Shown here one piece after another: positions 1-59,013 of a stretch of 59,013 bases of DNA. Source of the stretch: an uncultured Bacilli bacterium (lineage in GTDB: Bacteria; Bacillota_I; Bacilli_A; RF39; UBA660). The number at the start of each line of letters is the position of its first letter. Within the stretch, counting starts at the first letter, position 1. The notes beneath the pieces were generated by a model that saw only the letters and a program-made list of their open reading frames with translations, did no database searches and was not told the origin of the DNA. The stretch lies in the NCBI GenBank assembly GCA_947581715.1, contig CANPVK010000001.1, forward strand, positions 1 through 59,013, read 5' to 3'. A program made the translations under genes and the position numbers.

Positions 1-81
1 TAATAAAAAAATATAAATAGAAAGGGATCAATTAATAAGAAATTAATTAATATTTCTATAAGATTGATTATACGTGATAAG

Positions 82-645
82 ATGAAACTCATTGTTGGTT
101 TGGGTAATCCAGGAAAAGAATATGAAAATACAAGACATAATATTGGATTTCAAACACTGGATTTATTTGCAGAAAAACTAGGTGTTTCTATTTCTAAATC
201 TAAATTTAATGGACTTTATGCAGAAGTTTCTATTTCTTCTGAAAAAGTTATTTTATTGAAACCTCAATCTTATATTAATTTAAGTGGAGAAGTGATTCGT
301 AAATTTATAGATTTTTATCAAATTCCTATCGAAAATATTTTAATTATTCATGATGATTTAGATTTACCAGTAGGAATTTATAAAATTAAACAAAAGGGTT
401 CTAGTGGGGGACATAATGGATTAAAAAATATAGAACTTCATTTGAAAACACAAGAGTATAAAAGAATTAAAATTGGGATTTCTAATAATAAAGAGATGGA
501 TACCAAAGATTATGTTTTAGGAAAGTTATCTGTTTCTGAACAAAAACAATTGAGAGAAGTACAAAATACGGTTTTAGATATATTAGATGATTATTTTCAA
601 TTTTCTTTTTTAGAATTAATGTCAAAATATAATCATAATAGGTGA
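82..645 (+). CDS. pth: peptidyl-tRNA hydrolase
   Basis: Translation MKLIVGLGNPGKEYENTRHNIGF... contains the Pth family N-terminal signature. The ATG at 82 is preferred to the upstream TTG at 64. It lies directly upstream of mfd, as in Bacillus. Confidence 0.9.
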   Translation: MKLIVGLGNPGKEYENTRHNIGFQTLDLFAEKLGVSISKSKFNGLYAEVSISSEKVILLKPQSYINLSGEVIRKFIDFYQIPIENILIIHDDLDLPVGIYKIKQKGSSGGHNGLKNIELHLKTQEYKRIKIGISNNKEMDTKDYVLGKLSVSEQKQLREVQNTVLDILDDYFQFSFLELMSKYNHNR

Positions 646-649
646 TAGA

Positions 650-3600
650 ATGAATTTTTTTGAACAGAAAATACCGACTAAAAATATTTCTCATATTGGT
701 TTATCTGGCTTAACAGATGAGCTTTTTTGTCGTTATATTCATCAAGTATATTTCGATAATTCTAAATCTATTTTATTAGTTACATCTAGTTTGTTTGAAG
801 CAAATCAACTTTATAATGAGCTTCTGAATTTACAAGAAAATGTTTATCTATTTCCTATGGATGATTTTTTAACTAGTGAAGCCATTGCTGTAAGTCCTGA
901 TTTAAAGGTAAATCGATTGGAAACTCTTCATTCTCTTATCGAAAATAAGCAAAGTATTGTGGTAACCAATCTTATGGGATATTTGAGATTTTTACCTTCT
1001 TGTTCTGTTTATCAAAAAAGCATCCAAACCATTTCTGTCAATCAGGATTATGATCAAATGGAATTGGCCCGTTATTTGAGTCAAATAGGATATGAAAGAG
1101 AATCTATTGTTACGAAAACGGGTGAATATTCTGTTCGTGGATTTATTGTGGATGTTTTTCCAATAGGAGAAGATCATCCTGTTCGTTTTGAATTTTTTGG
1201 CGATACGATTGAATCGATTCATTTCTTTGATGAAGATACCCAAAAATCTATTCATCCTATTCCTTCTATTACGTTATATCCTTATCATGAGTTTTTAATT
1301 GATAGTTCCGAAGAAATACCGGAAATGAAGCAAAAATATTTGAAAAATTATACCAAAGTAGTTTCCATTTTAGATTATTTAAAAGAACCCATTGTTTTTT
1401 ATAAGGATATATCACAGTTAGAAGTAAGTTATCAGAATATCATGCAGGAAGTTTTAGAATATCATCAAGAAAAAGATTGTGATTTTGAAGGGGATTATAT
1501 GTTTGATTTTCATGCTTTAAATCCTCCTTCTTTAAATCATTATTTAACTGTTGATAATCTTCTTTCTGATTCTTCTATTCAGATGTATAATTTAGAAGCA
1601 AAAGAAATTTCTTGTTTTCATGAAAATATTGAAGCTATTAATCATTTTTTACAAGAACAATTATATCTTAATAAGATGATTTTAATTTATTTAAAAGAAA
1701 TTCAAGTGAAAAATTTTACTAAAGTATTAGTTTCTCCTTATGTCATTACGGATGAAGAACATTTAGAAAAAGGAAGAATTAATATTATTTTGAAAACTAT
1801 GAATAAAGGTTTTCTTTATCAAGATTATGTGGTACTTACTGATAAAGAGTTATTTCATTATCAAATTCATCATAAAAAATATAAAACAAAATTTAAATAT
1901 ACTTCTAAGATTAAAGATTTAAATAAATTAGAAATTGGAGATTATGTTGTTCATGCAGTTAATGGAATCGGAATTTATCAAGGAATTAAAACTTTAACTT
2001 ATGGAAATCTTATCAAAGATTATATTGAGATTCATTACGCAGAAAATGACAAATTATATATTCCCGTTGAAAAAATTGATTTGATTAGTAAGTATTCTGG
2101 AAATGAAGGAGTTGTTCCTAAAATTAATAAATTAGGTGGCTCTGATTGGAATAAGGTAAAAGCTAGAGTTAAAAGTAAGATTCATGATATTGCTGATCAG
2201 TTATTACATCTTTATGCGGAAAGAGAAATGAAAGAAGGGTTTGCTTTTTCTAAAGATTCTGTTTTACAACAACAATTTGAAAATGCTTTTGAATATACGG
2301 AAACCAAAGATCAATTAATTGCAGCTAACCAAATTAAAGAAGAAATGGAATCGAATCATCCCATGGATCGTCTTTTATGTGGTGATGTTGGTTATGGGAA
2401 GACAGAAGTCGCTTTTCGTGCCGTATTTAAGGCAGTCATGGATTCTAAACAAGTTTTATACTTGTGTCCAACTACTATCTTATCCAATCAACAATATCAA
2501 AATGCTTTAGTCAGGTTTCGTGATTTTCCGGTTCATATTGGATTATTAAATCGATTCACAACTCCAAAAGAAAAAAATAGAATTTTAGAAGGATTAAAAG
2601 ATGGAACAATGGATTTTGTGATAGGAACGCATCGACTTCTTAGTAATGATATTCAACCAAAAGATTTAGGTTTATTGATTATTGATGAAGAACAAAGATT
2701 TGGTGTTACACATAAAGAAAAAATCAAACAATATAAAAGCAATATTGATGTTCTTACTTTAACTGCTACACCAATTCCTAGAACTTTACAGATGTCTATG
2801 GTTGGTATCCGAAGTCTATCTTTAATTGAAACTCCACCTGTTGATCGTTATCCTGTCCAGACTTATGTAATTGAAGAAAATAAACAAATTATAAAGGATG
2901 CTATATATAAAGAAATATCTAGAAATGGACAAGTATTTTTACTTTATAATCGTGTAGAAAGTATTGAAAGAAAAGTATTAGAAATTCAAAGTTTAGTACC
3001 AGAAGCAAGAATTGTTTATGCTCATGGACAACTTTCTAAAGAGGAATTAGAGAGCAGAATGGATGCTTTTATTCATCAAGAATATGATGTTTTGATCTGT
3101 ACTACGATTATTGAAACTGGTATTGATATTCCTAATGTAAATACTTTAATTATTTTAGATGCTGATCGATTTGGTTTAAGTCAGTTATATCAAATTCGTG
3201 GAAGAGTAGGACGTAGTAATAAAATTGCTTATGCTTATTTTATGTATCATCCTTCTAAGATTCTAACAGAATCTGCTGTAAAAAGGTTAAATGCCATTAA
3301 AGATTTTACAGAACTTGGTAGTGGTTTTTCAATTGCTACTAGAGACTTATCTATTCGTGGAGCAGGAGATATCTTAGGAAGTGAACAGGCTGGATTTATT
3401 GATAATGTTGGAATTGATTTATATTTAAAAATGTTACAGGATGAAATTAGTCGCTTAAAAGGAATAGAAGTAAAAGAAGATACATTAGTGAATGAAAAAC
3501 CTCTTTTAAATGTTTCTACTCATATTTCTAATAATTATACAGAAGATGAAAATTTAAAAATTTCTATTCATAAAGAGATTAATACGATTGATTCTTTTGC

Positions 3601-3943
3601 TAAATTACAGGAAGTAAAATCAGATTTGGAGGATCGTTTTGGTACATTAGATGAAAGTGTCATTATTTATATGTATCAAGAATGGTTTGAAAAAATGGCT
3701 AAAGAATTAGAAATCGAAAAAGTAAATCTTACTAGAAATTCTTTAGAATTGGTTTTTAGCAAAGAAATTACGAAGAAAATTGATGGAGAAAAATTATTTA
3801 CGGATGCTTTCCACATTACTCCCATGTTTCGCTTTAAAATGGTGGCAGATCAACTTATTCTTATTTTAGATACCATTCAGTTAGAAAAGCATTATGTTTA
3901 TTATTTAGTGGAATTACTTCAAAAAATAGCGTTAAAAAAATAG
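650..3943 (+). CDS. mfd: transcription-repair coupling factor Mfd
   Basis: 1097 aa with superfamily-2 helicase motifs GDVGYGKTEVA, IIDEEQRFG and TATPIPRT, a CarD-like KIGDYVVH region and a C-terminal TRG-like region. Conserved pth-mfd synteny. Confidence 0.92.
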   Translation: MNFFEQKIPTKNISHIGLSGLTDELFCRYIHQVYFDNSKSILLVTSSLFEANQLYNELLNLQENVYLFPMDDFLTSEAIAVSPDLKVNRLETLHSLIENKQSIVVTNLMGYLRFLPSCSVYQKSIQTISVNQDYDQMELARYLSQIGYERESIVTKTGEYSVRGFIVDVFPIGEDHPVRFEFFGDTIESIHFFDEDTQKSIHPIPSITLYPYHEFLIDSSEEIPEMKQKYLKNYTKVVSILDYLKEPIVFYKDISQLEVSYQNIMQEVLEYHQEKDCDFEGDYMFDFHALNPPSLNHYLTVDNLLSDSSIQMYNLEAKEISCFHENIEAINHFLQEQLYLNKMILIYLKEIQVKNFTKVLVSPYVITDEEHLEKGRINIILKTMNKGFLYQDYVVLTDKELFHYQIHHKKYKTKFKYTSKIKDLNKLEIGDYVVHAVNGIGIYQGIKTLTYGNLIKDYIEIHYAENDKLYIPVEKIDLISKYSGNEGVVPKINKLGGSDWNKVKARVKSKIHDIADQLLHLYAEREMKEGFAFSKDSVLQQQFENAFEYTETKDQLIAANQIKEEMESNHPMDRLLCGDVGYGKTEVAFRAVFKAVMDSKQVLYLCPTTILSNQQYQNALVRFRDFPVHIGLLNRFTTPKEKNRILEGLKDGTMDFVIGTHRLLSNDIQPKDLGLLIIDEEQRFGVTHKEKIKQYKSNIDVLTLTATPIPRTLQMSMVGIRSLSLIETPPVDRYPVQTYVIEENKQIIKDAIYKEISRNGQVFLLYNRVESIERKVLEIQSLVPEARIVYAHGQLSKEELESRMDAFIHQEYDVLICTTIIETGIDIPNVNTLIILDADRFGLSQLYQIRGRVGRSNKIAYAYFMYHPSKILTESAVKRLNAIKDFTELGSGFSIATRDLSIRGAGDILGSEQAGFIDNVGIDLYLKMLQDEISRLKGIEVKEDTLVNEKPLLNVSTHISNNYTEDENLKISIHKEINTIDSFAKLQEVKSDLEDRFGTLDESVIIYMYQEWFEKMAKELEIEKVNLTRNSLELVFSKEITKKIDGEKLFTDAFHITPMFRFKMVADQLILILDTIQLEKHYVYYLVELLQKIALKK

Positions 3944-3964
3944 CTGGTTTCCTAGCTATTTTTT
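3935..3964. terminator. AT-rich hairpin between convergent genes (possible bidirectional terminator)
   Basis: aaaaaatagct (3935-3945) pairs with agctatttttt (3954-3964) around the loop ggtttcct. It overlaps both stop codons and has A-run and T-run flanks. Confidence 0.4.
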
Positions 3965-5434
3965 TTGATATAAATAATAAGTTCTCATATTTTGTTCATA
4001 TTCTTGTTTTTGTGTTAAAACTAACTGATAGTTTTTTTCTAACTGATTTCTATCTGCTTTACTAATTTTATTACTTGTTATCACGTAATCTGTTACTTTT
4101 TCTTTTACGTATCTTCGTTGTTCATCCATATTATCTGGATATAGGCTATAATTAATATTATTTTTTTGAAAATAATATACTGTAGGAATGGTGTTGGTTG
4201 AAAAATAAAATCCACTATCTAAACATCCAAAATTTAAAATTGTTTTTCCTTTTTCTATTTCTTTTAGAAAACTAAATTGTGCATAATCTTCTTTTTTCTT
4301 TGATAAATAAGAAGTATTTGGTGAGTGATAATAGGCAATTGTTAAAGTTAGTGGTATTTCTATGATAGTTAAAAGGATGATCCCTTTTTCTATTCTTTTT
4401 TTTGTATCTATTTTTAAAATAAATTTTGTTATCCAGATTAATCCAAAAATCATAAATGGTTGCATTGGAAGTGAGTAATATCTATAGTTGGTACCTCCAA
4501 TAAAGATGAAGATTAATAAAAGTAAAGTTGATAGTAATAAATAAAAATTGTTGCTTTTTTCTTTGAAAAAGGTTTTTGTCTTTATTGATAAAAGCATAGG
4601 AATTATAATTAATAATAGATATTGATAGTATTTTTTTAAGACTCCTATTATGGTTCGGATACAGGATGTTATTTTTTCTATTATAGTAGAATCTTTGGCA
4701 TAGCTCTTCATATTAAATAAGAAATAAACATCTATTAATTGTGATAATCCATGGTGTAGGAAAAAATAAAGGATAATTGGTATTGTGACAATGAAAAATC
4801 CTAGTAAAAACATTCCTATTTTTTCTAATAAAACTTTTCCTTTTTGATTTTTTCTTTCTTTGATTAAGACAACTAGACAAAATCCAATCGAAAAACCTAT
4901 TAAAGTGTATTTCATCCAGAAGATAATTCCTGTTAAAACACCAACTAGTAAGGTTTGCTTGTTAGAAATTTGATTGGTTTTTAAATACATTAAAAAATAA
5001 TAAACCGTCATGATTAAAAACGGAAAAGTAAATTCTTCACAACTACCTCCATGGGTAAAAGAGCGAGAGGATAATATGAGGCAGGCAAGAATTGGGATGA
5101 ATAAATAACTGAATTTTTCTTCTAAATATAAGTCAATTATTTTTTCGATATAATAAAAGAAACAGGTTAAAGAGATTACTTCTAATATAAAAACACCGAA
5201 AAAGGAATGATTGGAAATCAATGCTGCGATTGCATAAATTAAGTAAAGGAGAGGACCTTTTTGTTCAAATAAATCTAGATAAGGAATTTTTCCCACTAAC
5301 ATCGATTTTCCTACTGTAAAAAAGGCATTTACATCGTACCAATCATTCATTTGATAAAATGGTGAATTTTTAGAAAGAATACATAGAAATAAGATAGAAA
5401 TTCCCAAACAATATAAAAATTTTTTTCTTTTCAT
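3956..5434 (-). CDS. polytopic membrane glycosyltransferase, ArnT/PMT (GT-C, family 39)-like
   Basis: 492 aa with many hydrophobic segments. The first extracytoplasmic loop motif GKIPYLDLFEQKGPLLY resembles the conserved loop of GT39/ArnT-type enzymes. Confidence 0.6.
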   Translation of the reverse strand: MKRKKFLYCLGISILFLCILSKNSPFYQMNDWYDVNAFFTVGKSMLVGKIPYLDLFEQKGPLLYLIYAIAALISNHSFFGVFILEVISLTCFFYYIEKIIDLYLEEKFSYLFIPILACLILSSRSFTHGGSCEEFTFPFLIMTVYYFLMYLKTNQISNKQTLLVGVLTGIIFWMKYTLIGFSIGFCLVVLIKERKNQKGKVLLEKIGMFLLGFFIVTIPIILYFFLHHGLSQLIDVYFLFNMKSYAKDSTIIEKITSCIRTIIGVLKKYYQYLLLIIIPMLLSIKTKTFFKEKSNNFYLLLSTLLLLIFIFIGGTNYRYYSLPMQPFMIFGLIWITKFILKIDTKKRIEKGIILLTIIEIPLTLTIAYYHSPNTSYLSKKKEDYAQFSFLKEIEKGKTILNFGCLDSGFYFSTNTIPTVYYFQKNNINYSLYPDNMDEQRRYVKEKVTDYVITSNKISKADRNQLEKNYQLVLTQKQEYEQNMRTYYLYQKK

Positions 5435-5572
5435 TTTGTTACCACCAATTTCATTATAGCATTTCTTAGAAGGCTGTCACTAAACTTTTGGTTGAATTTG
5501 ATTTTCTTTTTTCAATTTGACTATTTTGGGAGAAACTGTTATGATTAATTTAAGAATAAAAGGATGATTTAC

Positions 5573-6202
5573 ATGGAAAAAGATTTAAAAGAAATGTTTC
5601 GGGAGAAAAATCGAATGATTTTACTTTCGAATTTAAAATATGATTTAGAAAAAAATATCCATAGTTTATTGGATACCATTACGAATATTTTTCATTTAGA
5701 ATTTGAAACAGCCATTAAAAACAGTCAAGCAATTTGTTTGGATTCGGAAATTGAGAATAGTAAAATGTTTTTAGCAAAAACAATACATCAAATGCAAAAG
5801 AAAAGCTTTCAAAAGGTACAGAAATTATTAGAAAAAAAGAAAAATGCCTTAGAACAATTAATTGATCATTTAGAATTTTCAGAAGAGTGTTTAAATGATT
5901 ACTATCAACAAGTTTTTCAGACAACGAAAGATTTTCAAGAAGCTTTTCAGAAACATATTTTGGATGATATCCAAAATAAAAATTTAGATCACTTTCATCA
6001 ATTTGTATCTCAAAATGTAGAAAAAGATAAAGAGGAGTTAACGATTCTTCGTATTACCGATTATATTAATAATCGCTTGTATGGAAAGTTAGAAACAAAA
6101 ATTCATATGGAACTGATGTTACGAGATAATAATTTAATTAATAAAGCAAAAGAAAGTTATCTTCGATATCAAGAAATTTCATCTAGGACAACCGATTGTT
6201 AG
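5573..6202 (+). CDS. hypothetical coiled-coil protein
   Basis: Long ORF. The ATG at 5573 lies 9 nt after aaagga and is preferred to the ATG at 5564. Charged, helix-rich composition with no recognisable motif. Confidence 0.5.
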   Translation: MEKDLKEMFREKNRMILLSNLKYDLEKNIHSLLDTITNIFHLEFETAIKNSQAICLDSEIENSKMFLAKTIHQMQKKSFQKVQKLLEKKKNALEQLIDHLEFSEECLNDYYQQVFQTTKDFQEAFQKHILDDIQNKNLDHFHQFVSQNVEKDKEELTILRITDYINNRLYGKLETKIHMELMLRDNNLINKAKESYLRYQEISSRTTDC

Positions 6203-6276
6203 GATTTTAAAATTCTAACTTTTTTTGTATAAATTTTTTTATTCTTTCTAACACTAATGATAGAAAGAAGGTATCT

Positions 6277-6792
6277 ATGAAAGCAACAGGAGTTGTTAGA
6301 AGAATTGACAATTTAGGTCGTATCGTTATTCCCAAAGAAATTCGTAAAACTTTTAGAATTATGGAAGGAGATAGTTTAGAATTTTTTGTAGATGAGAGTG
6401 GAATTATTTTAAGAAAATATGATATTTTAGATCATTTATTAGAAGTATCTAAAAATTTAGTGGATTTAGTCTATCAAATTTATGGAAAGCATATCTTTAT
6501 TACAGATAAGGAAAAAGTGATTGCTTCTTCTAAAGAATATCGTAATATCTATCTAAACCAAAATTTATCTAGTAATATTAAAGATAAAATAGAAAAAAGA
6601 GAAGAATATCTTACTTCCGAAAAATTTTCTATTATTGTAGGTCAAACTGTTTTTTCTTGTTTTTTGGTTCCTATTTTAGTAGATAGTGATGTATTAGGAA
6701 GTGTTGTTTTAGTACAGGATGATATTACGAAAGAAGATCAAAAACTTATTAGACTGATTGCTTCTGTTTTTATTAAAAATATTGAATCATAA
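6277..6792 (+). CDS. spoVT: stage V sporulation protein T (AbrB-family regulator)
   Basis: N-terminal SpoVT/AbrB motif MKATGVVRRIDNLGRIVIPKEIRKTF followed by a C-terminal domain of about 120 aa. Its position downstream of mfd matches Bacillus. Confidence 0.85.
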   Translation: MKATGVVRRIDNLGRIVIPKEIRKTFRIMEGDSLEFFVDESGIILRKYDILDHLLEVSKNLVDLVYQIYGKHIFITDKEKVIASSKEYRNIYLNQNLSSNIKDKIEKREEYLTSEKFSIIVGQTVFSCFLVPILVDSDVLGSVVLVQDDITKEDQKLIRLIASVFIKNIES

Positions 6793-6810
6793 GAAAATCT
6801 ATGCTATAAT
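6782..6810 (+). promoter_or_regulatory. sigma-A type promoter for the T-box leader
   Basis: TTGAAT (6782-6787), a 17-nt spacer, then TATAAT (6805-6810). Confidence 0.5.
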
Positions 6811-6816
6811 TTAACT

Positions 6817-7025
6817 CATAAAAGTTTTGAAGGAAAGAGTTATTGGAAATCTATTTCAGAGAGTCTCGTTTGGTGGAAGGAGATATAGAGGAACAATAAT
6901 AAATGGTTCTGGAGCTAATAAATATTTATTCGTTTCTCGCGTTAAGAGTTTAAGTGTATAAGTGTTTACTTATAAAATAAGGTGGTACCGCGATTATTCG
7001 TCCTTATAGGAATAATCGTTTTTTT
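6817..7025 (+). promoter_or_regulatory. T-box leader (tRNA-sensing riboswitch), probable Met specifier
   Basis: Conserved T-box sequence GGTGGTACCGCG at 6981-6992 overlaps the 5' arm of a terminator. AGAGA- and GGTGGAA-like stem I elements lie upstream. An AUG triplet at 6903-6905 lies in the stem I region. A Met-tRNA ligase gene is downstream. Confidence 0.8.
6991..7025 (+). terminator. T-box terminator hairpin
   Basis: cgattattc (6991-6999) pairs with gaataatcg (7010-7018), followed by ttttttt. Confidence 0.75.
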
Positions 7026-7038
7026 ATGGAGGAATCTG

Positions 7039-7527
7039 ATGGCAAGATATTTTGAAAAAATTAGTTTTGAACAGTTTCAAAAAGATGTAGTGGATGATCG
7101 AGAATTGTATGAAAGTTTTCCATTACCAAAGAGAAGTACGAAAGAAAGTGCTGGTTATGATTTTATCTCTCTTTTTGATTTTATCTTAAAACCAGGAGAG
7201 ACGAGAAAGATTCCTTTGGGTGTTAAAATTCATATGAATCCAGGAGATGTTATGTTTTTATTGGTTCGTAGTAGTCAAGGGTTTCGATATAATGTACGGA
7301 TGTGTAATCAAGTTGGTGTTTTTGAAGCTGATTACTGTGATAATCCAGATAATGAAGGACATGCTTGGGTGAAACTACAGAATCAAGGAGATCAAGATTA
7401 TGTAGTACATTATGGGGATAAAATATGTCAGGCTATATTTTTAAAATATCTTACTGTTGATTGCGAAGAAGAAATTTCAACAGTTAGAACAGGTGGAATT
7501 GGATCCACGGATAGAAAGGATGGATAA
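7039..7527 (+). CDS. dut: dUTP diphosphatase (trimeric dUTPase family)
   Basis: dUTPase motifs SAGYDF, VRSSQG, GVFEADY, KICQAIF and a C-terminal RTGGIGSTD. The ATG at 7039 follows ggagga. The longer ORF from 6982 would run through the T-box terminator. Confidence 0.8.
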   Translation: MARYFEKISFEQFQKDVVDDRELYESFPLPKRSTKESAGYDFISLFDFILKPGETRKIPLGVKIHMNPGDVMFLLVRSSQGFRYNVRMCNQVGVFEADYCDNPDNEGHAWVKLQNQGDQDYVVHYGDKICQAIFLKYLTVDCEEEISTVRTGGIGSTDRKDG

Positions 7528-7529
7528 AA

Positions 7530-9071
7530 ATGGAAAAATTTTATATTTCGACAGCGATTGCTTATACTTCTGGAAAACCTCATATTGGAAATACTTATGA
7601 GATTGTGTTAGCAGATAGTATTGCTCGTTATAAAAGATTAAAAGGATTTGATGTTTATTTTCAAACAGGAACGGATGAGCATGGGGAAAAAATTCAAATC
7701 AAAGCAAATGAAAAAGGAGTTACTCCACAGGCGTATGTAGATGAAGTGGCAACAGAAATTCGAAGAATTTGGGATATTATGAATACCAGTTATGATCGCT
7801 TTGTTAGAACGACAGATCAAAATCATGAAAGAATTGTACAAAAAATCTTTCAAAAAATGTATGAAAAGGGAGATATTTATTTAGGAAAATATGAAGGATT
7901 ATATTGTACTCCTTGTGAATCTTTCTTTACGGAAAGTCAATTAGTAGATGGAAAATGTCCTGATTGTGGTAGAAATGTAGAACCAAAAAGCGAAGAAGCC
8001 TACTTTTTTCGATTATCTAAATATCAAGACCAGCTAATTGAATATATCAATTCTCATCCAGAATTTATTAAACCAGAATCTCGTAAAAATGAGATGATTC
8101 ATAATTTTTTAGAACCAGGACTTCAAGATTTATGTGTTTCTCGTACTTCTTTTGATTGGGGAATCCCTGTTAGTTTTGATCCTAAGCATGTTGTTTATGT
8201 TTGGTTAGATGCTCTTACGAATTATATTACGAATATTGGATATGATCCAGATGGTAGTAGTGAAGAGTTTGAAAAATATTGGCCAGCAGATTTACATTTA
8301 ATTGGAAAAGATATCATTCGTTTTCATACTATTTATTGGCCTTGTTTCTTAATGAGTTTGGATTTACCTCTTCCAAAACAAGTATTTGGTCATCCTTGGT
8401 TACTTGTTGGAGAAGGAAAAATGAGTAAATCGAAAGGAAATGTCATTTATGCCGATGATTTAGTAGAAGCTTTTGGAGTAGATAGTGTACGTTATTATGT
8501 CCTTCATGAAATTCCTTATGCGAATGATGGAACATTAACCTATGATTTGTTGATTGATCGCATTAATAGTGATTTAGCAAATGTATTAGGAAACTTGGTC
8601 AATCGTACTATTTCTATGGTTCATAAATATTTTCAAGGTACTGTTTCTAATCAGAAAGTTTCTGAAAGCTATGATGATGAACTTATTTCTATGATAAATT
8701 CTTTAGAAGAAAAAATTGAAAAAAGAATGAATGAGTTAGAGATTGGTGCTGCTTTAGATGAAATTTTTGAGGTTTTACGAAGAAGCAATAAATATATTGA
8801 TGAAGCAACTCCTTGGGTACTTGCCAAAGAAGAAGATAAGAAAGATCGATTAGAGACAGTCTTATATAATTTATTGGAATCTATTCGTGTGTGTGGAATT
8901 TTCTTAAGTCCTTTTTTACCAGAAACGAGTGAAAAAATCAAGAAACAATTAGGAAATGAAAGAGAAGAAAGAACTTATTTAGAAGATAATACTTATACTG
9001 TTTTAGCACCTGAAGCTTTATTTATGAGGATTGATAAAGAAAAGAAATTAGCAGAATTAGAAGAACAATAA
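7530..9071 (+). CDS. metG: methionine--tRNA ligase (short form)
   Basis: Class I aaRS HIGH-type motif (KPHIGNTYE), KMSKS motif (GKMSKSKGN) and a CPxC...CPDCG zinc knuckle. 513 aa. Confidence 0.93.
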   Translation: MEKFYISTAIAYTSGKPHIGNTYEIVLADSIARYKRLKGFDVYFQTGTDEHGEKIQIKANEKGVTPQAYVDEVATEIRRIWDIMNTSYDRFVRTTDQNHERIVQKIFQKMYEKGDIYLGKYEGLYCTPCESFFTESQLVDGKCPDCGRNVEPKSEEAYFFRLSKYQDQLIEYINSHPEFIKPESRKNEMIHNFLEPGLQDLCVSRTSFDWGIPVSFDPKHVVYVWLDALTNYITNIGYDPDGSSEEFEKYWPADLHLIGKDIIRFHTIYWPCFLMSLDLPLPKQVFGHPWLLVGEGKMSKSKGNVIYADDLVEAFGVDSVRYYVLHEIPYANDGTLTYDLLIDRINSDLANVLGNLVNRTISMVHKYFQGTVSNQKVSESYDDELISMINSLEEKIEKRMNELEIGAALDEIFEVLRRSNKYIDEATPWVLAKEEDKKDRLETVLYNLLESIRVCGIFLSPFLPETSEKIKKQLGNEREERTYLEDNTYTVLAPEALFMRIDKEKKLAELEEQ

Positions 9072-9084
9072 CATCTTTTTTGTG

Positions 9085-9116
9085 AAGCAGTTTTTATTTG
9101 AAAACTGCTTTTTTCT
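9085..9116 (+). terminator. rho-independent terminator after metG
   Basis: aagcagtttt (9085-9094) pairs with aaaactgctt (9101-9110), followed by a T-run. Confidence 0.7.
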
Positions 9117-9140
9117 GTTATAATGTTTATGGGTGATTTT

Positions 9141-9905
9141 ATGTTGATTGATACTCATTTGCATCTTGGAGAAGATTTTGGAATCCCTCCGGATTTATTG
9201 ATAGAACATGCTCGTTGTCAAAAAGTGCAAGCTTTAATTGCTTCTTTTTGTGAAAAAGATGACATATCTTTTTCTACTTTTTATACGGAAAAATATGATT
9301 GTGTATATGCTGCTGTTGGTTATCATCCAGAAGTTGCTGACAAAATTGTAGATTCGGATTTTGAAATCTTAGAAAAACTCATTTCAGAAAATCCTAAAAT
9401 TGTAGCAATTGGGGAGATAGGACTGGACTATTATTGGAATAAAGAGAATCAAGAGCAACAAAGAAAAGTGTTTCGAAGACAGTTAGCACTTGCTGAAAAA
9501 TTAAATCTTCCTGTTATTATTCATAGCAGAGATGCAATTGGAGAAACTTATGAAATTTTGAAAGACTATTCTGTAAAAGGAGTTATCCATTGTTTTAGTG
9601 GAAGTTTAGAAATGGCTCAAAAATTTATTGACATAGGTTTTCTTTTAGGAATTGGTGGCGTATTAACCTTTCGAAATAGTAAATTATATCAAGTAATCGA
9701 AAAGATTTCCCTTTCTTCTATTGTGTTAGAAACGGATAGTCCTTATTTAGCACCAGAGCCAGTTCGTGGAAAAACAAACGAGTCTAGTAATCTTATTTAT
9801 ATTGCCGAAAAACTTGCTGAAATTAAACAGTTATCTTTAGAGTCAGTTGCTTTCGAAACAACACAAAATGCGATAAACCTATTTGACTTACCTATCAAAA
9901 TATGA
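9141..9905 (+). CDS. tatD: TatD-family metal-dependent DNase/hydrolase (YabD-like)
   Basis: Motifs IDTHLHL, EIGLDYYW, IIHSRDA, IHCFSG and ETDSPYL. Position after metG matches Bacillus yabD. Confidence 0.88.
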   Translation: MLIDTHLHLGEDFGIPPDLLIEHARCQKVQALIASFCEKDDISFSTFYTEKYDCVYAAVGYHPEVADKIVDSDFEILEKLISENPKIVAIGEIGLDYYWNKENQEQQRKVFRRQLALAEKLNLPVIIHSRDAIGETYEILKDYSVKGVIHCFSGSLEMAQKFIDIGFLLGIGGVLTFRNSKLYQVIEKISLSSIVLETDSPYLAPEPVRGKTNESSNLIYIAEKLAEIKQLSLESVAFETTQNAINLFDLPIKI

Positions 9906-9946
9906 TATATTCGTTTTATAATAAGCGAGGGTAAGTAGGTGTGGAT

Positions 9947-10549
9947 ATGAGAAAAAAAAGATTTTCTCCATTTTATAAGGCAATGGCTTATCGTTTTTTG
10001 TTTGTTATTGGTCTTTTTTGTTTTATCACATTCCTTCTTTCTAGCAATGTTCATCAAATGAATAGTGTTTCTAATATTAATGGTGTGAAGTCAATCCAAG
10101 CAATTCATATTATTACAGAGTATGATAATCGTGTGAGGCCATTAGAAGTAATGGAAGTAAGTACAATGGAAGAAGCTAGTATTTATGGACCAACTATGCC
10201 TATTTCTTTTACCGGACAGATGACCGCTTATAATCCTATATGTGTCGGTTGTACTGGAAAGGTTTCTTGTCCTCCTAGACAGGATGTTACGAATGGAAAT
10301 ATTTATTATGAAGATGAAGGTTATGGTAGTATTCGTATTTTAGCTGCAGATCCTCATATTCCATGTGGTACAGTTGTTCAAATTACTAATGTTACTTTTT
10401 CAGAAGAACCAATTATTGGAATTGTTTTAGATCGTGGGGGTGCTATTAAAGGAAATATTATGGACTTTTTAGTAACGGAAACAGATGATATGGATGTTAT
10501 TGGAAGACAAAGGGGTGTTCATTATGAAGTACTTCGTTGGGGGTGGTAG
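9947..10549 (+). CDS. 3D-domain (RlpA-like barrel) cell-wall protein, YabE-like
   Basis: N-terminal membrane anchor. C-terminal 3D-domain pattern: TAYNP...VTNG...ILAADPHIPCGTVVQI...VLDRGGAIKGNIMDF. Syntenic with Bacillus yabE. Confidence 0.7.
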   Translation: MRKKRFSPFYKAMAYRFLFVIGLFCFITFLLSSNVHQMNSVSNINGVKSIQAIHIITEYDNRVRPLEVMEVSTMEEASIYGPTMPISFTGQMTAYNPICVGCTGKVSCPPRQDVTNGNIYYEDEGYGSIRILAADPHIPCGTVVQITNVTFSEEPIIGIVLDRGGAIKGNIMDFLVTETDDMDVIGRQRGVHYEVLRWGW

Positions 10550-10552
10550 TCT

Positions 10553-11221
10553 ATGAATCAAAATCAAAATAAGCAATCAGAGAATTCTTTTTATCAAAAT
10601 GATTATATAGCAGAGAATTCAGAAGAAACCAATTCCAAAAAAAGATACTTTCTTTATTTCTTTTTTTTCACTATTTTATTATTTTTTTGTGTATTTGGAA
10701 TTTCTTATTCTGTTTACTATGGAGATAGTGGTGGACCGCAAGATGTAGAAACGGAAAACATTTTATTTACTTATTCTGATGTAAATCAAGCAGGAAATGG
10801 AATTCAGATAAAAAATGCTTCTCCTATTCCTGACTCTATTGGTAAATCAATGGTAAAAACCGGTGAATACTTTGATTTTTATATTACTGCAACTACTACG
10901 AAAAGCGATTTGTTTTATCAAATTTTAATTCGAAAAGATGAATTATCTACTTTAGCGGATTCTGATGTTAAGCTTTATTTAACACAAGTAATGGGAGGAA
11001 TGGAGCAAGATGTTGTATTGCATAAAGTATCTGAGTTGAAGCAAGTAGAAGTTGAAAAACAACAGTATTATGTTCTTTATGAAAAGACTTTGTTTGGACC
11101 TTTAGATAATCATCATGATAGTTATCGATTAAGAATGTGGGTAGCAGAGGATGCCATTGGTTATGAAGATAAAAAATTTGCAATTAAAGTTGATGTTTCT
11201 GCTTACCAGGTAGAGGAGTGA
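10553..11221 (+). CDS. membrane-anchored secreted protein, paralog A of a SipW-associated pair
   Basis: N-terminal TM segment/signal anchor (FLYFFFFTILLFFCVFGISYSVY). Shares motifs with the next ORF: F(T/S)YSD, GNGI(Q/H)I, EYFDF, AT(T/A)T, (Y/F)RLRMW. Confidence 0.65.
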   Translation: MNQNQNKQSENSFYQNDYIAENSEETNSKKRYFLYFFFFTILLFFCVFGISYSVYYGDSGGPQDVETENILFTYSDVNQAGNGIQIKNASPIPDSIGKSMVKTGEYFDFYITATTTKSDLFYQILIRKDELSTLADSDVKLYLTQVMGGMEQDVVLHKVSELKQVEVEKQQYYVLYEKTLFGPLDNHHDSYRLRMWVAEDAIGYEDKKFAIKVDVSAYQVEE

Positions 11222-11226
11222 TTGTT

Positions 11227-11862
11227 GTGCATAAGTCTAAATTAGAAATTTTAGCATTCGTTATTTTGTTTTTAGCGATGGTTTGTTTATTTACGGGAAT
11301 TAGTTTTTCTATTTTTACTTATTTTGGGCAAGGACTAACAAATAATGTTATCGAGACTGGTAGGGTAGTATTTTCTTATTCTGATAGTAATGGTGGAGGA
11401 AATGGAATTCATATTGAAGATGCTCTTCCAACTTTAGATGAACAAGGAAAACTTTTGTCTAGTAGTAATGAGTATTTTGATTTTAGTGTATCTGCAACTG
11501 CTACGAATAGTGCACTTGCTTATGAAATTACTGTTTTAAAAGATCCTGCTTCTACTTTAGAGGAAGATTGGTTAAAAGTTTATTTGACTACTTTTGAAGG
11601 AAATCAAGAAGTTTCTACTTCTTTAACAAATCCTAATGGGGTTGTTGCTACTTATCATCAATTAATGAATACTAGTAATCCTTTGCTAGAGGGAAAAACA
11701 ATTTATTATGGAACCGTAAATCCAGGAGAAGTGAATTATGGAAGAAAATTTCGATTGAGAATGTGGATAAAAGTTCCAGAACAACTTGATTTTGATTATA
11801 GTACATTAGCAAATAAATATTTTTCTTTAAAAGTAAATGTGGCAGCATCTACTGTATATTAA
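11227..11862 (+). CDS. membrane-anchored secreted protein, paralog B
   Basis: Paralog of 10553..11221 (see shared motifs there). The GTG at 11227 lies 8 nt after gaggag and is preferred to the GTG at 11218, which has no spacer. Confidence 0.6.
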   Translation: MHKSKLEILAFVILFLAMVCLFTGISFSIFTYFGQGLTNNVIETGRVVFSYSDSNGGGNGIHIEDALPTLDEQGKLLSSSNEYFDFSVSATATNSALAYEITVLKDPASTLEEDWLKVYLTTFEGNQEVSTSLTNPNGVVATYHQLMNTSNPLLEGKTIYYGTVNPGEVNYGRKFRLRMWIKVPEQLDFDYSTLANKYFSLKVNVAASTVY

Positions 11863-11868
11863 AAATGT

Positions 11869-11897
11869 AAAGAAAAGCATGATGTTTTTCTTTTTTT
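11869..11897 (+). terminator. weak AT-rich terminator-like hairpin
   Basis: aaagaaaa pairs with ttttcttt around the loop gcatgatgt, followed by a T-run. Confidence 0.35.
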
Positions 11898-11965
11898 ATT
11901 TTACTTCCTTTTTTTTCTGTGTTATGATTATCTTATAATATGGAGTAGAATCGGGTGATAGAAGA

Positions 11966-12679
11966 GTGAATTTTTTTAAAAAAGTTTTTCGGTTTTTATC
12001 TTCAGTTTTATTCTATTCTCTTGTAGTTATTTTGGGAATTGCTATTTTAATGTTTGCTGCTTACTTTATTGATCAAAAATTAGGACAACAAAAAGGAGAA
12101 AAACGGAATCCTTTATTTGGAGCTTATATTATTATTAGTACTAGTATGATTCCTAATATTAATGTTTACGATGCTGTTTTGACAGCACGTGTTCAGACAG
12201 AACAAATTCATGTAGATGATATTATCACTTTTATATCTAAAGAAATTGAAACGAGGGGGACTCCTATTACGCATCGTGTTATTGGTATTGTTTACGATTC
12301 TGAGGATAAGACTAAGGTGTTAGGTTATAGAACAAAAGGAGATCATAATAATACTGCAGATTTTGCTTTAATTCGTCCAGAAGAAGTGCTAGGAAAGGTT
12401 TATTTAAGAATTCCGAAACTTGGTTATATTCAAATCATTATGACAAAGCCAATTGGTTGGTTGTTGCTAGTTGTTGTTCCATGTATTTGCATTATATTTA
12501 GTGATATTATTCAACTATTACGAAAAAATAACTCTAAAAAGCAAAATTCTGTTGTTCAAGAAAAAAATATGAAAAATAGTTTAGAACAAAATGTTGTTTC
12601 AATTCCTTCTGTTTCTGTATTAGATAGTGACGAAGTAAAAAAAATAAATGATCATCAAGATTTAGATAATCATCCATAA
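11966..12679 (+). CDS. signal peptidase I, ER/archaeal type (SipW-like)
   Basis: N-terminal TM segment, catalytic Ser in IISTSMIPNI, His in ITHRVIG, and a second C-terminal TM segment (PIGWLLLVVVPCICIIF), typical of SipW-type rather than LepB-type peptidases. Confidence 0.8.
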   Translation: MNFFKKVFRFLSSVLFYSLVVILGIAILMFAAYFIDQKLGQQKGEKRNPLFGAYIIISTSMIPNINVYDAVLTARVQTEQIHVDDIITFISKEIETRGTPITHRVIGIVYDSEDKTKVLGYRTKGDHNNTADFALIRPEEVLGKVYLRIPKLGYIQIIMTKPIGWLLLVVVPCICIIFSDIIQLLRKNNSKKQNSVVQEKNMKNSLEQNVVSIPSVSVLDSDEVKKINDHQDLDNHP

Positions 12680-12694
12680 AAGGAGGAAAAAAAT

Positions 12695-13420
12695 ATGGAT
12701 ATGAATTTTTTGAAACAGTATCTTAGAATTATCAATTATGCTTTGATTGGATTGGTTTTTGCTTTTGCATCTTTTTATTTACTTTCTAACATGTACCATT
12801 ACTTGGAAATTAGAAAGGATTTTGTTACTACTTTTGCCAAAGAAGATTTAGTTTTAAAATATGAGGAAAAACTACAGTCTATTCAAACTAATATTAGTGA
12901 TTTTGATGTGAATACTTATCAAGGAAATGTTCCTGCCAGTCAAATGACCATTATTGCTCATCAGTTGAATTCTTGCGTTGCTAGTTTTCGAAATGAAACT
13001 TTTCAAAGTATGATGGATAAGAATCGTATTACGATTATTGATGTTTATAATTTAAGAGAAGCATATGCAAATGATATTCTTGGTGATTGTATTGTCAATA
13101 ATTTGTTTTGGACTTCTGCAGTTGATCAACATCAGTTAGAAAATACTATTTTGGCACAAGAAAAAGATTTGATTCAATTATATTATAATAATTTATTTTC
13201 TGAAACTTCTTATTTAAAACAAGATTTATTAAATAATAGTAGCTATTATTATAATACAGCAATTGCTTCTTCTTCTATGAAAAGTAATACAAGAGATGGA
13301 TTTTATGAAGTAATGGGCTCTTATAATAAAGCTGTAAATTTTGTAGAATATATTTCTAAATGGTTTCATCAAGAAATCAGTACTACGGGAGGTGCATTAG
13401 AAAATGAATCAAATGATTAA
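12695..13420 (+). CDS. hypothetical single-pass membrane protein
   Basis: Strong RBS aaggagg. N-terminal TM segment (IINYALIGLVFAFASFYLL) followed by an extracytoplasmic domain of about 200 aa. Overlaps the next ORF, suggesting translational coupling. Confidence 0.6.
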   Translation: MDMNFLKQYLRIINYALIGLVFAFASFYLLSNMYHYLEIRKDFVTTFAKEDLVLKYEEKLQSIQTNISDFDVNTYQGNVPASQMTIIAHQLNSCVASFRNETFQSMMDKNRITIIDVYNLREAYANDILGDCIVNNLFWTSAVDQHQLENTILAQEKDLIQLYYNNLFSETSYLKQDLLNNSSYYYNTAIASSSMKSNTRDGFYEVMGSYNKAVNFVEYISKWFHQEISTTGGALENESND

Positions 13421-13919
13421 TAAGATATTTTGTTATTTAAAAGTACTATTACTTCTTGCTTGCTTCGTGTTTAGCTTTTTTATCATTATTAATATGTATC
13501 AAAGATTAGGAAAAAATTTAGTGGATGCCGTTTTTAATTTTATTCCTTATGTTATTTTATTCTTATTGTTTTCCATTAATATTGTATTGAAACAGAAATC
13601 AGTAAATGATAATATGTTCTATAATATTACTTGTTGTTTAGTATTTGGAATGTTATTATTTTCTGTTTATAGAACGTTTTTTGATCGAAATATGGTTGCT
13701 TTCATTCGTTTAGGCTACAATATTAATTTTAATTATTTTGCAGATATGATAGCACCAATGAGAGCAATGCTTTATATGTTATCTGTTTCTAATGTTTTAC
13801 TCATTTTAGATGGAATGAATTTGAAATTTCAAAAGAAAGAGGTTCCTGTTGTAGAAGAGACTCCTAAAAATAAAGAAGAGCAAGAAATTGTTTTAACAAC
13901 GAATGAAATTGGAATTTAA
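13404..13919 (+). CDS. hypothetical multi-pass membrane protein
   Basis: RBS gggaggtg. About 4 hydrophobic segments. Last gene of the cluster, followed by a terminator. Confidence 0.6.
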   Translation: MNQMINKIFCYLKVLLLLACFVFSFFIIINMYQRLGKNLVDAVFNFIPYVILFLLFSINIVLKQKSVNDNMFYNITCCLVFGMLLFSVYRTFFDRNMVAFIRLGYNINFNYFADMIAPMRAMLYMLSVSNVLLILDGMNLKFQKKEVPVVEETPKNKEEQEIVLTTNEIGI

Positions 13920-13939
13920 GAGGATAACCTCTTTTTTTT
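13918..13939 (+). terminator. rho-independent terminator
   Basis: aagagg, loop ataa, cctctt, followed by tttttt. Confidence 0.55.
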
Positions 13940-13975
13940 GCTTTTTGGATAAGGATATGTTATAGTTGATAAAAG

Positions 13976-14791
13976 GTGATATGTGTGCAGAACGAGAATT
14001 TTCATTTGAAAAAAAAGTTTGGACAAAATTTTCTAAAAGATGATTCTATTCCTAGAAAAATAGTGGAGCGTGCAGCTATTTTAGAGGATAGCTTGGTAAT
14101 AGAAGTTGGGCCTGGGGCGGGGGTTCTAACGAAAGTATTAGCAGAAAAAGCGAAACAAGTTTTATGTTATGAAATTGATATCGAATTAGAAGATGTATTA
14201 GCACACCAATTTATTGGTTATGATAATATTTCCATTATTTATGATGATTTTTTAAAGAGAGATGTCCAAGCGGATTTAAAGAGATATTCTTATTCTCATC
14301 TTTATTTGATCGCTAATTTACCATATTATATTACTACTCCTATTATTACGAAAGTCATAGAAGATGCTGTTCCTGTTGAAAAAATGGTTGTCATGGTTCA
14401 AAAAGAAGTCGCTTATCGTTTTAGTGCTAAACCAAAATCAAAGGATTATTCTTCTCTTACTGTATTTTTGAATTATTATTTTGATATTCAAAATGAATTT
14501 GAAGTTAGTAGGAATTGTTTCATTCCTAAACCTAATGTAGATAGCATGATTGTTTCTTTTCGGAAAAAACAGGAATTATTACCTGTTTCTCATTTATCTT
14601 TTTTCTTTCAGCTGGTAAGAGATAGTTTTCGTTTTAAAAGAAAAATGCTTCGTAATAATTTAAAAAATTATAATTTAACAGTGATTGCTCAAGTATTAGA
14701 AAAATATCATTTGAATCTTAGTGTTCGGGCAGAAGAGTTACCACTTGAGGTTTTCGTTGCTATGAGTAATTGTCTTTCTTCTAAAAATTAG
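13976..14791 (+). CDS. rsmA: 16S rRNA (adenine1518/1519-N6)-dimethyltransferase
   Basis: Motifs KKFGQNFL, SAM-binding EVGPGAGVLT and NLPYYITTPI. The exact start is uncertain (GTG at 13976 or 13985). Confidence 0.9.
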   Translation: MICVQNENFHLKKKFGQNFLKDDSIPRKIVERAAILEDSLVIEVGPGAGVLTKVLAEKAKQVLCYEIDIELEDVLAHQFIGYDNISIIYDDFLKRDVQADLKRYSYSHLYLIANLPYYITTPIITKVIEDAVPVEKMVVMVQKEVAYRFSAKPKSKDYSSLTVFLNYYFDIQNEFEVSRNCFIPKPNVDSMIVSFRKKQELLPVSHLSFFFQLVRDSFRFKRKMLRNNLKNYNLTVIAQVLEKYHLNLSVRAEELPLEVFVAMSNCLSSKN

Positions 14792-14839
14792 TATATTTTT
14801 GATTTTAAAAAGCATATATTTCACTATAGAGGTGATATA

Positions 14840-15121
14840 ATGCTTTTTCGTGTTGGAGATATTGTTACACGAAATTCTTATCAAAATGATACTTTTTTTG
14901 TGATTACCGATATTGATGGAAATGTTGCCTATTTAAAGGGAATTAATTTAAGACTTTTTGCGGATAGTGATTTATCAGATTTAGTGAAAGTCGAAAAAAA
15001 AGATGTCATTGATGATGACCGGGTTACTAGTAATTTGACAGAGCATTTAAATTTAGATCGCAATGAATATTTTTATTTGCCTGGGAAGATTCTACATATT
15101 GACGTTTTGCAATTTATGTAG
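14840..15121 (+). CDS. yabG: sporulation peptidase YabG, N-terminal fragment (gene split by the ICE insertion)
   Basis: MLFRVGDIVTRNSYQNDTFFVI...YLPGKILHID matches the YabG N-terminal region. After codon D (15101-15103) the frame reads 5 unrelated codons (VLQFM) and stops. The remainder of YabG is at 50474..51034. Confidence 0.8.
   Translation: MLFRVGDIVTRNSYQNDTFFVITDIDGNVAYLKGINLRLFADSDLSDLVKVEKKDVIDDDRVTSNLTEHLNLDRNEYFYLPGKILHIDVLQFM
15095..15110. other. predicted attL junction (chromosome / ICE left end)
   Basis: The YabG reading frame leaves homologous sequence after catattGA (GA at 15101-15102). The same GA dinucleotide is present at the right junction. Confidence 0.55.
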
Positions 15122-15181
15122 GGTAGTAACATATTTACTAAGATATCCATATAAAATATAGATTTTTTTGAATTTTTGATG

Positions 15182-15221
15182 ACAATGAAATTATCTAAAA
15201 AGTTTCATTGTTTTCTTTTTT
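15182..15221 (+). terminator. rho-independent terminator just inside the ICE left end
   Basis: acaatgaaa (15182-15190) pairs with tttcattgt (15203-15211), followed by tttctttttt. Confidence 0.65.
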
Positions 15222-15300
15222 CCCTTAAAATTAAGGAAAATTTTTGATAGATTTTTAGATGCTGATTGTCGTTATGTAATTAAAATTGTTATTATTACTT

Positions 15301-15333
15301 AGCCATCTTAATTATTTAAGGTGGCTTTTTTTA
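15301..15333 (+). terminator. second terminator-like hairpin upstream of parA
   Basis: agccatctt pairs with aaggtggct (one G-U pair), followed by ttttttt. Confidence 0.55.
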
Positions 15334-15354
15334 AGTAGAAAGGAGATGAGAAAA

Positions 15355-16179
15355 ATGAAGGAATGTAAGATAATTGCTATTGCAAATCAAAAAGGTGGAG
15401 TAGGAAAAACTACAACAACTTTTAATTTGGGAGTTGCTCTAGCAAAGCAGGGAAAAAGAGTGTTACTTGTGGACATTGACCCTCAAAGTAATTTAACAAC
15501 TTATTTAGGGTGGTATAATCAAGATGAATTGAAACTTACCTTAACAGACTTAATGAAACAGTTTATTAATGATTCACCGATTCAAACAAAAGAGGCTATA
15601 TTACATCATAAAGAAAATGTGGATTTATTACCATCAGATTTGGATTTAGCCGCCCTAGAAACAACTTTATCCTATACGATGAGTAGAGAATATTGTATTA
15701 AAAATTGTCTGGAAAGTATAAAAAGAAATTATGATTATATTTTATTAGACTGTCAGCCAAGTTTGAGTATGCTTACTATAAATGCTTTAGCTTGTGCTAA
15801 TAGTGTAATTATTCCTGTTCAAAGTCAATATTTTGCTACAAAGGGAATGACAGAGTTATTAAAAATAGTTAATAAAATAAAAAGGCAGATAAATCCTGAA
15901 TTAAAAATTGATGGAGCTTTGTTAACTTTAGTAGATAAGAGAACAAACTTAGCTAAGGAGATTGAAGAACAGATTAGAAATAATTATGGTAGTGTTTTAA
16001 AATTATTTAATACTCAAATTCCTATTGCCATTAAAACGGCTGAATCTACTTCATCAGGAAATAGTATTTTTCTTTATGATAAGAATAATAAAGTTGCAGA
16101 AGCTTATTTTTCTTTATCGAAGGAGGTGTTAGATAGTGCAAAAAAATACTCCAAAGATGCAATTACCCAAGTTAGATGA
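15355..16179 (+). CDS. parA: ParA/Soj-family partition ATPase
   Basis: Deviant Walker A motif [12 protein letters not shown]. The ATG at 15355 lies 9 nt after aggag. Confidence 0.88.
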
Positions 16180-17107
16180 TCTTTTTTTGACAGAGGAGGA
16201 GCGAAGGCAAAATAGCTTGGAGAAAGTTATTGATATTAAACTGAGTGATATTGATGATTTTCCTAAACATCCCTTTAAAGTTATTGAGAATGAAGATATG
16301 TATAATATGCGGGATAGTATTATTGAAAATGGGGTATTGGTACCAGCATTAGTTAGACCAAAGCCAAATGGAAAATATGAGATGGTGTCTGGGCATAGAA
16401 GAAAATTTGCAAGTAAATTGGCAAATAAAGAAACGATTCCTTGTATCGTTAGAGAATTGACAGATGATGAAGCAACAATTATTATGGTTGATAGTAATTT
16501 ACAGAGAGAAAAAGTACTCCCAAGTGAAAAAGCTTTTGCTTATAAAATGAAATTAGAAGCATTAAAGAGACAGGGATTTAGGACAGATTTAACTTCTGTG
16601 CAACTTGAACAGAAGTTAAAAAATAAAACCTCACGAAAAAAAATAGCAGAAGATATGAATGAAAGTGAGGCAACTATTCAAAGATATATTAGATTAACAA
16701 ATCTTATACCAGAACTTTTAGAAATGGTAGATAATGATGTAATGGGATTAACTCCTAGTATCGGACTTACTCCAAGTGTTAAGATATCGTTTTTAACACA
16801 GGAGGAGCAATATTTTTTGTTGGATTATATTGAGTGTAATGAAGTTACTCCATCTTTATCTCAAGCAATTGATTTAAAAGAGTTAAGTGAAAAGCACGAA
16901 CTAGATTCTGATAAGATTCAAGAAATTTTATCTGTAAGAAAACCAAATCAAATTCCAAAAATTTCATTCCATGAAGAAAAGATTATTAGTTTACTCCCAA
17001 AAAATATTGAATACGATCAAATTGAAGATTATGTAGTCAAGTGCATGAAATTTTATTCGAGATATTTGAAGCAAAAGGAAAAAAGTGCTAAAATGGATGC
17101 AAGATGA
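16136..17107 (+). CDS. parB: ParB/Spo0J-like nuclease-domain partition protein
   Basis: ParB N-terminal domain pattern VPALVRP...[16 protein letters not shown]. The GTG start follows aggagg and overlaps the end of parA. Confidence 0.8.
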
Positions 17108-17228
17108 GGCAAAAGTACGTTTTCCACAACTTCCCCTCCTTACAATCCTCCCTTTAAATTACTAACTGTTTATAAACTAACTGAAAAAAACTAAGTATGT
17201 TATTCTTGTTAGAAAGGATGTGAAAAAA

Positions 17229-17906
17229 ATGAAAAAGAGATTAGTAATTATTGTAATTTTTGTAGCTTTTCTAGTTTCTAGTAGTATTATTTATCATTTT
17301 TCCACGGAAAATGTGGAAAAAGAAAAAAATCAAAGTGAAGAATCCACAGAAAATGTGGAAAAAGAAAATATTATTCCAGGAGAATCTGTTGATGAGAATA
17401 ATTTAGATTTAAATGAAAATGAATCTGAGGAAGAGCAATCAACTGAGGTGATAGATGAAAAAGAAAATCAACAATCCAATCCTATTCCATCTATACCACC
17501 TAGTTCGAATCCGACTTCTACACCAACACCAACTGTAACAAGTACTCCAAAGCCTAGTACTACACCAAAACAGACTGCAACGCCAACTCCTTCTTCATCA
17601 TCAACACCAACTGCTACACCTACTCCAAGTAGTCCTGCAAAGGAATCAACTTTATGGGAAAAATTAGGTATTAGTGAGTACGACTATTATCATAAACCAA
17701 TGTGGAGTTGGCAAAATGTTGATTTTCCAGTAAATGGATCACCAGATAATCCAAATTCTTGTACTAGTAGTGATGATTGTCGAAATAAATGCCAAAGATA
17801 TGGTGACGACTATTTAAAAAGTCATAATGGTTCATATAGTTGTAGTGTAGTAAATAGTTATTCTGGAGATTATCTTGGTGAAGATTTTGTTTTTACAGAA
17901 ATTTAG
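17229..17906 (+). CDS. secreted protein with Thr/Pro-rich linker and Cys-rich C-terminal domain
   Basis: Signal anchor LVIIVIFVAFLVSSSII, acidic region, TP-rich stretch (PTSTPTPTVTSTPKPSTTPKQTATPTPSSSSTPTATPTPS), and a C-terminal domain of about 90 aa with 6 Cys. Confidence 0.6.
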   Translation: MKKRLVIIVIFVAFLVSSSIIYHFSTENVEKEKNQSEESTENVEKENIIPGESVDENNLDLNENESEEEQSTEVIDEKENQQSNPIPSIPPSSNPTSTPTPTVTSTPKPSTTPKQTATPTPSSSSTPTATPTPSSPAKESTLWEKLGISEYDYYHKPMWSWQNVDFPVNGSPDNPNSCTSSDDCRNKCQRYGDDYLKSHNGSYSCSVVNSYSGDYLGEDFVFTEI

Positions 17907-17950
17907 TCCTAAAAATTAGGACTTTTTTTTATGAAAGAAAGTGAGGAATA

Positions 17951-20900
17951 ATGAAAAAAAATATAATATTATCATTTTTAATTATGATGTTAGGAATTTT
18001 AAATGTTTTGTATTTACCAAAAGTAAATGCTGAAACATTTAATGGACAATTAATTGATGGCGAAAAAATACCAGGAATGTATGTTGTAAAGCTTAAACCA
18101 GATGGCTCTGGTAAGTATAAATTAGCTAGTTTTATTCGAAAAAGTACGGATAATAGCTTTGTTTATTGTTTACAAGCTTTTGTAGATATTAACAATAACT
18201 ACACTTATAATGTTACTCATGAAGATTACGAGACGGTATTAAAAATGACACCTGAGCAATGGAAAAGAGTTAGTTTATTGGCATATTATGGTTATCAATA
18301 TGGAAATCATACTGATCCTAAATGGTATTATATAACACAAGTAATGATATGGAGAGTTACTGATCCAACAGCAAATATTTACTTCACTAAAACTTTAAAT
18401 GGACCACGAGATGATACATTATATGCCAGCCAGATTGCAGAGTTAGAGCAATTAGTTGCAAACCATTACACAGTACCAAATTTTGATGATACTAACTTGC
18501 AAATGACTATTGGAGAGTTTAAAACTTTAACTGATTCTAATAATGTGTTAAGTAAGTTTAAAATTAATAATCAGCAAAATGTATCTGCTGAGATATCGGG
18601 AAATCATTTGAATATAACTGCAGCTGGGATTGGTGATTTGTCTTTGACTTTGATAAATACAGATGCTAAATATACAACCCCACCACTAGTATATTTTTCT
18701 GATAATAGTCAAAATGCAATGGAAGTAGGTAGCTATGATCCGATTTCTATTTCTCTTCATGGAAATATAGTGGGTGGTAAGATAAAGATAACAAAAGTTG
18801 ATAGTGAAAATAATAGTACTACACCACAAGGATTAGCTTCTTTAGTTGGTGCAAGGTACAATGTGTTAAATTCTAGGGGCGATGTAGTTACCACTTTAAC
18901 TATTGGCGAAGATGGAACCGCTGAAACAGATTATTTACCTAAAGACACTTATACTATTCAAGAAATTTCTTCTAGTACAGGATATTATTTAGATAATACA
19001 ATTTATACTGCTGTAGTAGATTCTAGTGAAGTTGTGAATGTAACTGTTAAAGAAAATGTTATTAAGGGAAAAATAAAGATAAAGAAAATTGATACTGAAA
19101 ATAAAAGTTGTAGCCCTCAAGGAAAATCTAGTTTAGCAGGTGCAAAATTTCAAGTTTTAAATTCTAAAAATGAAATCGTAGATACTCTTGTGATTGGTGA
19201 TGATTGTACTGCAACTTCAAAAGAACTTCCATATGATAATTATACTGTTCAAGAAACTGAATCAGGAACAGGGTATTTTATCAATAATAGCGTATTTCAA
19301 GTGAATTTATCTGATAATAGTACTCAAGAAATAACTGTAGAAAATAAAGTTATTAAGGGAAAAATAAAGATAAAAAAAATTGATAATGAAAATAAAAGTT
19401 GTAGTCCTCAAGGAAAATCTAGTCTAGTGGGTGCAAAATTCCAAGTTTTAAATTCTAAAAGTGAAGTTGTAGATACCCTTGTAATTGGTGATGATTGTAC
19501 TGCCACTTCAAAGGAACTTCCATATGATAATTATACTGTTCAAGAAACTGAATCAGGAACAGGATATAAGCTTAATAATAATATTTTTCCAGTTGATATA
19601 TTAGAAGATAATACTCAGGAAATAACTGTGGAAAATGAAGTTATTAAGGGGAAAATAAAGATAACAAAAGTTGATAGCAAGACGAAGATTTGTAGTCCTC
19701 AGGGAGAGGCACTTTTAAAAGGAGCAAGGTATCAAATTATAAATTCTCATGATGATATAGTTGATACTTTAACTATTGGTGATGATTGCACTGCGACCTC
19801 TCAATTGCTTCCATTTGATGATTATAAAATAAAAGAGATATCTTCTAGTACTGGATATTATCTTAATACAAAAATTTATTCTTCTTCCATTATAGAAGAG
19901 GTAGAGTATCCTGTTACAGTAGTTGAAGATGTCATTGAAAATAAGTTTCAATTTTATAAATTTTATGGAAATGCTAATACGGGTATTATTTACACCGAGG
20001 CAAATGCAGAATTTGATATTTTAAATTTTAAAGGCGAAATTGTAGCTCATTTTAAAACTGATAAAGATGGATTTGCTGATGTAACACTACCTTATGGGCA
20101 TTATACAGTAAAACAAACAAAAGGATTAGAACAATATAAACTTGTTGCACCATTTACTATTACTGTTGATGAAAATACATCACTTACACAAAATAGTTAT
20201 ATCAAAAATGGGGAGATTACAGCTAGACTAAAGTTAGTTAAGATTGATAGTAAAACGAAAGAAGTTATCCCAGTAAAGGGAGTAAAATTTAAAATTAAAA
20301 ATAAAGACACAAATCAATATGTTTGTTTAGTAACAGATAAAAATATTTGTGAATTTGAAACGAATGAACAAGGTGTTATGATTACACCATTACCATTATA
20401 TGGGGGAAACTATGAAATTGAAGAAATAAAAGCTCCATATGGTTATTTGCTATCATCTGAAACAAAAGAATTTTCTATTCGAGAAAATAGTGAGATTGTG
20501 GAAGATGAAATATTTGGATCATTAGTAATTGTTGAATTTGAGGATGAAGAGGTAGTTGGAAAGCTAGAAATTAAAAAGAACGGTGAAAAAGTTATAATTG
20601 AAGATGGCAAATTCTTATATGAGGATATACCATTACCAAATGTTACTTTTGGATTATATGATGAGAAAGGTAACTTAGTTGGTGAATATATGACAGATGA
20701 AAATGGATATTTAAAAGTTGAAGATTTAAAACTTGGAAAATATACATTTAAAGAACTTAAAACAGTTGATGGTTATGTAATAGATGAAAACGTATATGAA
20801 TTTGAATTAAAGTATAAGGATCAATATACACCTATCGTTAAAAAGAATTTTGAATTAAAAAATTATCTCAAAAAATCCAATTTAGAATTTACAAAATCTG

Positions 20901-21532
20901 ATGTTTCTACTGGACAAGGAATTCCAAATACAAGAATCGAAATTTATACAGAAAATGATGAGCTAATATTTTCTGGAGTTACTGATGAAAACGGTAAGAT
21001 AGTAATTGAAGATTTATTCGTTGGAAAATTCTATATCATTGAAACTGAAGCTGCAACAGGTTATCGTTTAAGTGATGAAAAAGTATTTTTTGAGATTAAG
21101 GAAGATGGCAAAGTTGTAAAAGCTGGAATGACAAATACAAAAATTAAAGGAAAACTGGAATTTACAAAAACAGATTTTTCTACTTCCGAACCACTTCCTA
21201 ATACATTAATTGAAATATATAATGAAGAAACCAATGAATTAGTTTTTTCTGGAAGAACGGATGAAAATGGTAAAATTACTATTGAACTTGAATATGGTAA
21301 TTATTATATTTTAGAAAAGGAAGCTCCTGAAAATTATACATTGAATGAAGAAAAAATGTATTTTTCAATTAAAGAAGATGGAGAAATTGTAAAAGCTACT
21401 ATGCAAGATAAAATTATAGTAAATGTTCCTGATACTGACATGACCGATTTTCATTTTTTAGAGATAGGTAGTTGTTTATTAATTTTTACTGGAACTGGAG
21501 TAATTTTGTATGAAAAGAAAAAGAAAAATTAA
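17951..21532 (+). CDS. surface adhesin: N-terminal thioester domain plus multiple Cna-B/SpaA-like fold repeats and a C-terminal sorting signal
   Basis: Signal peptide. Thioester-domain motifs YCLQ (Cys) and ITQVMIW (TQxxIW, Gln). At least 8 Ig-like repeats, e.g. LEFTKSD...PNTRIEIY...TDENGKI. C-terminus is NVPDTD, a hydrophobic segment, then EKKKKN. Confidence 0.8.
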   Translation: MKKNIILSFLIMMLGILNVLYLPKVNAETFNGQLIDGEKIPGMYVVKLKPDGSGKYKLASFIRKSTDNSFVYCLQAFVDINNNYTYNVTHEDYETVLKMTPEQWKRVSLLAYYGYQYGNHTDPKWYYITQVMIWRVTDPTANIYFTKTLNGPRDDTLYASQIAELEQLVANHYTVPNFDDTNLQMTIGEFKTLTDSNNVLSKFKINNQQNVSAEISGNHLNITAAGIGDLSLTLINTDAKYTTPPLVYFSDNSQNAMEVGSYDPISISLHGNIVGGKIKITKVDSENNSTTPQGLASLVGARYNVLNSRGDVVTTLTIGEDGTAETDYLPKDTYTIQEISSSTGYYLDNTIYTAVVDSSEVVNVTVKENVIKGKIKIKKIDTENKSCSPQGKSSLAGAKFQVLNSKNEIVDTLVIGDDCTATSKELPYDNYTVQETESGTGYFINNSVFQVNLSDNSTQEITVENKVIKGKIKIKKIDNENKSCSPQGKSSLVGAKFQVLNSKSEVVDTLVIGDDCTATSKELPYDNYTVQETESGTGYKLNNNIFPVDILEDNTQEITVENEVIKGKIKITKVDSKTKICSPQGEALLKGARYQIINSHDDIVDTLTIGDDCTATSQLLPFDDYKIKEISSSTGYYLNTKIYSSSIIEEVEYPVTVVEDVIENKFQFYKFYGNANTGIIYTEANAEFDILNFKGEIVAHFKTDKDGFADVTLPYGHYTVKQTKGLEQYKLVAPFTITVDENTSLTQNSYIKNGEITARLKLVKIDSKTKEVIPVKGVKFKIKNKDTNQYVCLVTDKNICEFETNEQGVMITPLPLYGGNYEIEEIKAPYGYLLSSETKEFSIRENSEIVEDEIFGSLVIVEFEDEEVVGKLEIKKNGEKVIIEDGKFLYEDIPLPNVTFGLYDEKGNLVGEYMTDENGYLKVEDLKLGKYTFKELKTVDGYVIDENVYEFELKYKDQYTPIVKKNFELKNYLKKSNLEFTKSDVSTGQGIPNTRIEIYTENDELIFSGVTDENGKIVIEDLFVGKFYIIETEAATGYRLSDEKVFFEIKEDGKVVKAGMTNTKIKGKLEFTKTDFSTSEPLPNTLIEIYNEETNELVFSGRTDENGKITIELEYGNYYILEKEAPENYTLNEEKMYFSIKEDGEIVKATMQDKIIVNVPDTDMTDFHFLEIGSCLLIFTGTGVILYEKKKKN
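18770..19933 (+). repeat. four tandem 291-bp (97-aa) modules within the adhesin gene
   Basis: Units start at 18770, 19061, 19352 and 19643, each beginning (I/V)(K/G)GKIKI(T/K)K(I/V)D. Units 2 and 3 are roughly five-sixths identical at the protein level by eye, and long stretches are identical at the DNA level. Confidence 0.85.
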
Positions 21533-22175
21533 GGTTAAGAGTCAATATTTTATTGGCTCTTTCCTGATATTTTTAGGAATTGTATTAATTGCTAGTAAAT
21601 ATATTTCTTCTTATTATATGATTCATCAAGAAACTCAAAAAATAGAAAATTTTTTATTAGAACAAGCAACATCTGTAGAGCTAATAGATGAAAAGTTAGA
21701 TATTCCAGAGGAAGATTCTGTCAAACATGAAGAAATTAAAAATGACAATGACAGAAGTGAAGATTATTTAGCTATTATTGAAATTCCTAAGATTGCTTTA
21801 AGAAAAGGTTTGTACTCCAAATTCTCTAAAAATAATAATGTTAATAAAAATATTGAGATTTTAGAAGATTCTAATTATCCTGATTATGAAAAAGGAAATT
21901 TTATTTTAATTGCACATGCTGGTAACAGTAATATTTCTTATTTTCAAAATATTAATCAATTAGAACTACAAAATCAAATTAATATTTATTATAATCATGA
22001 AAAATATATTTATGCTGTAGTTGATAAATATGAAGTTGATAAAACAGGTAAGGTTGAAATCAAGAAAAATCCAAATGCTACAAGTTTGACTTTAATTAGT
22101 TGTAAGCATAATACCGATAAACAAATCGTTGTAATTTGTAATTTGATAGGAAAGGAGAAATTTTATGGAATATAA
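21510..22175 (+). CDS. sortase (dedicated to the upstream adhesin)
   Basis: N-terminal TM segment, His in LIAHAGN, catalytic Cys in SLTLISCKH (TLxTC-like). Overlaps the adhesin stop codon. Confidence 0.8.
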   Translation: MKRKRKIKVKSQYFIGSFLIFLGIVLIASKYISSYYMIHQETQKIENFLLEQATSVELIDEKLDIPEEDSVKHEEIKNDNDRSEDYLAIIEIPKIALRKGLYSKFSKNNNVNKNIEILEDSNYPDYEKGNFILIAHAGNSNISYFQNINQLELQNQINIYYNHEKYIYAVVDKYEVDKTGKVEIKKNPNATSLTLISCKHNTDKQIVVICNLIGKEKFYGI

Positions 22176-22386
22176 TTTTAATCAAATTTCAAAAACATTA
22201 GAAAAGATATTTTCTTCTGGTTTTAATACTGAAAGGAAAATATTGGCTATGAAGTTAGAAGATTTAGATAAAATTACTAACCTGCAAGCTCAAGAAGCTT
22301 TAATTATTGTGAATTTGAAAAAAGCAATAAAGAATAAAAAGATTATTGAATTTTTAAGTGGAAATGATGCATCAAATGGGTTATAA
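22165..22386 (+). CDS. hypothetical protein
   Basis: RBS aggaga. 73 aa. Overlaps the end of the sortase gene. Confidence 0.5.
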   Translation: MEYNFNQISKTLEKIFSSGFNTERKILAMKLEDLDKITNLQAQEALIIVNLKKAIKNKKIIEFLSGNDASNGL

Positions 22387-22461
22387 CCAATTGTAGAAAA
22401 ATTGAAATAAGAAATAGTCTAAAACAATCGAAAAATATAAATAAAGAAAGGGTGATATAGT

Positions 22462-22812
22462 ATGTTAAATCAAGTTGTTTTAGTAGGTAGAGTTGTCAAG
22501 GAGGTAGAATTAAAAGAAACGGAAAATGCAAAGAAATATAGCTTCATTACACTAGCTGTTCCGAGAAGTTATAAGAATATGAATGGGAGATATGATACTG
22601 ACTTTATTGAATGTATGCTTTGGGATAATGTTGCTAAAAATGTGGCAGAATATTGCAAGAAAGGTGATATTATTGGAGTTAAAGGAAGATTAGAGGTATA
22701 TCAAAAAGAAGAAAATGATAAAAAAATATCCCAACTTCATTTAGTAGCTGATAAGGTAACTTTTTTATCGCAAAAAAGAGAAGATAATGAGCATGAAGTA
22801 GATGAAAGATAA
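22462..22812 (+). CDS. ssb: single-stranded DNA-binding protein
   Basis: OB-fold N-terminus MLNQVVLVGRVVKEVELKET...FIECMLWDNVAKNVAEYCKKGDIIGVKGRLE. The short acidic tail lacks the canonical DDLPF tip. Confidence 0.85.
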   Translation: MLNQVVLVGRVVKEVELKETENAKKYSFITLAVPRSYKNMNGRYDTDFIECMLWDNVAKNVAEYCKKGDIIGVKGRLEVYQKEENDKKISQLHLVADKVTFLSQKREDNEHEVDER

Positions 22813-22929
22813 GTAAATATTTGCACATTTGCATTATTTCATTATTTTTAATATCCTCTTTTTGAAGGAGGGATATATATTAAAAGTAAGAATTTAGAAT
22901 CGTTTTATACTTCTTATCATAATGAATTT

Positions 22930-23223
22930 ATGGACTATTTAGATTGTATTATTTGTAAGTTGGAATCTGTTAATAAAAACTATAAATTCATTTTAGATCA
23001 GATTGAGGAGTTATTAAATAAACATCCTAATTTGCGATGTGTTCTAGATGATGAAGAAATAACTAATTTGAATGATAAAGATATTGCTGCATTAATAAAA
23101 ATTAAAAACTTATATCAAAAACAAATAGAAATAGAGTATGAAGAATTATTTTTTATTGGCGGTAGAAATGTTTATTATTATTTTAAAAAATTAGGAATTT
23201 TGAATGAAAATGTGGATAATTAA
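22930..23223 (+). CDS. hypothetical protein
   Basis: 97-aa ORF followed by a terminator. Weak RBS. Confidence 0.4.
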   Translation: MDYLDCIICKLESVNKNYKFILDQIEELLNKHPNLRCVLDDEEITNLNDKDIAALIKIKNLYQKQIEIEYEELFFIGGRNVYYYFKKLGILNENVDN

Positions 23224-23250
23224 GGAAAATTTTGAAGTAGATTGTTGATT

Positions 23251-23278
23251 AAGAGTGAATTCGAAGTTCACTCTTTTT
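23251..23278 (+). terminator. rho-independent terminator
   Basis: aagagtgaa pairs with ttcactctt, followed by ttt. Confidence 0.6.
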
Positions 23279-23303
23279 CTATATCTAAGAAAGTAGGTGC
23301 ATT

Positions 23304-24257
23304 ATGGCTTATTATAATTCAGAAGTGATAGAACAGGTTAGACAATTGGATGTATATTCTTATTTATTAAATTATGAGCCTGATGAATTAGTAAAAGTTA
23401 GCAGAGATACCTATTGTACTAAAAGTCATGATAGCTTAAAAATATCAAATGGTATGTGGTATTGGTTTTCTAGAGGAATTGGAGGAAAAAGTGCAATAGA
23501 TTATTTGATTGCTGTAAAAGATTTTTCTTTTATACAAGCAGTCGAAACTATTTTAAATTACATGAAAAAAGTTCCCATAAAGACTTGCGGTGTTATCAAA
23601 AAAAAGGAAGAATCCTCCAAATTAATTCTACCTGAAAGAAATCAAAATAATGATAAAGTAATTCGTTATTTAATTGATAGAGGAATTGATAAAGATATTA
23701 TTTTAGAGTGTATTGATAAAGGTTATATTTATGAAGATCAAAAACATAATGTAATTTTTATAGGTTATGATTATCAAAATAATCCAAGATATGCGATGTG
23801 TCGAGCGACTAATTCTAGCAGATTTATGAATGATGTATATGGAAGCCACAAAGCATTTTCTTTTCGATTAAATTCTTTGGAACCTAATTGCTCTGTTCAT
23901 CTATTTGAGAGTGCTATTGATCTTTTGTCATATGCTACATTATTAAAATTAAATCATCGGGAATGGTATAATTATAATCTTTTATCACTAGCTGGTGTTT
24001 ATCAACCTTCTGCTAAAATGGAAGATAGTAAAATACCATTAGCCTTAAATTATTTTTTAAATCAAAATCCAAATATTAAGAAAATATATCTTCATTTGGA
24101 TAACGATCAAGCAGGAAGAACAGCTTCTTTAACATTAAAAACTGTACTTCCTAAATGTTATGAAATCATTGACAATCCTGTTCCTGTTGGAAAAGATGTT
24201 AATGATTTTTTATGCAGAAAAATAGATAAAATGAATCACAAAGAAAAGGAGAGATAG
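23304..24257 (+). CDS. DUF3991 plus Toprim domain protein (primase/topoisomerase-like conjugation protein)
   Basis: N-terminal pattern typical of DUF3991 (…SLKISNGMWYWFSRGIGGKSAIDYLI…) and a C-terminal Toprim-like acidic cluster (HLFESAIDLLS…HLDNDQAGR). Confidence 0.7.
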   Translation: MAYYNSEVIEQVRQLDVYSYLLNYEPDELVKVSRDTYCTKSHDSLKISNGMWYWFSRGIGGKSAIDYLIAVKDFSFIQAVETILNYMKKVPIKTCGVIKKKEESSKLILPERNQNNDKVIRYLIDRGIDKDIILECIDKGYIYEDQKHNVIFIGYDYQNNPRYAMCRATNSSRFMNDVYGSHKAFSFRLNSLEPNCSVHLFESAIDLLSYATLLKLNHREWYNYNLLSLAGVYQPSAKMEDSKIPLALNYFLNQNPNIKKIYLHLDNDQAGRTASLTLKTVLPKCYEIIDNPVPVGKDVNDFLCRKIDKMNHKEKER

Positions 24258-24325
24258 TCTGAAAATAAATATTTTCATCACTATGTGTGACTTGAACAAA
24301 GTGAAAGGAATGAGTGGTTAAGATG
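24244..24325 (+). repeat. 82-bp conserved leader, copy 1 (copy 2 at 41745..41826)
   Basis: Manual alignment gives 79 of 82 identical positions. Ends in the ATG of the downstream gene. Contains the hairpin tgaaaat-aaat-attttca. Confidence 0.9.
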
Positions 24326-24892
24326 CAATACAATGTGAATTTATCTGATATTTTATATACTAATAGAATAATCAAAAATATATCAAAAAATAAACTTGCT
24401 GAATTAGTTGGTATTAGTAGAAATGAAATTACTAGAATTGAATCAGGCGAAAGAAAGAATCCCAATTTAAAAACACTCATTAAAATATGTGAAGTTCTTG
24501 ATATTGATTTCATAAATCTATTAGTTTCTATTAACTATCTAGATAAAAAATATTTAATTAAAAATCAATTTGAAAAATTAAATAATTATCATGTTTCTGT
24601 AAGAAAAATTTATAAAAAAGATTTTTTGATAAAAGCAAAAACAAAAGAAGATGCTGAAAAAAGTGCTATAAATCTTATGAATGAAAATGATATCATTGAT
24701 GATGATTTCATAGAAAAATTTGATATTGTAGTATTAGAATCTGATGGAAATGATGATAAAAAAGAAGAAGAAAATATTCCAGAATATTCTTCTAAAGATG
24801 ATGATTTTTTTTCAGAAGGTTGCCCAAAATTTGGCTGTGAACATTGTGAATATTATTGTCCAATTTGTAATGAATGTACCTATGATGAATAG
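24323..24892 (+). CDS. XRE-family HTH regulator fused to a DpnD/PcfM-like domain and a Cys-rich tail
   Basis: HTH_3 pattern ISKNKLAELVGISRNEITRIESGERK. Central segment YHVSVRKIYKKDFLIKAKTKEDAEKSAINLM. C-terminus CPKFGCEHCEYYCPICNEC. The ATG at 24323 is preferred because it is the conserved end of the 82-bp repeat. Confidence 0.7.
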   Translation: MQYNVNLSDILYTNRIIKNISKNKLAELVGISRNEITRIESGERKNPNLKTLIKICEVLDIDFINLLVSINYLDKKYLIKNQFEKLNNYHVSVRKIYKKDFLIKAKTKEDAEKSAINLMNENDIIDDDFIEKFDIVVLESDGNDDKKEEENIPEYSSKDDDFFSEGCPKFGCEHCEYYCPICNECTYDE

Positions 24893-25046
24893 GTTTTATT
24901 GTCCTAGCAAGCACTGAATTTGTCCTCCCGTACAAAATTCAAATGTGGGGAAATCCCCAATCCCCTAAAAAAATAAAAAAATTTATTGCAGAACAAAATA
25001 TTTCTGTTTTATAATGAAATAGAGGAGAAGATTTGGAGGAAAGAAT

Positions 25047-25319
25047 ATGAAGAAAAATGAAATTATTGAAGCTTTAGCAAATTCAACAGGATTGTCAAAG
25101 GTTGATACTGAAAAAGTTTATAATGCTACCTTTGAATTAATTAAAAGTCAATTAGAGGAAGGAAATGAATTTTCTGTAGCAGGATTTGGAAAATTTAAAA
25201 TTTCAAAAAGAGCTGCAAGAACTGGCCGTAATCCAGCAACGGGTGAATCAATGAAAATTGCTGCTAGTAAATCTGTAGGATTTAAGGCAGGAAAAGAGTT
25301 AAAAGATAGATTAAACTAA
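25047..25319 (+). CDS. hup: HU-family DNA-binding protein
   Basis: MKKNEIIEALA...GFGKFKISKRAARTGRNPATGESMKIAASKSVGFKAGKELKD is the canonical HU/IHF arm motif. Confidence 0.9.
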   Translation: MKKNEIIEALANSTGLSKVDTEKVYNATFELIKSQLEEGNEFSVAGFGKFKISKRAARTGRNPATGESMKIAASKSVGFKAGKELKDRLN

Positions 25320-25336
25320 TAACAAATAAGGTAATT

Positions 25337-25372
25337 GGATTAGTATAGAAATATACTAGTCCTTTTTCTTTT
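25337..25372 (+). terminator. rho-independent terminator after hup
   Basis: ggattagtata, loop gaaa, tatactagtcc, then tttttctttt. Confidence 0.75.
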
Positions 25373-25394
25373 GTGGAAAGAAAGGAGAAGTGTT

Positions 25395-25544
25395 ATGGAT
25401 AATTTATTTTATTTAATTTTGGGATTTATTTTTGGTGGACTCATTATGGTTATCATAATGAGTTGTTTTTCAATCAGAAAAATTAATCAATTAGAAAGTA
25501 GGTGTAATCAATTAAAAAAGGATAATGAGAAAAAGAAATATTAA
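25395..25544 (+). CDS. small hydrophobic protein (49 aa)
   Basis: My own translation: MDNLFYLILGFIFGGLIMVIIMSCFSIRKINQLESRCNQLKKDNEKKKY. RBS aaaggag lies 8 nt upstream. Overlaps the mobC start. It is below the length cutoff of the ORF track. Confidence 0.4.
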   Translation: MDNLFYLILGFIFGGLIMVIIMSCFSIRKINQLESRCNQLKKDNEKKKY

Positions 25545-25854
25545 AAAAAATTTTTGGTTAAGCTGGGAAGAAAACGAAATTTTAAAAAGGAAGGCTAAAC
25601 GTTCTGGTAAAAGTGAGGCGGATTTCGTTAGATGTCTAATTACTGATATTGTATTAAAGGAGCAACCTGATGAAAGATTTTATGAAGTGTTAAAGCAGTT
25701 ACGAATGATAGGAAATAATTTGAATCAAATCGCTCATAGGGCAAATATGGATAAAGGATTTATAGATCATTTAAAGTATCAGAAAGAAGCTGAAAAATGG
25801 AATCAGTTTATTTTAGATGTAAAACATGAATTTTTAGGTACTAAAATAAAATAA
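25525..25854 (+). CDS. mobC: MobC-family relaxosome accessory protein
   Basis: Motif LRMIGNNLNQIAHRAN, typical of the bacterial mobilisation protein MobC. Directly upstream of the relaxase gene. Confidence 0.8.
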   Translation: MRKRNIKKNFWLSWEENEILKRKAKRSGKSEADFVRCLITDIVLKEQPDERFYEVLKQLRMIGNNLNQIAHRANMDKGFIDHLKYQKEAEKWNQFILDVKHEFLGTKIK

Positions 25855-25913
25855 TAATCAACTATAGAAAAAAGTTATTAATACTATTTCTATAGATTGT
25901 TAAAGGAGGGGAA

Positions 25914-27257
25914 ATGGCTACTACTGGAATTTGGAAAATAAAAAAAAGATTAGATCATGTGATAGAATATACTACCAATATGGAAAAAACACTGAATAAA
26001 AGTAATGAAAATGAATTCAATGATTTGCATAATGCAATTGAATATATAGAATCTGATTATAAGACAGAGAAACAGCTTTACGTTACAGGAATTAATTGTT
26101 CTCCAGAAATTGCATATCAAGAAATGATTATCACTAAGAAAAATTATAGTAAAGAAGATGGAATTTTAGGATTCCATGCATTTCAATCATTTGCAGAGGG
26201 TGAAGTTACACCTGAACAAGCTCATGAAATAGGAGTGAAATTAGCTCAAGAAATGTGGGGTGATCGTTTTGAAGTATTGGTTAGTACTCATTTAAATACG
26301 AATCATCTCCATAATCATTTTGTAATTAATTCTGTTAGTTTTAAAGATGGAAAAAGATATTATGATAAAAGAGAAACCTATGCAGAATTAAGAAGATTAT
26401 CTGATTCATTATGTGAAGAGTACGGACTAAGTGTATTAGCAGAAAAAACATGTAAAAATAGTAAAATTAATTATGCTAATTACTATAAAGGATATATTGA
26501 AAAGGATAATTATTATACGATTGCAAAAAGAGATATAGATTTTGCTATTCGACAAGCATATTCTTATCGTGATTTTGAAAGTATATTGAAAACAATGGAC
26601 TATGAAATTATGTATCGTGCTAATAAACTAAGTATTCGACGAGAACCTTATAAAAAAAATATTCGTATTGAAAGGTATTTTGGAAATGAATATAGTTTGG
26701 AAAAAATTAAAGAAAGAATAGCAAATGAAAAGGCAACGAGAATTCCTTTTCCAGAAGAATATGGTATAAAAAAGTATATAAGTAGGAAAAATGATAAAAT
26801 TAATCATAAAAACAAAGGAATTTATGCTTTATATTTATACTATTGCTATTTATTAAAAGTATTTCCTTATGAGAAACCACATCAAAGATTACCGGCTTCT
26901 ATGCGAAATGATGTTAGAATTATGCAACAAATATCAGAAGAAATTCGATTGCTCGTTAGTAATAAAATCGAAACTAATCAGCAATTTTTTTTATTTCAAG
27001 AGGAAAAACAGAAACAATTAGATACTTTATTAGATAAACGTGAAAAATTGTGGTATCAGCATAAAAAAGGAAAAACACTGGAAGAAAAACAAATTATTTT
27101 AAAATCAATTGATAATTTAAATAAACAAATAGCTCCTCTTAGAAAGGAGATAAACTTATGTAGTCATATAGAAGAAAGAGTTCCAAAATTAGAAAGAAAT
27201 ATTCAACAATTTGAGAAAGAAATAGAGAAAGGAGTGAGAAGTAATGATAACAGGTGA
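25914..27257 (+). CDS. relaxase/mobilisation nuclease (MobA/VirD2-type)
   Basis: Histidine triad STHLNTNHLHNHFVINSV in an N-terminal relaxase domain of about 200 aa. Strong RBS aaaggagggg. Confidence 0.85.
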   Translation: MATTGIWKIKKRLDHVIEYTTNMEKTLNKSNENEFNDLHNAIEYIESDYKTEKQLYVTGINCSPEIAYQEMIITKKNYSKEDGILGFHAFQSFAEGEVTPEQAHEIGVKLAQEMWGDRFEVLVSTHLNTNHLHNHFVINSVSFKDGKRYYDKRETYAELRRLSDSLCEEYGLSVLAEKTCKNSKINYANYYKGYIEKDNYYTIAKRDIDFAIRQAYSYRDFESILKTMDYEIMYRANKLSIRREPYKKNIRIERYFGNEYSLEKIKERIANEKATRIPFPEEYGIKKYISRKNDKINHKNKGIYALYLYYCYLLKVFPYEKPHQRLPASMRNDVRIMQQISEEIRLLVSNKIETNQQFFLFQEEKQKQLDTLLDKREKLWYQHKKGKTLEEKQIILKSIDNLNKQIAPLRKEINLCSHIEERVPKLERNIQQFEKEIEKGVRSNDNR

Positions 27258-27963
27258 TGCAGCCGAATCAGTAGTAAAATTTTCATTAGAGGGTTTTGAA
27301 GTAGCAGTTAAAATTGTTGGAAGTTCTTCCAAAAATATTCTTGCTTTATTACTTGCATTTGCAAAAGAACAAAGGAAAGTGAAAGGGAAGACTAAAATTA
27401 CTAATTTATTAAAATCTGGAAAAGAATTAAAAGTTTTTACTATCAAGCAGGAAGATTTGAAAAAGTTTACCGAAGAAGCTAAAAGATATGGTGTTTTGTT
27501 TAGTAGTATTATCGATAAGAAAAGTAAAAATTCTGATGGAATGGTTGATATTATGGTAAGAGCTGAGGATGCTAGCAAAATAAATCGTATTGTTGATCGA
27601 TTTAAAATGGCAACTGTTAATATTGAAAGCATTAAAAAAGAAATAGATAAATCAGATAATAAAGAAAATATAAGTAAAGAAGAAAATTTAGTAAGTGACA
27701 TATTATTTCAGAAAGAGGAGAAAAAATCTTCAAACCCCACTTTAGCGATGACAGAAAAAAGCCCTCTGTCAAAGCCTTCCTTAGAGAACAGAAAGACTTC
27801 TTCTCAGGATTCTAAAAAGCCATCTGTCAGAGAGGAAATTCAAAAAATTAAAAGGGAGCAGCTTGAAAAAGACAAAACTCAAAAATTCCAACAGAATCAT
27901 AAAACAGTATATAAACAACCAATCAATAAACATCATAAAAAAAATTTATGGAAAGGAAGATAA
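27244..27963 (+). CDS. PcfB-family (DUF3801) conjugation protein
   Basis: N-terminal domain VKFSLEGFEVAVKIVG...LKVFTIKQEDLKKFTEEAKRYGVLFSSI...VDIMVRAEDASKINRIV, typical of DUF3801/PcfB. Basic, low-complexity tail. Confidence 0.7.
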   Translation: MITGDAAESVVKFSLEGFEVAVKIVGSSSKNILALLLAFAKEQRKVKGKTKITNLLKSGKELKVFTIKQEDLKKFTEEAKRYGVLFSSIIDKKSKNSDGMVDIMVRAEDASKINRIVDRFKMATVNIESIKKEIDKSDNKENISKEENLVSDILFQKEEKKSSNPTLAMTEKSPLSKPSLENRKTSSQDSKKPSVREEIQKIKREQLEKDKTQKFQQNHKTVYKQPINKHHKKNLWKGR

Positions 27964-27966
27964 TTT

Positions 27967-28845
27967 GTGGATAATATAGATGAAATTTTAAATCATACTA
28001 ATCTAAGTACTACTATTACACTAGATAAGGATCAGTGGATTAAAAATCAACAAGAAAAACGTGAAAGAGCATATAAAATGATTGAAAAAACTTTAGAATC
28101 ACTTTTAGTAAATGAAAAAAAATTTCAAACTTATTTGGATGTACTATCTAAATTTAATCGATATTCTGTAGGAAATTGTTTATTAATAACTGCTCAAAAA
28201 CCAGAGGCTACTTTATTGAAAAGTTTTACTGATTGGAAAAAATATGGAACAATTTATAGGAATCATCAAAAAATAATTTTATTGGAACCAGGTAAAGAAT
28301 ATGTAAAAAATGATGGCACATCTTCTGTTTATTATAATCCTAAAGAACTGATAGATATATCTGATACTTCTGTAAAATATCAGGATAGAAAGGTTTTTAA
28401 TGATAATACTTTGAAACTAACAGCATTAGTATCAGATTGTCCTATTTCAATTCAGGTTGTGCAAAAAATAAAAAATGCAAATAAATTGGTAGAATGGGAT
28501 TCTAACAACGAAACTTTATATGTGCAGAGAACGAGTGATGTCGTCTCTGTTTTTCAAGAACTTTCGCAAGAATTAGCTAGTGTTGGTTTTAAAAATCGAG
28601 GTGATAGGGCTTTAAATGATTTTAAAAGTAAGTGTGTTTCCTATGTTGTTTGTAAGAAAAATGAAATGGATATTCCCTTTGATATAAAGATTCCTACATC
28701 TATAAAAAAAATGAATTCTAAAGAAATTAGAGAGGAACTAGAAGATATGAAATCTTCCTTAGATGAAATTGTTAATAGGATGGATTGTTTTTATGAAAAA
28801 TATGAAAAGCAAAAAAGTAGGAATGATGTTAATATGGAAAGGTAG
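27967..28845 (+). CDS. ArdC-like ssDNA-binding domain protein (putative antirestriction or DNA-processing function)
   Basis: Pattern FNRYSVGNCLLITAQKPEATLLKSFTDWKKYG...IILLEPG resembles the ArdC N-terminal domain. The assignment rests on motif recall only. Confidence 0.45.
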   Translation: MDNIDEILNHTNLSTTITLDKDQWIKNQQEKRERAYKMIEKTLESLLVNEKKFQTYLDVLSKFNRYSVGNCLLITAQKPEATLLKSFTDWKKYGTIYRNHQKIILLEPGKEYVKNDGTSSVYYNPKELIDISDTSVKYQDRKVFNDNTLKLTALVSDCPISIQVVQKIKNANKLVEWDSNNETLYVQRTSDVVSVFQELSQELASVGFKNRGDRALNDFKSKCVSYVVCKKNEMDIPFDIKIPTSIKKMNSKEIREELEDMKSSLDEIVNRMDCFYEKYEKQKSRNDVNMER

Positions 28846-28853
28846 GAATTGAA

Positions 28854-29051
28854 ATGAAAGGAAAAATTAAAATTGAGTTTGATCGTTACGAATTAGGTAC
28901 TATTTTAAATGCACTTCGTGAATTCCGTAATATCAAAATAAGAGAAGAGATAACAACAGAGTCAATCGATGATTTACTTTTAAAATTAATTAATATTTAT
29001 GAGCATAAATGTCCACTTCTAACAGCTATGAATCATGATTTAATTCGATAG
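28854..29051 (+). CDS. hypothetical protein
   Basis: 65-aa ORF tightly packed between conjugation genes. Confidence 0.45.
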   Translation: MKGKIKIEFDRYELGTILNALREFRNIKIREEITTESIDDLLLKLINIYEHKCPLLTAMNHDLIR

Positions 29052-29060
29052 GAGCAGAAT

Positions 29061-30875
29061 TTGGTATTTTATATTATAGGGTTATTATTTACAATATGGG
29101 GTGCTTTATTACTTGCTCCATCTATGAATGGTGGTTTGTCGCAGGTAATGATTGATTTTCCAAAAATTATGAATCATCCATTTTTGATATTCTGGAAAGA
29201 CAATAGTTTAGAAACAATAATTATTTTTATTATTATTTATTTTGTAGGAGTTATGTTGTATCTGAATACGAAGAAAAATTATCGACGTGGCGAAGAACAC
29301 GGCTCTGCAAAGTGGGGAACTCCATCTAAGCTGAATAAAAAATATTCTCAATTACCTATCAAAAATAATCTCTTGCTTACTAAACATGTATCAATTGGGT
29401 TGAATGGGAGAATCCATCAAAGAAATTTAAACACTCTTGTTTGTGGAGGTTCTGGAGCTGGGAAAACTAGATTTTACTGTAAGCCTAATATTATGCAAGC
29501 TAACACTTCCTATGTTATTTTGGACCCCAAAGGAGAAATCGTAAAATCTTTGGGAAATTTATTATTAGATGAGGGGTATGAAGTAAGAGTATTAGATTTA
29601 ATTAATATGGAAAAAAGTCACTGTTATAATCCTTTTTTTTATTTAGAAACGGATAATGATGTCCAAAGGCTTGTTACAAATTTATTTAAAGCTACTACTC
29701 CTAAGGGTAGTCAATCGAATGATCCATTTTGGGATACATCTGCTTCTATGCTATTGTTGGCTTTAATCTTTTATTTAAAATATGAAGCACCTGAGGATGA
29801 GCAAAACTTTTCTATGGTAATGGAAATGCTTGCTTCCTTAGATATTCGTGAAGATGATGATAATTATATGAGTCCGTTAGATATTTTATTTAATCGTTTA
29901 GAAAGTAAGAATTCTAATCATATTGCTTTAAAATATTATCGTTCTTATCATTCTGGTTCTGCTAAAACATTAAAATCCATTCAAATAACACTTGCTTCGA
30001 GATTAGAAAAATTTAATCTGGAAAGTTTAGCTTCTTTAACTATGGTTGATGAACTTGATTTGCCATCTCTAGGGGAAAAGAAGGTTGCCTTATTTGCTCT
30101 TATACCAGATAATGATACCTCTTTTAATTTTTTAGTTAGTATTTTATATACACAACTGTTTCAGCAGTTGTTTTTTTTAGCAGACCATAAGTACGGTGGG
30201 AGATTACCAGTACATGTTCATTTTGTAATGGATGAATTTGCTAATGTTAGTCTTCCTGATGATTTTGATAAGATTTTATCCGTTATGCGATCAAGAGAAG
30301 TATCTGTTTCTATTATCCTTCAAAATTTATCCCAATTAAAAGCACTATTTGAAAAGCAATGGGAAAGTATTGTGGGAAATTGTGATGAATTTTTATATTT
30401 GGGTGGTAATGAGCAAAGTACTCACAAATACGTTAGTGAACTTATGGGAAAATCTACTATTGATACTAATTCTTATGGTAGAAGTCGTGGTAGGAATCCA
30501 AGTTATTCAACAAATTATCAAAATAATGGTAGAGAATTAATGACACCAGATGAAGTAAGACTTTTAGATAACAGATATGCTCTTTTATTTATCAGAGGGG
30601 AAAAACCCATTAAGGATTTAAAATACGATATCATGCATCATCCTAATATTAATAAAACACCTGATGGAACAGGAAAACCATATTTTCATGGTGAAGTCAA
30701 TAATGCTGTAGCTTCTATTACTTTGGATGAGAATATTGATCATTATATTTTTTCTGAGGGAAAAGAAAATGAAGAAATTGAAAATTATGAAATTTTAACT
30801 AGCGAGGAACTAGAGAAAATCTTTAATAATGAAAGGAAAGAAGAAGAAAAAAATGAAAAAGAAAAAAGAAATTAA
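29061..30875 (+). CDS. type IV coupling protein (VirD4/TraG family)
   Basis: Two N-terminal TM segments, Walker A VCGGSGAGKT, Walker B-like HFVMDEFAN. 604 aa. Confidence 0.88.
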   Translation: MVFYIIGLLFTIWGALLLAPSMNGGLSQVMIDFPKIMNHPFLIFWKDNSLETIIIFIIIYFVGVMLYLNTKKNYRRGEEHGSAKWGTPSKLNKKYSQLPIKNNLLLTKHVSIGLNGRIHQRNLNTLVCGGSGAGKTRFYCKPNIMQANTSYVILDPKGEIVKSLGNLLLDEGYEVRVLDLINMEKSHCYNPFFYLETDNDVQRLVTNLFKATTPKGSQSNDPFWDTSASMLLLALIFYLKYEAPEDEQNFSMVMEMLASLDIREDDDNYMSPLDILFNRLESKNSNHIALKYYRSYHSGSAKTLKSIQITLASRLEKFNLESLASLTMVDELDLPSLGEKKVALFALIPDNDTSFNFLVSILYTQLFQQLFFLADHKYGGRLPVHVHFVMDEFANVSLPDDFDKILSVMRSREVSVSIILQNLSQLKALFEKQWESIVGNCDEFLYLGGNEQSTHKYVSELMGKSTIDTNSYGRSRGRNPSYSTNYQNNGRELMTPDEVRLLDNRYALLFIRGEKPIKDLKYDIMHHPNINKTPDGTGKPYFHGEVNNAVASITLDENIDHYIFSEGKENEEIENYEILTSEELEKIFNNERKEEEKNEKEKRN

Positions 30876-31188
30876 AATATTAGATAAAAATATAAAAAGA
30901 AAAGTACAGACTTTTATGTTAATAATAACTGCAATTTGTTTTTTATTTCAAATTACTACTCCTGTTTATGCGGATGATGATCCGTTATCCGTAATTAATA
31001 ATTTTTCTGATTTTGTTTTTAGTGTTACAAGAGCAATTGGAACTATATTTTTAACATTTGGTGTAGTGCAATTTGGAATGAGTTATCAAAGCCATGATCC
31101 TTCTCAGCGAACAACAGGTATTTTTTCAGTAGTTGCCGGAATCATTATTGCTTTTGCAAAACAAATTATTAATTTTATTATTAAGTAA
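30829..31188 (+). CDS. Maff2-family small membrane protein (pilin-like T4SS component)
   Basis: Signal-like N-terminus, then DDPLSVINNFSDFVF...GVVQFGMSYQSHDPSQRTTG...IIIAFAKQII, typical of the Maff2 family. The start is uncertain (30829 or 30853). Confidence 0.7.
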   Translation: MKGKKKKKMKKKKEIKILDKNIKRKVQTFMLIITAICFLFQITTPVYADDDPLSVINNFSDFVFSVTRAIGTIFLTFGVVQFGMSYQSHDPSQRTTGIFSVVAGIIIAFAKQIINFIIK

Positions 31189-31205
31189 GTATTGGAGATG
31201 GTATT

Positions 31206-32039
31206 TTGAATAAATGGATTGTTCAGAATTTACAAAATGCTTTGGATACCTGGAATAGTAAACTAAGTGAAATATGGACTTTGGTTACACAAACACCAGA
31301 AACCTTTAAAGGAGGAATTATTTGGACTGTTATAAAAACTATTCATTCATCAGTGCAAGCTATTGGCTTTTCTCTTTTAGTACTTTTCTTTGTATTAGGA
31401 ATATTAAAAACTTGTTCTTCTTTTTCAGAAATAAAAAGACCTGAACAAGTTTTTAAATTATTTCTTAGATTTGTACTTGCTAAAGTTTTGGTAACTTATG
31501 GATTAGACCTTTTACTGACAGTTTTTAAAATCTGTCAGGGAGTTGTTAATACAATTATTAATTCCGCAGGATTTGGTGCGGTAGCTCAGTCTATACTTCC
31601 TCAATCTATGATTAATACAATTAATGATTGTGGATTTTTTGAATCTATTCCATTATGGGCTGTTACTTTGATTGGTGGATTATTTATTACTGTTTTATCT
31701 TTTTTAATGATTTTGACGGTTTACGGAAGATTCTTTAAATTGTATTTATATACTGCTATTTCTCCAATTCCTTTATCAACTTTTGCAGGAGATACAACAG
31801 ATAGTGTAGGAAAAAGTTTTATCAAATCTTATTGTGGTGTTTGTTTAGAGGGAGCTATTATTGTACTTTCTTGTATTATTTTCTCTTTATTTGCATCAAC
31901 ACCACCTGTGGTAGATACCACGGCATCCGCTGTAACTCAAGTATGGAAATATATAGGAGAATTAATTTTTAATATGTTAGTTTTAGTGGGAACAATTAAG
32001 ATTTCTGATCGTGTAGTTAGAGAGATGATGGGATTATAA
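31206..32039 (+). CDS. VirB6/TrbL-like polytopic T4SS membrane protein
   Basis: 277 aa with about 6 TM segments, in the canonical position between Maff2 and PrgI/VirB4. The TTG start follows ggaga. Confidence 0.65.
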   Translation: MNKWIVQNLQNALDTWNSKLSEIWTLVTQTPETFKGGIIWTVIKTIHSSVQAIGFSLLVLFFVLGILKTCSSFSEIKRPEQVFKLFLRFVLAKVLVTYGLDLLLTVFKICQGVVNTIINSAGFGAVAQSILPQSMINTINDCGFFESIPLWAVTLIGGLFITVLSFLMILTVYGRFFKLYLYTAISPIPLSTFAGDTTDSVGKSFIKSYCGVCLEGAIIVLSCIIFSLFASTPPVVDTTASAVTQVWKYIGELIFNMLVLVGTIKISDRVVREMMGL

Positions 32040-32060
32040 AATTTAGAAGGGAATGATGAT

Positions 32061-32456
32061 ATGAAAGAAAAAATTAAATGTTTATATGTGGAACCTAATA
32101 AATTACCTAAGGAGTTAGAAATAGAAAATAAGTTAGAGACATTTCAACAATTGGTTGATGGTAATATTGAATGTGTATATCTTCAAAATAAAAATGATGT
32201 TGTTTTGATTTGTAACGATGAAGGAAAAATCAATGGAATGAAATGGAATCGAGATATAGGATTTGATATTATTGCTGGACCATTTTTAATTGTTGGTGAT
32301 GATTATGAAAATGCTGATTTTAAATCTTTAACAGATGAACAAATACTAGATTATAAAATTTTATTTGGAAAAGAAAGTATTGCTAGAACTGAAAATAAAA
32401 TTACATCTATTATCATGCAAAATTCAAAAAGTAAATTTCAAGAATGTGAAAGGTAA
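32061..32456 (+). CDS. DUF3846 domain protein
   Basis: Pattern CLYVEPNKLPKELEIENKLETFQQLVDGNIECVYL...LICNDEGKINGMKWNR...IAGPFLIVG matches my recollection of DUF3846 proteins of Firmicute ICEs. Confidence 0.6.
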   Translation: MKEKIKCLYVEPNKLPKELEIENKLETFQQLVDGNIECVYLQNKNDVVLICNDEGKINGMKWNRDIGFDIIAGPFLIVGDDYENADFKSLTDEQILDYKILFGKESIARTENKITSIIMQNSKSKFQECER

Positions 32457-32516
32457 TTCTCAAAAGAAAATTGACAAGTAATTAAGAACAATTATTAAGG
32501 AGGTAAGATAGTTAGT

Positions 32517-32852
32517 ATGGAAGTTAAAATCAATAGAGAAGTTATGAATTATTCAGAAAGTATTTTTTTTGGTTTGTCATTACGACAATTCATTTGTACT
32601 GTTCTTTCTGGTATTACTGCTATTGTTATTTATTTTTCTTTTAAGAATGTACTTGGTTTAGAAACAACATCTTGGCTTTGTATCATAGCTGCTGCTCCCT
32701 TTATAGGGTTAGGTTTTATAAAATATAATGGTATGACGATGGAAGAATTAGTAATAGCATGGTTTAAATCAGAAGTATTAGTACCAAAAGAACTATATTT
32801 TGTTGCCAATAATATTTATTTTGATATTTTGCAACATTGTATTAAAAATTAA
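32517..32852 (+). CDS. PrgI-family (VirB3-like) T4SS membrane protein
   Basis: Pattern FFGLSLRQFICTVLSGITAIVIYF plus a second TM segment. Located upstream of virB4. Confidence 0.7.
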   Translation: MEVKINREVMNYSESIFFGLSLRQFICTVLSGITAIVIYFSFKNVLGLETTSWLCIIAAAPFIGLGFIKYNGMTMEELVIAWFKSEVLVPKELYFVANNIYFDILQHCIKN

Positions 32853-32865
32853 AAAGGAGAAAAAT

Positions 32866-33108
32866 ATGTTAGTTTTTAAAAAAGATTTAATGATAGAACG
32901 ATTAAAAAAAGAAAAAATGTTAGATACAGTAGATGATAAAGTATTGGAACTGATGAATCGATTAGATGGGAAACAAGTAAAAAAAAATGATTGGAAAGCA
33001 CTTTTATATGGAGAAGTAGAATACTTTTGTAAAGATGATGATGGTAAAACTTATGCAATTCATTCTGACGATATAATAAGAATTAATGATAGGGAAAGGG
33101 AACGCTAA
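32866..33108 (+). CDS. hypothetical protein
   Basis: The ATG at 32866 follows aaaggaga. 80 aa. Confidence 0.45.
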   Translation: MLVFKKDLMIERLKKEKMLDTVDDKVLELMNRLDGKQVKKNDWKALLYGEVEYFCKDDDGKTYAIHSDDIIRINDRERER

Positions 33109-33109
33109 T

Positions 33110-35422
33110 ATGAAGACACTTAAATTTTTAAATCAAAAAGAAAAAGAATCTTTTTATATCCCTAAAACTGTACAAAATGTTATACCGATTCAAAAGATAT
33201 GGGAAGATGGAATTTTCTTAGTTGGAAAGAATAAATATTCTCTAACTTTTAAATTTACTGACATTAATTATGCAATTGCTTCAAAAGATGATAAAGAATC
33301 TATGTTTTTAGACTATAGTGAATTATTGAATTCACTAGATAGTGGAGCAACTACAAAAATTACGGTAGCTTTACGAAGAATTAATAGGAAAAATTTTGAA
33401 AAAGAAATTTTACTTCCTTTTAAAAATGATGGACTTGATATTTATAGACAAGAATATAATCAAATGCTACTTGATAAGGCAATAAATAGTAATGGTATGA
33501 TAAGAGAAACTTATTTAACCATTACTATTTTTAAAAAAGATTATGAAGAAGCAAGAAATTATTTTAGGAGAATTTCTGTAGATATTATTTCTCATTTTTC
33601 AAAATTAGGTTCTAAATGTAATTCCTTAAATGCTGTTGAAAAATTAAGAATTCTCCATGATTTTTATCGAATTGGTGAAGAAGTAAATTATCAGTTCGAT
33701 TTTAAAAAGATAGTCCAAAAAGGGCATAATTTTAAAGATTATATATGCCCCGATGGTTTTTCTTTTAAAAGTGATTATTTTGAAATGGGACAGAAGTTTG
33801 GTAGAGTAATGTTTTTAAAAGAATATGCAAGTTATATTAAAGATTCTATGATATCAGAATTAACAGACATGACTCAAAATATGATGATGAGTATTGATGT
33901 CATACCAGTACCAACTGATGAAGCAGTTAGAGAAGTTGAAAAGAAATTATTGGGTGTTGAAACGAACATAACGAATTGGCAAAGGAAACAAAATGCTAAC
34001 AATAATTTTAGTGCTACTATTCCATATGATTTAGAACAACAAAGAAAAGAAAGTAAAGAGTTTTTAGATGATTTAACAACAAGAGATCAACGAATGATGT
34101 TTGCAAATTTAACTCTTGTTATAACTGCTGATAGTAAAGAAAAATTAGATGTCAATACGGAGTCAGTTTTATCTATTGGTAGAAAACATTTATGTCAGAT
34201 TGCTATTTTGAAATATCAACAGATGGATGGATTAAATACAGTTTTACCAATTGGTGTTAGAAAAATCAAAGCCTTAAGAACACTTACAACTGAAAGTTTG
34301 TCTGTCTTGAATCCTTTTCGAGTACAGGAAATTATGGATAAGGGCGGTATTTTTTATGGAGAGAATGCTATTAGTCATAATTTAATTATGATTAATAAAT
34401 CTAACCTTTTAAATCAATCTTCCTTTATTCTTGGAATTCCTGGTTCCGGTAAATCATTTAATGCTAAGGAATTAATTACCTTTTTAGCTTTATCTACAGA
34501 AGATGATATTATTGTTTGTGATCCAGAAGGGGAATATTCTGCTTTGATTGATTCTTTAGGTGGAGAAGTTATTAATATTTCTGCAAGTAGTAAAGATTAT
34601 ATCAATGCGATGGATATGATAGAGGGGTATGGAGATAGTAATAATCCTATTGTAGAAAAATCTGAATTTATTCTTTCTTTGTTTGAACAGCTAGATAAAA
34701 AAGGATTGGGTCCAAAGGAAAAATCTATTATAGATAGATGTACTTCATTAGTGTATGAAGAATGTAATTCAACTGGAAATATCCCTACTTTAATATTACT
34801 TCGTGAAAAATTATTAGAACAACCTGAAAAAGAAGCTCATGAGCTTGCTTTATCTCTTGAATTATTTACAAATGGATCTCTTAATGTTTTTGCTCATCCA
34901 ACTAATGTTGATACAAATAATCGTATGATTTCTTATAATATTTATCAATTGAAAAAACAATTAAAAACAATGGGATTGTTAGTCATTACCGATGCCATGA
35001 TAAATCGTGTTACTGAAAATTATAAAAAGGGGAAAAGAACACATATTTTTATTGATGAAATTCACATATTGTTTGCAAATGAATATTCAGCTAGTTTCTT
35101 TAATTCTGCTTGGAGACAATTTAGAAAAAGGAATGCTTTTCCAACCGCAATTACCCAAAATGTAGAATATCTATTATCTTCTGTAGAAGCAAGTACTATG
35201 TTATCAAATAGTGAATTTATTGTTATGTTAAATCAAGCAGCAAGTGATCGAAATGAATTAGCAAAATTACTCAATATATCTGAGGAGCAATTATCTTATA
35301 TTACTAATTCTGATGCAGGATGTGGTTTGATTCGTTATGGTTCTTCTCTTGTACCATTTATCAATGATTTTCCAAAAGATACTAAATTATATAGATTAAT
35401 GACAACTAAACCAGGTGAATAG
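33110..35422 (+). CDS. VirB4-like conjugative transfer ATPase
   Basis: Walker A LGIPGSGKSFN, Walker B HIFIDEIH. About 770 aa. Confidence 0.88.
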   Translation: MKTLKFLNQKEKESFYIPKTVQNVIPIQKIWEDGIFLVGKNKYSLTFKFTDINYAIASKDDKESMFLDYSELLNSLDSGATTKITVALRRINRKNFEKEILLPFKNDGLDIYRQEYNQMLLDKAINSNGMIRETYLTITIFKKDYEEARNYFRRISVDIISHFSKLGSKCNSLNAVEKLRILHDFYRIGEEVNYQFDFKKIVQKGHNFKDYICPDGFSFKSDYFEMGQKFGRVMFLKEYASYIKDSMISELTDMTQNMMMSIDVIPVPTDEAVREVEKKLLGVETNITNWQRKQNANNNFSATIPYDLEQQRKESKEFLDDLTTRDQRMMFANLTLVITADSKEKLDVNTESVLSIGRKHLCQIAILKYQQMDGLNTVLPIGVRKIKALRTLTTESLSVLNPFRVQEIMDKGGIFYGENAISHNLIMINKSNLLNQSSFILGIPGSGKSFNAKELITFLALSTEDDIIVCDPEGEYSALIDSLGGEVINISASSKDYINAMDMIEGYGDSNNPIVEKSEFILSLFEQLDKKGLGPKEKSIIDRCTSLVYEECNSTGNIPTLILLREKLLEQPEKEAHELALSLELFTNGSLNVFAHPTNVDTNNRMISYNIYQLKKQLKTMGLLVITDAMINRVTENYKKGKRTHIFIDEIHILFANEYSASFFNSAWRQFRKRNAFPTAITQNVEYLLSSVEASTMLSNSEFIVMLNQAASDRNELAKLLNISEEQLSYITNSDAGCGLIRYGSSLVPFINDFPKDTKLYRLMTTKPGE

Positions 35423-35431
35423 GAAAGCAAA

Positions 35432-36964
35432 ATGGATATTAAGGAAAAAGGAAAAAAGTCTATTAAAGTGCTTCCTAAGATTACTATAAAATCTGGAAGA
35501 ATAAGTAATACATTTATTCATACAAAAGAAACATTAGAAAATATTTATCAAAGTGATGATGCAGAAAAATTTGAAAATAGGCAAATAAATTATATAACTT
35601 CTAAGACTATAATTAGGACAAGTGAATCTGCATATCATCAAGGAAGAAAATCATTATCAATTTCAAAACAAAATTTAAAAAATGCTAAGGTTAAGTTGAA
35701 GGAATTTCAAATTAAAAGAAAAAGAAATAAAGAGAGAGGACAAATTATTAAAACTGAAAAACTTAACATTAAAACAAAACCATCTATCATATATTCTTCT
35801 GAATCTACTGTAAAAGCTATTCCTAAAGTAAATGGTAAAATAAACAAATTAAAATTAAAAGCCAAAAATATTTTTTCAGTTATTAAAAAAACTACTAAAA
35901 ATACGATTACTGGTATTAAATTACTTGTTACTACCACAAAAGCTCTATTCCATTTTTTAGTAGCCGGTGGATTTATTGTAATTATGATTATTTTAATTTT
36001 TAGTTTTATTGGCTTATTATGTGGCTCTGTTTTTGGAATTTTCTTTTCTAGTGATAAAGGAAGTGGTAATCAAATTTCTATGAATACTGTTGTGAAACAG
36101 TTAAATAATGAAATGTCAGATCAAATTCAGAAAATAAAAAATGAAAATATATATGATGATTATGTTGTTGAGGTACATCGTGCTGAATGGAAAGATATCC
36201 TGGCAATATATTCTGTATATGTCTCTGGAGGAATCAATCAAAATGATGTTATAACTCTGGATTCTAAAAAGGTTAATATTTTAAAAAGGGTTTTTTGGGA
36301 TTTTCATACTATTTCTTATGAGGTAAAAGAAGAAGTGGCTGATGAAGATATGACAGACAAATTTGAAAATCCTAAAAGAGAAATAAAAAGAATTCTTTAT
36401 ATTACAATCTCTAGTAAATCTATAGATGAGATGAAATTATTTTATCATTTGAATCCGATACAACTCCAGCAATTAGAAGAATTATTAAGTATGCAATATG
36501 ATAGTTTATGGACTTCGGTAATTTATGGTACAGAATTAGGCGGCTCTAATATTGTTGAAGTAGCTTTATCACAGGTAGGAAACGTTGGAGGAGAACCTTA
36601 TTGGAGATGGTATGGATTTAATTCTAGAATGGAATGGTGTGCTGTTTTTGTTTCATGGGTAGCTAATCAATTAGGGTATATAGAATCTAATATTATCCCT
36701 AAGTTTTCTTTTTGTAAGGATGGAGTTAGTTGGTTTAAAGTTAGAGGAGAATGGAAAGATAAAGATTATATTCCTAACTCAGGGGATATTATTTTTTTTG
36801 ATTGGGAAATGGATGGAGTAGTAAATCATGTAGGAATAGTTGAAAAAGTCGAAAATAATAAAGTTTATACAATAGAAGGAAATTCTACTGATGATGGAGT
36901 TAGACAGAAAAATTATAATATTGCTGATTCTGTTATTTTTGGATATGGAATACCTACATACTAA
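35432..36964 (+). CDS. conjugation-associated peptidoglycan hydrolase (C-terminal CHAP/NlpC-P60 domain)
   Basis: Basic N-terminus, a TM segment (FLVAGGFIVIMIILIFSFIGLLCGSVFGIFF), and a C-terminal catalytic Cys (MEWCAVFVSW) and His (NHVGIVEKV...TIEGNS). Confidence 0.8.
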   Translation: MDIKEKGKKSIKVLPKITIKSGRISNTFIHTKETLENIYQSDDAEKFENRQINYITSKTIIRTSESAYHQGRKSLSISKQNLKNAKVKLKEFQIKRKRNKERGQIIKTEKLNIKTKPSIIYSSESTVKAIPKVNGKINKLKLKAKNIFSVIKKTTKNTITGIKLLVTTTKALFHFLVAGGFIVIMIILIFSFIGLLCGSVFGIFFSSDKGSGNQISMNTVVKQLNNEMSDQIQKIKNENIYDDYVVEVHRAEWKDILAIYSVYVSGGINQNDVITLDSKKVNILKRVFWDFHTISYEVKEEVADEDMTDKFENPKREIKRILYITISSKSIDEMKLFYHLNPIQLQQLEELLSMQYDSLWTSVIYGTELGGSNIVEVALSQVGNVGGEPYWRWYGFNSRMEWCAVFVSWVANQLGYIESNIIPKFSFCKDGVSWFKVRGEWKDKDYIPNSGDIIFFDWEMDGVVNHVGIVEKVENNKVYTIEGNSTDDGVRQKNYNIADSVIFGYGIPTY

Positions 36965-37051
36965 AAAGGACTATTTTTACCTACTTTATAAGAATCATGA
37001 TATAATGATTTATAATAAATAAGATATATTTGAAAGATTGAAGTGATTTAA

Positions 37052-38281
37052 TTGAAATATAAAAAAGAAAAAGTTATTGTATTTATTATTATGTTATTGG
37101 TGCTGTTTTTAAGATGGATGAATATATTACAAATACAGAATAATCTAGGAAAACCTTTGCCAATGTTTTTACTGATAACAATTTGTAGTTGTATTTCTAT
37201 ATTTCTTCAAAATGATATAGATAAAAACCATAATAATCACGTTGTTAACTATGAAAATATAGATATTTTAAAATACATCTGTGCTATTTTAATCATTATA
37301 TTACATTTAAGACCATTTCAATCTTTTTCAGATCAATTAGATTTAGCCTTTAACAATATCATAACTAGAATATGTGTTCCAATGTTTTTTCTAATAACTG
37401 GCTATTTTGTAGCTAAAAAAGAGAAAGACAATCCTAATTATATAAAAGATTATGTCAAAAGAACTATTCCTTTATATCTTGTATGGAGTGCTATTTATAT
37501 TCCTGTAATTATTGGGTATGGATTATTAAATTTTTCCATTCTTAATAATTATATATCTGATATTTCTATACCAATTATATTTTTAATACCAATTACTATA
37601 TTCATCATTCCTATTGTATTAGTGATAGCTCTCTTATATACTGGTGTTTATTATCATTTATGGTATTTCCCCGCATTAATATTTTCTTTATTAGTATTGT
37701 CAAAATGGAAAGAAAAATTTAAAATAAAGCATTTAATTATAATATCGTTTATTTTATTGTTATTTGGTGCTACTGAAACGTATTATGGAATATTACCACT
37801 TAATTTAAAAAAACTAGTATCCTACTATTATCAAATATTTTTTACTACTAGAAACTTTCTGTTCTTTGGTCTTTTTTATGTTGTGTTAGGTTATTTTATG
37901 GGAACAAAAAAAGAAGTTTATTCAAAATATTGTTTTGAAAAAATGGTTATCTGTATTTTTTTCTTAATATTTGAAGCGATTTTTTTACATGATACTAAAA
38001 GACTAAATAGTAATATTTTATTATCTTGTATTCCTTTAACTTATTATTTATTTATATCAACTTTATATTTAACGAATAAAATAAAGTTTCATTTTGAATT
38101 TAGGAGTTTATCAAAATATTATTATTTCATACATCCAATGGTTATATTTATAATATCATTACTATTTAAAAATTTAACTTATTATCCTTATCAAAATATT
38201 TTAATAATATTGATTATTACTCATATCACTTCTGTTATAGTTATCATATTGAAGAAAAGATATAAGAATTTAATTATTTGA
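37052..38281 (+). CDS. acyltransferase family 3 membrane protein (cargo)
   Basis: About 10 TM segments. N-terminal pattern DILKYICAILIIILHLRPF and RICVPMFFLITGYF, typical of Acyl_transf_3 O-acyltransferases. Confidence 0.7.
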   Translation: MKYKKEKVIVFIIMLLVLFLRWMNILQIQNNLGKPLPMFLLITICSCISIFLQNDIDKNHNNHVVNYENIDILKYICAILIIILHLRPFQSFSDQLDLAFNNIITRICVPMFFLITGYFVAKKEKDNPNYIKDYVKRTIPLYLVWSAIYIPVIIGYGLLNFSILNNYISDISIPIIFLIPITIFIIPIVLVIALLYTGVYYHLWYFPALIFSLLVLSKWKEKFKIKHLIIISFILLLFGATETYYGILPLNLKKLVSYYYQIFFTTRNFLFFGLFYVVLGYFMGTKKEVYSKYCFEKMVICIFFLIFEAIFLHDTKRLNSNILLSCIPLTYYLFISTLYLTNKIKFHFEFRSLSKYYYFIHPMVIFIISLLFKNLTYYPYQNILIILIITHITSVIVIILKKRYKNLII

Positions 38282-38426
38282 TAATTATAGAGTTTAATGC
38301 AATTTAGGATTAAGTTCTTGTCTTTTTATTTCAATTTATATATAATATATTTAAATTAGTGAGCAGTACTAGATAATTAAATTTTGATTACTTGTACTGT
38401 TTTTTTATAGAAGTGAGGAAGTAAAT

Positions 38427-39524
38427 ATGAATCAAGAAAAAGTAGGAAAATTTATTGCTCAATTAAGAAAAGAAAAGAAAATGACACAACAGGAATTAGC
38501 TGATTTATTATTTGTTGATAGGACAACAGTATCAAAATGGGAAGTTGGTAATAATAGTGTTAGTGTCGATGATTTAACAAAAATTGCTAATATATTCGGT
38601 ATTACGCTTAGTGAAATGATGATTGGTGAAAAACAGAGTGAAGAAAATGTTGATAAAATTAATACTGTTACAGTTAATATAATAAAGAAGAATAAAAAAT
38701 TCAGAAGATATTTAATTTATAGCTGTAGTTTTATCTTAATTCTGCTAATAGTGTTTCTTTCATATTATTTTATAACTACGTATAATTCTTTGGTGGTATA
38801 TGAAATTAATGGTGAAGATAATAATTTTTCTATACAAAATGGATTAATGATTGTATCAAAAGATAAGACTTATATACAATTAGGTAGTATTAAAAGTATA
38901 GATAATTTCGATATTGAATCGATTAAATTATATTATAAAAAAAATGATTTAAAAATTAATTTAATTGAGACAACTGATTCTTTTTGTTTTTATAGTTCTA
39001 CATATCAAAATTCAGAATTACAATACGGTGATTTAAAATATCTTGTTCCTAATCTTTTTTTAGAAGTAAAGTTATCTAATAATGAAGTATCAAATATTAA
39101 GTTAAATTTAGTTAAATCATATTCTAACAATAAACTTTATACAAAAACTAATTCCAATTTAGAACAAGATGATATTAATAATCTTGATAACAATATTCCT
39201 ACTTATATAAAAGAAAATTTTAAATTAGATGAAGAGCAACATAGTTATTATTTAGAGGAGAGTAAAGATAATAAGAAAATTAAATATACATACTTTTATG
39301 ATGTAAATGTATTTATAGTTGAAGAAATTTTCGATAAGTATTCTGAAAGTTATTCTTATTTGTATCCTGATGATTTTTCTTATTCAAAAAGTAATAGTGA
39401 ACAAGAAGTTATAGATGAATTTACTTATAGCATTACAAATAAAGAATGTATCATGGGTAATTGTAATAATGATATTATAGAATATTTTAAAAGCCAGTAT
39501 TTAAATAAATTGAATGTTAATTAA
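38427..39524 (+). CDS. membrane-tethered XRE-family transcriptional regulator with extracytoplasmic domain
   Basis: HTH_3 pattern KKMTQQELADLLFVDRTTVSKWEVGNN, a TM segment (YLIYSCSFILILLIVFLSYYFI), and a C-terminal domain of about 250 aa. Confidence 0.7.
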   Translation: MNQEKVGKFIAQLRKEKKMTQQELADLLFVDRTTVSKWEVGNNSVSVDDLTKIANIFGITLSEMMIGEKQSEENVDKINTVTVNIIKKNKKFRRYLIYSCSFILILLIVFLSYYFITTYNSLVVYEINGEDNNFSIQNGLMIVSKDKTYIQLGSIKSIDNFDIESIKLYYKKNDLKINLIETTDSFCFYSSTYQNSELQYGDLKYLVPNLFLEVKLSNNEVSNIKLNLVKSYSNNKLYTKTNSNLEQDDINNLDNNIPTYIKENFKLDEEQHSYYLEESKDNKKIKYTYFYDVNVFIVEEIFDKYSESYSYLYPDDFSYSKSNSEQEVIDEFTYSITNKECIMGNCNNDIIEYFKSQYLNKLNVN

Positions 39525-39527
39525 AAT

Positions 39528-39590
39528 GAGATTAATAATCACATATTGAAAAAAACGAGATGTGATTATTAATCTCTTTATTTTTTACTT
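39528..39590 (+). terminator. strong rho-independent terminator
   Basis: 17-bp perfect stem: gagattaataatcacat (39528-39544) pairs with atgtgattattaatctc (39560-39576), followed by tttatttttt. Confidence 0.8.
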
Positions 39591-39638
39591 TCTTTGATAC
39601 TATAATCGAATTGTAAAGGAAAGGAGAATTAGGATGAT

Positions 39639-40382
39639 ATGAAAAAAATAGTTATAGGAATAATAATGGTATTATTCGTAACGGTTATTACGATGGATAA
39701 TAGTATGGCCATGGATAAATTAAATGATAGATATTATAAAAATTCAGATGGAGTGGTATTATCTGAAAAGGAATATCAATTTGTAAATCAATTTTATGGA
39801 AGTAACTATTTTGAAAGGATGACAATGGAAGATTATAAATGGATTCAAGATTTGAAAATTGATCAGAATGAAATTGAAATCAAGAGTTCTTCAAATACTA
39901 ATATTGTACCATTTGGAACTTCTGTTACTCAAAGTGGAAAAACTCTTCAAATAGTAAAAAGCTGTAGTAATACTTGTATTATTATAGTAAAATGCCAATG
40001 GAATTCCATTCCAAGCGTTAGAAGTTATGATGTTATAGGCGCAAGACTTGTTAATACAAGCTTAGCTAGTGATATGATCACTACCAGAATTTCTTCAACT
40101 GATGGTACTGAATATCCTTCTGATTTAGTAAGATTGACGAAAGGTTTTGGAACATCAGTAAAATTACCATCTTCAGGTTCTAGTATTTCTATTGAGCAAA
40201 AATATACAGTTACTAAAGGTGGAACAATATATGCTAGCTATCAACATGCTCAAAAAGAAATTACTTTGGCAACTAGTAAGTTATATACGATAACTAACGG
40301 TGGATATGGTGGAGTATTTAGTTTTTATGGTTCAGCATTGAATGTTTTCGACCAGATGAATGGTGTTGATATTAGCTTATAG
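39639..40382 (+). CDS. secreted protein, paralog 1 of an uncharacterised family
   Basis: Signal peptide. Shares with the next ORF an N-terminal module DRYYKNSDGVVLSEKEYQF, a motif W(N/K)x(I/M)PSxRSYD, and a C-terminal YQH(A/S)xK(E/K)I(T/S). Confidence 0.65.
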   Translation: MKKIVIGIIMVLFVTVITMDNSMAMDKLNDRYYKNSDGVVLSEKEYQFVNQFYGSNYFERMTMEDYKWIQDLKIDQNEIEIKSSSNTNIVPFGTSVTQSGKTLQIVKSCSNTCIIIVKCQWNSIPSVRSYDVIGARLVNTSLASDMITTRISSTDGTEYPSDLVRLTKGFGTSVKLPSSGSSISIEQKYTVTKGGTIYASYQHAQKEITLATSKLYTITNGGYGGVFSFYGSALNVFDQMNGVDISL

Positions 40383-40521
40383 ATTTGCAAATAGAGAAGT
40401 AGTTATTGAAGTAAAGTAATAACTATTGTAATTAAATTTAGGTAACAGCTTATTTTATTACAAAATGCGTACGAGTTGTAAGAAAGTAGGGTTGTTATAA
40501 ATATAATTTTAGGAGGGAAAA

Positions 40522-41634
40522 ATGAAAATAACAAAATGTATTAGCCTTTTTCTAGCATTAGCATTTTTGTTTCCAAATGTTAGTGTTAATGCTTTAGAAG
40601 GTAATGACTATTATATTAATTCTAATGGAATTATTATGAGTGAGACACAATTTTTAAACTTGAAGAGTTTAGGATATTCAAATGAGCAAATCTCTACTAT
40701 GAAGCAAGACGAATTTGATCTAAATGATAATATTAGTGGGGAGATTGTTAGTACAGAAACAAAATATGTAAAAACAACTTATGTATATAAAACAAAAAAT
40801 ACTTCATTATTGAATTTTAGAACATTTGATTATTATATTTCAAATGTCAATAATTTATCTGATGATAGTAATTTACAGTTAATCAGTGTTAATACCGAAT
40901 CAATAACTGAAGATGAGTATAACATGATTGATGATAATACACAAACTACTATAACTACTAATGATGTTAATCCAAGCATAATATCAACTGAGTATAAAAA
41001 GCTAACAACACAGATCATTAAGCTTTCGAACGGTCGATATAGATTTAGAAATGATTTGACTTGGAAAAAAATGCCATCTAATAGAAGTTATGATTTATCT
41101 GCTATTGCATTGAATAATGCTATTGCAGAACCTGTTAGTGGAAGTCAATATGCACGATTAGATTATAAAACTAAGGATAGTTGTACATTGGAAACAACTG
41201 CATATGAAGTATCATTTGTTGACATGAATAGTTGGAAACGTAGTACAACTGGTTATGGTGTGTCAATGAATCTTCCAGTAAATACAACAAAAACATATAC
41301 TTGGAATGAACTTTTGGGAACAAGTTACCCATGTGGTAAAGATATGGGTGGGTTTGCACCTCCTTCTACTGGCAGAGTTTCGGCTAACATTGATGTTATT
41401 GATTTATCTTCATATATGTTTTATGATGTTGTAAAAATAGGGGCTACGAATCCATTAAGTGCCTATGGCTCATATCAACATTCAGTCAAGAAAATTAGTT
41501 TTGATGTATCAACGCAATTTTCAGTTGGTATTAATGGAATTTTAGGAGGTTCAATAAATGTAACTCCAACTGTTGCTACATATTTTGATGGGATGGAAGG
41601 AACTCATGCACAATTATTAAATCCTGATTGGTAA
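40522..41634 (+). CDS. secreted protein, paralog 2 of an uncharacterised family
   Basis: Signal peptide ending NVSVNALEG. Carries NDYYINSNGIIMSETQF, WKKMPSNRSYD and YQHSVKKISF, matching 39639..40382, plus an insertion of about 120 aa. Confidence 0.65.
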   Translation: MKITKCISLFLALAFLFPNVSVNALEGNDYYINSNGIIMSETQFLNLKSLGYSNEQISTMKQDEFDLNDNISGEIVSTETKYVKTTYVYKTKNTSLLNFRTFDYYISNVNNLSDDSNLQLISVNTESITEDEYNMIDDNTQTTITTNDVNPSIISTEYKKLTTQIIKLSNGRYRFRNDLTWKKMPSNRSYDLSAIALNNAIAEPVSGSQYARLDYKTKDSCTLETTAYEVSFVDMNSWKRSTTGYGVSMNLPVNTTKTYTWNELLGTSYPCGKDMGGFAPPSTGRVSANIDVIDLSSYMFYDVVKIGATNPLSAYGSYQHSVKKISFDVSTQFSVGINGILGGSINVTPTVATYFDGMEGTHAQLLNPDW

Positions 41635-41650
41635 ATATTGTTGAGATTAT

Positions 41651-41684
41651 TAAATGATTACAGAATGTAATCATTTAGTTTTAT
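41651..41684 (+). terminator. rho-independent terminator
   Basis: taaatgattaca, loop gaa, tgtaatcattta (12-bp stem), then gttttat. Confidence 0.7.
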
Positions 41685-41744
41685 ATTATATATAATAATT
41701 ACCATTTTAGTAGATTTATTGTTAGTTCTTAGATATAATTGATT

Positions 41745-41826
41745 AAAAGGAGATGTAGTCTGAAAATAAATATTTTCATCACTATGTGTGACTTGAACAA
41801 AGTGAAAGGAATGAGTGGTTAATATG
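41745..41826 (+). repeat. 82-bp conserved leader, copy 2
   Basis: See copy 1 at 24244..24325. Ends in the ATG of the lipoprotein gene. Confidence 0.9.
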
Positions 41827-42282
41827 AAAATAAATTTTAGTATAAGTATATTCATTTTAATATTTATTCTTCTAATTTCTGGTTGTAGTTCAAGTAAGAA
41901 AGAATATCAATCTATTTCTACATTTTCGATATATTCTCCTGAGAATAATGGAATTAATGAATCCGAAATAAAAATACAAGAAGATTATTCTGATAAAATA
42001 ATGGAAGTATATGCTTCAAAAGAAATACGTGAATATATTTCAGAGTATTATACAAATCTTTATGGATACGAAAAAAGAGATATCAATCTTAAAGTAAAAA
42101 GCATTGATAATAAAAATACAATTTATCAAATTGATTTTGATTGTGATAGTTTGGAAGAAGATGATTGTATTTTAGCTAGTGCAAAATTTAATAGTCAGGT
42201 ATTATCACAACTTGAGATATCTGAAAAATTATATATTGATCTTATTAATACAGTATATCAAAATAAAGAGAAAAAAAATTAG
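41824..42282 (+). CDS. lipoprotein
   Basis: MKINFSISIFILIFILLISGCSS has a lipobox (LISGC). The ATG at 41824 is the conserved end of the repeat. Confidence 0.65.
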   Translation: MKINFSISIFILIFILLISGCSSSKKEYQSISTFSIYSPENNGINESEIKIQEDYSDKIMEVYASKEIREYISEYYTNLYGYEKRDINLKVKSIDNKNTIYQIDFDCDSLEEDDCILASAKFNSQVLSQLEISEKLYIDLINTVYQNKEKKN

Positions 42283-42496
42283 TAACAACTTGATTTAGTT
42301 ATTGGTTTTTATTAGATATGATTATACTAAAAGTTTCAATAAGTTTAAATATTGTTATTCAAATTTTAATTTTTTATTTTCTCCAATCGATATATTTATT
42401 ATTTTATTTATTATTAAAAATTCAAAAAAAAGATATATTGAAATTTTGACATTAACACAAAATCAAGAATAGTTATCAATTATTGAAAAGTTTGGA

Positions 42497-42805
42497 ATGC
42501 ATAGGAGAAGATATGATTTTGAGGGTTTTGCAAATAACAATAATTTATATACACAATATTTATTTACTGGTGTAACTGAAGTTAGGGTTAAATTACATGC
42601 TACTAAATATAAACCTTTAAATGCTGAATTATGGCAAAGAAAAACTGGATTATTCCAATCAGATGTTAAAGTAGCTACTTTTAATACTGTGGAAGTAGGA
42701 TATTCTACTGAAACTACATTGTTTGGATTAGACTCTAAGGCTAATTATTATATTAAATTTATTGCTCCAGCATATTTTACAGGTTGGATTGAATCAAATA
42801 ATTAA
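42497..42805 (+). CDS. hypothetical protein (possibly a truncated remnant)
   Basis: 102-aa ORF with no signal peptide and a weak RBS, preceded by about 210 nt of very AT-rich DNA and followed by a terminator. Confidence 0.35.
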   Translation: MHRRRYDFEGFANNNNLYTQYLFTGVTEVRVKLHATKYKPLNAELWQRKTGLFQSDVKVATFNTVEVGYSTETTLFGLDSKANYYIKFIAPAYFTGWIESNN

Positions 42806-42842
42806 TTTAGCAATTTTTGAAATATAATAAACTGTTAAAGTC

Positions 42843-42874
42843 AGGGGATTCTTATTGGTATCCCCTACTTTTTA
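42843..42874 (+). terminator. rho-independent terminator
   Basis: aggggat pairs with atcccct, followed by actttttac. Confidence 0.55.
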
Positions 42875-42902
42875 CATTTATTAAAATAAACGAGGTAAAA
42901 TA

Positions 42903-44204
42903 ATGAAAAAAATTTTTATTGTAAATATATTAATTGGAAGTCTTGGGATTATTCTTTACTTAATTTTGACTTTTTTTGTTCCTTTAGAGTTGGGAACTGG
43001 TCATAAAGAATTAGAAAATATCATTTTACTAGCTATGCCTTGTTTTCTCATTTTTATTCTATCATTTACTTTAAATGAGGAAAGAGATAGAAGAAGATGT
43101 TTAAATTTTTACTTAGTTAGTTATTTTATAGTTATGCTTGGATTTGTATTTTCTAATAATCGCTATAGTGAATTAATCTTTCAAGGAATTATGCCACGAG
43201 AATATAATTTAATTCCATTTCATTCCATAATCGAATTACTAAAATCTCCATTAGGATTTAGGTTTGCTTTTTATAATATTATTGGGAATTTTTTTATGTT
43301 GACACCTCTTTCAATTTTACTTCCAATGATTAATCAAAAATTTAAAAAAACAAAAGTATTTTTTCTTAGTATCATTAGTTTATGTTTTTTTATAGAAAGT
43401 GTACAATATATTACAGGATTAGGAAGTTTTGATATTGATGATTTTATTTTAAATATAAGTGGAGCTATGTTAATATATATTTTTATAAAATTATCAATCA
43501 TTTTTAGTTTTTTAGAACAGTTTTTTTTGAAAAAGAAATTTTCTAATACTATATGTGTTATTCTTTATAGTATATTGTTAATTATATTTATTCTTGTTTG
43601 TATTAGAAGAATTGTTTTTTTAGTAAATGATTATTATGCAAACGAAATAGATTTATCTGATTTGAAGTGTCAAACTGAAGAAAAGACTTATTTAGGTGAT
43701 GTTGGGAATTATCATTATTATAGTAAGTGTGATTATGGAACTACTTATATTACTGTAGGCAATCAAAAGTATAAAATGGAAGATTTTATTCATTCTAGGT
43801 ATTTAGAAGATTATATAAATCAACTACAATTAGAAAAAGAAGAAATTGTAACCAATGTATTTTTAGAGAAAAAAAATTCTAATAAAACTCTTTTATATTA
43901 TGACAGTGAACTTGATAAAAATTATTATTTGTATGGATATCAAAAAATTTATATTGAAAAAGATGGTCAAGTTTATAATTTAAAAGAAATGATTAATCAA
44001 GATGAACTTAATATTGGTTCTGTTCTCTCTTTAGCAGAATTAAAATATATAAATCCAAATCAAGAATATAGTATTAGTTCTGGAAAATATTATCAAATAT
44101 TAAGTTGTTCTAGCCGTTGGAGTTTTAGTGGCGATGTTTATATTTTGGATTTAGATTTTGAAATAACAGAAAATAGTTGTAGTTTACTTGAGAGGAATGA
44201 GTAA
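42903..44204 (+). CDS. VanZ-like membrane domain fused to a C-terminal domain of about 200 aa
   Basis: VanZ pattern NLIPFHSI...NIIGNFFMLTPLSILLP...ESVQYITGLGSFDIDDFILNISGAMLIY, an extra TM segment, then a soluble Cys-containing domain. Confidence 0.65.
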   Translation: MKKIFIVNILIGSLGIILYLILTFFVPLELGTGHKELENIILLAMPCFLIFILSFTLNEERDRRRCLNFYLVSYFIVMLGFVFSNNRYSELIFQGIMPREYNLIPFHSIIELLKSPLGFRFAFYNIIGNFFMLTPLSILLPMINQKFKKTKVFFLSIISLCFFIESVQYITGLGSFDIDDFILNISGAMLIYIFIKLSIIFSFLEQFFLKKKFSNTICVILYSILLIIFILVCIRRIVFLVNDYYANEIDLSDLKCQTEEKTYLGDVGNYHYYSKCDYGTTYITVGNQKYKMEDFIHSRYLEDYINQLQLEKEEIVTNVFLEKKNSNKTLLYYDSELDKNYYLYGYQKIYIEKDGQVYNLKEMINQDELNIGSVLSLAELKYINPNQEYSISSGKYYQILSCSSRWSFSGDVYILDLDFEITENSCSLLERNE

Positions 44205-44741
44205 TCACTTTTATAGAATAGATAAGTAGTTGATATAAAACCAAAAAGAACCAAAATAACCGAAATGTTCTTGCATTGCAAATATCAAGTATTATAATAA
44301 TGTAAAATGAAATATGTAATCTTTTATTGTATTGACTTTAATGCTGATGATGTATATTTATAATAGATTTATTATTATCTTGTGAGGTGTGGGAGAAGGT
44401 TATATGAAAAAAATTAAGTTGAATGTTTTTTAGCCGATTATTATCTCTATTATTATTCATAGTAGTAATAGTAGTAGCATTTTTGTTTTTGTTTATAAGA
44501 TGCAAAGGATGTGAAAGAAAAGAATCATGGGATACAATTCAAGAAGTTAATAATGAAAAATAAGCTTTCGATTGTAATATATTTAATTCTTTTATCTTTT
44601 TTATTAACCTAATGATTTTAAAAAATCTTAAAGATAAAATAACTGGAATCTGAATATTATACTATTATAATATAAGATATGAGTTTTTGAAAAATGATCA
44701 AGCAGTATTAGATAAATTTAATACTACTTTTTATTTTATAT

Positions 44742-44885
44742 ATGAAATGGCACCTTAGTTTCTTTTTACCACTTACTGTTTGGGTAATCATAATTGGTAT
44801 TTTATTTCTTTACTTTTATTTTTTAGTAAAATTACCAATTTCCAAATATTTAAAAAAGGATATTTTAGATTTAATCCATCATTAG
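44742..44885 (+). CDS. small hydrophobic ORF (47 aa), doubtful
   Basis: My own translation: MKWHLSFFLPLTVWVIIIGILFLYFYFLVKLPISKYLKKDILDLIHH. Lies in an otherwise ORF-poor, decayed region. Confidence 0.25.
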   Translation: MKWHLSFFLPLTVWVIIIGILFLYFYFLVKLPISKYLKKDILDLIHH

Positions 44886-44901
44886 GAAAGGATATGTTGA
44901 A

Positions 44902-45033
44902 ATGAAAAGAAAAATTAATAAAACTAATTTAAGAGAAGCTTTTAAAAATATTAATGTTTCAAAGAGTTTAGAAAAACGAATTTTAGATAATATAGATTCT
45001 ATTAAAAACATAAATATAAAGGATAAAAATTAA
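44902..45033 (+). CDS. small ORF (43 aa), possibly the remnant N-terminus of an anti-sigma-like protein
   Basis: My own translation: MKRKINKTNLREAFKNINVSKSLEKRILDNIDSIKNINIKDKN. RBS aaagga lies about 10 nt upstream. No membrane or sensor part follows. Confidence 0.25.
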   Translation: MKRKINKTNLREAFKNINVSKSLEKRILDNIDSIKNINIKDKN

Positions 45034-45297
45034 ATATTAGTATTAATTTATGATAATAATAACGAAAATTCAATTATTTTTGACATTTCGTATATTACTT
45101 GCAAAATAGGTTTTTTGTTGTCTTATAATGCAGAAAATGGAATGTCAAAATTATAATATATCATTCAGACTATAGTTAACATTAAGGAAGTTTTTGAACG
45201 GCATTTTCGATTTTTAATAGGCATTTCATTCTTGGAGATGATGGCTTATGAATATCAAAAACTGCTGGTCGAAAGCAGAATTAAATATTTTATTAAC

Positions 45298-45350
45298 AAA
45301 GACTATATCTTATACGCCCAAAAAGTCTATAAGGTATAGTCTTTTTTTGT
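45298..45350 (+). terminator. strong intrinsic terminator in the leader of the sigma-like gene
   Basis: 17-bp stem: 45298-45314 (aaagactatatcttata) pairs with 45328-45344 (tataaggtatagtcttt, one G-U pair), followed by tttt(g)ttt. Confidence 0.7.
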
Positions 45351-45370
45351 TTGCTTTAATTAGAGGTCCA

Positions 45371-45408
45371 CCTCCAATCAATTTAAAAAAATTTAGATTG
45401 ATTGGAGG
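45371..45408 (+). promoter_or_regulatory. SD-sequestering hairpin upstream of the sigma-like gene
   Basis: cctccaatcaat (45371-45382) pairs perfectly with attgattggagg (45397-45408). The 3' arm contains the GGAGG located 8 nt before the ATG at 45417. Confidence 0.5.
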
Positions 45409-45416
45409 AAAGAAAA

Positions 45417-45893
45417 ATGGAATATTATCCAAAAAGAAGAAAAGATTTTAATAATCCTTATACCTTAAGTTATTGTGAAAAGAGTAATACTTATATTATT
45501 TCGTTTAAAGATAGTAGAGGAATTCAACAAGTCATAGAAGTTAATAAACAAATTTATCAAGCATTTAATAAATTTGAATTAGAAGATATTTCTCAAATGA
45601 ATAAATTTGATAGACATATTGAGCATTCTGAGTTGTTTGAAGAATCTCTGCATAAAAGAGCTGTGGACAAGCCATTATCAGTAGAGGAAATAGTAGAAAG
45701 TAAAATTAATAACGAAAAATTAAGAGAAGCAATACAAGAACTACCTGAAATCCAAAAAAATAGATTAAAAAAATATTATTTTGATAATATGAGTTTTGAG
45801 GAAATTGCTAAAGAAGAACATTGTACCAAAAGAGCAGTAAAATTTAGTGTTGATCTTGCTTTAGAAAAAATTTCAAAAAAATTTCAAAAATAG
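45417..45893 (+). CDS. sigma-70 region 4-type HTH regulator (conjugative-element sigma-like factor)
   Basis: C-terminal LPEIQKNRLKKYYFDNMSFEEIAKEEHCTKRAVKFSVDLALEKI is a sigma70_r4-type HTH. The ATG at 45417 is preferred to the TTG at 45402. Confidence 0.6.
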   Translation: MEYYPKRRKDFNNPYTLSYCEKSNTYIISFKDSRGIQQVIEVNKQIYQAFNKFELEDISQMNKFDRHIEHSELFEESLHKRAVDKPLSVEEIVESKINNEKLREAIQELPEIQKNRLKKYYFDNMSFEEIAKEEHCTKRAVKFSVDLALEKISKKFQK

Positions 45894-45918
45894 ACTACAC
45901 ATTTTGACTTTTAGTGAG

Positions 45919-45955
45919 GAAACAAGTGAAAGGGGATAAACCTTTCACTTGTTTC
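45919..45955 (+). terminator. 15-bp perfect stem-loop after the sigma-like gene (no T-run)
   Basis: gaaacaagtgaaagg, loop ggataaa, cctttcacttgtttc. Confidence 0.4.
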
Positions 45956-46112
45956 AATTTGAAATAAGTAAGTTCTTTGAAATTGTATATATCATTCATC
46001 AAATACATTCCTATTAAGAATAGCACATTAACAAGTACGCTTGTCGATAAATACTTGGTTATAAAATTAGGTAACACCTAATCTGCGATTACTCTTAATA
46101 GAATTAAAGATA

Positions 46113-46215
46113 CTCCTGTCTAGCCACAGACTCAAGCAATGGGGACAGCCCGGAGAGATCCTCGGGGAGGTGGAATTCCTGTGAGATTGAATCGTACTCA
46201 ATCGTTTGATGAAAT
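46113..46215. other. GC-rich island in an ORF-less spacer (candidate structured RNA or gene relic)
   Basis: The sequence cctgtctagccacagactcaagcaatggggacagcccggagagatcctcggggaggtggaattcctgtgag stands out from the AT-rich surroundings. No ORF with a start codon and RBS on either strand. Confidence 0.3.
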
Positions 46216-46262
46216 CCTAAGCTGAAGGTATTAAGAAAAATATCAGTAATGAACTAAAATTT

Positions 46263-46286
46263 AGCTATAGTTGAGAAACTATAGCT
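46263..46286 (+). promoter_or_regulatory. 10-bp perfect hairpin immediately upstream of the mazF-like RBS
   Basis: agctatagtt, loop gaga, aactatagct. The RBS aaagga follows about 10 nt later. Confidence 0.4.
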
Positions 46287-46309
46287 TACTTAAGAAAGGA
46301 ATAAAATAA

Positions 46310-46678
46310 ATGTTTTGTGAAATATATCGTGGGCAAATTTACTATGCAAATCTTGATCCTATCATAGGAAGTGAACAAAGTGGATTTCGTCCTGTTTTAA
46401 TTCTACAAAATGACATAGGAAATCTATATAGTGAGACGATTTTAGTGGCACCTATTACTAGTAGGGTAGCTACTAAAAATAAATTGCCAACACATGTTAA
46501 AATTCATGCCTTTGATAAATTACAAAAAGATTCTATTATCTTAACAGAGCATATTCGTTCTATCGATAAACAAAGGTTAGAAATTTATTTAGGAAAACTA
46601 AATGAAATAGAAATGAAAAAAGTAGATGCTGCAATTGAAGTAGCATTTGGATTGAGGAGGAGTGTTTATGAGAAATAA
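46310..46678 (+). CDS. PemK/MazF-family endoribonuclease toxin
   Basis: YRGQIYYANLDPIIGSEQSGFRPVLILQND...ILVAPITSR...PTHV...DSIILTEHIRSIDKQRL is the classical MazF/PemK fold signature. Confidence 0.85.
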   Translation: MFCEIYRGQIYYANLDPIIGSEQSGFRPVLILQNDIGNLYSETILVAPITSRVATKNKLPTHVKIHAFDKLQKDSIILTEHIRSIDKQRLEIYLGKLNEIEMKKVDAAIEVAFGLRRSVYEK

Positions 46679-46895
46679 ACTTTTTACTGTAGATATTGAA
46701 TTAATTAATAGTAATCAAATAATCGTAAATGCAAAAAGCGAAAGGGAAGCAAAAGAAAAAGTTATGGATATTATTCAAAATAGTAATTTTTTAGAAAATA
46801 ATATTATATCTTCTAATCCGTATAAAGTGAATTTAGTTACAAGAAGACTTAAGAAAAAAAATAATTCAGTTTTTTTGTCGGGAATAAAAAAATAG
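46668..46895 (+). CDS. DpnD/PcfM-like small protein (candidate cognate partner of the toxin)
   Basis: The ATG at 46668 lies 7 nt after gaggagg and overlaps the toxin stop by 11 nt. FTVDIELINSNQIIVNAKSEREAKEKVMDIIQNS resembles the DpnD/PcfM motif and the middle of ORF 24323..24892. Confidence 0.55.
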   Translation: MRNKLFTVDIELINSNQIIVNAKSEREAKEKVMDIIQNSNFLENNIISSNPYKVNLVTRRLKKKNNSVFLSGIKK

Positions 46896-46925
46896 TAGCG
46901 TTCATAGGGTAAAGTGGGAGGAAAT

Positions 46926-47057
46926 ATGGTAATTAATAAAAAAGAAGAACATGTAATATGTGTTTTTGATGAAGAAGGAATTACTTTGGAACAAAAAATA
47001 TTAGAAGCATTTGATTACTATTTAAATGCAAATCTGCAAAATTCAAAAGATATGTGA
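46926..47057 (+). CDS. small ORF (43 aa), hypothetical
   Basis: My own translation: MVINKKEEHVICVFDEEGITLEQKILEAFDYYLNANLQNSKDM. RBS gggagg is upstream. The stop is embedded in a terminator hairpin. Confidence 0.35.
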   Translation: MVINKKEEHVICVFDEEGITLEQKILEAFDYYLNANLQNSKDM

Positions 47058-47076
47058 TTTTGCAGATTCGTTTTTA
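47031..47076 (+). terminator. rho-independent terminator upstream of the recombinase genes
   Basis: aatctgcaaaat (47031-47042) pairs with attttgcagatt (47057-47068), followed by cgtttttatt. Confidence 0.7.
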
Positions 47077-47119
47077 TTAAAAAAATAATATATCATTTGC
47101 CTTGTAAGGAGGATTTTTT

Positions 47120-48709
47120 ATGATAGATTGTTTAAATGATAAAAAACATCATGCTGCTGCTTATGGCAGATTATCGAAGGAAAATTTATTAAAAGGAAAT
47201 GCTAGCGAAAGTATTTTAAATCAAAAAGCCTTGATACAAGAATATGCTAATAAAAATGGTATAGAAATATATGATTACTATATGGATGATGGTTTTACTG
47301 GAAGTAATTTTGATAGACCAGAATTTAAGAGAATGTTAAGGGATATTGAGAATGGTGTAATTGATATTGTTATTACAAAGGATATATCTAGATTAGGGAG
47401 AGATTTTATTGGAACTTCTGATTATATTTATAATTACTTTCCAGAGCATAAAGTTAGGTATATCTCAATCTTAGAAAATTACGATTCTTTAAAGCCAAAT
47501 GGTGTGGAAGATATACTTCCATATCATACTTTATTAAATCATTCTTATTTAAAAGATACATCTAAAAAAATTAAGAGTGTTAGGCATGAAAAAATGGCAA
47601 GAGGTCTTTATGTTGGTAGTAGTGTTCCATATGGCTATAAAAGATCAGAAGAAGATAATCGCAAATTTGTAATAGATGAGTATGCTGCTAATATTGTTAA
47701 GAGAATTTTTAAAATGAAGTATGAAGGAATAACTAATGTTATGATTGCTCGTACTTTGACTAATGAAGGAGTTTTACCACCTAGTGTATATTCTAATAAA
47801 AATATAGAAGTTACATATACTACTAATCTTTGGAAACCTTCTACTATCGCAAATATTCTAGGAAATGAAGTTTATATAGGTACATTAACTCAAGGCAAGT
47901 ATCAAAGAATTAATACACGTTCTAAAAGATGTTTTTTATTGCCAAAAGATCAATGGATTATTGTAAAAAACAATCATGAACCTATTATTGATGAAGAATT
48001 ATTTCATCATATTAATTCTCAAAAAACTCATAATGAACAAATTCGAATGGTAAAATATGATTATTTACTAAAAGGGTTAGTAGTTTGTGCTGATTGTGGA
48101 AAAACGATGTTAGTTCGACCATGTAAAGGAAAGCCTATATATTGTTGTAAGACTTATGCTAGATATAGAAATAATGTATGTAGCATGCATTACTTTAGGG
48201 AAGATAAATTAAATAAGATTGTTTTAAAGGAAGTAAGAAATGTTCTTAAGTCATTTCATCAAGAAAAATCATTGAGTGAAAAATATGATAATCAGAAAAA
48301 AAAGCAAACTCTTATTCCTAATTATGAACTTGATTTAAAGCAAAATAAAAGTAGGCTAAAATTAATAGAAAAAGCTCTCAGCGATTTATATATTGATAGA
48401 ACTTCTGAAATTATTACAATAGATGAATTTCAAAAGTTAAAAAATGATTTGACAAAAGAAAAGGAGAAATTAATTCTGAGAATTTCAGATTTAGAATTAA
48501 TGATTGGAAAGGGAAAAATAAAATTAGGTTCTGGTAATGAAAAGGAAAAAGTTATTTCAGATTTTTTAAAGATGAAAAATCCAGATAAATTTGTATTAAA
48601 TCAGTTAATCAAGAGAATAGAAATTGATGAGCAAAAAAATGTAAAAATTTACTTTAACTTTAATATTAATGGAGTGGCTTATGAAAAAGAAAAAAGTATT
48701 GTATGCTAG
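47120..48709 (+). CDS. large serine recombinase 1
   Basis: N-terminal resolvase catalytic domain (AAAYGRLSKE, catalytic Ser; DDGFTGSNFDRPEF; VITKDISRLGRD), recombinase domain, Zn-ribbon (CADCG...CC...C) and C-terminal coiled coil. 529 aa. Confidence 0.9.
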   Translation: MIDCLNDKKHHAAAYGRLSKENLLKGNASESILNQKALIQEYANKNGIEIYDYYMDDGFTGSNFDRPEFKRMLRDIENGVIDIVITKDISRLGRDFIGTSDYIYNYFPEHKVRYISILENYDSLKPNGVEDILPYHTLLNHSYLKDTSKKIKSVRHEKMARGLYVGSSVPYGYKRSEEDNRKFVIDEYAANIVKRIFKMKYEGITNVMIARTLTNEGVLPPSVYSNKNIEVTYTTNLWKPSTIANILGNEVYIGTLTQGKYQRINTRSKRCFLLPKDQWIIVKNNHEPIIDEELFHHINSQKTHNEQIRMVKYDYLLKGLVVCADCGKTMLVRPCKGKPIYCCKTYARYRNNVCSMHYFREDKLNKIVLKEVRNVLKSFHQEKSLSEKYDNQKKKQTLIPNYELDLKQNKSRLKLIEKALSDLYIDRTSEIITIDEFQKLKNDLTKEKEKLILRISDLELMIGKGKIKLGSGNEKEKVISDFLKMKNPDKFVLNQLIKRIEIDEQKNVKIYFNFNINGVAYEKEKSIVC

Positions 48710-50240
48710 ATTATCGTTGGAAGATTGGGAAAAACAGAATGAATACTCTGAAAGTATTGAAAATCAAATAGACTTAATAAAAGCATATTGTCAAAAGGAA
48801 AACATTATTTTATCTGATACCTATATAGATGATGGTTATTCTGGTGGTAATTTTGATAGACCTGGTTTTTTAAGATTAAAACAAGATATTGAGGATGGAT
48901 TAATTGATACTGTAATAACAAAAGATTTTTCTAGATTAGGGCGAAATTTTTTAGAATTATCTCATTATATATTAGAGTTTTTTCCAGATCATGATATTCG
49001 CTATATCGCTATTAATGATAATTATGATAGTGCAAGTGATAATTCTGCCTTAGATGATTTTTATATTGGTATTAATGCAATTAGAAATCAAAAATATATT
49101 CAAGATATTTCTAGAAAGGTTAAAAGTGTAAAAGAGTTAAAATCTAAGCAGAAAAATTTTTTAAGTTTTACAGCTCCATATGGCTATAAGATTATTAAAA
49201 AAGATGGCGTAAGAACTTTAGAAATTGACGAAGAAGCTGCAAAAATTGTTCGGAGAATTTTTCAATCTATTGCAGATGGAAAGTCTAGAAAACAGGTTGC
49301 ACAGGAATTAAATCAAGAAAATGTTGAACCTCCAATATTACATTTGAAAATGACTCAAAGTAGTAAGGTAAATTATCATTTTGATTGGTATCCATCGGGA
49401 ATATTTAGAATTATTAGGGACATTGTTTATACAGGAAATCTTTTCTATAGAAAATCTATTAAAGAAAACTGTTTAGAAAAGAAAAGGAAACTTATTAGAA
49501 CATCAGATAGACAAATTATTTTTGATACACATCCGGCAATTATTGATATGGAATTGTTTGAAAAAGCAAATAAAACTTTGAAAACGATGAATTCGAGAAG
49601 AGTGTATAACTATCATAGTATTTTTGAAGATTTAATTTATTGTGGAGAATGTGGCAATTTAATGAAAATAAGTGGTCGTGTTAGAGAAAATGGTGCATTT
49701 CAATATCGGTTTATTTGTAATAAGACTATTAATAGGAAAAGTTGTGACAATAGATCAATTGCTGATTCGAAGTTAAAAGAAATTGTTTCTTATACTTTAA
49801 AAAAAATTATTACTGAGTTTATTCAAGAAGAAAACATTATTGAACAATCGGTAAAAAAAATTCATAATCAAAAAGATTATGAAATAAAAATCGACAAACT
49901 ACAAAAAGATATTCAAGTTTTGGATGCTCAAGTTAGTGATTTATATTTAAAGAAGACAAATGGACAAGTTACTTTAGTAGAATTTTTAAAAAACAAAAAT
50001 GATATTGAAGAAAAAAAGAATTCGATGACAGAACAGTTAAAAGCTTTAGAATTAGGAAAGAAGAATGTAATTCAAAGAGATGTTATTTTAGAAAAATATA
50101 GAGACTTTATTGATAATGATGAATTCTTAGAAAATTCAGTACATGATTTAATAGAAAAAATATTTATATATAAGGATAACACTATAAAAATTAATTTTAA
50201 AATTCAAAAATTAGATTCTGAAATCATTCACTTATATTAG
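48681..50240 (+). CDS. large serine recombinase 2
   Basis: VLYARLSLED, DDGYSGGNFDRPGF, VITKDFSRLGRN, a Zn-ribbon CGECG...C...C and a coiled coil. The ATG at 48681 follows ggag and overlaps the end of recombinase 1. Confidence 0.9.
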   Translation: MKKKKVLYARLSLEDWEKQNEYSESIENQIDLIKAYCQKENIILSDTYIDDGYSGGNFDRPGFLRLKQDIEDGLIDTVITKDFSRLGRNFLELSHYILEFFPDHDIRYIAINDNYDSASDNSALDDFYIGINAIRNQKYIQDISRKVKSVKELKSKQKNFLSFTAPYGYKIIKKDGVRTLEIDEEAAKIVRRIFQSIADGKSRKQVAQELNQENVEPPILHLKMTQSSKVNYHFDWYPSGIFRIIRDIVYTGNLFYRKSIKENCLEKKRKLIRTSDRQIIFDTHPAIIDMELFEKANKTLKTMNSRRVYNYHSIFEDLIYCGECGNLMKISGRVRENGAFQYRFICNKTINRKSCDNRSIADSKLKEIVSYTLKKIITEFIQEENIIEQSVKKIHNQKDYEIKIDKLQKDIQVLDAQVSDLYLKKTNGQVTLVEFLKNKNDIEEKKNSMTEQLKALELGKKNVIQRDVILEKYRDFIDNDEFLENSVHDLIEKIFIYKDNTIKINFKIQKLDSEIIHLY

Positions 50241-50280
50241 GAAAAAAGTAATATTTTAAATTAAGAATGGAGGAGATAGC

Positions 50281-50484
50281 TTGAATAGGGCAATTATTTA
50301 TGTAAGATTATCAAAAGCAGAAGAAAATAGTATAAATAAGAAAAAACCAAATTTTGAATCAGATAAATATTTTGTATCAAAGCTAAGACCAATCGGTAAT
50401 AGAAATAATTTTCAAAGGGACTTTATCAAAAAATTACAGCAATCAAAAAAATATAGAATAAAGGAGGAGGACTATGTTAGGTAA
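50281..50484 (+). CDS. 67-aa ORF whose first 13 residues mimic a serine-recombinase catalytic motif (truncated third recombinase or small accessory protein)
   Basis: The TTG start lies 6 nt after ggagga. MNRAIIYVRLSKAEE resembles the YxRxS motif of the two upstream recombinases. The remaining sequence is basic and unrelated. Confidence 0.4.
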   Translation: MNRAIIYVRLSKAEENSINKKKPNFESDKYFVSKLRPIGNRNNFQRDFIKKLQQSKKYRIKEEDYVR

Positions 50485-51034
50485 TTTTTTTGTTACACAA
50501 AAACAGTCGGCAGATGGTGATGATGATTATTTAAGTAGATGTATGAATTTTTATAAAAAATTAAATTTAATGGCTTACGGTTTGTGTTTAAAAGAAGAAG
50601 ATATTAAATCAGAAATAGAAATATATTTAAAAAAATTAAATCCTGATATTGTTGTGATTACTGGTCACGATGCTTATTATCGTAGGAAGGGTAGTCAAGA
50701 TAATATTCAAAATTATAAAAATACAAATCATTTTATTGATGCAGTAAAAGTAGCTCGTAATTTTGAAAAAAATCAGGATAAATTAATTATTATTGCTGGT
50801 GCTTGTCAAAGTGATTATGAAGAATTAATTAAGGCAGGTTCTACTTTTGCTTCTAGTCCCAAACGGATTAATATTCATGCTCTAGATCCTGCTATCATTG
50901 CTTCATATTTAGCTTTATATGATCGCAATAAAACGGTTGATTTATTAGATGTTCTTGCGAAAACAAAATCTGGGGCAGATGGTATTGGTGGAGTTATGAC
51001 AAAAGGTTGTATGTTTGTGGGGTATCCAAGATGA
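50474..51034 (+). CDS. yabG: sporulation peptidase YabG, C-terminal catalytic fragment (restarts inside the ICE right end)
   Basis: …GDDDYLSRCMNFYKK…PDIVVITGHDAYY…IIIAGACQSDYEELIKAGSTFASSPKRINIHALDP… matches the peptidase U57 (YabG) core. The first 13 codons and the SD aaggaggagg are element-derived. Confidence 0.8.
   Translation: MLGNFFVTQKQSADGDDDYLSRCMNFYKKLNLMAYGLCLKEEDIKSEIEIYLKKLNPDIVVITGHDAYYRRKGSQDNIQNYKNTNHFIDAVKVARNFEKNQDKLIIIAGACQSDYEELIKAGSTFASSPKRINIHALDPAIIASYLALYDRNKTVDLLDVLAKTKSGADGIGGVMTKGCMFVGYPR
50507..50522. other. predicted attR junction (ICE right end / chromosome)
   Basis: YabG homology resumes at GA|tggtgatgatgat (GA at 50513-50514). Confidence 0.55.
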
Positions 51035-51252
51035 ACATTGAAAAAGTACGTGCGAAAATTAAATCTTATCAAGGAAAGACCTTACAGTTTCGTTTTAATG
51101 GAAGTAGGAATCAGGTAGAAGAATTTTCTGCAACAATTATTGATATTTATCCTTCCATTTTTATTGTTCGTGTAGAGGATAGTGAGCAAGTAAAGTCATT
51201 TAGTTATAGTGATGTTTTAATTCATAAGTTAATTTTTACGAATGTTTCGTAA
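51031..51252 (+). CDS. veg: Veg protein
   Basis: MNIEKVRAKIKSYQGKTLQFRFNGSRNQVEEFSATIIDIYPSIFIVRVED...FSYSDVL matches the Veg family. Syntenic after yabG. The ATG at 51031 is preferred to the longer ORF from 51007. Confidence 0.85.
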   Translation: MNIEKVRAKIKSYQGKTLQFRFNGSRNQVEEFSATIIDIYPSIFIVRVEDSEQVKSFSYSDVLIHKLIFTNVS

Positions 51253-51334
51253 ACTTTACATAAAAATGTTGCTTTTTTTAGTAAAGTAGTATATGATTAA
51301 ATCATAAAGTATTTACTTTAGGAGGAGGATTTAC

Positions 51335-51616
51335 ATGAAGATTACATCAGTTAATGTACGCAAAATTAATAAAGAAGGTTCTAGAATGAAAGGAATTGCA
51401 TCTGTTTTATTAGATGATAGTTTTGCAGTACATGATATTAGGATCATTGAAGGAGAAAAGGGATTATTTATCGCTATGCCTAGTAAGAAAACACCTACTG
51501 GAGATTATAGAGATATTGCACATCCTATTAATCCAGAAGTTCGTTCTATGTTTGAAGAAGCTATTCTAAAAGCATATGATGAAGCTGAAGATGTTCCTAG
51601 TTCAGAAGAGGAATAA
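51335..51616 (+). CDS. spoVG: septation/sporulation regulator SpoVG
   Basis: [66 protein letters not shown] is the canonical SpoVG sequence pattern. Confidence 0.92.
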
Positions 51617-51697
51617 GTGATTATCAAGAACTACTAAAGTAGTTCTTTTTTTCATATTTTTTTCTTTTTTTCATATAGTGAAGTAGGAGGAACTAAT

Positions 51698-51988
51698 ATG
51701 GACAAGGATCAAGCAATTAGTAATTATAATCATAGCATTAATATTTTAGAACGAAAAAATATTCTAGTAACAGGTGTTAAAAAAATAGAAAGTTTTGATG
51801 ATGAAGAATTTTTGATGGAAACTGTTATGGGATTTTTAGTATTGAAAGGCGAGAATTTAGAATTATTAAAATTTGATACATTGCAGGGAAATGTTTCTAT
51901 TAAAGGACTGTTAAAATCTTTTGCTTATGTGGATGAAGTTGCTAAGAAAGAGAAAGAAAATAGCTTCATTAGCAGGTTATTTAAATAA
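51698..51988 (+). CDS. yabP: sporulation protein YabP
   Basis: VTGVKKIESFDDEEFLMETVMGFLVLKGENLELLKFDTLQGNVSIKG matches the YabP family. Confidence 0.85.
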   Translation: MDKDQAISNYNHSINILERKNILVTGVKKIESFDDEEFLMETVMGFLVLKGENLELLKFDTLQGNVSIKGLLKSFAYVDEVAKKEKENSFISRLFK

Positions 51989-52254
51989 TGGATTTGTCTG
52001 TTCAATTACAGGTTTTAACAGTATCTTTTGTTTATGGAATTTTGTTTTCTTATTTATTAAAAATGCAGTATCGATATTTTTTTGAGGGAAAGAGATTTTA
52101 TCGAATTTTAATTACTTTCTTTTTTACAATTGATAATTGTTTTTTATATTTTTTAATTTTGAGAACAATTAATCATGGTATTTTTCATATTTATTTTTTG
52201 TTTTTATTGATTATTGGATTTTTGTTTGGAAATTATTTATTGAAAAAGAAATAG
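51988..52254 (+). CDS. yabQ: spore cortex biosynthesis membrane protein YabQ
   Basis: Small protein of about 3 TM segments, immediately after and overlapping yabP as in Bacillus. Confidence 0.7.
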   Translation: MDLSVQLQVLTVSFVYGILFSYLLKMQYRYFFEGKRFYRILITFFFTIDNCFLYFLILRTINHGIFHIYFLFLLIIGFLFGNYLLKKK

Positions 52255-52357
52255 TAGTTGACATCTTTTTTGTCAAAGAACAAAAGATGTCATTTTATTT
52301 TCTTGAAAAATTTGCTTCTTCTTTTTATAATGGTGGTAGAGATAGGAGATGGTAAAA

Positions 52358-52657
52358 ATGGCTAAAAGAAATAGTAAGATTTTAGAAGTACGTCGTTTTA
52401 TCGTATTTTTACCAGTTTGTCTTTGTATTTTAGGAACTATTTTTGTCTATCTCGCTGGTTATTGGGTAAAGATTATTGAAAAATATCAGGAAAAAGTTTC
52501 TATGGAAGAAGAGATTGTTTCTTTGAAAGAAAAAGAAGAAGTTTTAAAGGGGGATGTAGAAAGGTTAGAGGATCCTGATTATGTAGCTCGTTATGCTAGA
52601 GAAAAATATATGTATTCCAAAGATGGAGAAATTATTTTAAGACTACCGGATGAGTAG
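52358..52657 (+). CDS. divIC: septum formation initiator (DivIC/FtsB family)
   Basis: Short cytoplasmic tail, one TM segment, a coiled coil (EEEIVSLKEKEEVLKGDVERLEDPDYVARYAREKY). Syntenic after yabQ. Confidence 0.75.
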   Translation: MAKRNSKILEVRRFIVFLPVCLCILGTIFVYLAGYWVKIIEKYQEKVSMEEEIVSLKEKEEVLKGDVERLEDPDYVARYAREKYMYSKDGEIILRLPDE

Positions 52658-52819
52658 TTTTTTATTTCATATTTTGAAATCGCTTTAGGTCATATTCAAA
52701 ATATTTAAGTAAGTAATGAAAGAAAGATCAATAGAGCAAAACGATTATCATTAGATTCTAGTTTCTATGGTTGGAGTAGTAAAAGTATTTATCATAATGA
52801 ATAGTATTGTAGAGTAGTC

Positions 52820-52840
52820 AAAAGTAGAGGCTACTTTTTT
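52820..52840 (+). terminator. terminator-like hairpin downstream of divIC
   Basis: aaaagtag, loop agg, ctactttt, then tt. Confidence 0.4.
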
Positions 52841-52850
52841 CAAAATTTAT

Positions 52851-52881
52851 CAAAAAAAGAAACTTCTAGTAAGAAATTTCT
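52851..52881 (-). terminator. terminator hairpin overlapping the gerQ stop codon
   Basis: On the minus strand, agaaatttct, loop tact, agaagtttct (one G-U pair), followed by ttttttt. Confidence 0.45.
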
Positions 52882-53225
52882 TCATCGAAAGTAGCATAAT
52901 TAATATAAATTAACCATAGTAGAATCGTTTGTCCTTGATCGTTTTTTAATAGTAAATAATCTCTACCTCCTGCTATGATGATTCCTGTAAAAGCTTTATC
53001 TCTCCACTCCAGAGAATCTGGATAAGAAAAATATACGGTTACTTTTTTTCCATGATTCATGGTAAAGAGATTCTCTGCATATTGGGGATCTGTCTGGTTT
53101 GGAGTAGTAGGAGTCGATGTTGTTGGTGGTACATAACCAGGTATATTCATATATGGTGGATAAGTACTTTGATTGGGAATATAAGTAGGATTACTTGTTC
53201 CAGTACTCGTATAAGTTTGATTCAT
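52866..53225 (-). CDS. gerQ: spore coat protein GerQ
   Basis: Pro/Thr-rich N-terminus followed by GKKVTVYFSYPDSLEWRDKAFTGIIIAGGRDYLLLKNDQGQTILLWLIYINYATFDEEI, matching the GerQ/YwdL C-terminal domain. Confidence 0.8.
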   Translation of the reverse strand: MNQTYTSTGTSNPTYIPNQSTYPPYMNIPGYVPPTTSTPTTPNQTDPQYAENLFTMNHGKKVTVYFSYPDSLEWRDKAFTGIIIAGGRDYLLLKNDQGQTILLWLIYINYATFDEEISY

Positions 53226-53270
53226 AATATCTCCTTTCTTCTAAGAAATTTTATGCTAGAAAATAGATAT

Positions 53271-55265
53271 TTATGAAGCTACTTTGGTATTTTCTAAGAT
53301 TTCATCAAATACGGGATCTGTAGCAGTTGGTTCGGTTCCTCTTACGTAGTACATAATTCGTTTTTTTTCATCATTTTCCGTAGCTGGTTTTCCGGTAATC
53401 GGATTTACTAATACTCCTACCACATTACTTGGTTGTTTATACCAAGTATTTTCTTTTCCTTCTAGGTATCCTTCCATGGATTCTACCCAGATATTTCTAG
53501 AATATTTATAATCATTCGCACCTAAAAAGGTATTATCATCATAACCAATCCAGACCGCTGTTACAATCTCCGGATTATAGCCAATAGACCAGTGATCGGT
53601 GTCGGTTGTTCCACTTTTTAAAGCTAGTTTATGCTTCATTTTAGGAGCAATTCCTATGGCGGTTGGGTAGTTATAATCAATAAAGGCAGAATCATAAGTG
53701 GTTGTTAGTAAATCGCTTAAAATGAAGGTTAAACTCTTGTTTAAAATGGTATCATTATTGATTTTCTTTTCATAAAGAATATTGCCTCGTAGGTCTTCTA
53801 CTTTGGAAATGAAGTGTCCTTCTACTTTATTTCCTCCGTTGGCAAAGGCGGCATAGGCTTGTGCCATTTCTATCATATTAATACTTGCTGTTCCTAACGG
53901 TAATGATGGTACTGCATCTAATTGCGCAGTAATTCCTAGTCTTCTGGAAATATCTACTAATGTATCTTCTCCTAAAAACATATGAGTTTTGACAGCATAA
54001 ATGTTATCCGAATAAGAAATCGCAGTAGCTAGTGAAATTGGCTTGTTTCCATATTGACCTCCATAATTTTGGGGAGAGTAGGTTTTATTATTGGAAAAAG
54101 TAAAAGTTGTTTCTTCACTTGTAAAGGTAGTACTAGCAGTAAATCCATTTTCTAAAGCAGCATAATATAGTAGTGGTTTCATGGCAGAACCTACTTGTCT
54201 TTTTGATTGGTAGGCTCTATTGTATTGACTGGTACTATAATCTTTTCCTCCTATTAAAGCAATAATTTTTCCTGTTTGTGGATCCATCATAATACTTGCT
54301 ACTTGTAGGTCTTTTTCTGTTGTTAGGTTATTTTTTACACTGTCTTCTAGTATTTTTTGAGCATTTTGATCTAAATTTGTATAAATTCTAATTCCACCGG
54401 TTTCTAAATAAGAATCTGGAATTTCTTTTAGTTCTCTTAATTCTCTCATAACGGCATCTTGATAGTACATGATAGTGGATAGGTCTTGATAATTTTTTTC
54501 TCCTACAATATTTAGCGGTTCTTCTACTGCTTGGTTGTATTCTTCTTCGGTAATTTTTTTATTTTTATATAATCCATATAGGATATTGACTTGTCTTTTT
54601 TTGGCTATGTCATAATTGACAAGGGGAGAATAATTGGCTGGTGATTTTGGAATTCCCACTAACATTGTTGCTTCTGCTAGCGTTAAATCTTTGGCATCTT
54701 TATCAAAATAAAAATGACTAGCATTTTGAATTCCATACATTCCATGTCCATAGTTGATTGTATTTAAATAACCTTCTAAAATTTCTGTTTTGCTGTAACC
54801 TACTTCTAATTTTAGGGTAAGCCACATTTCATTTAATTTTCTTTCCCAAGTTTTATCAAAATCTAAGAAAAGGTTTTTTGCATATTGTTGTGTAATGGTG
54901 GAAGCACCTTGTTTGGTTTTTCCAGAGATAATATTAATATATAATGCTTTTAGAATTCTTAAAGGATCAAAACCAAAGTGTTCATAAAAATGTTTATCTT
55001 CTGTATTGATGGTTGCATCAATCACATTTTGTGAAATGTTTTCGAGACTTACCCATTCCTGAGAGCCACTTCCTTGAAAGAATAGTTCTTCCTCCTTATC
55101 GTACATTAGAAAAGCATTTGCTGATTTAATTTCTAAGCGAGGAGACATTTTGATATATAAAATAGCACTTGCAAATAAAGCAATTCCTAAAGCAATGAGT
55201 AAACAAAATATTTTGAAGATTAATTTGAATCTTTTTTTTGTTTTCTTTGTTTTTCTTTTTTTCAT
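53271..55265 (-). CDS. class A penicillin-binding protein (glycosyltransferase plus transpeptidase)
   Basis: GT51 motifs EDKHFYEHFG, GASTITQQ and RKLNE. Transpeptidase motifs SAMKP (SxxK), SDN and KSGTT. N-terminal membrane anchor. Confidence 0.9.
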   Translation of the reverse strand: MKKRKTKKTKKRFKLIFKIFCLLIALGIALFASAILYIKMSPRLEIKSANAFLMYDKEEELFFQGSGSQEWVSLENISQNVIDATINTEDKHFYEHFGFDPLRILKALYINIISGKTKQGASTITQQYAKNLFLDFDKTWERKLNEMWLTLKLEVGYSKTEILEGYLNTINYGHGMYGIQNASHFYFDKDAKDLTLAEATMLVGIPKSPANYSPLVNYDIAKKRQVNILYGLYKNKKITEEEYNQAVEEPLNIVGEKNYQDLSTIMYYQDAVMRELRELKEIPDSYLETGGIRIYTNLDQNAQKILEDSVKNNLTTEKDLQVASIMMDPQTGKIIALIGGKDYSTSQYNRAYQSKRQVGSAMKPLLYYAALENGFTASTTFTSEETTFTFSNNKTYSPQNYGGQYGNKPISLATAISYSDNIYAVKTHMFLGEDTLVDISRRLGITAQLDAVPSLPLGTASINMIEMAQAYAAFANGGNKVEGHFISKVEDLRGNILYEKKINNDTILNKSLTFILSDLLTTTYDSAFIDYNYPTAIGIAPKMKHKLALKSGTTDTDHWSIGYNPEIVTAVWIGYDDNTFLGANDYKYSRNIWVESMEGYLEGKENTWYKQPSNVVGVLVNPITGKPATENDEKKRIMYYVRGTEPTATDPVFDEILENTKVAS

Positions 55266-55417
55266 ATGATTCTTCCTATTCTAATTTTAGTATGAAAAAA
55301 AATAGGAAAAGTATGTAAAACGTTTTGAAAAATTGTTTTTTGTGGAAAATATCTGTTTCAAATAGATTTGCATTTATATCATCTTATGTTATAATCTGTC
55401 TTAGAAATTTAAATGGG

Positions 55418-55789
55418 ATGAAGAAAATGAGGAAAAGGAAAATACATATTACTTTCAGGACCAATTCTTATGATACAGAATATAATTTATTAGGAGAATA
55501 TGATAAAGAGCATAACATTTTGACTTATTTGGAAAATTCTTCTTTGGTAACGAAAGTAACGATTGATTTGAATCAACAAGAATTGAGGAGAGATAATAAA
55601 GATTATCAGCTCATTTATCACTTTTTGGAAAATGAAATAACCGATAATTCTATTTTGCTGAAAGAGATGAATCAAAAATTTTGTTTAAAACTAAAAACAG
55701 AAAAATTTTCTTTTTCTCAAAATAAATTGGAAATCATTTATATTTTATTAGATAATGAAGAAAAAGTAATTTATCAAATTGAGTTTTAG
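55418..55789 (+). CDS. DUF1934 (YwiB-like) protein
   Basis: Small beta-rich protein immediately upstream of argS, as ywiB is in Bacillus. The start is taken at the ATG at 55418, downstream of a tataat at about 55389. Confidence 0.6.
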   Translation: MKKMRKRKIHITFRTNSYDTEYNLLGEYDKEHNILTYLENSSLVTKVTIDLNQQELRRDNKDYQLIYHFLENEITDNSILLKEMNQKFCLKLKTEKFSFSQNKLEIIYILLDNEEKVIYQIEF

Positions 55790-55797
55790 GAGGAAAT

Positions 55798-57546
55798 ATG
55801 AGTATTATCAAAAACGTAGAAGAACAAATCAAAAAACATATTCAAGATGCTGGTTATTTATTAGAAACTGTTATTTTAGAACCAACTAGTAGAAAAGATT
55901 TAGGAGAATATCAAATTAATAGTACTTTTACTTTAGCCAAAGAAAATCACTGTAATCCAAGAGAAGTTGCAGAAAAAATTGTATTAGAATTACAGAAAAA
56001 TCCTATTTTTACAAATCTTAATATTGCTGGAGCTGGATTTATTAATTTAAGTTTTTCAGATTCTTTTTATGTCGAAAGTATGAATCAAATTTTGAATGAT
56101 ATTTCTGTTAATATAGATCAATTTTCGGAGCCTAAAACCATTTTTATGGATTATGGAGGTGCCAATATTGCTAAAACATTGCATGTTGGACATTTAAGAA
56201 GTGCAGATATTGGGGAAGCTATCAAAAGACTTACCAAATTATTAGGACATCATGTGATTAGTGATGTACATTTTGGAGATATCGGTAGACAATCGGGAAT
56301 GGTTATTTATGAAATTATGCAAAGATATCCTCATCTTTCTTATTTTCAAGAAGATTATCAAGGGGAAGAAGAACCATTACCAATTACTGTAGAAGATTTA
56401 CAAGAAATTTATCCTACTGCTTCTGAAAAAGCGAAAAACAGCGAAGAAGTCATGGAAAAGGTTCGTGAAATTACGATGTCGATTGAAAATGGTCATTGTG
56501 GTTATACTGCTTTATGGAATCAAATTAAGAAATTATCGATTCAAGATATCAAAGGAATCTACCAAAGATTAAATACTACTTTTGATTTATATGAAGGAGA
56601 GACAGACTGTTATCCCTATATTCCAGAAATGATTCAAATTTTAAAAGAGAAAAATTTACTTCGTGAAAGTGAAGGAGCTTGGGTTGTAGATGTAGTAGAA
56701 GAAACCGATACGGAACCAATGCCACCTCTTGTGGTATTAAAAACAAATGGTGGAACCGTATATCAAACGAGAGAATTAGCTACGATTTTATCGCGACAAA
56801 AACGATTTTCTCCAGATGAAATCTGGTATTTTACCGATAATAGACAAGAACTATATTTTAAACAAGTCTTTCGTGTTGCGAAAAAAGCTGGGTTGGTTCC
56901 TGCTTCTACAAAACTAGAGTTTTTTGGATTTGGAACCATGAATGGTAGTGATGGAAAACCATTTAAAACAAGAGCTGGCGGAGTCATGAATCTTGTTGAT
57001 TTAATGCAAATGGTCAAAGAAATTACTGCTAGTAAAATGAATATGGATTTTGTCCAAGAAATGGAAAAAGATAATATTAGTGAAAAAGTTGCGATTGCTG
57101 CTTTAAAATATGCCGACTTTTTACCATATCGTAGTAAAGATTTTATTTTTGATACCAGTAAATTTGCCGATTTAGAGGGAAAGACAGGACCTTATTTACT
57201 TTATTCTACCGTAAGAATCAAATCTTTATTAGAAAAATCAGGAACTGATTTTTCTTCTTTCCGAATTAAAAAAATAGATAGTGAAACGATGAAAGAAGTT
57301 ATCCGTACTCTTTTAGAATTACCTGTTGTTTTGAAAAAGTCTTATGAAAGTAAATCTTTGACAGACATTGCCGATTACTTATATCGACTAACTAGTAACT
57401 ATAATAAATTTTATGCTGAAAATCATATTTTAACCTGTTTAGACCAGGATTTAAAAGAGTCTTGGCTAGCTCTATCCAAATTAGTTCGAGATACCAATAT
57501 TTTACTTTTAGATACCTTGGCAATAGAAGTTCCAGAAAAAATGTAA
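55798..57546 (+). CDS. argS: arginine--tRNA ligase
   Basis: HIGH-type motif AKTLHVGHLRS, a C-terminal DALR anticodon-binding domain (…LALSKLVRDTNILLLDTLAIEVPEKM). 582 aa. Confidence 0.92.
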   Translation: MSIIKNVEEQIKKHIQDAGYLLETVILEPTSRKDLGEYQINSTFTLAKENHCNPREVAEKIVLELQKNPIFTNLNIAGAGFINLSFSDSFYVESMNQILNDISVNIDQFSEPKTIFMDYGGANIAKTLHVGHLRSADIGEAIKRLTKLLGHHVISDVHFGDIGRQSGMVIYEIMQRYPHLSYFQEDYQGEEEPLPITVEDLQEIYPTASEKAKNSEEVMEKVREITMSIENGHCGYTALWNQIKKLSIQDIKGIYQRLNTTFDLYEGETDCYPYIPEMIQILKEKNLLRESEGAWVVDVVEETDTEPMPPLVVLKTNGGTVYQTRELATILSRQKRFSPDEIWYFTDNRQELYFKQVFRVAKKAGLVPASTKLEFFGFGTMNGSDGKPFKTRAGGVMNLVDLMQMVKEITASKMNMDFVQEMEKDNISEKVAIAALKYADFLPYRSKDFIFDTSKFADLEGKTGPYLLYSTVRIKSLLEKSGTDFSSFRIKKIDSETMKEVIRTLLELPVVLKKSYESKSLTDIADYLYRLTSNYNKFYAENHILTCLDQDLKESWLALSKLVRDTNILLLDTLAIEVPEKM

Positions 57547-57552
57547 AAAATG

Positions 57553-57581
57553 TTGCATTTTATATGGAATAATGATATAAG
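57553..57581 (+). promoter_or_regulatory. candidate sigma-A promoter for rpoE
   Basis: TTGCAT (57553-57558), a 17-nt spacer, then TATAAG (57576-57581). Confidence 0.35.
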
Positions 57582-57614
57582 TTTAAATGATAAAAAGAAA
57601 GAGAGATTTTAATT

Positions 57615-58043
57615 ATGAGTATAAAAGATATGAGCAAAGATGATTTAGAACTATTATCCAATAAGGATATTACGAATTTATTATTAGAAGAAAAAGGAAA
57701 ACAATCTACTACTGAATTATTCCAAAAGATTATTGAACTTTTGGATTTGCCAAAGAGTACTTTTGATCAAAAAATTGGAGATTTTTATACTTCTTTAACT
57801 ACCGATAAGAGATTTATTTTATTAGAAGATGGAACTTGGGATTTAAGGAGTAGATATACATCTGATAAAGTGATTCAAGTAGAAGAAGATGAAATGGAAG
57901 AAGAAGAAATTGAGGATGAAGAAGAAGAGGAAACAGAAGAAGATTTTGATTCTGATTTAGGCGATGATGACATTGATGATGGAGATGATGATTTAAAAGA
58001 TTTAGTAGTTTTAGATGAAGATGATATGGAAGTAGAACAGTAG
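57615..58043 (+). CDS. rpoE: DNA-directed RNA polymerase delta subunit
   Basis: N-terminal HARE-HTH-like domain (…FYTSLTTDKRFILLEDGTWDLRSRY) followed by a long Asp/Glu-rich tail, diagnostic of RpoE (delta). Confidence 0.88.
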   Translation: MSIKDMSKDDLELLSNKDITNLLLEEKGKQSTTELFQKIIELLDLPKSTFDQKIGDFYTSLTTDKRFILLEDGTWDLRSRYTSDKVIQVEEDEMEEEEIEDEEEEETEEDFDSDLGDDDIDDGDDDLKDLVVLDEDDMEVEQ

Positions 58044-58090
58044 TTCTCTTTTTCTTTTGAGAATGATATAATACTTAGTAAGGTGGTAGG

Positions 58091-59013
58091 ATGAAATTTA
58101 TTGAGCAAATCAAAGAACAAGCAAAAAAGCAGAAAATGAGAATTGTTCTTCCTGAATCTATGGATGAAAGAGTATTAGAGGCTGTTTCTATTATTCAGCA
58201 AGAACAGATCGCTGATGTTATTTTAATTGGAAAAGAATCTTTGAAACAGAGAGAAGAACTTGCTTCTGTTATGATTATGGATCCTAATACGAGTCCTTTT
58301 ACAGAAGAATATATCAATCAGTTATATGTACTTCGAAAAGAAAAAGGAATGACTAGAGAAGAAGCTAAGAGATTACTATTAGAAGATTATATGTATTTTT
58401 CTTGTATGCTGGTTCTAAATCACCAAGCAGATGGAATTGTGAGTGGAGCCTGTCATTCTTCTAGTAATACACTAAGACCAGCTTTACAATTGATTAAGAC
58501 ATTACCACACACAAAATTAGTTTCTGGTTTTTTTTGGATGGATGTCAAAAATCCTCATTATGGAGAAGATGGCATATTTTTATTTGCTGATTGTGGGTTA
58601 AATCAAAATCCAACGAGTAGTGAATTAGCTGAAATTAGTGGTATGAGTGCGCAAACATTTGAAGAATTTTTAGGGAAAGTTCCTTATGTTGCGCTGTTAT
58701 CTCATTCTACAAAAGGTAGTGCCAAACATGAAAGTGTTGAGAAAGTTTCTCTTGCTGCAAAACTTGCTCAAGATCAATATCCTCAATATTTTATTGATGG
58801 GGAATTACAGTTAGATAGTGCTATTGTTCCTGAAGTAGCAAAGATGAAAGCACCGGATAGTCCAGTAGCAGGAAAAGCAAATGTCTTAATCTTTCCCGAT
58901 TTAGATAGTGGTAATATTGGTTATAAATTAGTTCAAAGATTGGCTGGTGCAGAAGCTTATGGTCCTTTAACACAGGGGATGCGCTATCCTGTTAATGATT
59001 TATCTAGAGGTTG
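58091..59013 (+). CDS. pta: phosphate acetyltransferase (3' end beyond the window)
   Basis: My own translation from the ATG at 58091 (RBS aaggtgg): MKFIEQIKEQAKKQKMRIVLPESMDERVLEAVSIIQQEQIADVILIG…VSGACHSSSNTLRPALQ…PDLDSGNIGYKLVQRLAGAEAYGP. The ORF is open to the end of the window. Confidence 0.88.
   Translation, partial: MKFIEQIKEQAKKQKMRIVLPESMDERVLEAVSIIQQEQIADVILIGKESLKQREELASVMIMDPNTSPFTEEYINQLYVLRKEKGMTREEAKRLLLEDYMYFSCMLVLNHQADGIVSGACHSSSNTLRPALQLIKTLPHTKLVSGFFWMDVKNPHYGEDGIFLFADCGLNQNPTSSELAEISGMSAQTFEEFLGKVPYVALLSHSTKGSAKHESVEKVSLAAKLAQDQYPQYFIDGELQLDSAIVPEVAKMKAPDSPVAGKANVLIFPDLDSGNIGYKLVQRLAGAEAYGPLTQGMRYPVNDLSRG

Follow-up and report, generated by a model that had tools for sequence, protein, structure and literature searches.

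The window, meaning the whole stretch of DNA analyzed (59,013 nt), contains a yabG gene that is interrupted at 15102/50515, in codon 88. An ORF at 14840..15121 encodes the N-terminus of YabG as far as ...YLPGKILHID and then reads VLQFM and a stop, and the remainder of the protein is encoded by an ORF at 50474..51034. The two parts of the gene and the ends of the insertion are:

14840..15102, plus strand: 5' part of yabG, codons 1–87 and two nucleotides of codon 88; homology to intact yabG stops at 15102 in 10/10 relatives
15101..15102, no strand: GA crossover dinucleotide of attL, seen as a 2-bp overlap of left and right homology
50513..50514, no strand: GA crossover dinucleotide of attR, seen as the same 2-bp overlap
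50515..51034, plus strand: 3' part of yabG, final base of codon 88 through the stop codon; contains the catalytic region ITGHDAY...AGACQS

When base 15102 is joined to base 50515, a continuous reading frame of 783 nt results, which encodes 260 aa, in agreement with the preliminary description of this DNA. The joined product matches Pfam Peptidase_U57 end to end and without gaps (profile positions 2–280 of 280, E 1.9e-90) and scores 282.6 bits with the NCBIfam equivalog for YabG, TIGR02855, whose cut-off of 270.4 it passes. An alignment to ten intact homologues has no gap at the junction (FYLPGKILHID/GDEDYL), which falls in the most conserved N-terminal motif of the protein. Based on the joined sequence, precise excision would give a full-length, ungapped, functional-looking yabG ORF. 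A search of related genomes for an uninterrupted yabG had been suggested, and all 80 best genome matches have one, with query residues 1–260 covered (a few start at residue 2 or 3).

The ends of the insertion were mapped to the base against ten empty sites. In blastn comparisons with the ten closest element-free relatives, homology on the left stops at 15102 in 10/10, and homology on the right begins at 50513 in seven relatives and one base earlier, at 50512, in the other three. These limits establish the junctions and bear out the earlier reading of GA as a 2-bp overlap (10/10 element-free relatives). GA is the only sequence common to attL and attR. The element-side arm at attR (GTTACA at 50492–50497 ... 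TCGGCA) is conserved among elements carrying the recombinase cassette described below. Integration by a large-serine-recombinase crossover at the GA dinucleotide is fully supported by these alignments, with cleavage there deduced from the overlap. The predicted attB lies within the conserved FYLPGKILHID/GD motif of yabG.

The insertion and its genes, up to the recombinase cassette, are:

15103..50514, plus strand: integrated conjugative element (ICE), 35,412 bp including one GA copy, defined by its junctions and gene content
15286..17107, plus strand: ParA (AAA_31/CbiA) and ParB_N partition-like genes at the left end, from domain matches
17951..22175, plus strand: surface adhesin of 1193 aa (thioester domain and nine SpaA repeats) and its sortase
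22462..25319, plus strand: DNA-processing accessory genes (SSB, DUF6664, DUF3991-Toprim, HTH regulator, HU)
25525..27257, plus strand: NikA/MobC accessory protein and MobA/VirD2-type relaxase
29061..30875, plus strand: type IV coupling protein (T4CP; VirD4/TraG; T4SS-DNA_transf, E 7e-62)
30829..36964, plus strand: mating-pore genes (VirB2-like pilin, TrbL/VirB6-like, DUF3846, PrgI, VirB4 of 778 aa, CHAP cell-wall hydrolase)
37052..44204, plus strand: cargo (acyltransferase_3, HTH membrane protein, secreted proteins, VanZ-like protein)
45402..46895, plus strand: conserved right-end module (sigma70 region-4 protein, pemK RNA motif at 46104–46184, PemK toxin, 77-aa ORF)

The element has a GC content of 26.7%, versus 28–30% for the flanks. 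Its hallmark genes are uninterrupted and full length: the relaxase (447 aa; domain match E 4e-42), the T4CP (604 aa), VirB4 (778 aa), the hydrolase (510 aa) and both large serine recombinases. Among annotated plasmid-borne homologues, those closest to VirB4 carry the label 'CD1110 family', and DUF3801 is present among the mating-pore components. The VirB2-like TrbC and TrbL-like proteins are weak matches, with TrbL_4 below the Pfam cut-off, and no VirB8/TcpC-like gene was recognized among the ICE genes. About 1 kb (44205–45250) contains no ORF of at least 60 aa. Domain matches, together with a PHROG search in which the ten unassigned ORFs gave no structural matches, upheld the original view that the insert encodes a full conjugation gene set and no phage structural genes. 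The gene content is established on these matches: an uninterrupted relaxase, T4CP and VirB4, other mating-pore components, and ends with integrase and att sites. The insert is an intact-looking ICE of the Tn1549/CTn4 type, and its genes suggest competence for transfer.

The right end carries a compact cassette (promoter to LSR2), followed by a 67-aa ORF:

46882..46910, plus strand: candidate sigma-E-type promoter (GAATAAA-N14-CATAGGGT), 15 nt before the small ORF
46926..47057, plus strand: conserved 43-aa acidic ORF directly upstream of LSR1, candidate recombination directionality factor (RDF)
47031..47075, plus strand: terminator-like hairpin and T-run between the small ORF and LSR1 (MFE -16.4 kcal/mol, z-score -3.55)
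47120..48709, plus strand: LSR1, large serine recombinase of 529 aa (Resolvase, Recombinase and Zn_ribbon_recom domains)
48669..50240, plus strand: LSR2, large serine recombinase of 523 aa as an ORF (519 aa in the public gene call), with the same three domains
50281..50484, plus strand: 67-aa ORF where relatives have a short third resolvase-like gene, by positional analogy with L083, L168, L171 and L172

The presence and position of the two recombinase genes, each with three domains, are thus as first described. LSR1 and LSR2 are paralogous (35% identity). Across the aligned LSR2 sequences R14 and S16 never vary, as expected of a Resolvase catalytic domain with its nucleophile Ser. LSR2 ends 273 bp from attR. 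The presence of two LSRs is not accounted for by the excision model set out below. A small acidic ORF (34–44 aa; motif VICVYD...ILEAFE.YL) lies immediately 5' of LSR1 in 10/10 family members; its position, size, acidity and conservation make it a candidate RDF. The sigma-region-4 and PemK module is also found upstream of the LSRs in L083 and L168. Homology of the 67-aa ORF to the resolvase-like gene is non-significant (E 0.12).

LSR2 has homologues in about 113 clusters at 40–48% identity. Five of these clusters were looked up (P0002, P0039, P0041, P0012 and P0097), and in 5/5 the recombinase gene is directly upstream of the C-terminal part of YabG. Of the IMG/VR members, only locus L172 lies on a contig that extends to the junction, and it too abuts this part. 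In the five clusters and L172, YabG homology begins at residue 88 (residue 83 in L169). More distant LSR loci were found at yabG in 0/80 metagenome and 0/75 IMG/VR cases (0/155 in total). Short N-terminal YabG proteins (75–162 aa) form 51 clusters, several of them on long contigs and some merely cut by short contigs. In related genomes, the cassette occurs on a prophage-like element with endolysin and holin (L083), on an element of ∼14.3 kb with a single M26-peptidase gene of ∼3,500 aa, and on a mini-element of ∼7.3 kb in which LSR1 is frameshifted and LSR2 and the yabG halves are intact. Reduced, non-mobile members have lost neither LSR2, which is intact, nor the small ORF, and their yabG halves are uninterrupted; the element-side att arms are conserved across the family. 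Specificity for yabG is therefore established family-wide and, judging by these neighborhoods, the cassette is a unit for site-specific recombination with yabG as its dedicated target. The comparison shows that interruption of yabG recurs in gut Bacilli, apparently through one cassette common to an ICE, a prophage-like element and cargo islands.

We also analyzed the promoters. A sigma-E pattern fixed in advance has five matches in the window, of which the three intergenic ones precede the small ORF, yabP and gerQ. The promoter architecture of yabP is the same across relatives. A bipartite motif is present upstream of the small ORF in 10/10 family members versus 4% of 707 control upstream regions, a comparison for which the -35 half of the pattern was loosened after the data had been seen (3/10 members meet the strict sigma-E consensus) and for which binomial P-values are too favorable, the ten members being kin by descent. 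CATA motifs are, in addition, frequent in AT-rich DNA (2.1 per kb). Elements without the sigma-region-4 gene still keep the bipartite motif, which implies a host sigma factor, and the promoter before the small ORF is a candidate for sigma-E dependence. The promoter of yabG itself has a mother-cell-type -10 box:

14813..14820, plus strand: -10 box (CATATATT) of the yabG promoter

Among the 78 relatives listed, about 70 have such a box, of the form CATAnnnT and mostly gCATATAAT, 20–29 nt upstream of the start of yabG. CATATAAT and CATATTAT are canonical mother-cell -10 boxes, and yabG of C. difficile is sigma-K-dependent (PMC3789822). The host sporulation genes around the site include spoVT, yabG, spoVG, yabP, yabQ and gerQ. 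Judged by gene content, the uncultured host, a low-GC gut member of the Bacilli, is probably spore-forming, so that sporulation is likely in a gut lineage about which little is known.

These data suggest a model in which the ICE, lodged in yabG at codon 88, is excised by its dedicated cassette in the mother cell to rebuild the gene. We put the probability of this reading at roughly 60%. The LSR genes would be expressed constitutively or at a low level, and the small acidic ORF, as the RDF, would be transcribed in the mother cell from the sigma-E-type promoter. Recombination of attL with attR would then take out the ICE precisely, rebuilding yabG before its late mother-cell (sigma-K-type) expression. 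In the forespore the ICE would stay integrated, and the element would be inherited. Conjugative transfer from vegetative donor cells would rely on excision of the ICE by the same yabG recombination unit, and RDF expression in those cells could arise by read-through from the upstream PemK operon. Excision during spore formation is probable because the cassette recurs in yabG on unrelated elements and carries a sporulation-type promoter. Developmental excision with retained transfer was proposed in the preliminary description; the structural part of that proposal (ICE, GA core, yabG restored) stands, whereas developmental excision is a prediction with substantial indirect support, which comes from the yabG-specific cassette family, its reduced non-mobile members, the promoter and the host sporulation genes around yabG.

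Alternatively, the element could be an ordinary site-specific ICE for which a conserved stretch of yabG is a convenient attB, with yabG inactivated and excision occurring only upon induction of conjugation. We regard this as possible, if doubtful. Tn1549-type ICEs with single or triple serine integrases often insert in genes and have 2–8-bp repeats (PMC4701971), and CTn2, CTn5 and CTn7 of C. difficile are further examples (PMC3158075). The insertion is also variable, as the closest relative (L001) lacks the element, and assembled data yielded no attB or attP: the exact rebuilt YabG was not found in a 15-billion-protein collection, nor the attP junction of the ICE in IMG/VR. Loss of yabG is tolerated in model spore formers. 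The gene is not known to be essential for sporulation in B. subtilis or C. difficile, so its lasting inactivation might do little harm to carriers. Yet the mother-cell-type promoter precedes the small ORF in all ten family members, even in elements without transfer genes, and the parts retained by the reduced members form a skin-like, domesticated pattern. Moreover, yin is excised from yabG in a growth-phase-dependent way (PMC10747680).

Decay of the ICE to an immobile remnant, either stuck in yabG or acting as an intervening element without transfer capacity, seems improbable. The stretch of about 1 kb lacking ORFs of at least 60 aa fits such decay, as do the unrecognized VirB8/TcpC-like gene, the 67-aa ORF at 50281–50484 (which may be a relic) and the clearly reduced elements among relatives. 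However, the relaxase, T4CP, VirB4, hydrolase and both LSRs are full length, and an identical junction occurs in other samples. The same recurrence makes it very hard to credit an assembly or binning chimera, in which an ICE contig was wrongly joined into yabG. The contig does come from a metagenome-type assembly, but both junctions fall at the same GA, in frame. An independent assembly (L256) matches the attL junction with 100% identity over 3.8 kb and another (L257) does so with 99.7%, attR was found in another contig, and several family members have the same junction position. Developmental excision of the ICE from yabG is a plausible reading. The chances seem evenly balanced for a broader proposal, namely that a yabG cassette (sigma-E-type promoter, RDF of roughly 42 aa, two LSRs) circulates among unrelated elements of uncultured spore-forming gut Bacilli, and that this ICE is a natural conjugative intervening element, which leaves the mother-cell chromosome so that yabG is rebuilt, stays integrated in the forespore and can be passed on horizontally by vegetative cells.

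The intervening elements described to date in sporulation genes are prophages or their remnants, or else small non-viral islands. Like skin, SPbeta, vfbin, vrin, gin and yin, the ICE splits a mother-cell sporulation gene, has its own recombinase beside an att site and leaves a restorable ORF. Interruption of yabG is not new, contrary to what was first thought: there is a single published case, called unique, the yin element of C. botulinum V73 described in 2023, for which PCR showed excision and circularization, the excision depending on growth phase (PMC10747680). Both yin and the ICE interrupt the yabG coding sequence and encode LSRs; precise excision restores yabG and yields a circular form of yin, and would do the same for the ICE. 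For yin, too, a small RDF and transcription from a mother-cell promoter have been put forward (PMC10747680). But yin is prophage-like, whereas the ICE lacks phage structural genes. By its described architecture, yin has one LSR beside the yabG 5' half and a 14-bp repeat, in contrast to two paralogous LSRs beside the 3' half and a 2-bp GA core here. Further, yin was reported to be unique to one strain, whereas the present cassette belongs to a family found in many gut MAGs. In the literature searchable, a natural conjugative yabG element and its shared cassette appear undescribed.

The cassette also resembles skin (in sigK; SpoIVCA, or CD1231 with CD1234), SPbeta (in spsM; SprA with SprB) and gin (in gerE; GirC with GirX), all of which have LSR units lodged in sporulation genes of the mother cell. 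In these systems the recombinase can be constitutive and the small RDF has a sigma-E or sigma-E/K promoter, as for sprA (sigma-A) and sprB (sigma-E/K) of SPbeta (PMC6957869) and CD1231 (sigma-A) and CD1234 (sigma-E) of the C. difficile skin (PMC5025042). Skin elements share the recombination unit alone, their other genes being different (bioRxiv 10.1101/2022.02.25.481979), and the same is true of members of the yabG-cassette family. Unlike skin, SPbeta and gin, the ICE has another target gene, two LSRs and a full conjugation system, and its excision is predicted.

An engineered ICEBs1 with the SPbeta recombination unit undergoes conjugative transfer and integrates in a sporulation gene, such units being interchangeable between phages and ICEs (Suzuki et al., PMC6957869). 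It too is an ICE with an LSR unit targeting a sporulation gene. That construct is artificial, whereas the element described here would be a natural counterpart, with a yabG unit found also on prophage-like and cargo-only elements. The sharing of one cassette by carriers as different as these would give natural support to the idea of an 'interchangeable SSR unit', tested only with engineered constructs. A sporulation-gene site can be occupied by an apparently transfer-competent ICE. If mother-cell excision is true, conjugative spread would be linked to developmental gene rearrangement, and a compact system of two LSRs, RDF and att sites of defined specificity would be at hand for testing.

Tn1549/CTn4-type ICEs have the same conjugation module as the ICE in yabG (CD1110-family VirB4, PrgI, DUF3801, DUF3846 and MobA/VirD2 relaxase). 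They are also similar in having several co-oriented serine integrases at the target-side end, in-gene insertion and a very short repeat (PMC4701971, PMC3158075). However, yabG is absent from their reported targets, and the ICE described here has a sporulation-type promoter and a small ORF upstream of its integrases. A GA core is also that of Tn5397/TndX.

As first described, an ORF at 14840-15121 encodes the YabG N-terminus up to ...YLPGKILHID, followed by VLQFM and a stop, and an ORF at 50474-51034 encodes the remainder. Both assignments held. Joining 15102 to 50515 creates a 783-nt ORF of 260 aa, the product of which covers Pfam Peptidase_U57 at full length (profile 2-280 of 280, E 1.9e-90) and scores above the curated threshold of the NCBIfam YabG equivalog TIGR02855 (282.6 versus 270.4 bits). 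From 185,579 species genomes, the 80 best loci were retrieved, and in all of them yabG was uninterrupted, from query residue 1-3 to 259-260. The top relative, a rabbit-gut 'uncultured Bacilli' MAG (L001), was 95% identical. When the ten closest loci were compared by blastn, homology ended on the left at 15102 in all ten and restarted on the right at 50513 in seven and at 50512 in three. These breakpoints define an integrative and conjugative element (ICE) of 35,412 bp with a 2-bp duplication, GA, at its ends. GA was found at both junctions, as proposed, and is the sole sequence common to attL (left) and attR (right). Alignment with ten intact homologues showed the halves to be contiguous, gap-free across the junction (FYLPGKILHID/GDEDYL), which lies in the most conserved N-terminal motif.

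The left junction recurs in an independent assembly (L256, a 3.8-kb contig, 100% identical across attL) and on a contig of a second assembly (L257, 99.7% identical), and the attR fusion ORF is present on one further contig. Hence, the junction between yabG and the ICE is real. The predicted attB contains ...AAGATTCTACATATTGATGGTGATGATGATTAT..., and the predicted attP contains ...AAAAACAGTCGGCAGACGTTTTGCAATTTATG.... An attP junction, which the preliminary description had suggested looking for, was not found among assembled data in an IMG/VR search with the predicted attP. The exact sequence of the rebuilt YabG was absent from the protein collection, with the best full-length match being 87% identical. 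At 50461-51034, a 186-aa YabG catalytic domain, truncated N-terminally, could be made from attR even with the ICE in place; one related locus (L081) has an in-frame fusion of this kind, and another (L083) does not.

We catalogued the gene content of the insert, all of which lies on the + strand.

Genes of the ICE (15103-50514)
+, ParA and ParB
+, adhesin (1193 aa) with thioester and SpaA-repeat domains, plus its own sortase
+, SSB, DUF6664, DUF3991-Toprim, HTH regulator and HU
+, NikA/MobC and MobA/VirD2 relaxase
+, DUF3801 and VirD4/TraG coupling protein
+, VirB2-like pilin, TrbL/VirB6-like protein, DUF3846, PrgI, VirB4 (778 aa) and CHAP hydrolase
+, cargo: acyltransferase, HTH membrane protein, secreted proteins and VanZ-like protein
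+, sigma70 region-4 protein, pemK RNA motif (Rfam) with PemK toxin, and 77-aa ORF
+, 43-aa ORF, then two large serine recombinase (LSR) genes

The proposed conjugation genes were thus identified (relaxase, coupling protein, VirB4 and further pore components), and in a PHROGs search none of ten unassigned ORFs matched a phage structural family. Both recombinases at the right end, LSR1 (47120-48709) and LSR2 (48669-50240), have Resolvase, Recombinase and zinc-ribbon domains; they are paralogues of 35% identity. The nearest annotated homologues of the ICE VirB4 carry the label 'CD1110 family', a type known from CTn4 of C. difficile and from Tn1549-like elements. Streptococci are known to carry ICEs that combine a Tn1549-type module with several co-oriented serine integrases, intragenic insertion and 2-8 bp repeats (PMC4701971), and C. 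difficile too has ICEs with serine recombinases (PMC3158075). The ICE is therefore a new member of a known group, with a new target gene. Its split-gene arrangement is confirmed and its structure proven, and from its sequence it is predicted to be competent for transfer.

Several smaller features of the ICE were also recorded. A 100-nt direct repeat (24244-24343 and 41745-41844, 89% identical) precedes two unrelated genes, for an HTH regulator (24314) and a putative lipoprotein (41815), directly adjoining and reaching into their start codons. No Rfam family matches the repeat, and it is found in none of the fetched loci; it may have arisen by duplication of a promoter or 5'-UTR. The adhesin gene contains three tandem 291-nt repeats (19041-19913) encoding SpaA-type domains, and the preceding gene, for a 228-aa secreted protein, has a Thr/Pro-rich repeat (17510-17640). 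About 1 kb (44205-45250) has only very short ORFs, none ≥60 aa; this stretch may be regulatory or consist of decayed cargo. In the conserved right-end module, a pemK RNA motif (46104-46184; RF02913, 61.7 bits) precedes the PemK/MazF toxin gene (46310-46678); L083 and L168 have a 61-62-aa ORF before PemK in its place. The PemK module is probably an addiction module linked to the recombination cassette (promoter, small ORF, hairpin, LSR1 and LSR2).

To place this cassette, we analyzed homologues of LSR2, the ORF of which starts 4 codons before the public gene call. Aside from its own public record, LSR2 has no close relative; about 113 clusters follow at 40-48% identity, and the next are at ≤34%. 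A metagenome scan with LSR2 alone recovered no relatives. A second, alignment-based metagenome scan gave only generic LSRs of ∼30% identity, which served as a negative control. We surveyed five LSR2 homologue clusters and four IMG/VR contigs. In every locus long enough to reach yabG (L081-L086, L168-L170 and L172), a truncated Peptidase_U57 gene and then veg lie directly 3' of the recombinases, followed by spoVG, yabP and divIC in L081-L086, L168 and L172 but not L169/L170. In these loci, the YabG match begins at residue 88 (residue 83 in L169). Among the distant control LSRs (∼30% identity), none was flanked by yabG (0/80 metagenome and 0/75 IMG/VR loci). The element-side arm of attR is kept in the family (GTTAC...TC(A/G)GCA/GA), and inverted TAAGTAAC occurs on left arms of relatives. 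In relatives, the attP arms are clearly symmetric, GTTACTTA...TAAGTAAC. Those of the ICE are asymmetric (16 versus 23 nt from GA), and we therefore make no claim of half-sites for it. With the N-terminal fragment as query, 51 clusters of short (75-162 aa) YabG N-terminal proteins were found; some are no more than genes cut off by short contigs, and several come from long contigs. Judged from these sequences, the recombination cassette is specific for yabG and recurrent.

Outside the cassette, the gene content of its carriers differs throughout.

Elements with the yabG cassette
15103-50514, conjugative element (the ICE)
L083, prophage-like element with endolysin and holin
L168, element with other cargo
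L085/L086 and L250-L255 (e.g. L253:10262-20315 with L085:1-9645), M26 element, ∼14.3 kb in yabG
L169:5385-13540 (also L170), mini-element, ∼7.3 kb in yabG

Beyond the small ORF and LSR cassette, the sole gene of the M26 element encodes a ∼3,500-aa Peptidase_M26 (IgA-protease-like)/dockerin protein; at least 24 contigs, drawn from several gut samples, carry this element. The mini-element encodes DUF402, a GNAT acetyltransferase, a 34-aa ORF, a frameshifted LSR1, an intact LSR2 and an AAA_14 ATPase. Its small ORF is intact, as are the two halves of yabG, and an 11-bp repeat containing the GA core, GATGGAGACAA, lies on either side of the element. A clear LSR1 frameshift exists only in L169/L170. 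Decay of LSR1 in the M26 element was considered and is ambiguous, the N-terminus being in frame by tblastn and a canonical start codon absent. Some relatives have a third, short resolvase-domain ORF between LSR2 and attR (L083:9585-10172, L168:11574-12020, L171:3786-4259 and L172:5942-6280). Since Ala replaces the expected catalytic Ser in L083 and L168 (YIRVANKDD), the product may serve as a subunit that is inactive or regulatory. A 67-aa ORF of the ICE (50281-50484) was rejected as a recognisable remnant of this gene (BLASTP E 0.12), which leaves positional analogy alone.

An acidic ORF of 34-44 aa, with the motif VICVYD...ILEAFE.YL, lies directly 5' of LSR1 in all ten members. Upstream of it, the motif k[act]AT[atg]ww-N13-14-CATAnnnT was present in 10/10 members versus 4% of 707 control upstream regions; the ten are related by descent, and the -35 half was relaxed after data inspection, so the strict consensus fits only three of them. 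In eight members the motif lies ∼8-12 nt 5' of the RBS; in L169 and L174 the distance is greater. In several members a terminator-like hairpin precedes the motif. In B. subtilis, the sigma-E consensus is [GT][AC]ATA[AT][AT]-N13-14-CATAnnnT, and the sigma-E regulon includes yabP and gerQ. This strict pattern, set before scanning, gave five matches on both strands of the 59-kb window, with ∼2 expected. Three of the five are intergenic and correctly placed.

Strict sigma-E matches
46882-46910, before the small ORF (46926-47057)
51652-51679, +, before host yabP
53276-53248, -, before host gerQ

The yabP and gerQ matches provide putative mother-cell promoters of this uncultured lineage itself for comparison. 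The yabP promoter architecture is repeated across relatives, and a gCATATAAT box 5' of yabG is kept in most relatives checked. Published data support the -10 box that mother-cell promoters have in common, as well as an ATA -35 element (PMC3789822). The element's own sigma70 region-4 protein is an unlikely reader of the promoter: M26 and mini-elements lack its gene and keep the motif, which implies a host sigma factor. The small ORF of the ICE is followed by a strong hairpin with a T-run (z-score -3.55), and in several relatives LSR1 is preceded by a TATAAT-like box. This layout thus resembles those of SPbeta, where sprB (sigma-E/K) accompanies sprA (sigma-A), and C. difficile, where CD1234 (sigma-E) accompanies CD1231 (sigma-A). 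From these features we infer that the small ORF may act as a recombination directionality factor, that it would depend on sigma-E, and that this would time excision. The interpretation originally proposed is supported in part: its structural side is proven, and excision under developmental control is plausible, with a probability of about 0.6.

An intervening element in yabG has already been published. This element, yin of C. botulinum V73, is prophage-like, and its excision and circularisation depend on growth phase; according to its authors, no further insertion in yabG was to be found in public data by November 2023 (PMC10747680). Unlike yin, the element here is an ICE; its two LSRs lie next to the 3' part of yabG, its core is 2 bp, and its cassette family is widespread. 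Our literature search found no natural ICE-type intervening elements, although engineered ones are known. The shared cassette recalls skin elements, which have SpoIVCA alone in common (bioRxiv 10.1101/2022.02.25.481979), and its exchange among elements is a natural counterpart to engineered unit swaps of SPbeta, skin and ICEBs1 (PMC6957869).

The host keeps spoVT, yabG, spoVG, yabP, yabQ, divIC and gerQ in a Bacillus-like order (pth-mfd-spoVT...metS-tatD-ksgA-yabG-veg), and is therefore probably a spore former. Labels of close relatives are inconsistent ('Candidatus Scybalousia' for L007, Bacilli, Tenericutes and Muribaculaceae); in NCBI taxonomy 'Candidatus Scybalousia' (taxid 3082844) belongs to Bacteroidales, contradicting the MAG labels, and that placement was set aside. 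In the host flank, a T-box leader (6818-7008; RF00230, 101.6 bits) lies 5' of the methionyl-tRNA synthetase gene.

Follow-up and report, generated by a model that had tools for sequence, protein, structure and literature searches.

The window, by which we mean the whole stretch of DNA that was analyzed (59,013 nucleotides), contains a gene for a MazF/PemK-type endoribonuclease toxin, which is followed by two small open reading frames (ORFs) and by two large serine recombinase genes. The first of the small ORFs overlaps the toxin gene and is referred to as W. Upstream, a spacer with several RNA structures separates mazF from a gene for a sigma-70 region-4 protein. The features of the locus are summarized in Table 1, together with a gene for an XRE-type protein located elsewhere in the window.

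Table 1. Features of the mazF locus and of the XRE-type gene in the window
Feature	Position	Strand	Evidence
XRE-type HTH protein, residues 88-129 DpnD/PcfM-like	24314..24892	+	HTH_3 E 1e-12
Sigma-70 region-4 protein, 163 aa	45402..45893	+	Pfam Sigma70_r4_2 E 4e-9
Perfect 15-bp hairpin, terminator/insulator-like	45919..45955	+	-24.9 kcal/mol, z -6.0
pemK RNA motif RF02913	46104..46184	+	cmscan 61.7 bits, full model
Extra 3' hairpin P4 of the pemK RNA leader	46185..46203	+	covariation
10-bp hairpin directly 5' of the mazF ribosome-binding site	46263..46286	+	fold z -3.6
mazF/pemK endoribonuclease toxin gene, 122 aa	46310..46678	+	Pfam, PDB alignments
Gene W, 75 aa, candidate antitoxin	46668..46895	+	ORF, Shine-Dalgarno sequence, family profiles
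43-aa acidic ORF	46926..47057	+	homologues at the equivalent place in other loci
Hairpin with U-run, intrinsic terminator-like	~47023..47077	+	RNA fold; overlaps the 3' end of the 43-aa ORF
Pair of large, overlapping serine recombinase genes, element end	47120..50240 (47120-48709, 48669-50240)	+	Pfam, ORF list

Organization of the locus and the toxin gene

The start codon of W (ATG, 46668) lies inside mazF, whose stop codon occupies positions 46676-46678, and the two genes overlap by 11 nt. The Shine-Dalgarno sequence of W, GAGGAGGAG at 46654-46662 with the core GAGGAGG, is likewise situated within the toxin gene. The terminator-like hairpin at the end of the 43-aa ORF comprises 13-15 bp (-16.4 kcal/mol, z -3.6), and the recombinase encoded at 47120-48709 matches the Pfam domains Resolvase, Recombinase and Zn_ribbon_recom. 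An earlier note on this DNA had described the toxin gene, a 75-aa ORF overlapping it by 11 nt and preceded by a strong Shine-Dalgarno sequence, a 43-aa ORF and a terminator, and all of these were recovered where it had placed them. It had also reported that the 416 nt upstream of mazF contain no ORF with a start codon and a ribosome-binding site. The spacer (45894-46309) indeed holds no credible ORF, only unconserved frames of 28-60 aa; it is nevertheless not empty, as it includes a full-length pemK RNA (RF02913). The hairpin directly in front of the mazF ribosome-binding site lacks a U-run, whereas relatives (L106 and L055, compared by eye) have a hairpin with a U-run, that is, an intrinsic terminator, at this place.

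The sigma-like protein shares 46-53% identity with the product of the gene located 5' of the pemK RNA in sibling elements. Its gene is the counterpart of Tn916 Orf7/Sig7, the gene order in pCF10/Tn916 being identical, and it is the first gene of the regulatory/excision operon.

The toxin matches the Pfam family PemK_toxin (PF02452) with an E-value of 6e-32 and 110.5 bits, against a cut-off of 23.1, over profile positions 2-108 of 109. It is collinear from end to end with the EndoA/PemK structures 4hke, 4mdx and 1ne8 (E ~1e-31). The alignment with 4hke pairs GFRPV with GVRPV (Arg) and APITSR with AAITAQ (Thr), and both residues are conserved; an Arg and a Thr/Ser are the catalytic residues of B. 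subtilis MazF. The earlier note had allowed for a degenerate toxin. Judged from its sequence, MazF is instead intact and of full length, with both catalytic residues present and without signs of decay.

The window mazF is the single match to PemK_toxin in the host genome (1.26 Mb, 94% complete). Searches of this genome for a conventional antitoxin were negative. The best match to an EndoAI-type antitoxin (E 0.18) lies inside a 796-aa frame, and the single match to MazE (AbrB-type, PF04014) is found in a 193-aa frame at 6.3 kb, which is outside the element and too long for a MazE-type protein. RHH antitoxins are absent at the locus and elsewhere in the genome, and the partner protein of sibling loci that is termed type A below was not found either.

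MazF is up to 60% identical to its relatives at L001-L003, of which L003 has an upstream RHH antitoxin. An unrooted tree places the window toxin between 36 partner-linked MazFs and a group of eight, made up of RHH-canonical and RNA-only lineages, with split supports of 95/88 and 93/82; the window toxin and all the partner-linked MazFs are on one side of the 93/82 split. When canonical MazEF is used as the outgroup, the window MazF is sister to all partner-linked toxins.

The pemK RNA leader and canT

The pemK RNA of the window, which has no second copy in the host genome, scores 61.7 bits (E 1e-8; Rfam gathering score 34.8). When 25 sibling leaders were aligned, compensatory changes were seen in 18 of 23 pairs, in support of the three hairpins of the Rfam model and of the fourth hairpin P4. 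Twelve of the 151 sampled genomes of the same class contain the RNA, at 16 loci, a Tn916-type element among them. It is always located 3' of a sigma-70 region-4 gene and 5' of serine or tyrosine recombinase genes. mazF stands behind it at four of the 15 sampled loci outside the window and is missing from the other 11.

Tn916 provides the key to this leader. Its canT has been defined experimentally as a cis-acting processive antiterminator RNA, which enables RNA polymerase to read through terminators (bioRxiv 10.1101/2024.09.05.611371), and the canT operon is driven by a split sigma factor made up of the products of orf7 and orf8 (bioRxiv 10.64898/2026.10.01.756105). In pCF10/Tn916 the start of the pemK motif is located exactly 283 nt downstream of the orf8 stop codon. 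The same position is altered in the ATA-to-TGC mutation canT(S3), and the Tn916 canT deletion, which spans nt 229-390, contains the motif start (bioRxiv 10.1101/2024.09.05.611371). Because the motif begins at the very nucleotide of the canT(S3) site and inside the canT deletion, the pemK RNA RF02913 is canT, as mapped by coordinates in pCF10/Tn916. We found this link neither in papers mentioning the pemK RNA nor in the canT preprint, from which the terms "pemK" and "Rfam" are absent (bioRxiv 10.1101/2024.09.05.611371). The Rfam entry describes the motif as cis-regulatory only. In this way a motif catalogued since 2017 is re-labelled as a processive antiterminator, and the identity accounts for the apparent absence of anything upstream of so many mazF genes on mobile elements of Firmicutes.

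The RNA of the window resembles canT of Tn916 in its full-length model match and in its position between a sigma-like gene and recombination genes. The two differ in what follows, which is mazF and the serine recombinases in the window and xis-int in Tn916. The window RNA is a predicted antiterminator of the canT type, that is, the leader of an excision operon and not a substitute for an antitoxin.

A type III-like arrangement, in which the pemK RNA itself would act as the antitoxin and bind MazF directly, was also considered. The RNA is found immediately 5' of many mazF genes with no protein antitoxin in between, and ToxN has a MazF/Kid-like fold. However, the same RNA is canT of Tn916, an element without mazF, and the 11 mazF-less loci among the 15 point in the same direction. 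No repeat array of the ToxIN-like, type III kind was found; the RNA is present as a single copy and occurs mostly without mazF. The RNA-antitoxin reading was rejected on these grounds, and we assign it only a minimal probability.

W and the family of small partner proteins

W is a basic protein of 75 aa with a pI of 10.1. Close homologues were found neither by a word-indexed search of 5.8e9 proteins nor by phmmer against 1.84e9 representatives; the searches returned only W itself and a compositionally biased repeat protein of 3485 aa. Pfam gives no match to W. The locus containing W is present on three short metagenome contigs from three other samples, all 100% identical, so that it represents a single clone without polymorphism.

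The homology of W becomes visible only through profiles guided by synteny. Searches based on the toxin did not reach the siblings and led mostly to MazF loci of a canonical or distant kind. The siblings were retrieved with the sigma-like protein as the query; 80 sibling loci were fetched in this manner. Four types can be distinguished among their small partner proteins. The genes for types A, B and C lie upstream of mazF and those for type D downstream, overlapping the mazF stop codon. Type D is found at about 25 loci, all of which also carry type A upstream, and one sibling locus has type C upstream and an A-like gene downstream. A profile of type C matches type D (1e-11 to 4e-6), type B (1e-10 to 3e-6) and W (4e-8, 24.7 bits). 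Comparison by hhalign of W with the family from which W had been left out gives 90%, and reversed W gives 3%. Between the types the values are 97% for C and B, 95% for C and D, and 75-86% for A and the rest, with reversed controls at 0.1-0.2%. Among the 2609 six-frame ORFs of the 80 loci, matches to the family occur on the coding strand only and directly behind the leader. W is closer to type C, which is the sole partner, in the upstream position, at L064, L112, L122 and L129/130.

The family forms 174 clusters in the collection of 5.8e9 proteins, all of them annotated as "hypothetical" and none with a Pfam domain, and NCBIfam has no name for any member. All members are basic (pI 9-10), and their length is typically 60-70 aa. 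On the basis of these profile comparisons, W is a member of an unannotated partner family of small basic proteins.

AlphaFold2 with 18 sequences predicts a beta-beta-alpha-beta arrangement for W, with strands at residues 4-11, 15-22 and 55-61 and a helix at 25-38, in a model of only moderate confidence (pLDDT 66). A run with 136 sequences gave a pLDDT of 56, below the 66 of the smaller run, and its model was set aside. A Foldseek search of the W model against the PDB yielded nothing significant, the best match being YkzG/epsilon (E 0.18, probability 0.95), with T7 Gp2 also among the matches. We also note that YkzG/epsilon and T7 Gp2 are small RNA-polymerase binders.

The earlier note had compared the 75-aa protein with the DpnD/PcfM domain. 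The resemblance holds as a remote one, at 94.5% in profile-profile comparison, but it is below the Pfam cut-off, and for W itself Pfam is silent: W does not match PF14207 at E-values up to 10 (gathering threshold 25 bits). Three of ten family relatives show sub-threshold hits to PF14207 (13.3-16 bits, E 0.012-0.085). Sister genomes supplied 15 genuine PF14207 domains, 12 of which were used to build a profile. When the family was compared with this profile, hhalign gave 94.5-94.8% (E 5e-8) over 40 N-terminal columns, with reversed controls at 0.1%. The C-terminal half of the family, with the pattern "EIVLD..DF.GVEF", is unmatched by the DpnD/PcfM profile. The two families have in common the N-terminal 40 residues, a beta-beta-alpha order, the signature "V-x-A-x-S/N-x-x-E-A", and a typical occurrence on conjugative elements; they are set apart by the sub-threshold scores and the unmatched C-terminal half. 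The likeness of the W family to DpnD/PcfM proteins, as far as profiles can tell, is real but remote and stays below membership in the Pfam sense. A second copy of the domain, which had been noticed in the XRE-type protein, was weakly confirmed at residues 88-129; these score 19.8-22.8 bits with the family model and 12.6 bits with PF14207, the only such match in the genome. To our knowledge, DpnD/PcfM proteins are without an established function, and the comparison suggests no mechanism. A literature search on DpnD/PcfM, PF14207 and orphan MazF on conjugative transposons found nothing relevant.

The product of the 43-aa ORF is acidic (pI 4.4, charge -5.4) and has no match in Pfam. Its homologues occupy the same place at L043, L070, L083, L112 and L122. 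With the window the family comprises six loci, all of which carry mazF and one type of serine recombinase, and it is absent from the other ~40 mazF loci. Small ORFs also precede the serine recombinases of elements devoid of mazF, namely TnpW (PF14202, E 6e-12) at L038 and an ORF at L037. The likeness of the 43-aa ORF to TnpW is one of position and pattern only. As far as these loci indicate, the 43-aa ORF is a conserved small gene that precedes one type of serine recombinase.

MazE-type antitoxins are acidic and neutralize their toxins through acidic segments. The acidity of the 43-aa product, reminiscent of these toxin-binding segments, and the presence of mazF at six of six loci would fit a role of this ORF, instead of W, as the antitoxin. 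This is very improbable in our judgment. The family is confined to the six loci with a single recombinase type, W stands between the ORF and mazF so that the two are not coupled, and ORFs in the same position are found in the mazF-less elements (L038, L037).

Linkage of the partner genes with mazF and a putative role of the cassette

The linkage was examined in a census of 73 loci, including the window, whose sequence extends 1.4 kb or more beyond the sigma gene. A family gene is present at 44 of the 46 loci with mazF and absent from two; among the 27 loci without mazF, it is present at 13 and absent from 14. At the 44 loci the family gene abuts or overlaps mazF. The co-occurrence of remotely DpnD/PcfM-like ORFs with this MazF lineage, for which the earlier note had suggested a survey, is seen in the neighborhoods. 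mazF rarely occurs without the small gene and the small gene often occurs without mazF, which is the asymmetry expected of a toxin and its antidote. The loci are related, however, and independent contrasts provide only five pairs, too few to give the sign test power (p 0.5). As in type II systems, the two genes are adjacent, co-oriented and linked in a conserved manner (11-nt overlap; 44 of 46 loci).

Independent gene calls list two forms of the cassette, one with genes for sigma, a 64-aa protein, PemK, Xis and a tyrosine integrase, and another with sigma, a 66-aa protein, PemK, a 63-aa protein, Xis and a tyrosine integrase. These are cassettes of the B-mazF and A-mazF-D kinds. The first form is listed for over 1300 blocks of the contig collection. 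Cassettes are located before both tyrosine and serine recombinases, and therefore the cassette moves between backbones.

The window departs from its siblings in gene order. An ORF of 59-90 aa abuts or overlaps the start of mazF at nearly every mazF locus, the window being the exception. At the partner-carrying sibling loci, a family gene is always present upstream, and the window is the only case found with a downstream copy alone. The distance from the start of the RNA to the start of mazF is 206 nt in the window and ~415-450 nt in the siblings. From the end of the pemK RNA, as matched by Rfam, to mazF there are 125 nt, which equals the distance between the RNA and the upstream partner gene in relatives. 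The earlier note had proposed a system with reversed gene order, similar to higBA. In relatives the partner gene precedes mazF and a second paralogue often follows it, and the reversal is a peculiarity of the window element and not a property of the system.

The most plausible interpretation, to which we assign a probability of about 0.5, is that the locus is a permuted toxin-partner cassette in the excision operon of a conjugative element of the Tn916 superfamily, with W as its coupled, downstream-only partner. From the linkage and the profiles, W is probably the antidote. Transcription would start at the promoter of the sigma-like gene, by analogy with Sig7-8/Psig7 of Tn916. The nascent canT-type RNA would render RNA polymerase resistant to terminators, as the covariance-model match and the identical synteny with Tn916 suggest. 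The polymerase would then proceed through mazF, W, the 43-aa gene and the two serine recombinase genes and, after excision, into the conjugation genes. Translation of W would be coupled to that of mazF, as indicated by the 11-nt overlap and the Shine-Dalgarno sequence inside mazF, and W may bind and neutralize the MazF dimer. In such a scheme, the element would have retained the downstream paralogue only. Production of toxin and partner would be limited to cells with an activated, excised element, so that their likely role would be to penalize loss of the excised circle or to arrest the donor cell, in analogy with mosAT of SXT.

Several observations run counter to the assignment of W as the antidote. 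W and all its relatives are basic (pI 9-10), in contrast to the acidic MazE-type antitoxins. Family genes are also present at the 13 of 27 mazF-less loci and therefore could be backbone genes with another role. Moreover, other MazF lineages linked to the pemK RNA (L005/6/7, L008-11 and L040) have no family gene and are followed by varied downstream genes, which encode unknown proteins of 172 and 124 aa, DUF6870 and an AAA_15 ATPase. A W-type partner is therefore apparently not required by every MazF behind canT.

These observations lead to an explanation without any antitoxin. MazF would be restrained by a silent sigma-dependent promoter, by terminators and by canT-dependent read-through, and it would act as a growth-arrest or host-killing factor in the rare cells in which the element is activated; the W family would consist of small proteins of the regulatory module of the element that bind nucleic acids or RNA polymerase and are neighbors of mazF by chance. 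The identity of the pemK RNA with canT, its 11 mazF-less loci among 15, the several MazF lineages behind the RNA without a family partner and the 13 loci with a family gene but no mazF are all consistent with this explanation, as are the basic character of the family and its best, though non-significant, fold matches, the RNA-polymerase binders YkzG/epsilon (E 0.18) and T7 Gp2. An unneutralized toxin could also be tolerable, since host cells do not survive the activation of Tn916 (bioRxiv 10.64898/2026.10.01.756105). We nevertheless consider the explanation unlikely, though it deserves weight. The abutting family gene at 44 of 46 mazF loci, with the reverse combination being common, is the asymmetry of toxin and antidote; start and stop codons overlap at either end of mazF, which points to coupled translation; backbones with tyrosine and with serine recombinases exchange the cassette as a unit; and the fold matches are below significance.

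A further reading is that MazF has lost its true antitoxin or depends on one acting in trans. A gene of type A, B or C would have been deleted upstream, and MazF would be neutralized by another product, for example the XRE-HTH protein, or would be decaying. Nearly all siblings with mazF have a partner upstream and the window alone has only a downstream copy; its mazF begins 125 nt after the RNA, exactly where the upstream partner gene should be; and apart from W the genome encodes the domain only once more, in the XRE protein. The earlier note had envisaged that a MazE-like gene might have been deleted upstream. This is correct insofar as relatives have an upstream gene that is missing here, but that gene belongs to the same small-protein superfamily and is not MazE. 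A lost antitoxin, or one acting in trans, is improbable, however. MazF displays no signs of decay, the arrangement is identical in three other samples, traces of an upstream gene are lacking, and W, a paralogue of the family, has been kept in a coupled position. In addition, W is nearer to type C, which suffices alone upstream at the loci listed above (L064, L112, L122, L129/130).

A broader proposal extends the reading of W as a downstream-only partner to the whole family, and we advance it tentatively, at somewhat less than even odds. Small basic DpnD/PcfM-like proteins would constitute an unrecognized family of MazF antitoxins, with the gene before mazF, after it or on both sides, and would be wired to canT and armed only while the element is excised. 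If W-type proteins do neutralize MazF, a widespread family of 174 clusters would gain a function. The DpnD/PcfM superfamily would obtain its first mechanistic lead, namely a function in nuclease inhibition, and MazF would be seen to accept a basic partner unlike MazE with a free gene position.

The locus can be compared with several known systems. With MazEF/PemIK (Kis-Kid, EndoA-EndoAI) it shares a bona fide toxin of the MazF/EndoA type and a small, translationally coupled neighbor gene. It differs from them in having neither a MazE (AbrB-type) nor an RHH antitoxin, and no antitoxin gene is located upstream of the toxin. The candidate partner W, which follows the toxin gene, is basic, has a predicted beta-beta-alpha-beta fold and lacks a recognizable DNA-binding domain. 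The cassette of the window also has no promoter of its own and is placed inside an antiterminated ICE operon. As in higBA, hicAB and mqsRA, the toxin gene precedes that of the putative antitoxin, and the frames overlap. The antitoxins of those systems carry HTH DNA-binding domains and have a fixed gene order, in contrast to the W family, in which the order is variable (upstream, downstream or both). The mosAT genes of SXT, reportedly described by Wozniak and Waldor in 2009, are said to form a toxin-antitoxin pair that is co-regulated with excision and acts when the element is extrachromosomal and can be lost. A toxin and a partner co-regulated with excision may be a feature of the window element as well. 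The toxin and antitoxin families of mosAT are unrelated to MazF and W, and regulation by SetCD in SXT contrasts with a sigma factor and an antiterminator RNA here.

The pemK RNA motif and canT

The leader between the sigma-like gene and mazF carries the pemK RNA motif (RF02913), a cis-regulatory candidate that has been in the catalogue since 2017. canT is the genetically defined processive antiterminator RNA of Tn916 (bioRxiv 10.1101/2024.09.05.611371). On the coordinates of pCF10 (locus L157), the positions of canT and of the Rfam motif agree to the nucleotide, and the start of the motif falls at nt 283 after orf8, which is the site of the S3 mutation of canT (bioRxiv 10.1101/2024.09.05.611371). 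The terms “pemK” and “Rfam” are absent from this preprint. The leaders of the sibling elements further contain an additional, covarying 3' hairpin, which is located outside the RF02913 model.

Coordinates of the RNAs, genes and domain matches discussed
Feature	Location	Remarks
pemK RNA motif (RF02913) with extra 3' hairpin	window 46104-46203	
pemK RNA motif (RF02913)/canT region	L157 (pCF10) 1299-1399	
XRE-HTH protein	window 24314-24892	residues 88-129, weak DpnD/PcfM-like or W-like domain
Conserved acidic ORF	window 46926-47057; L043, L070, L083, L112, L122	41-44 aa
T-box leader (RF00230)	window 6818-7008	101.6 bits
AbrB/MazE-domain model (PF04014) match	window 6295-6420	in 193-aa open frame
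Short type-A gene	L155 (ENA ERZ21549403, tig00014571) 1937-2071	called at 44 aa, vs 66
Type-B partner remnant	L075 3560-3667	C-terminal, 35 aa

mazF and W-family genes behind the RNA

mazF directly follows the canT RNA in the G+C-richer Clostridia elements (L005-L007, L013, L008-L011, L029, L040; genome contigs/G049), and the spacing of 206 nt from RNA start to mazF start in L005 and L008 equals that in the window. These Clostridia elements lack a gene of the family of W, the 75-aa candidate antitoxin of the window, and no downstream partner of mazF is conserved among them. In seven sibling elements (L067, L071, L079, L093, L109, L114 and L115), canT is followed by one or two W-family genes, and mazF is absent. 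Either these genes are antitoxin-like orphans, or they point to a toxin-independent role of the family.

We also note two loci in which the upstream partner reads short. In the A-mazF-D cassette of L155, present on one long-read contig, mazF and the downstream type-D gene are intact, whereas the A gene is called short; the short call reflects either an indel error of long-read sequencing or a natural variant that, as in the window, has the downstream partner only. The sibling locus L075, in which the RNA is without its 5' box and mazF is intact, looks like a deletion variant.

Other proteins and the chromosomal surroundings

The XRE-HTH protein, the C-terminus of which is Cys-rich (CPKFGCEHCEYYCPICNEC), matches the classical antitoxin architecture of a DNA-binding and a toxin-binding domain, the toxin-binding role being putative; it could act on MazF in trans.

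The acidic ORF (consensus ..VICVYDE....I.EKILEAFE.YLK..LQN) directly precedes one type of large serine recombinase at each of its locations and has no Pfam match. It resembles TnpW (PF14202), which fills the same slot in locus L038, in position and pattern.

The T-box leader lies just downstream of the PF04014 match, and the leader and the frame with this match are ordinary chromosomal context outside the element.
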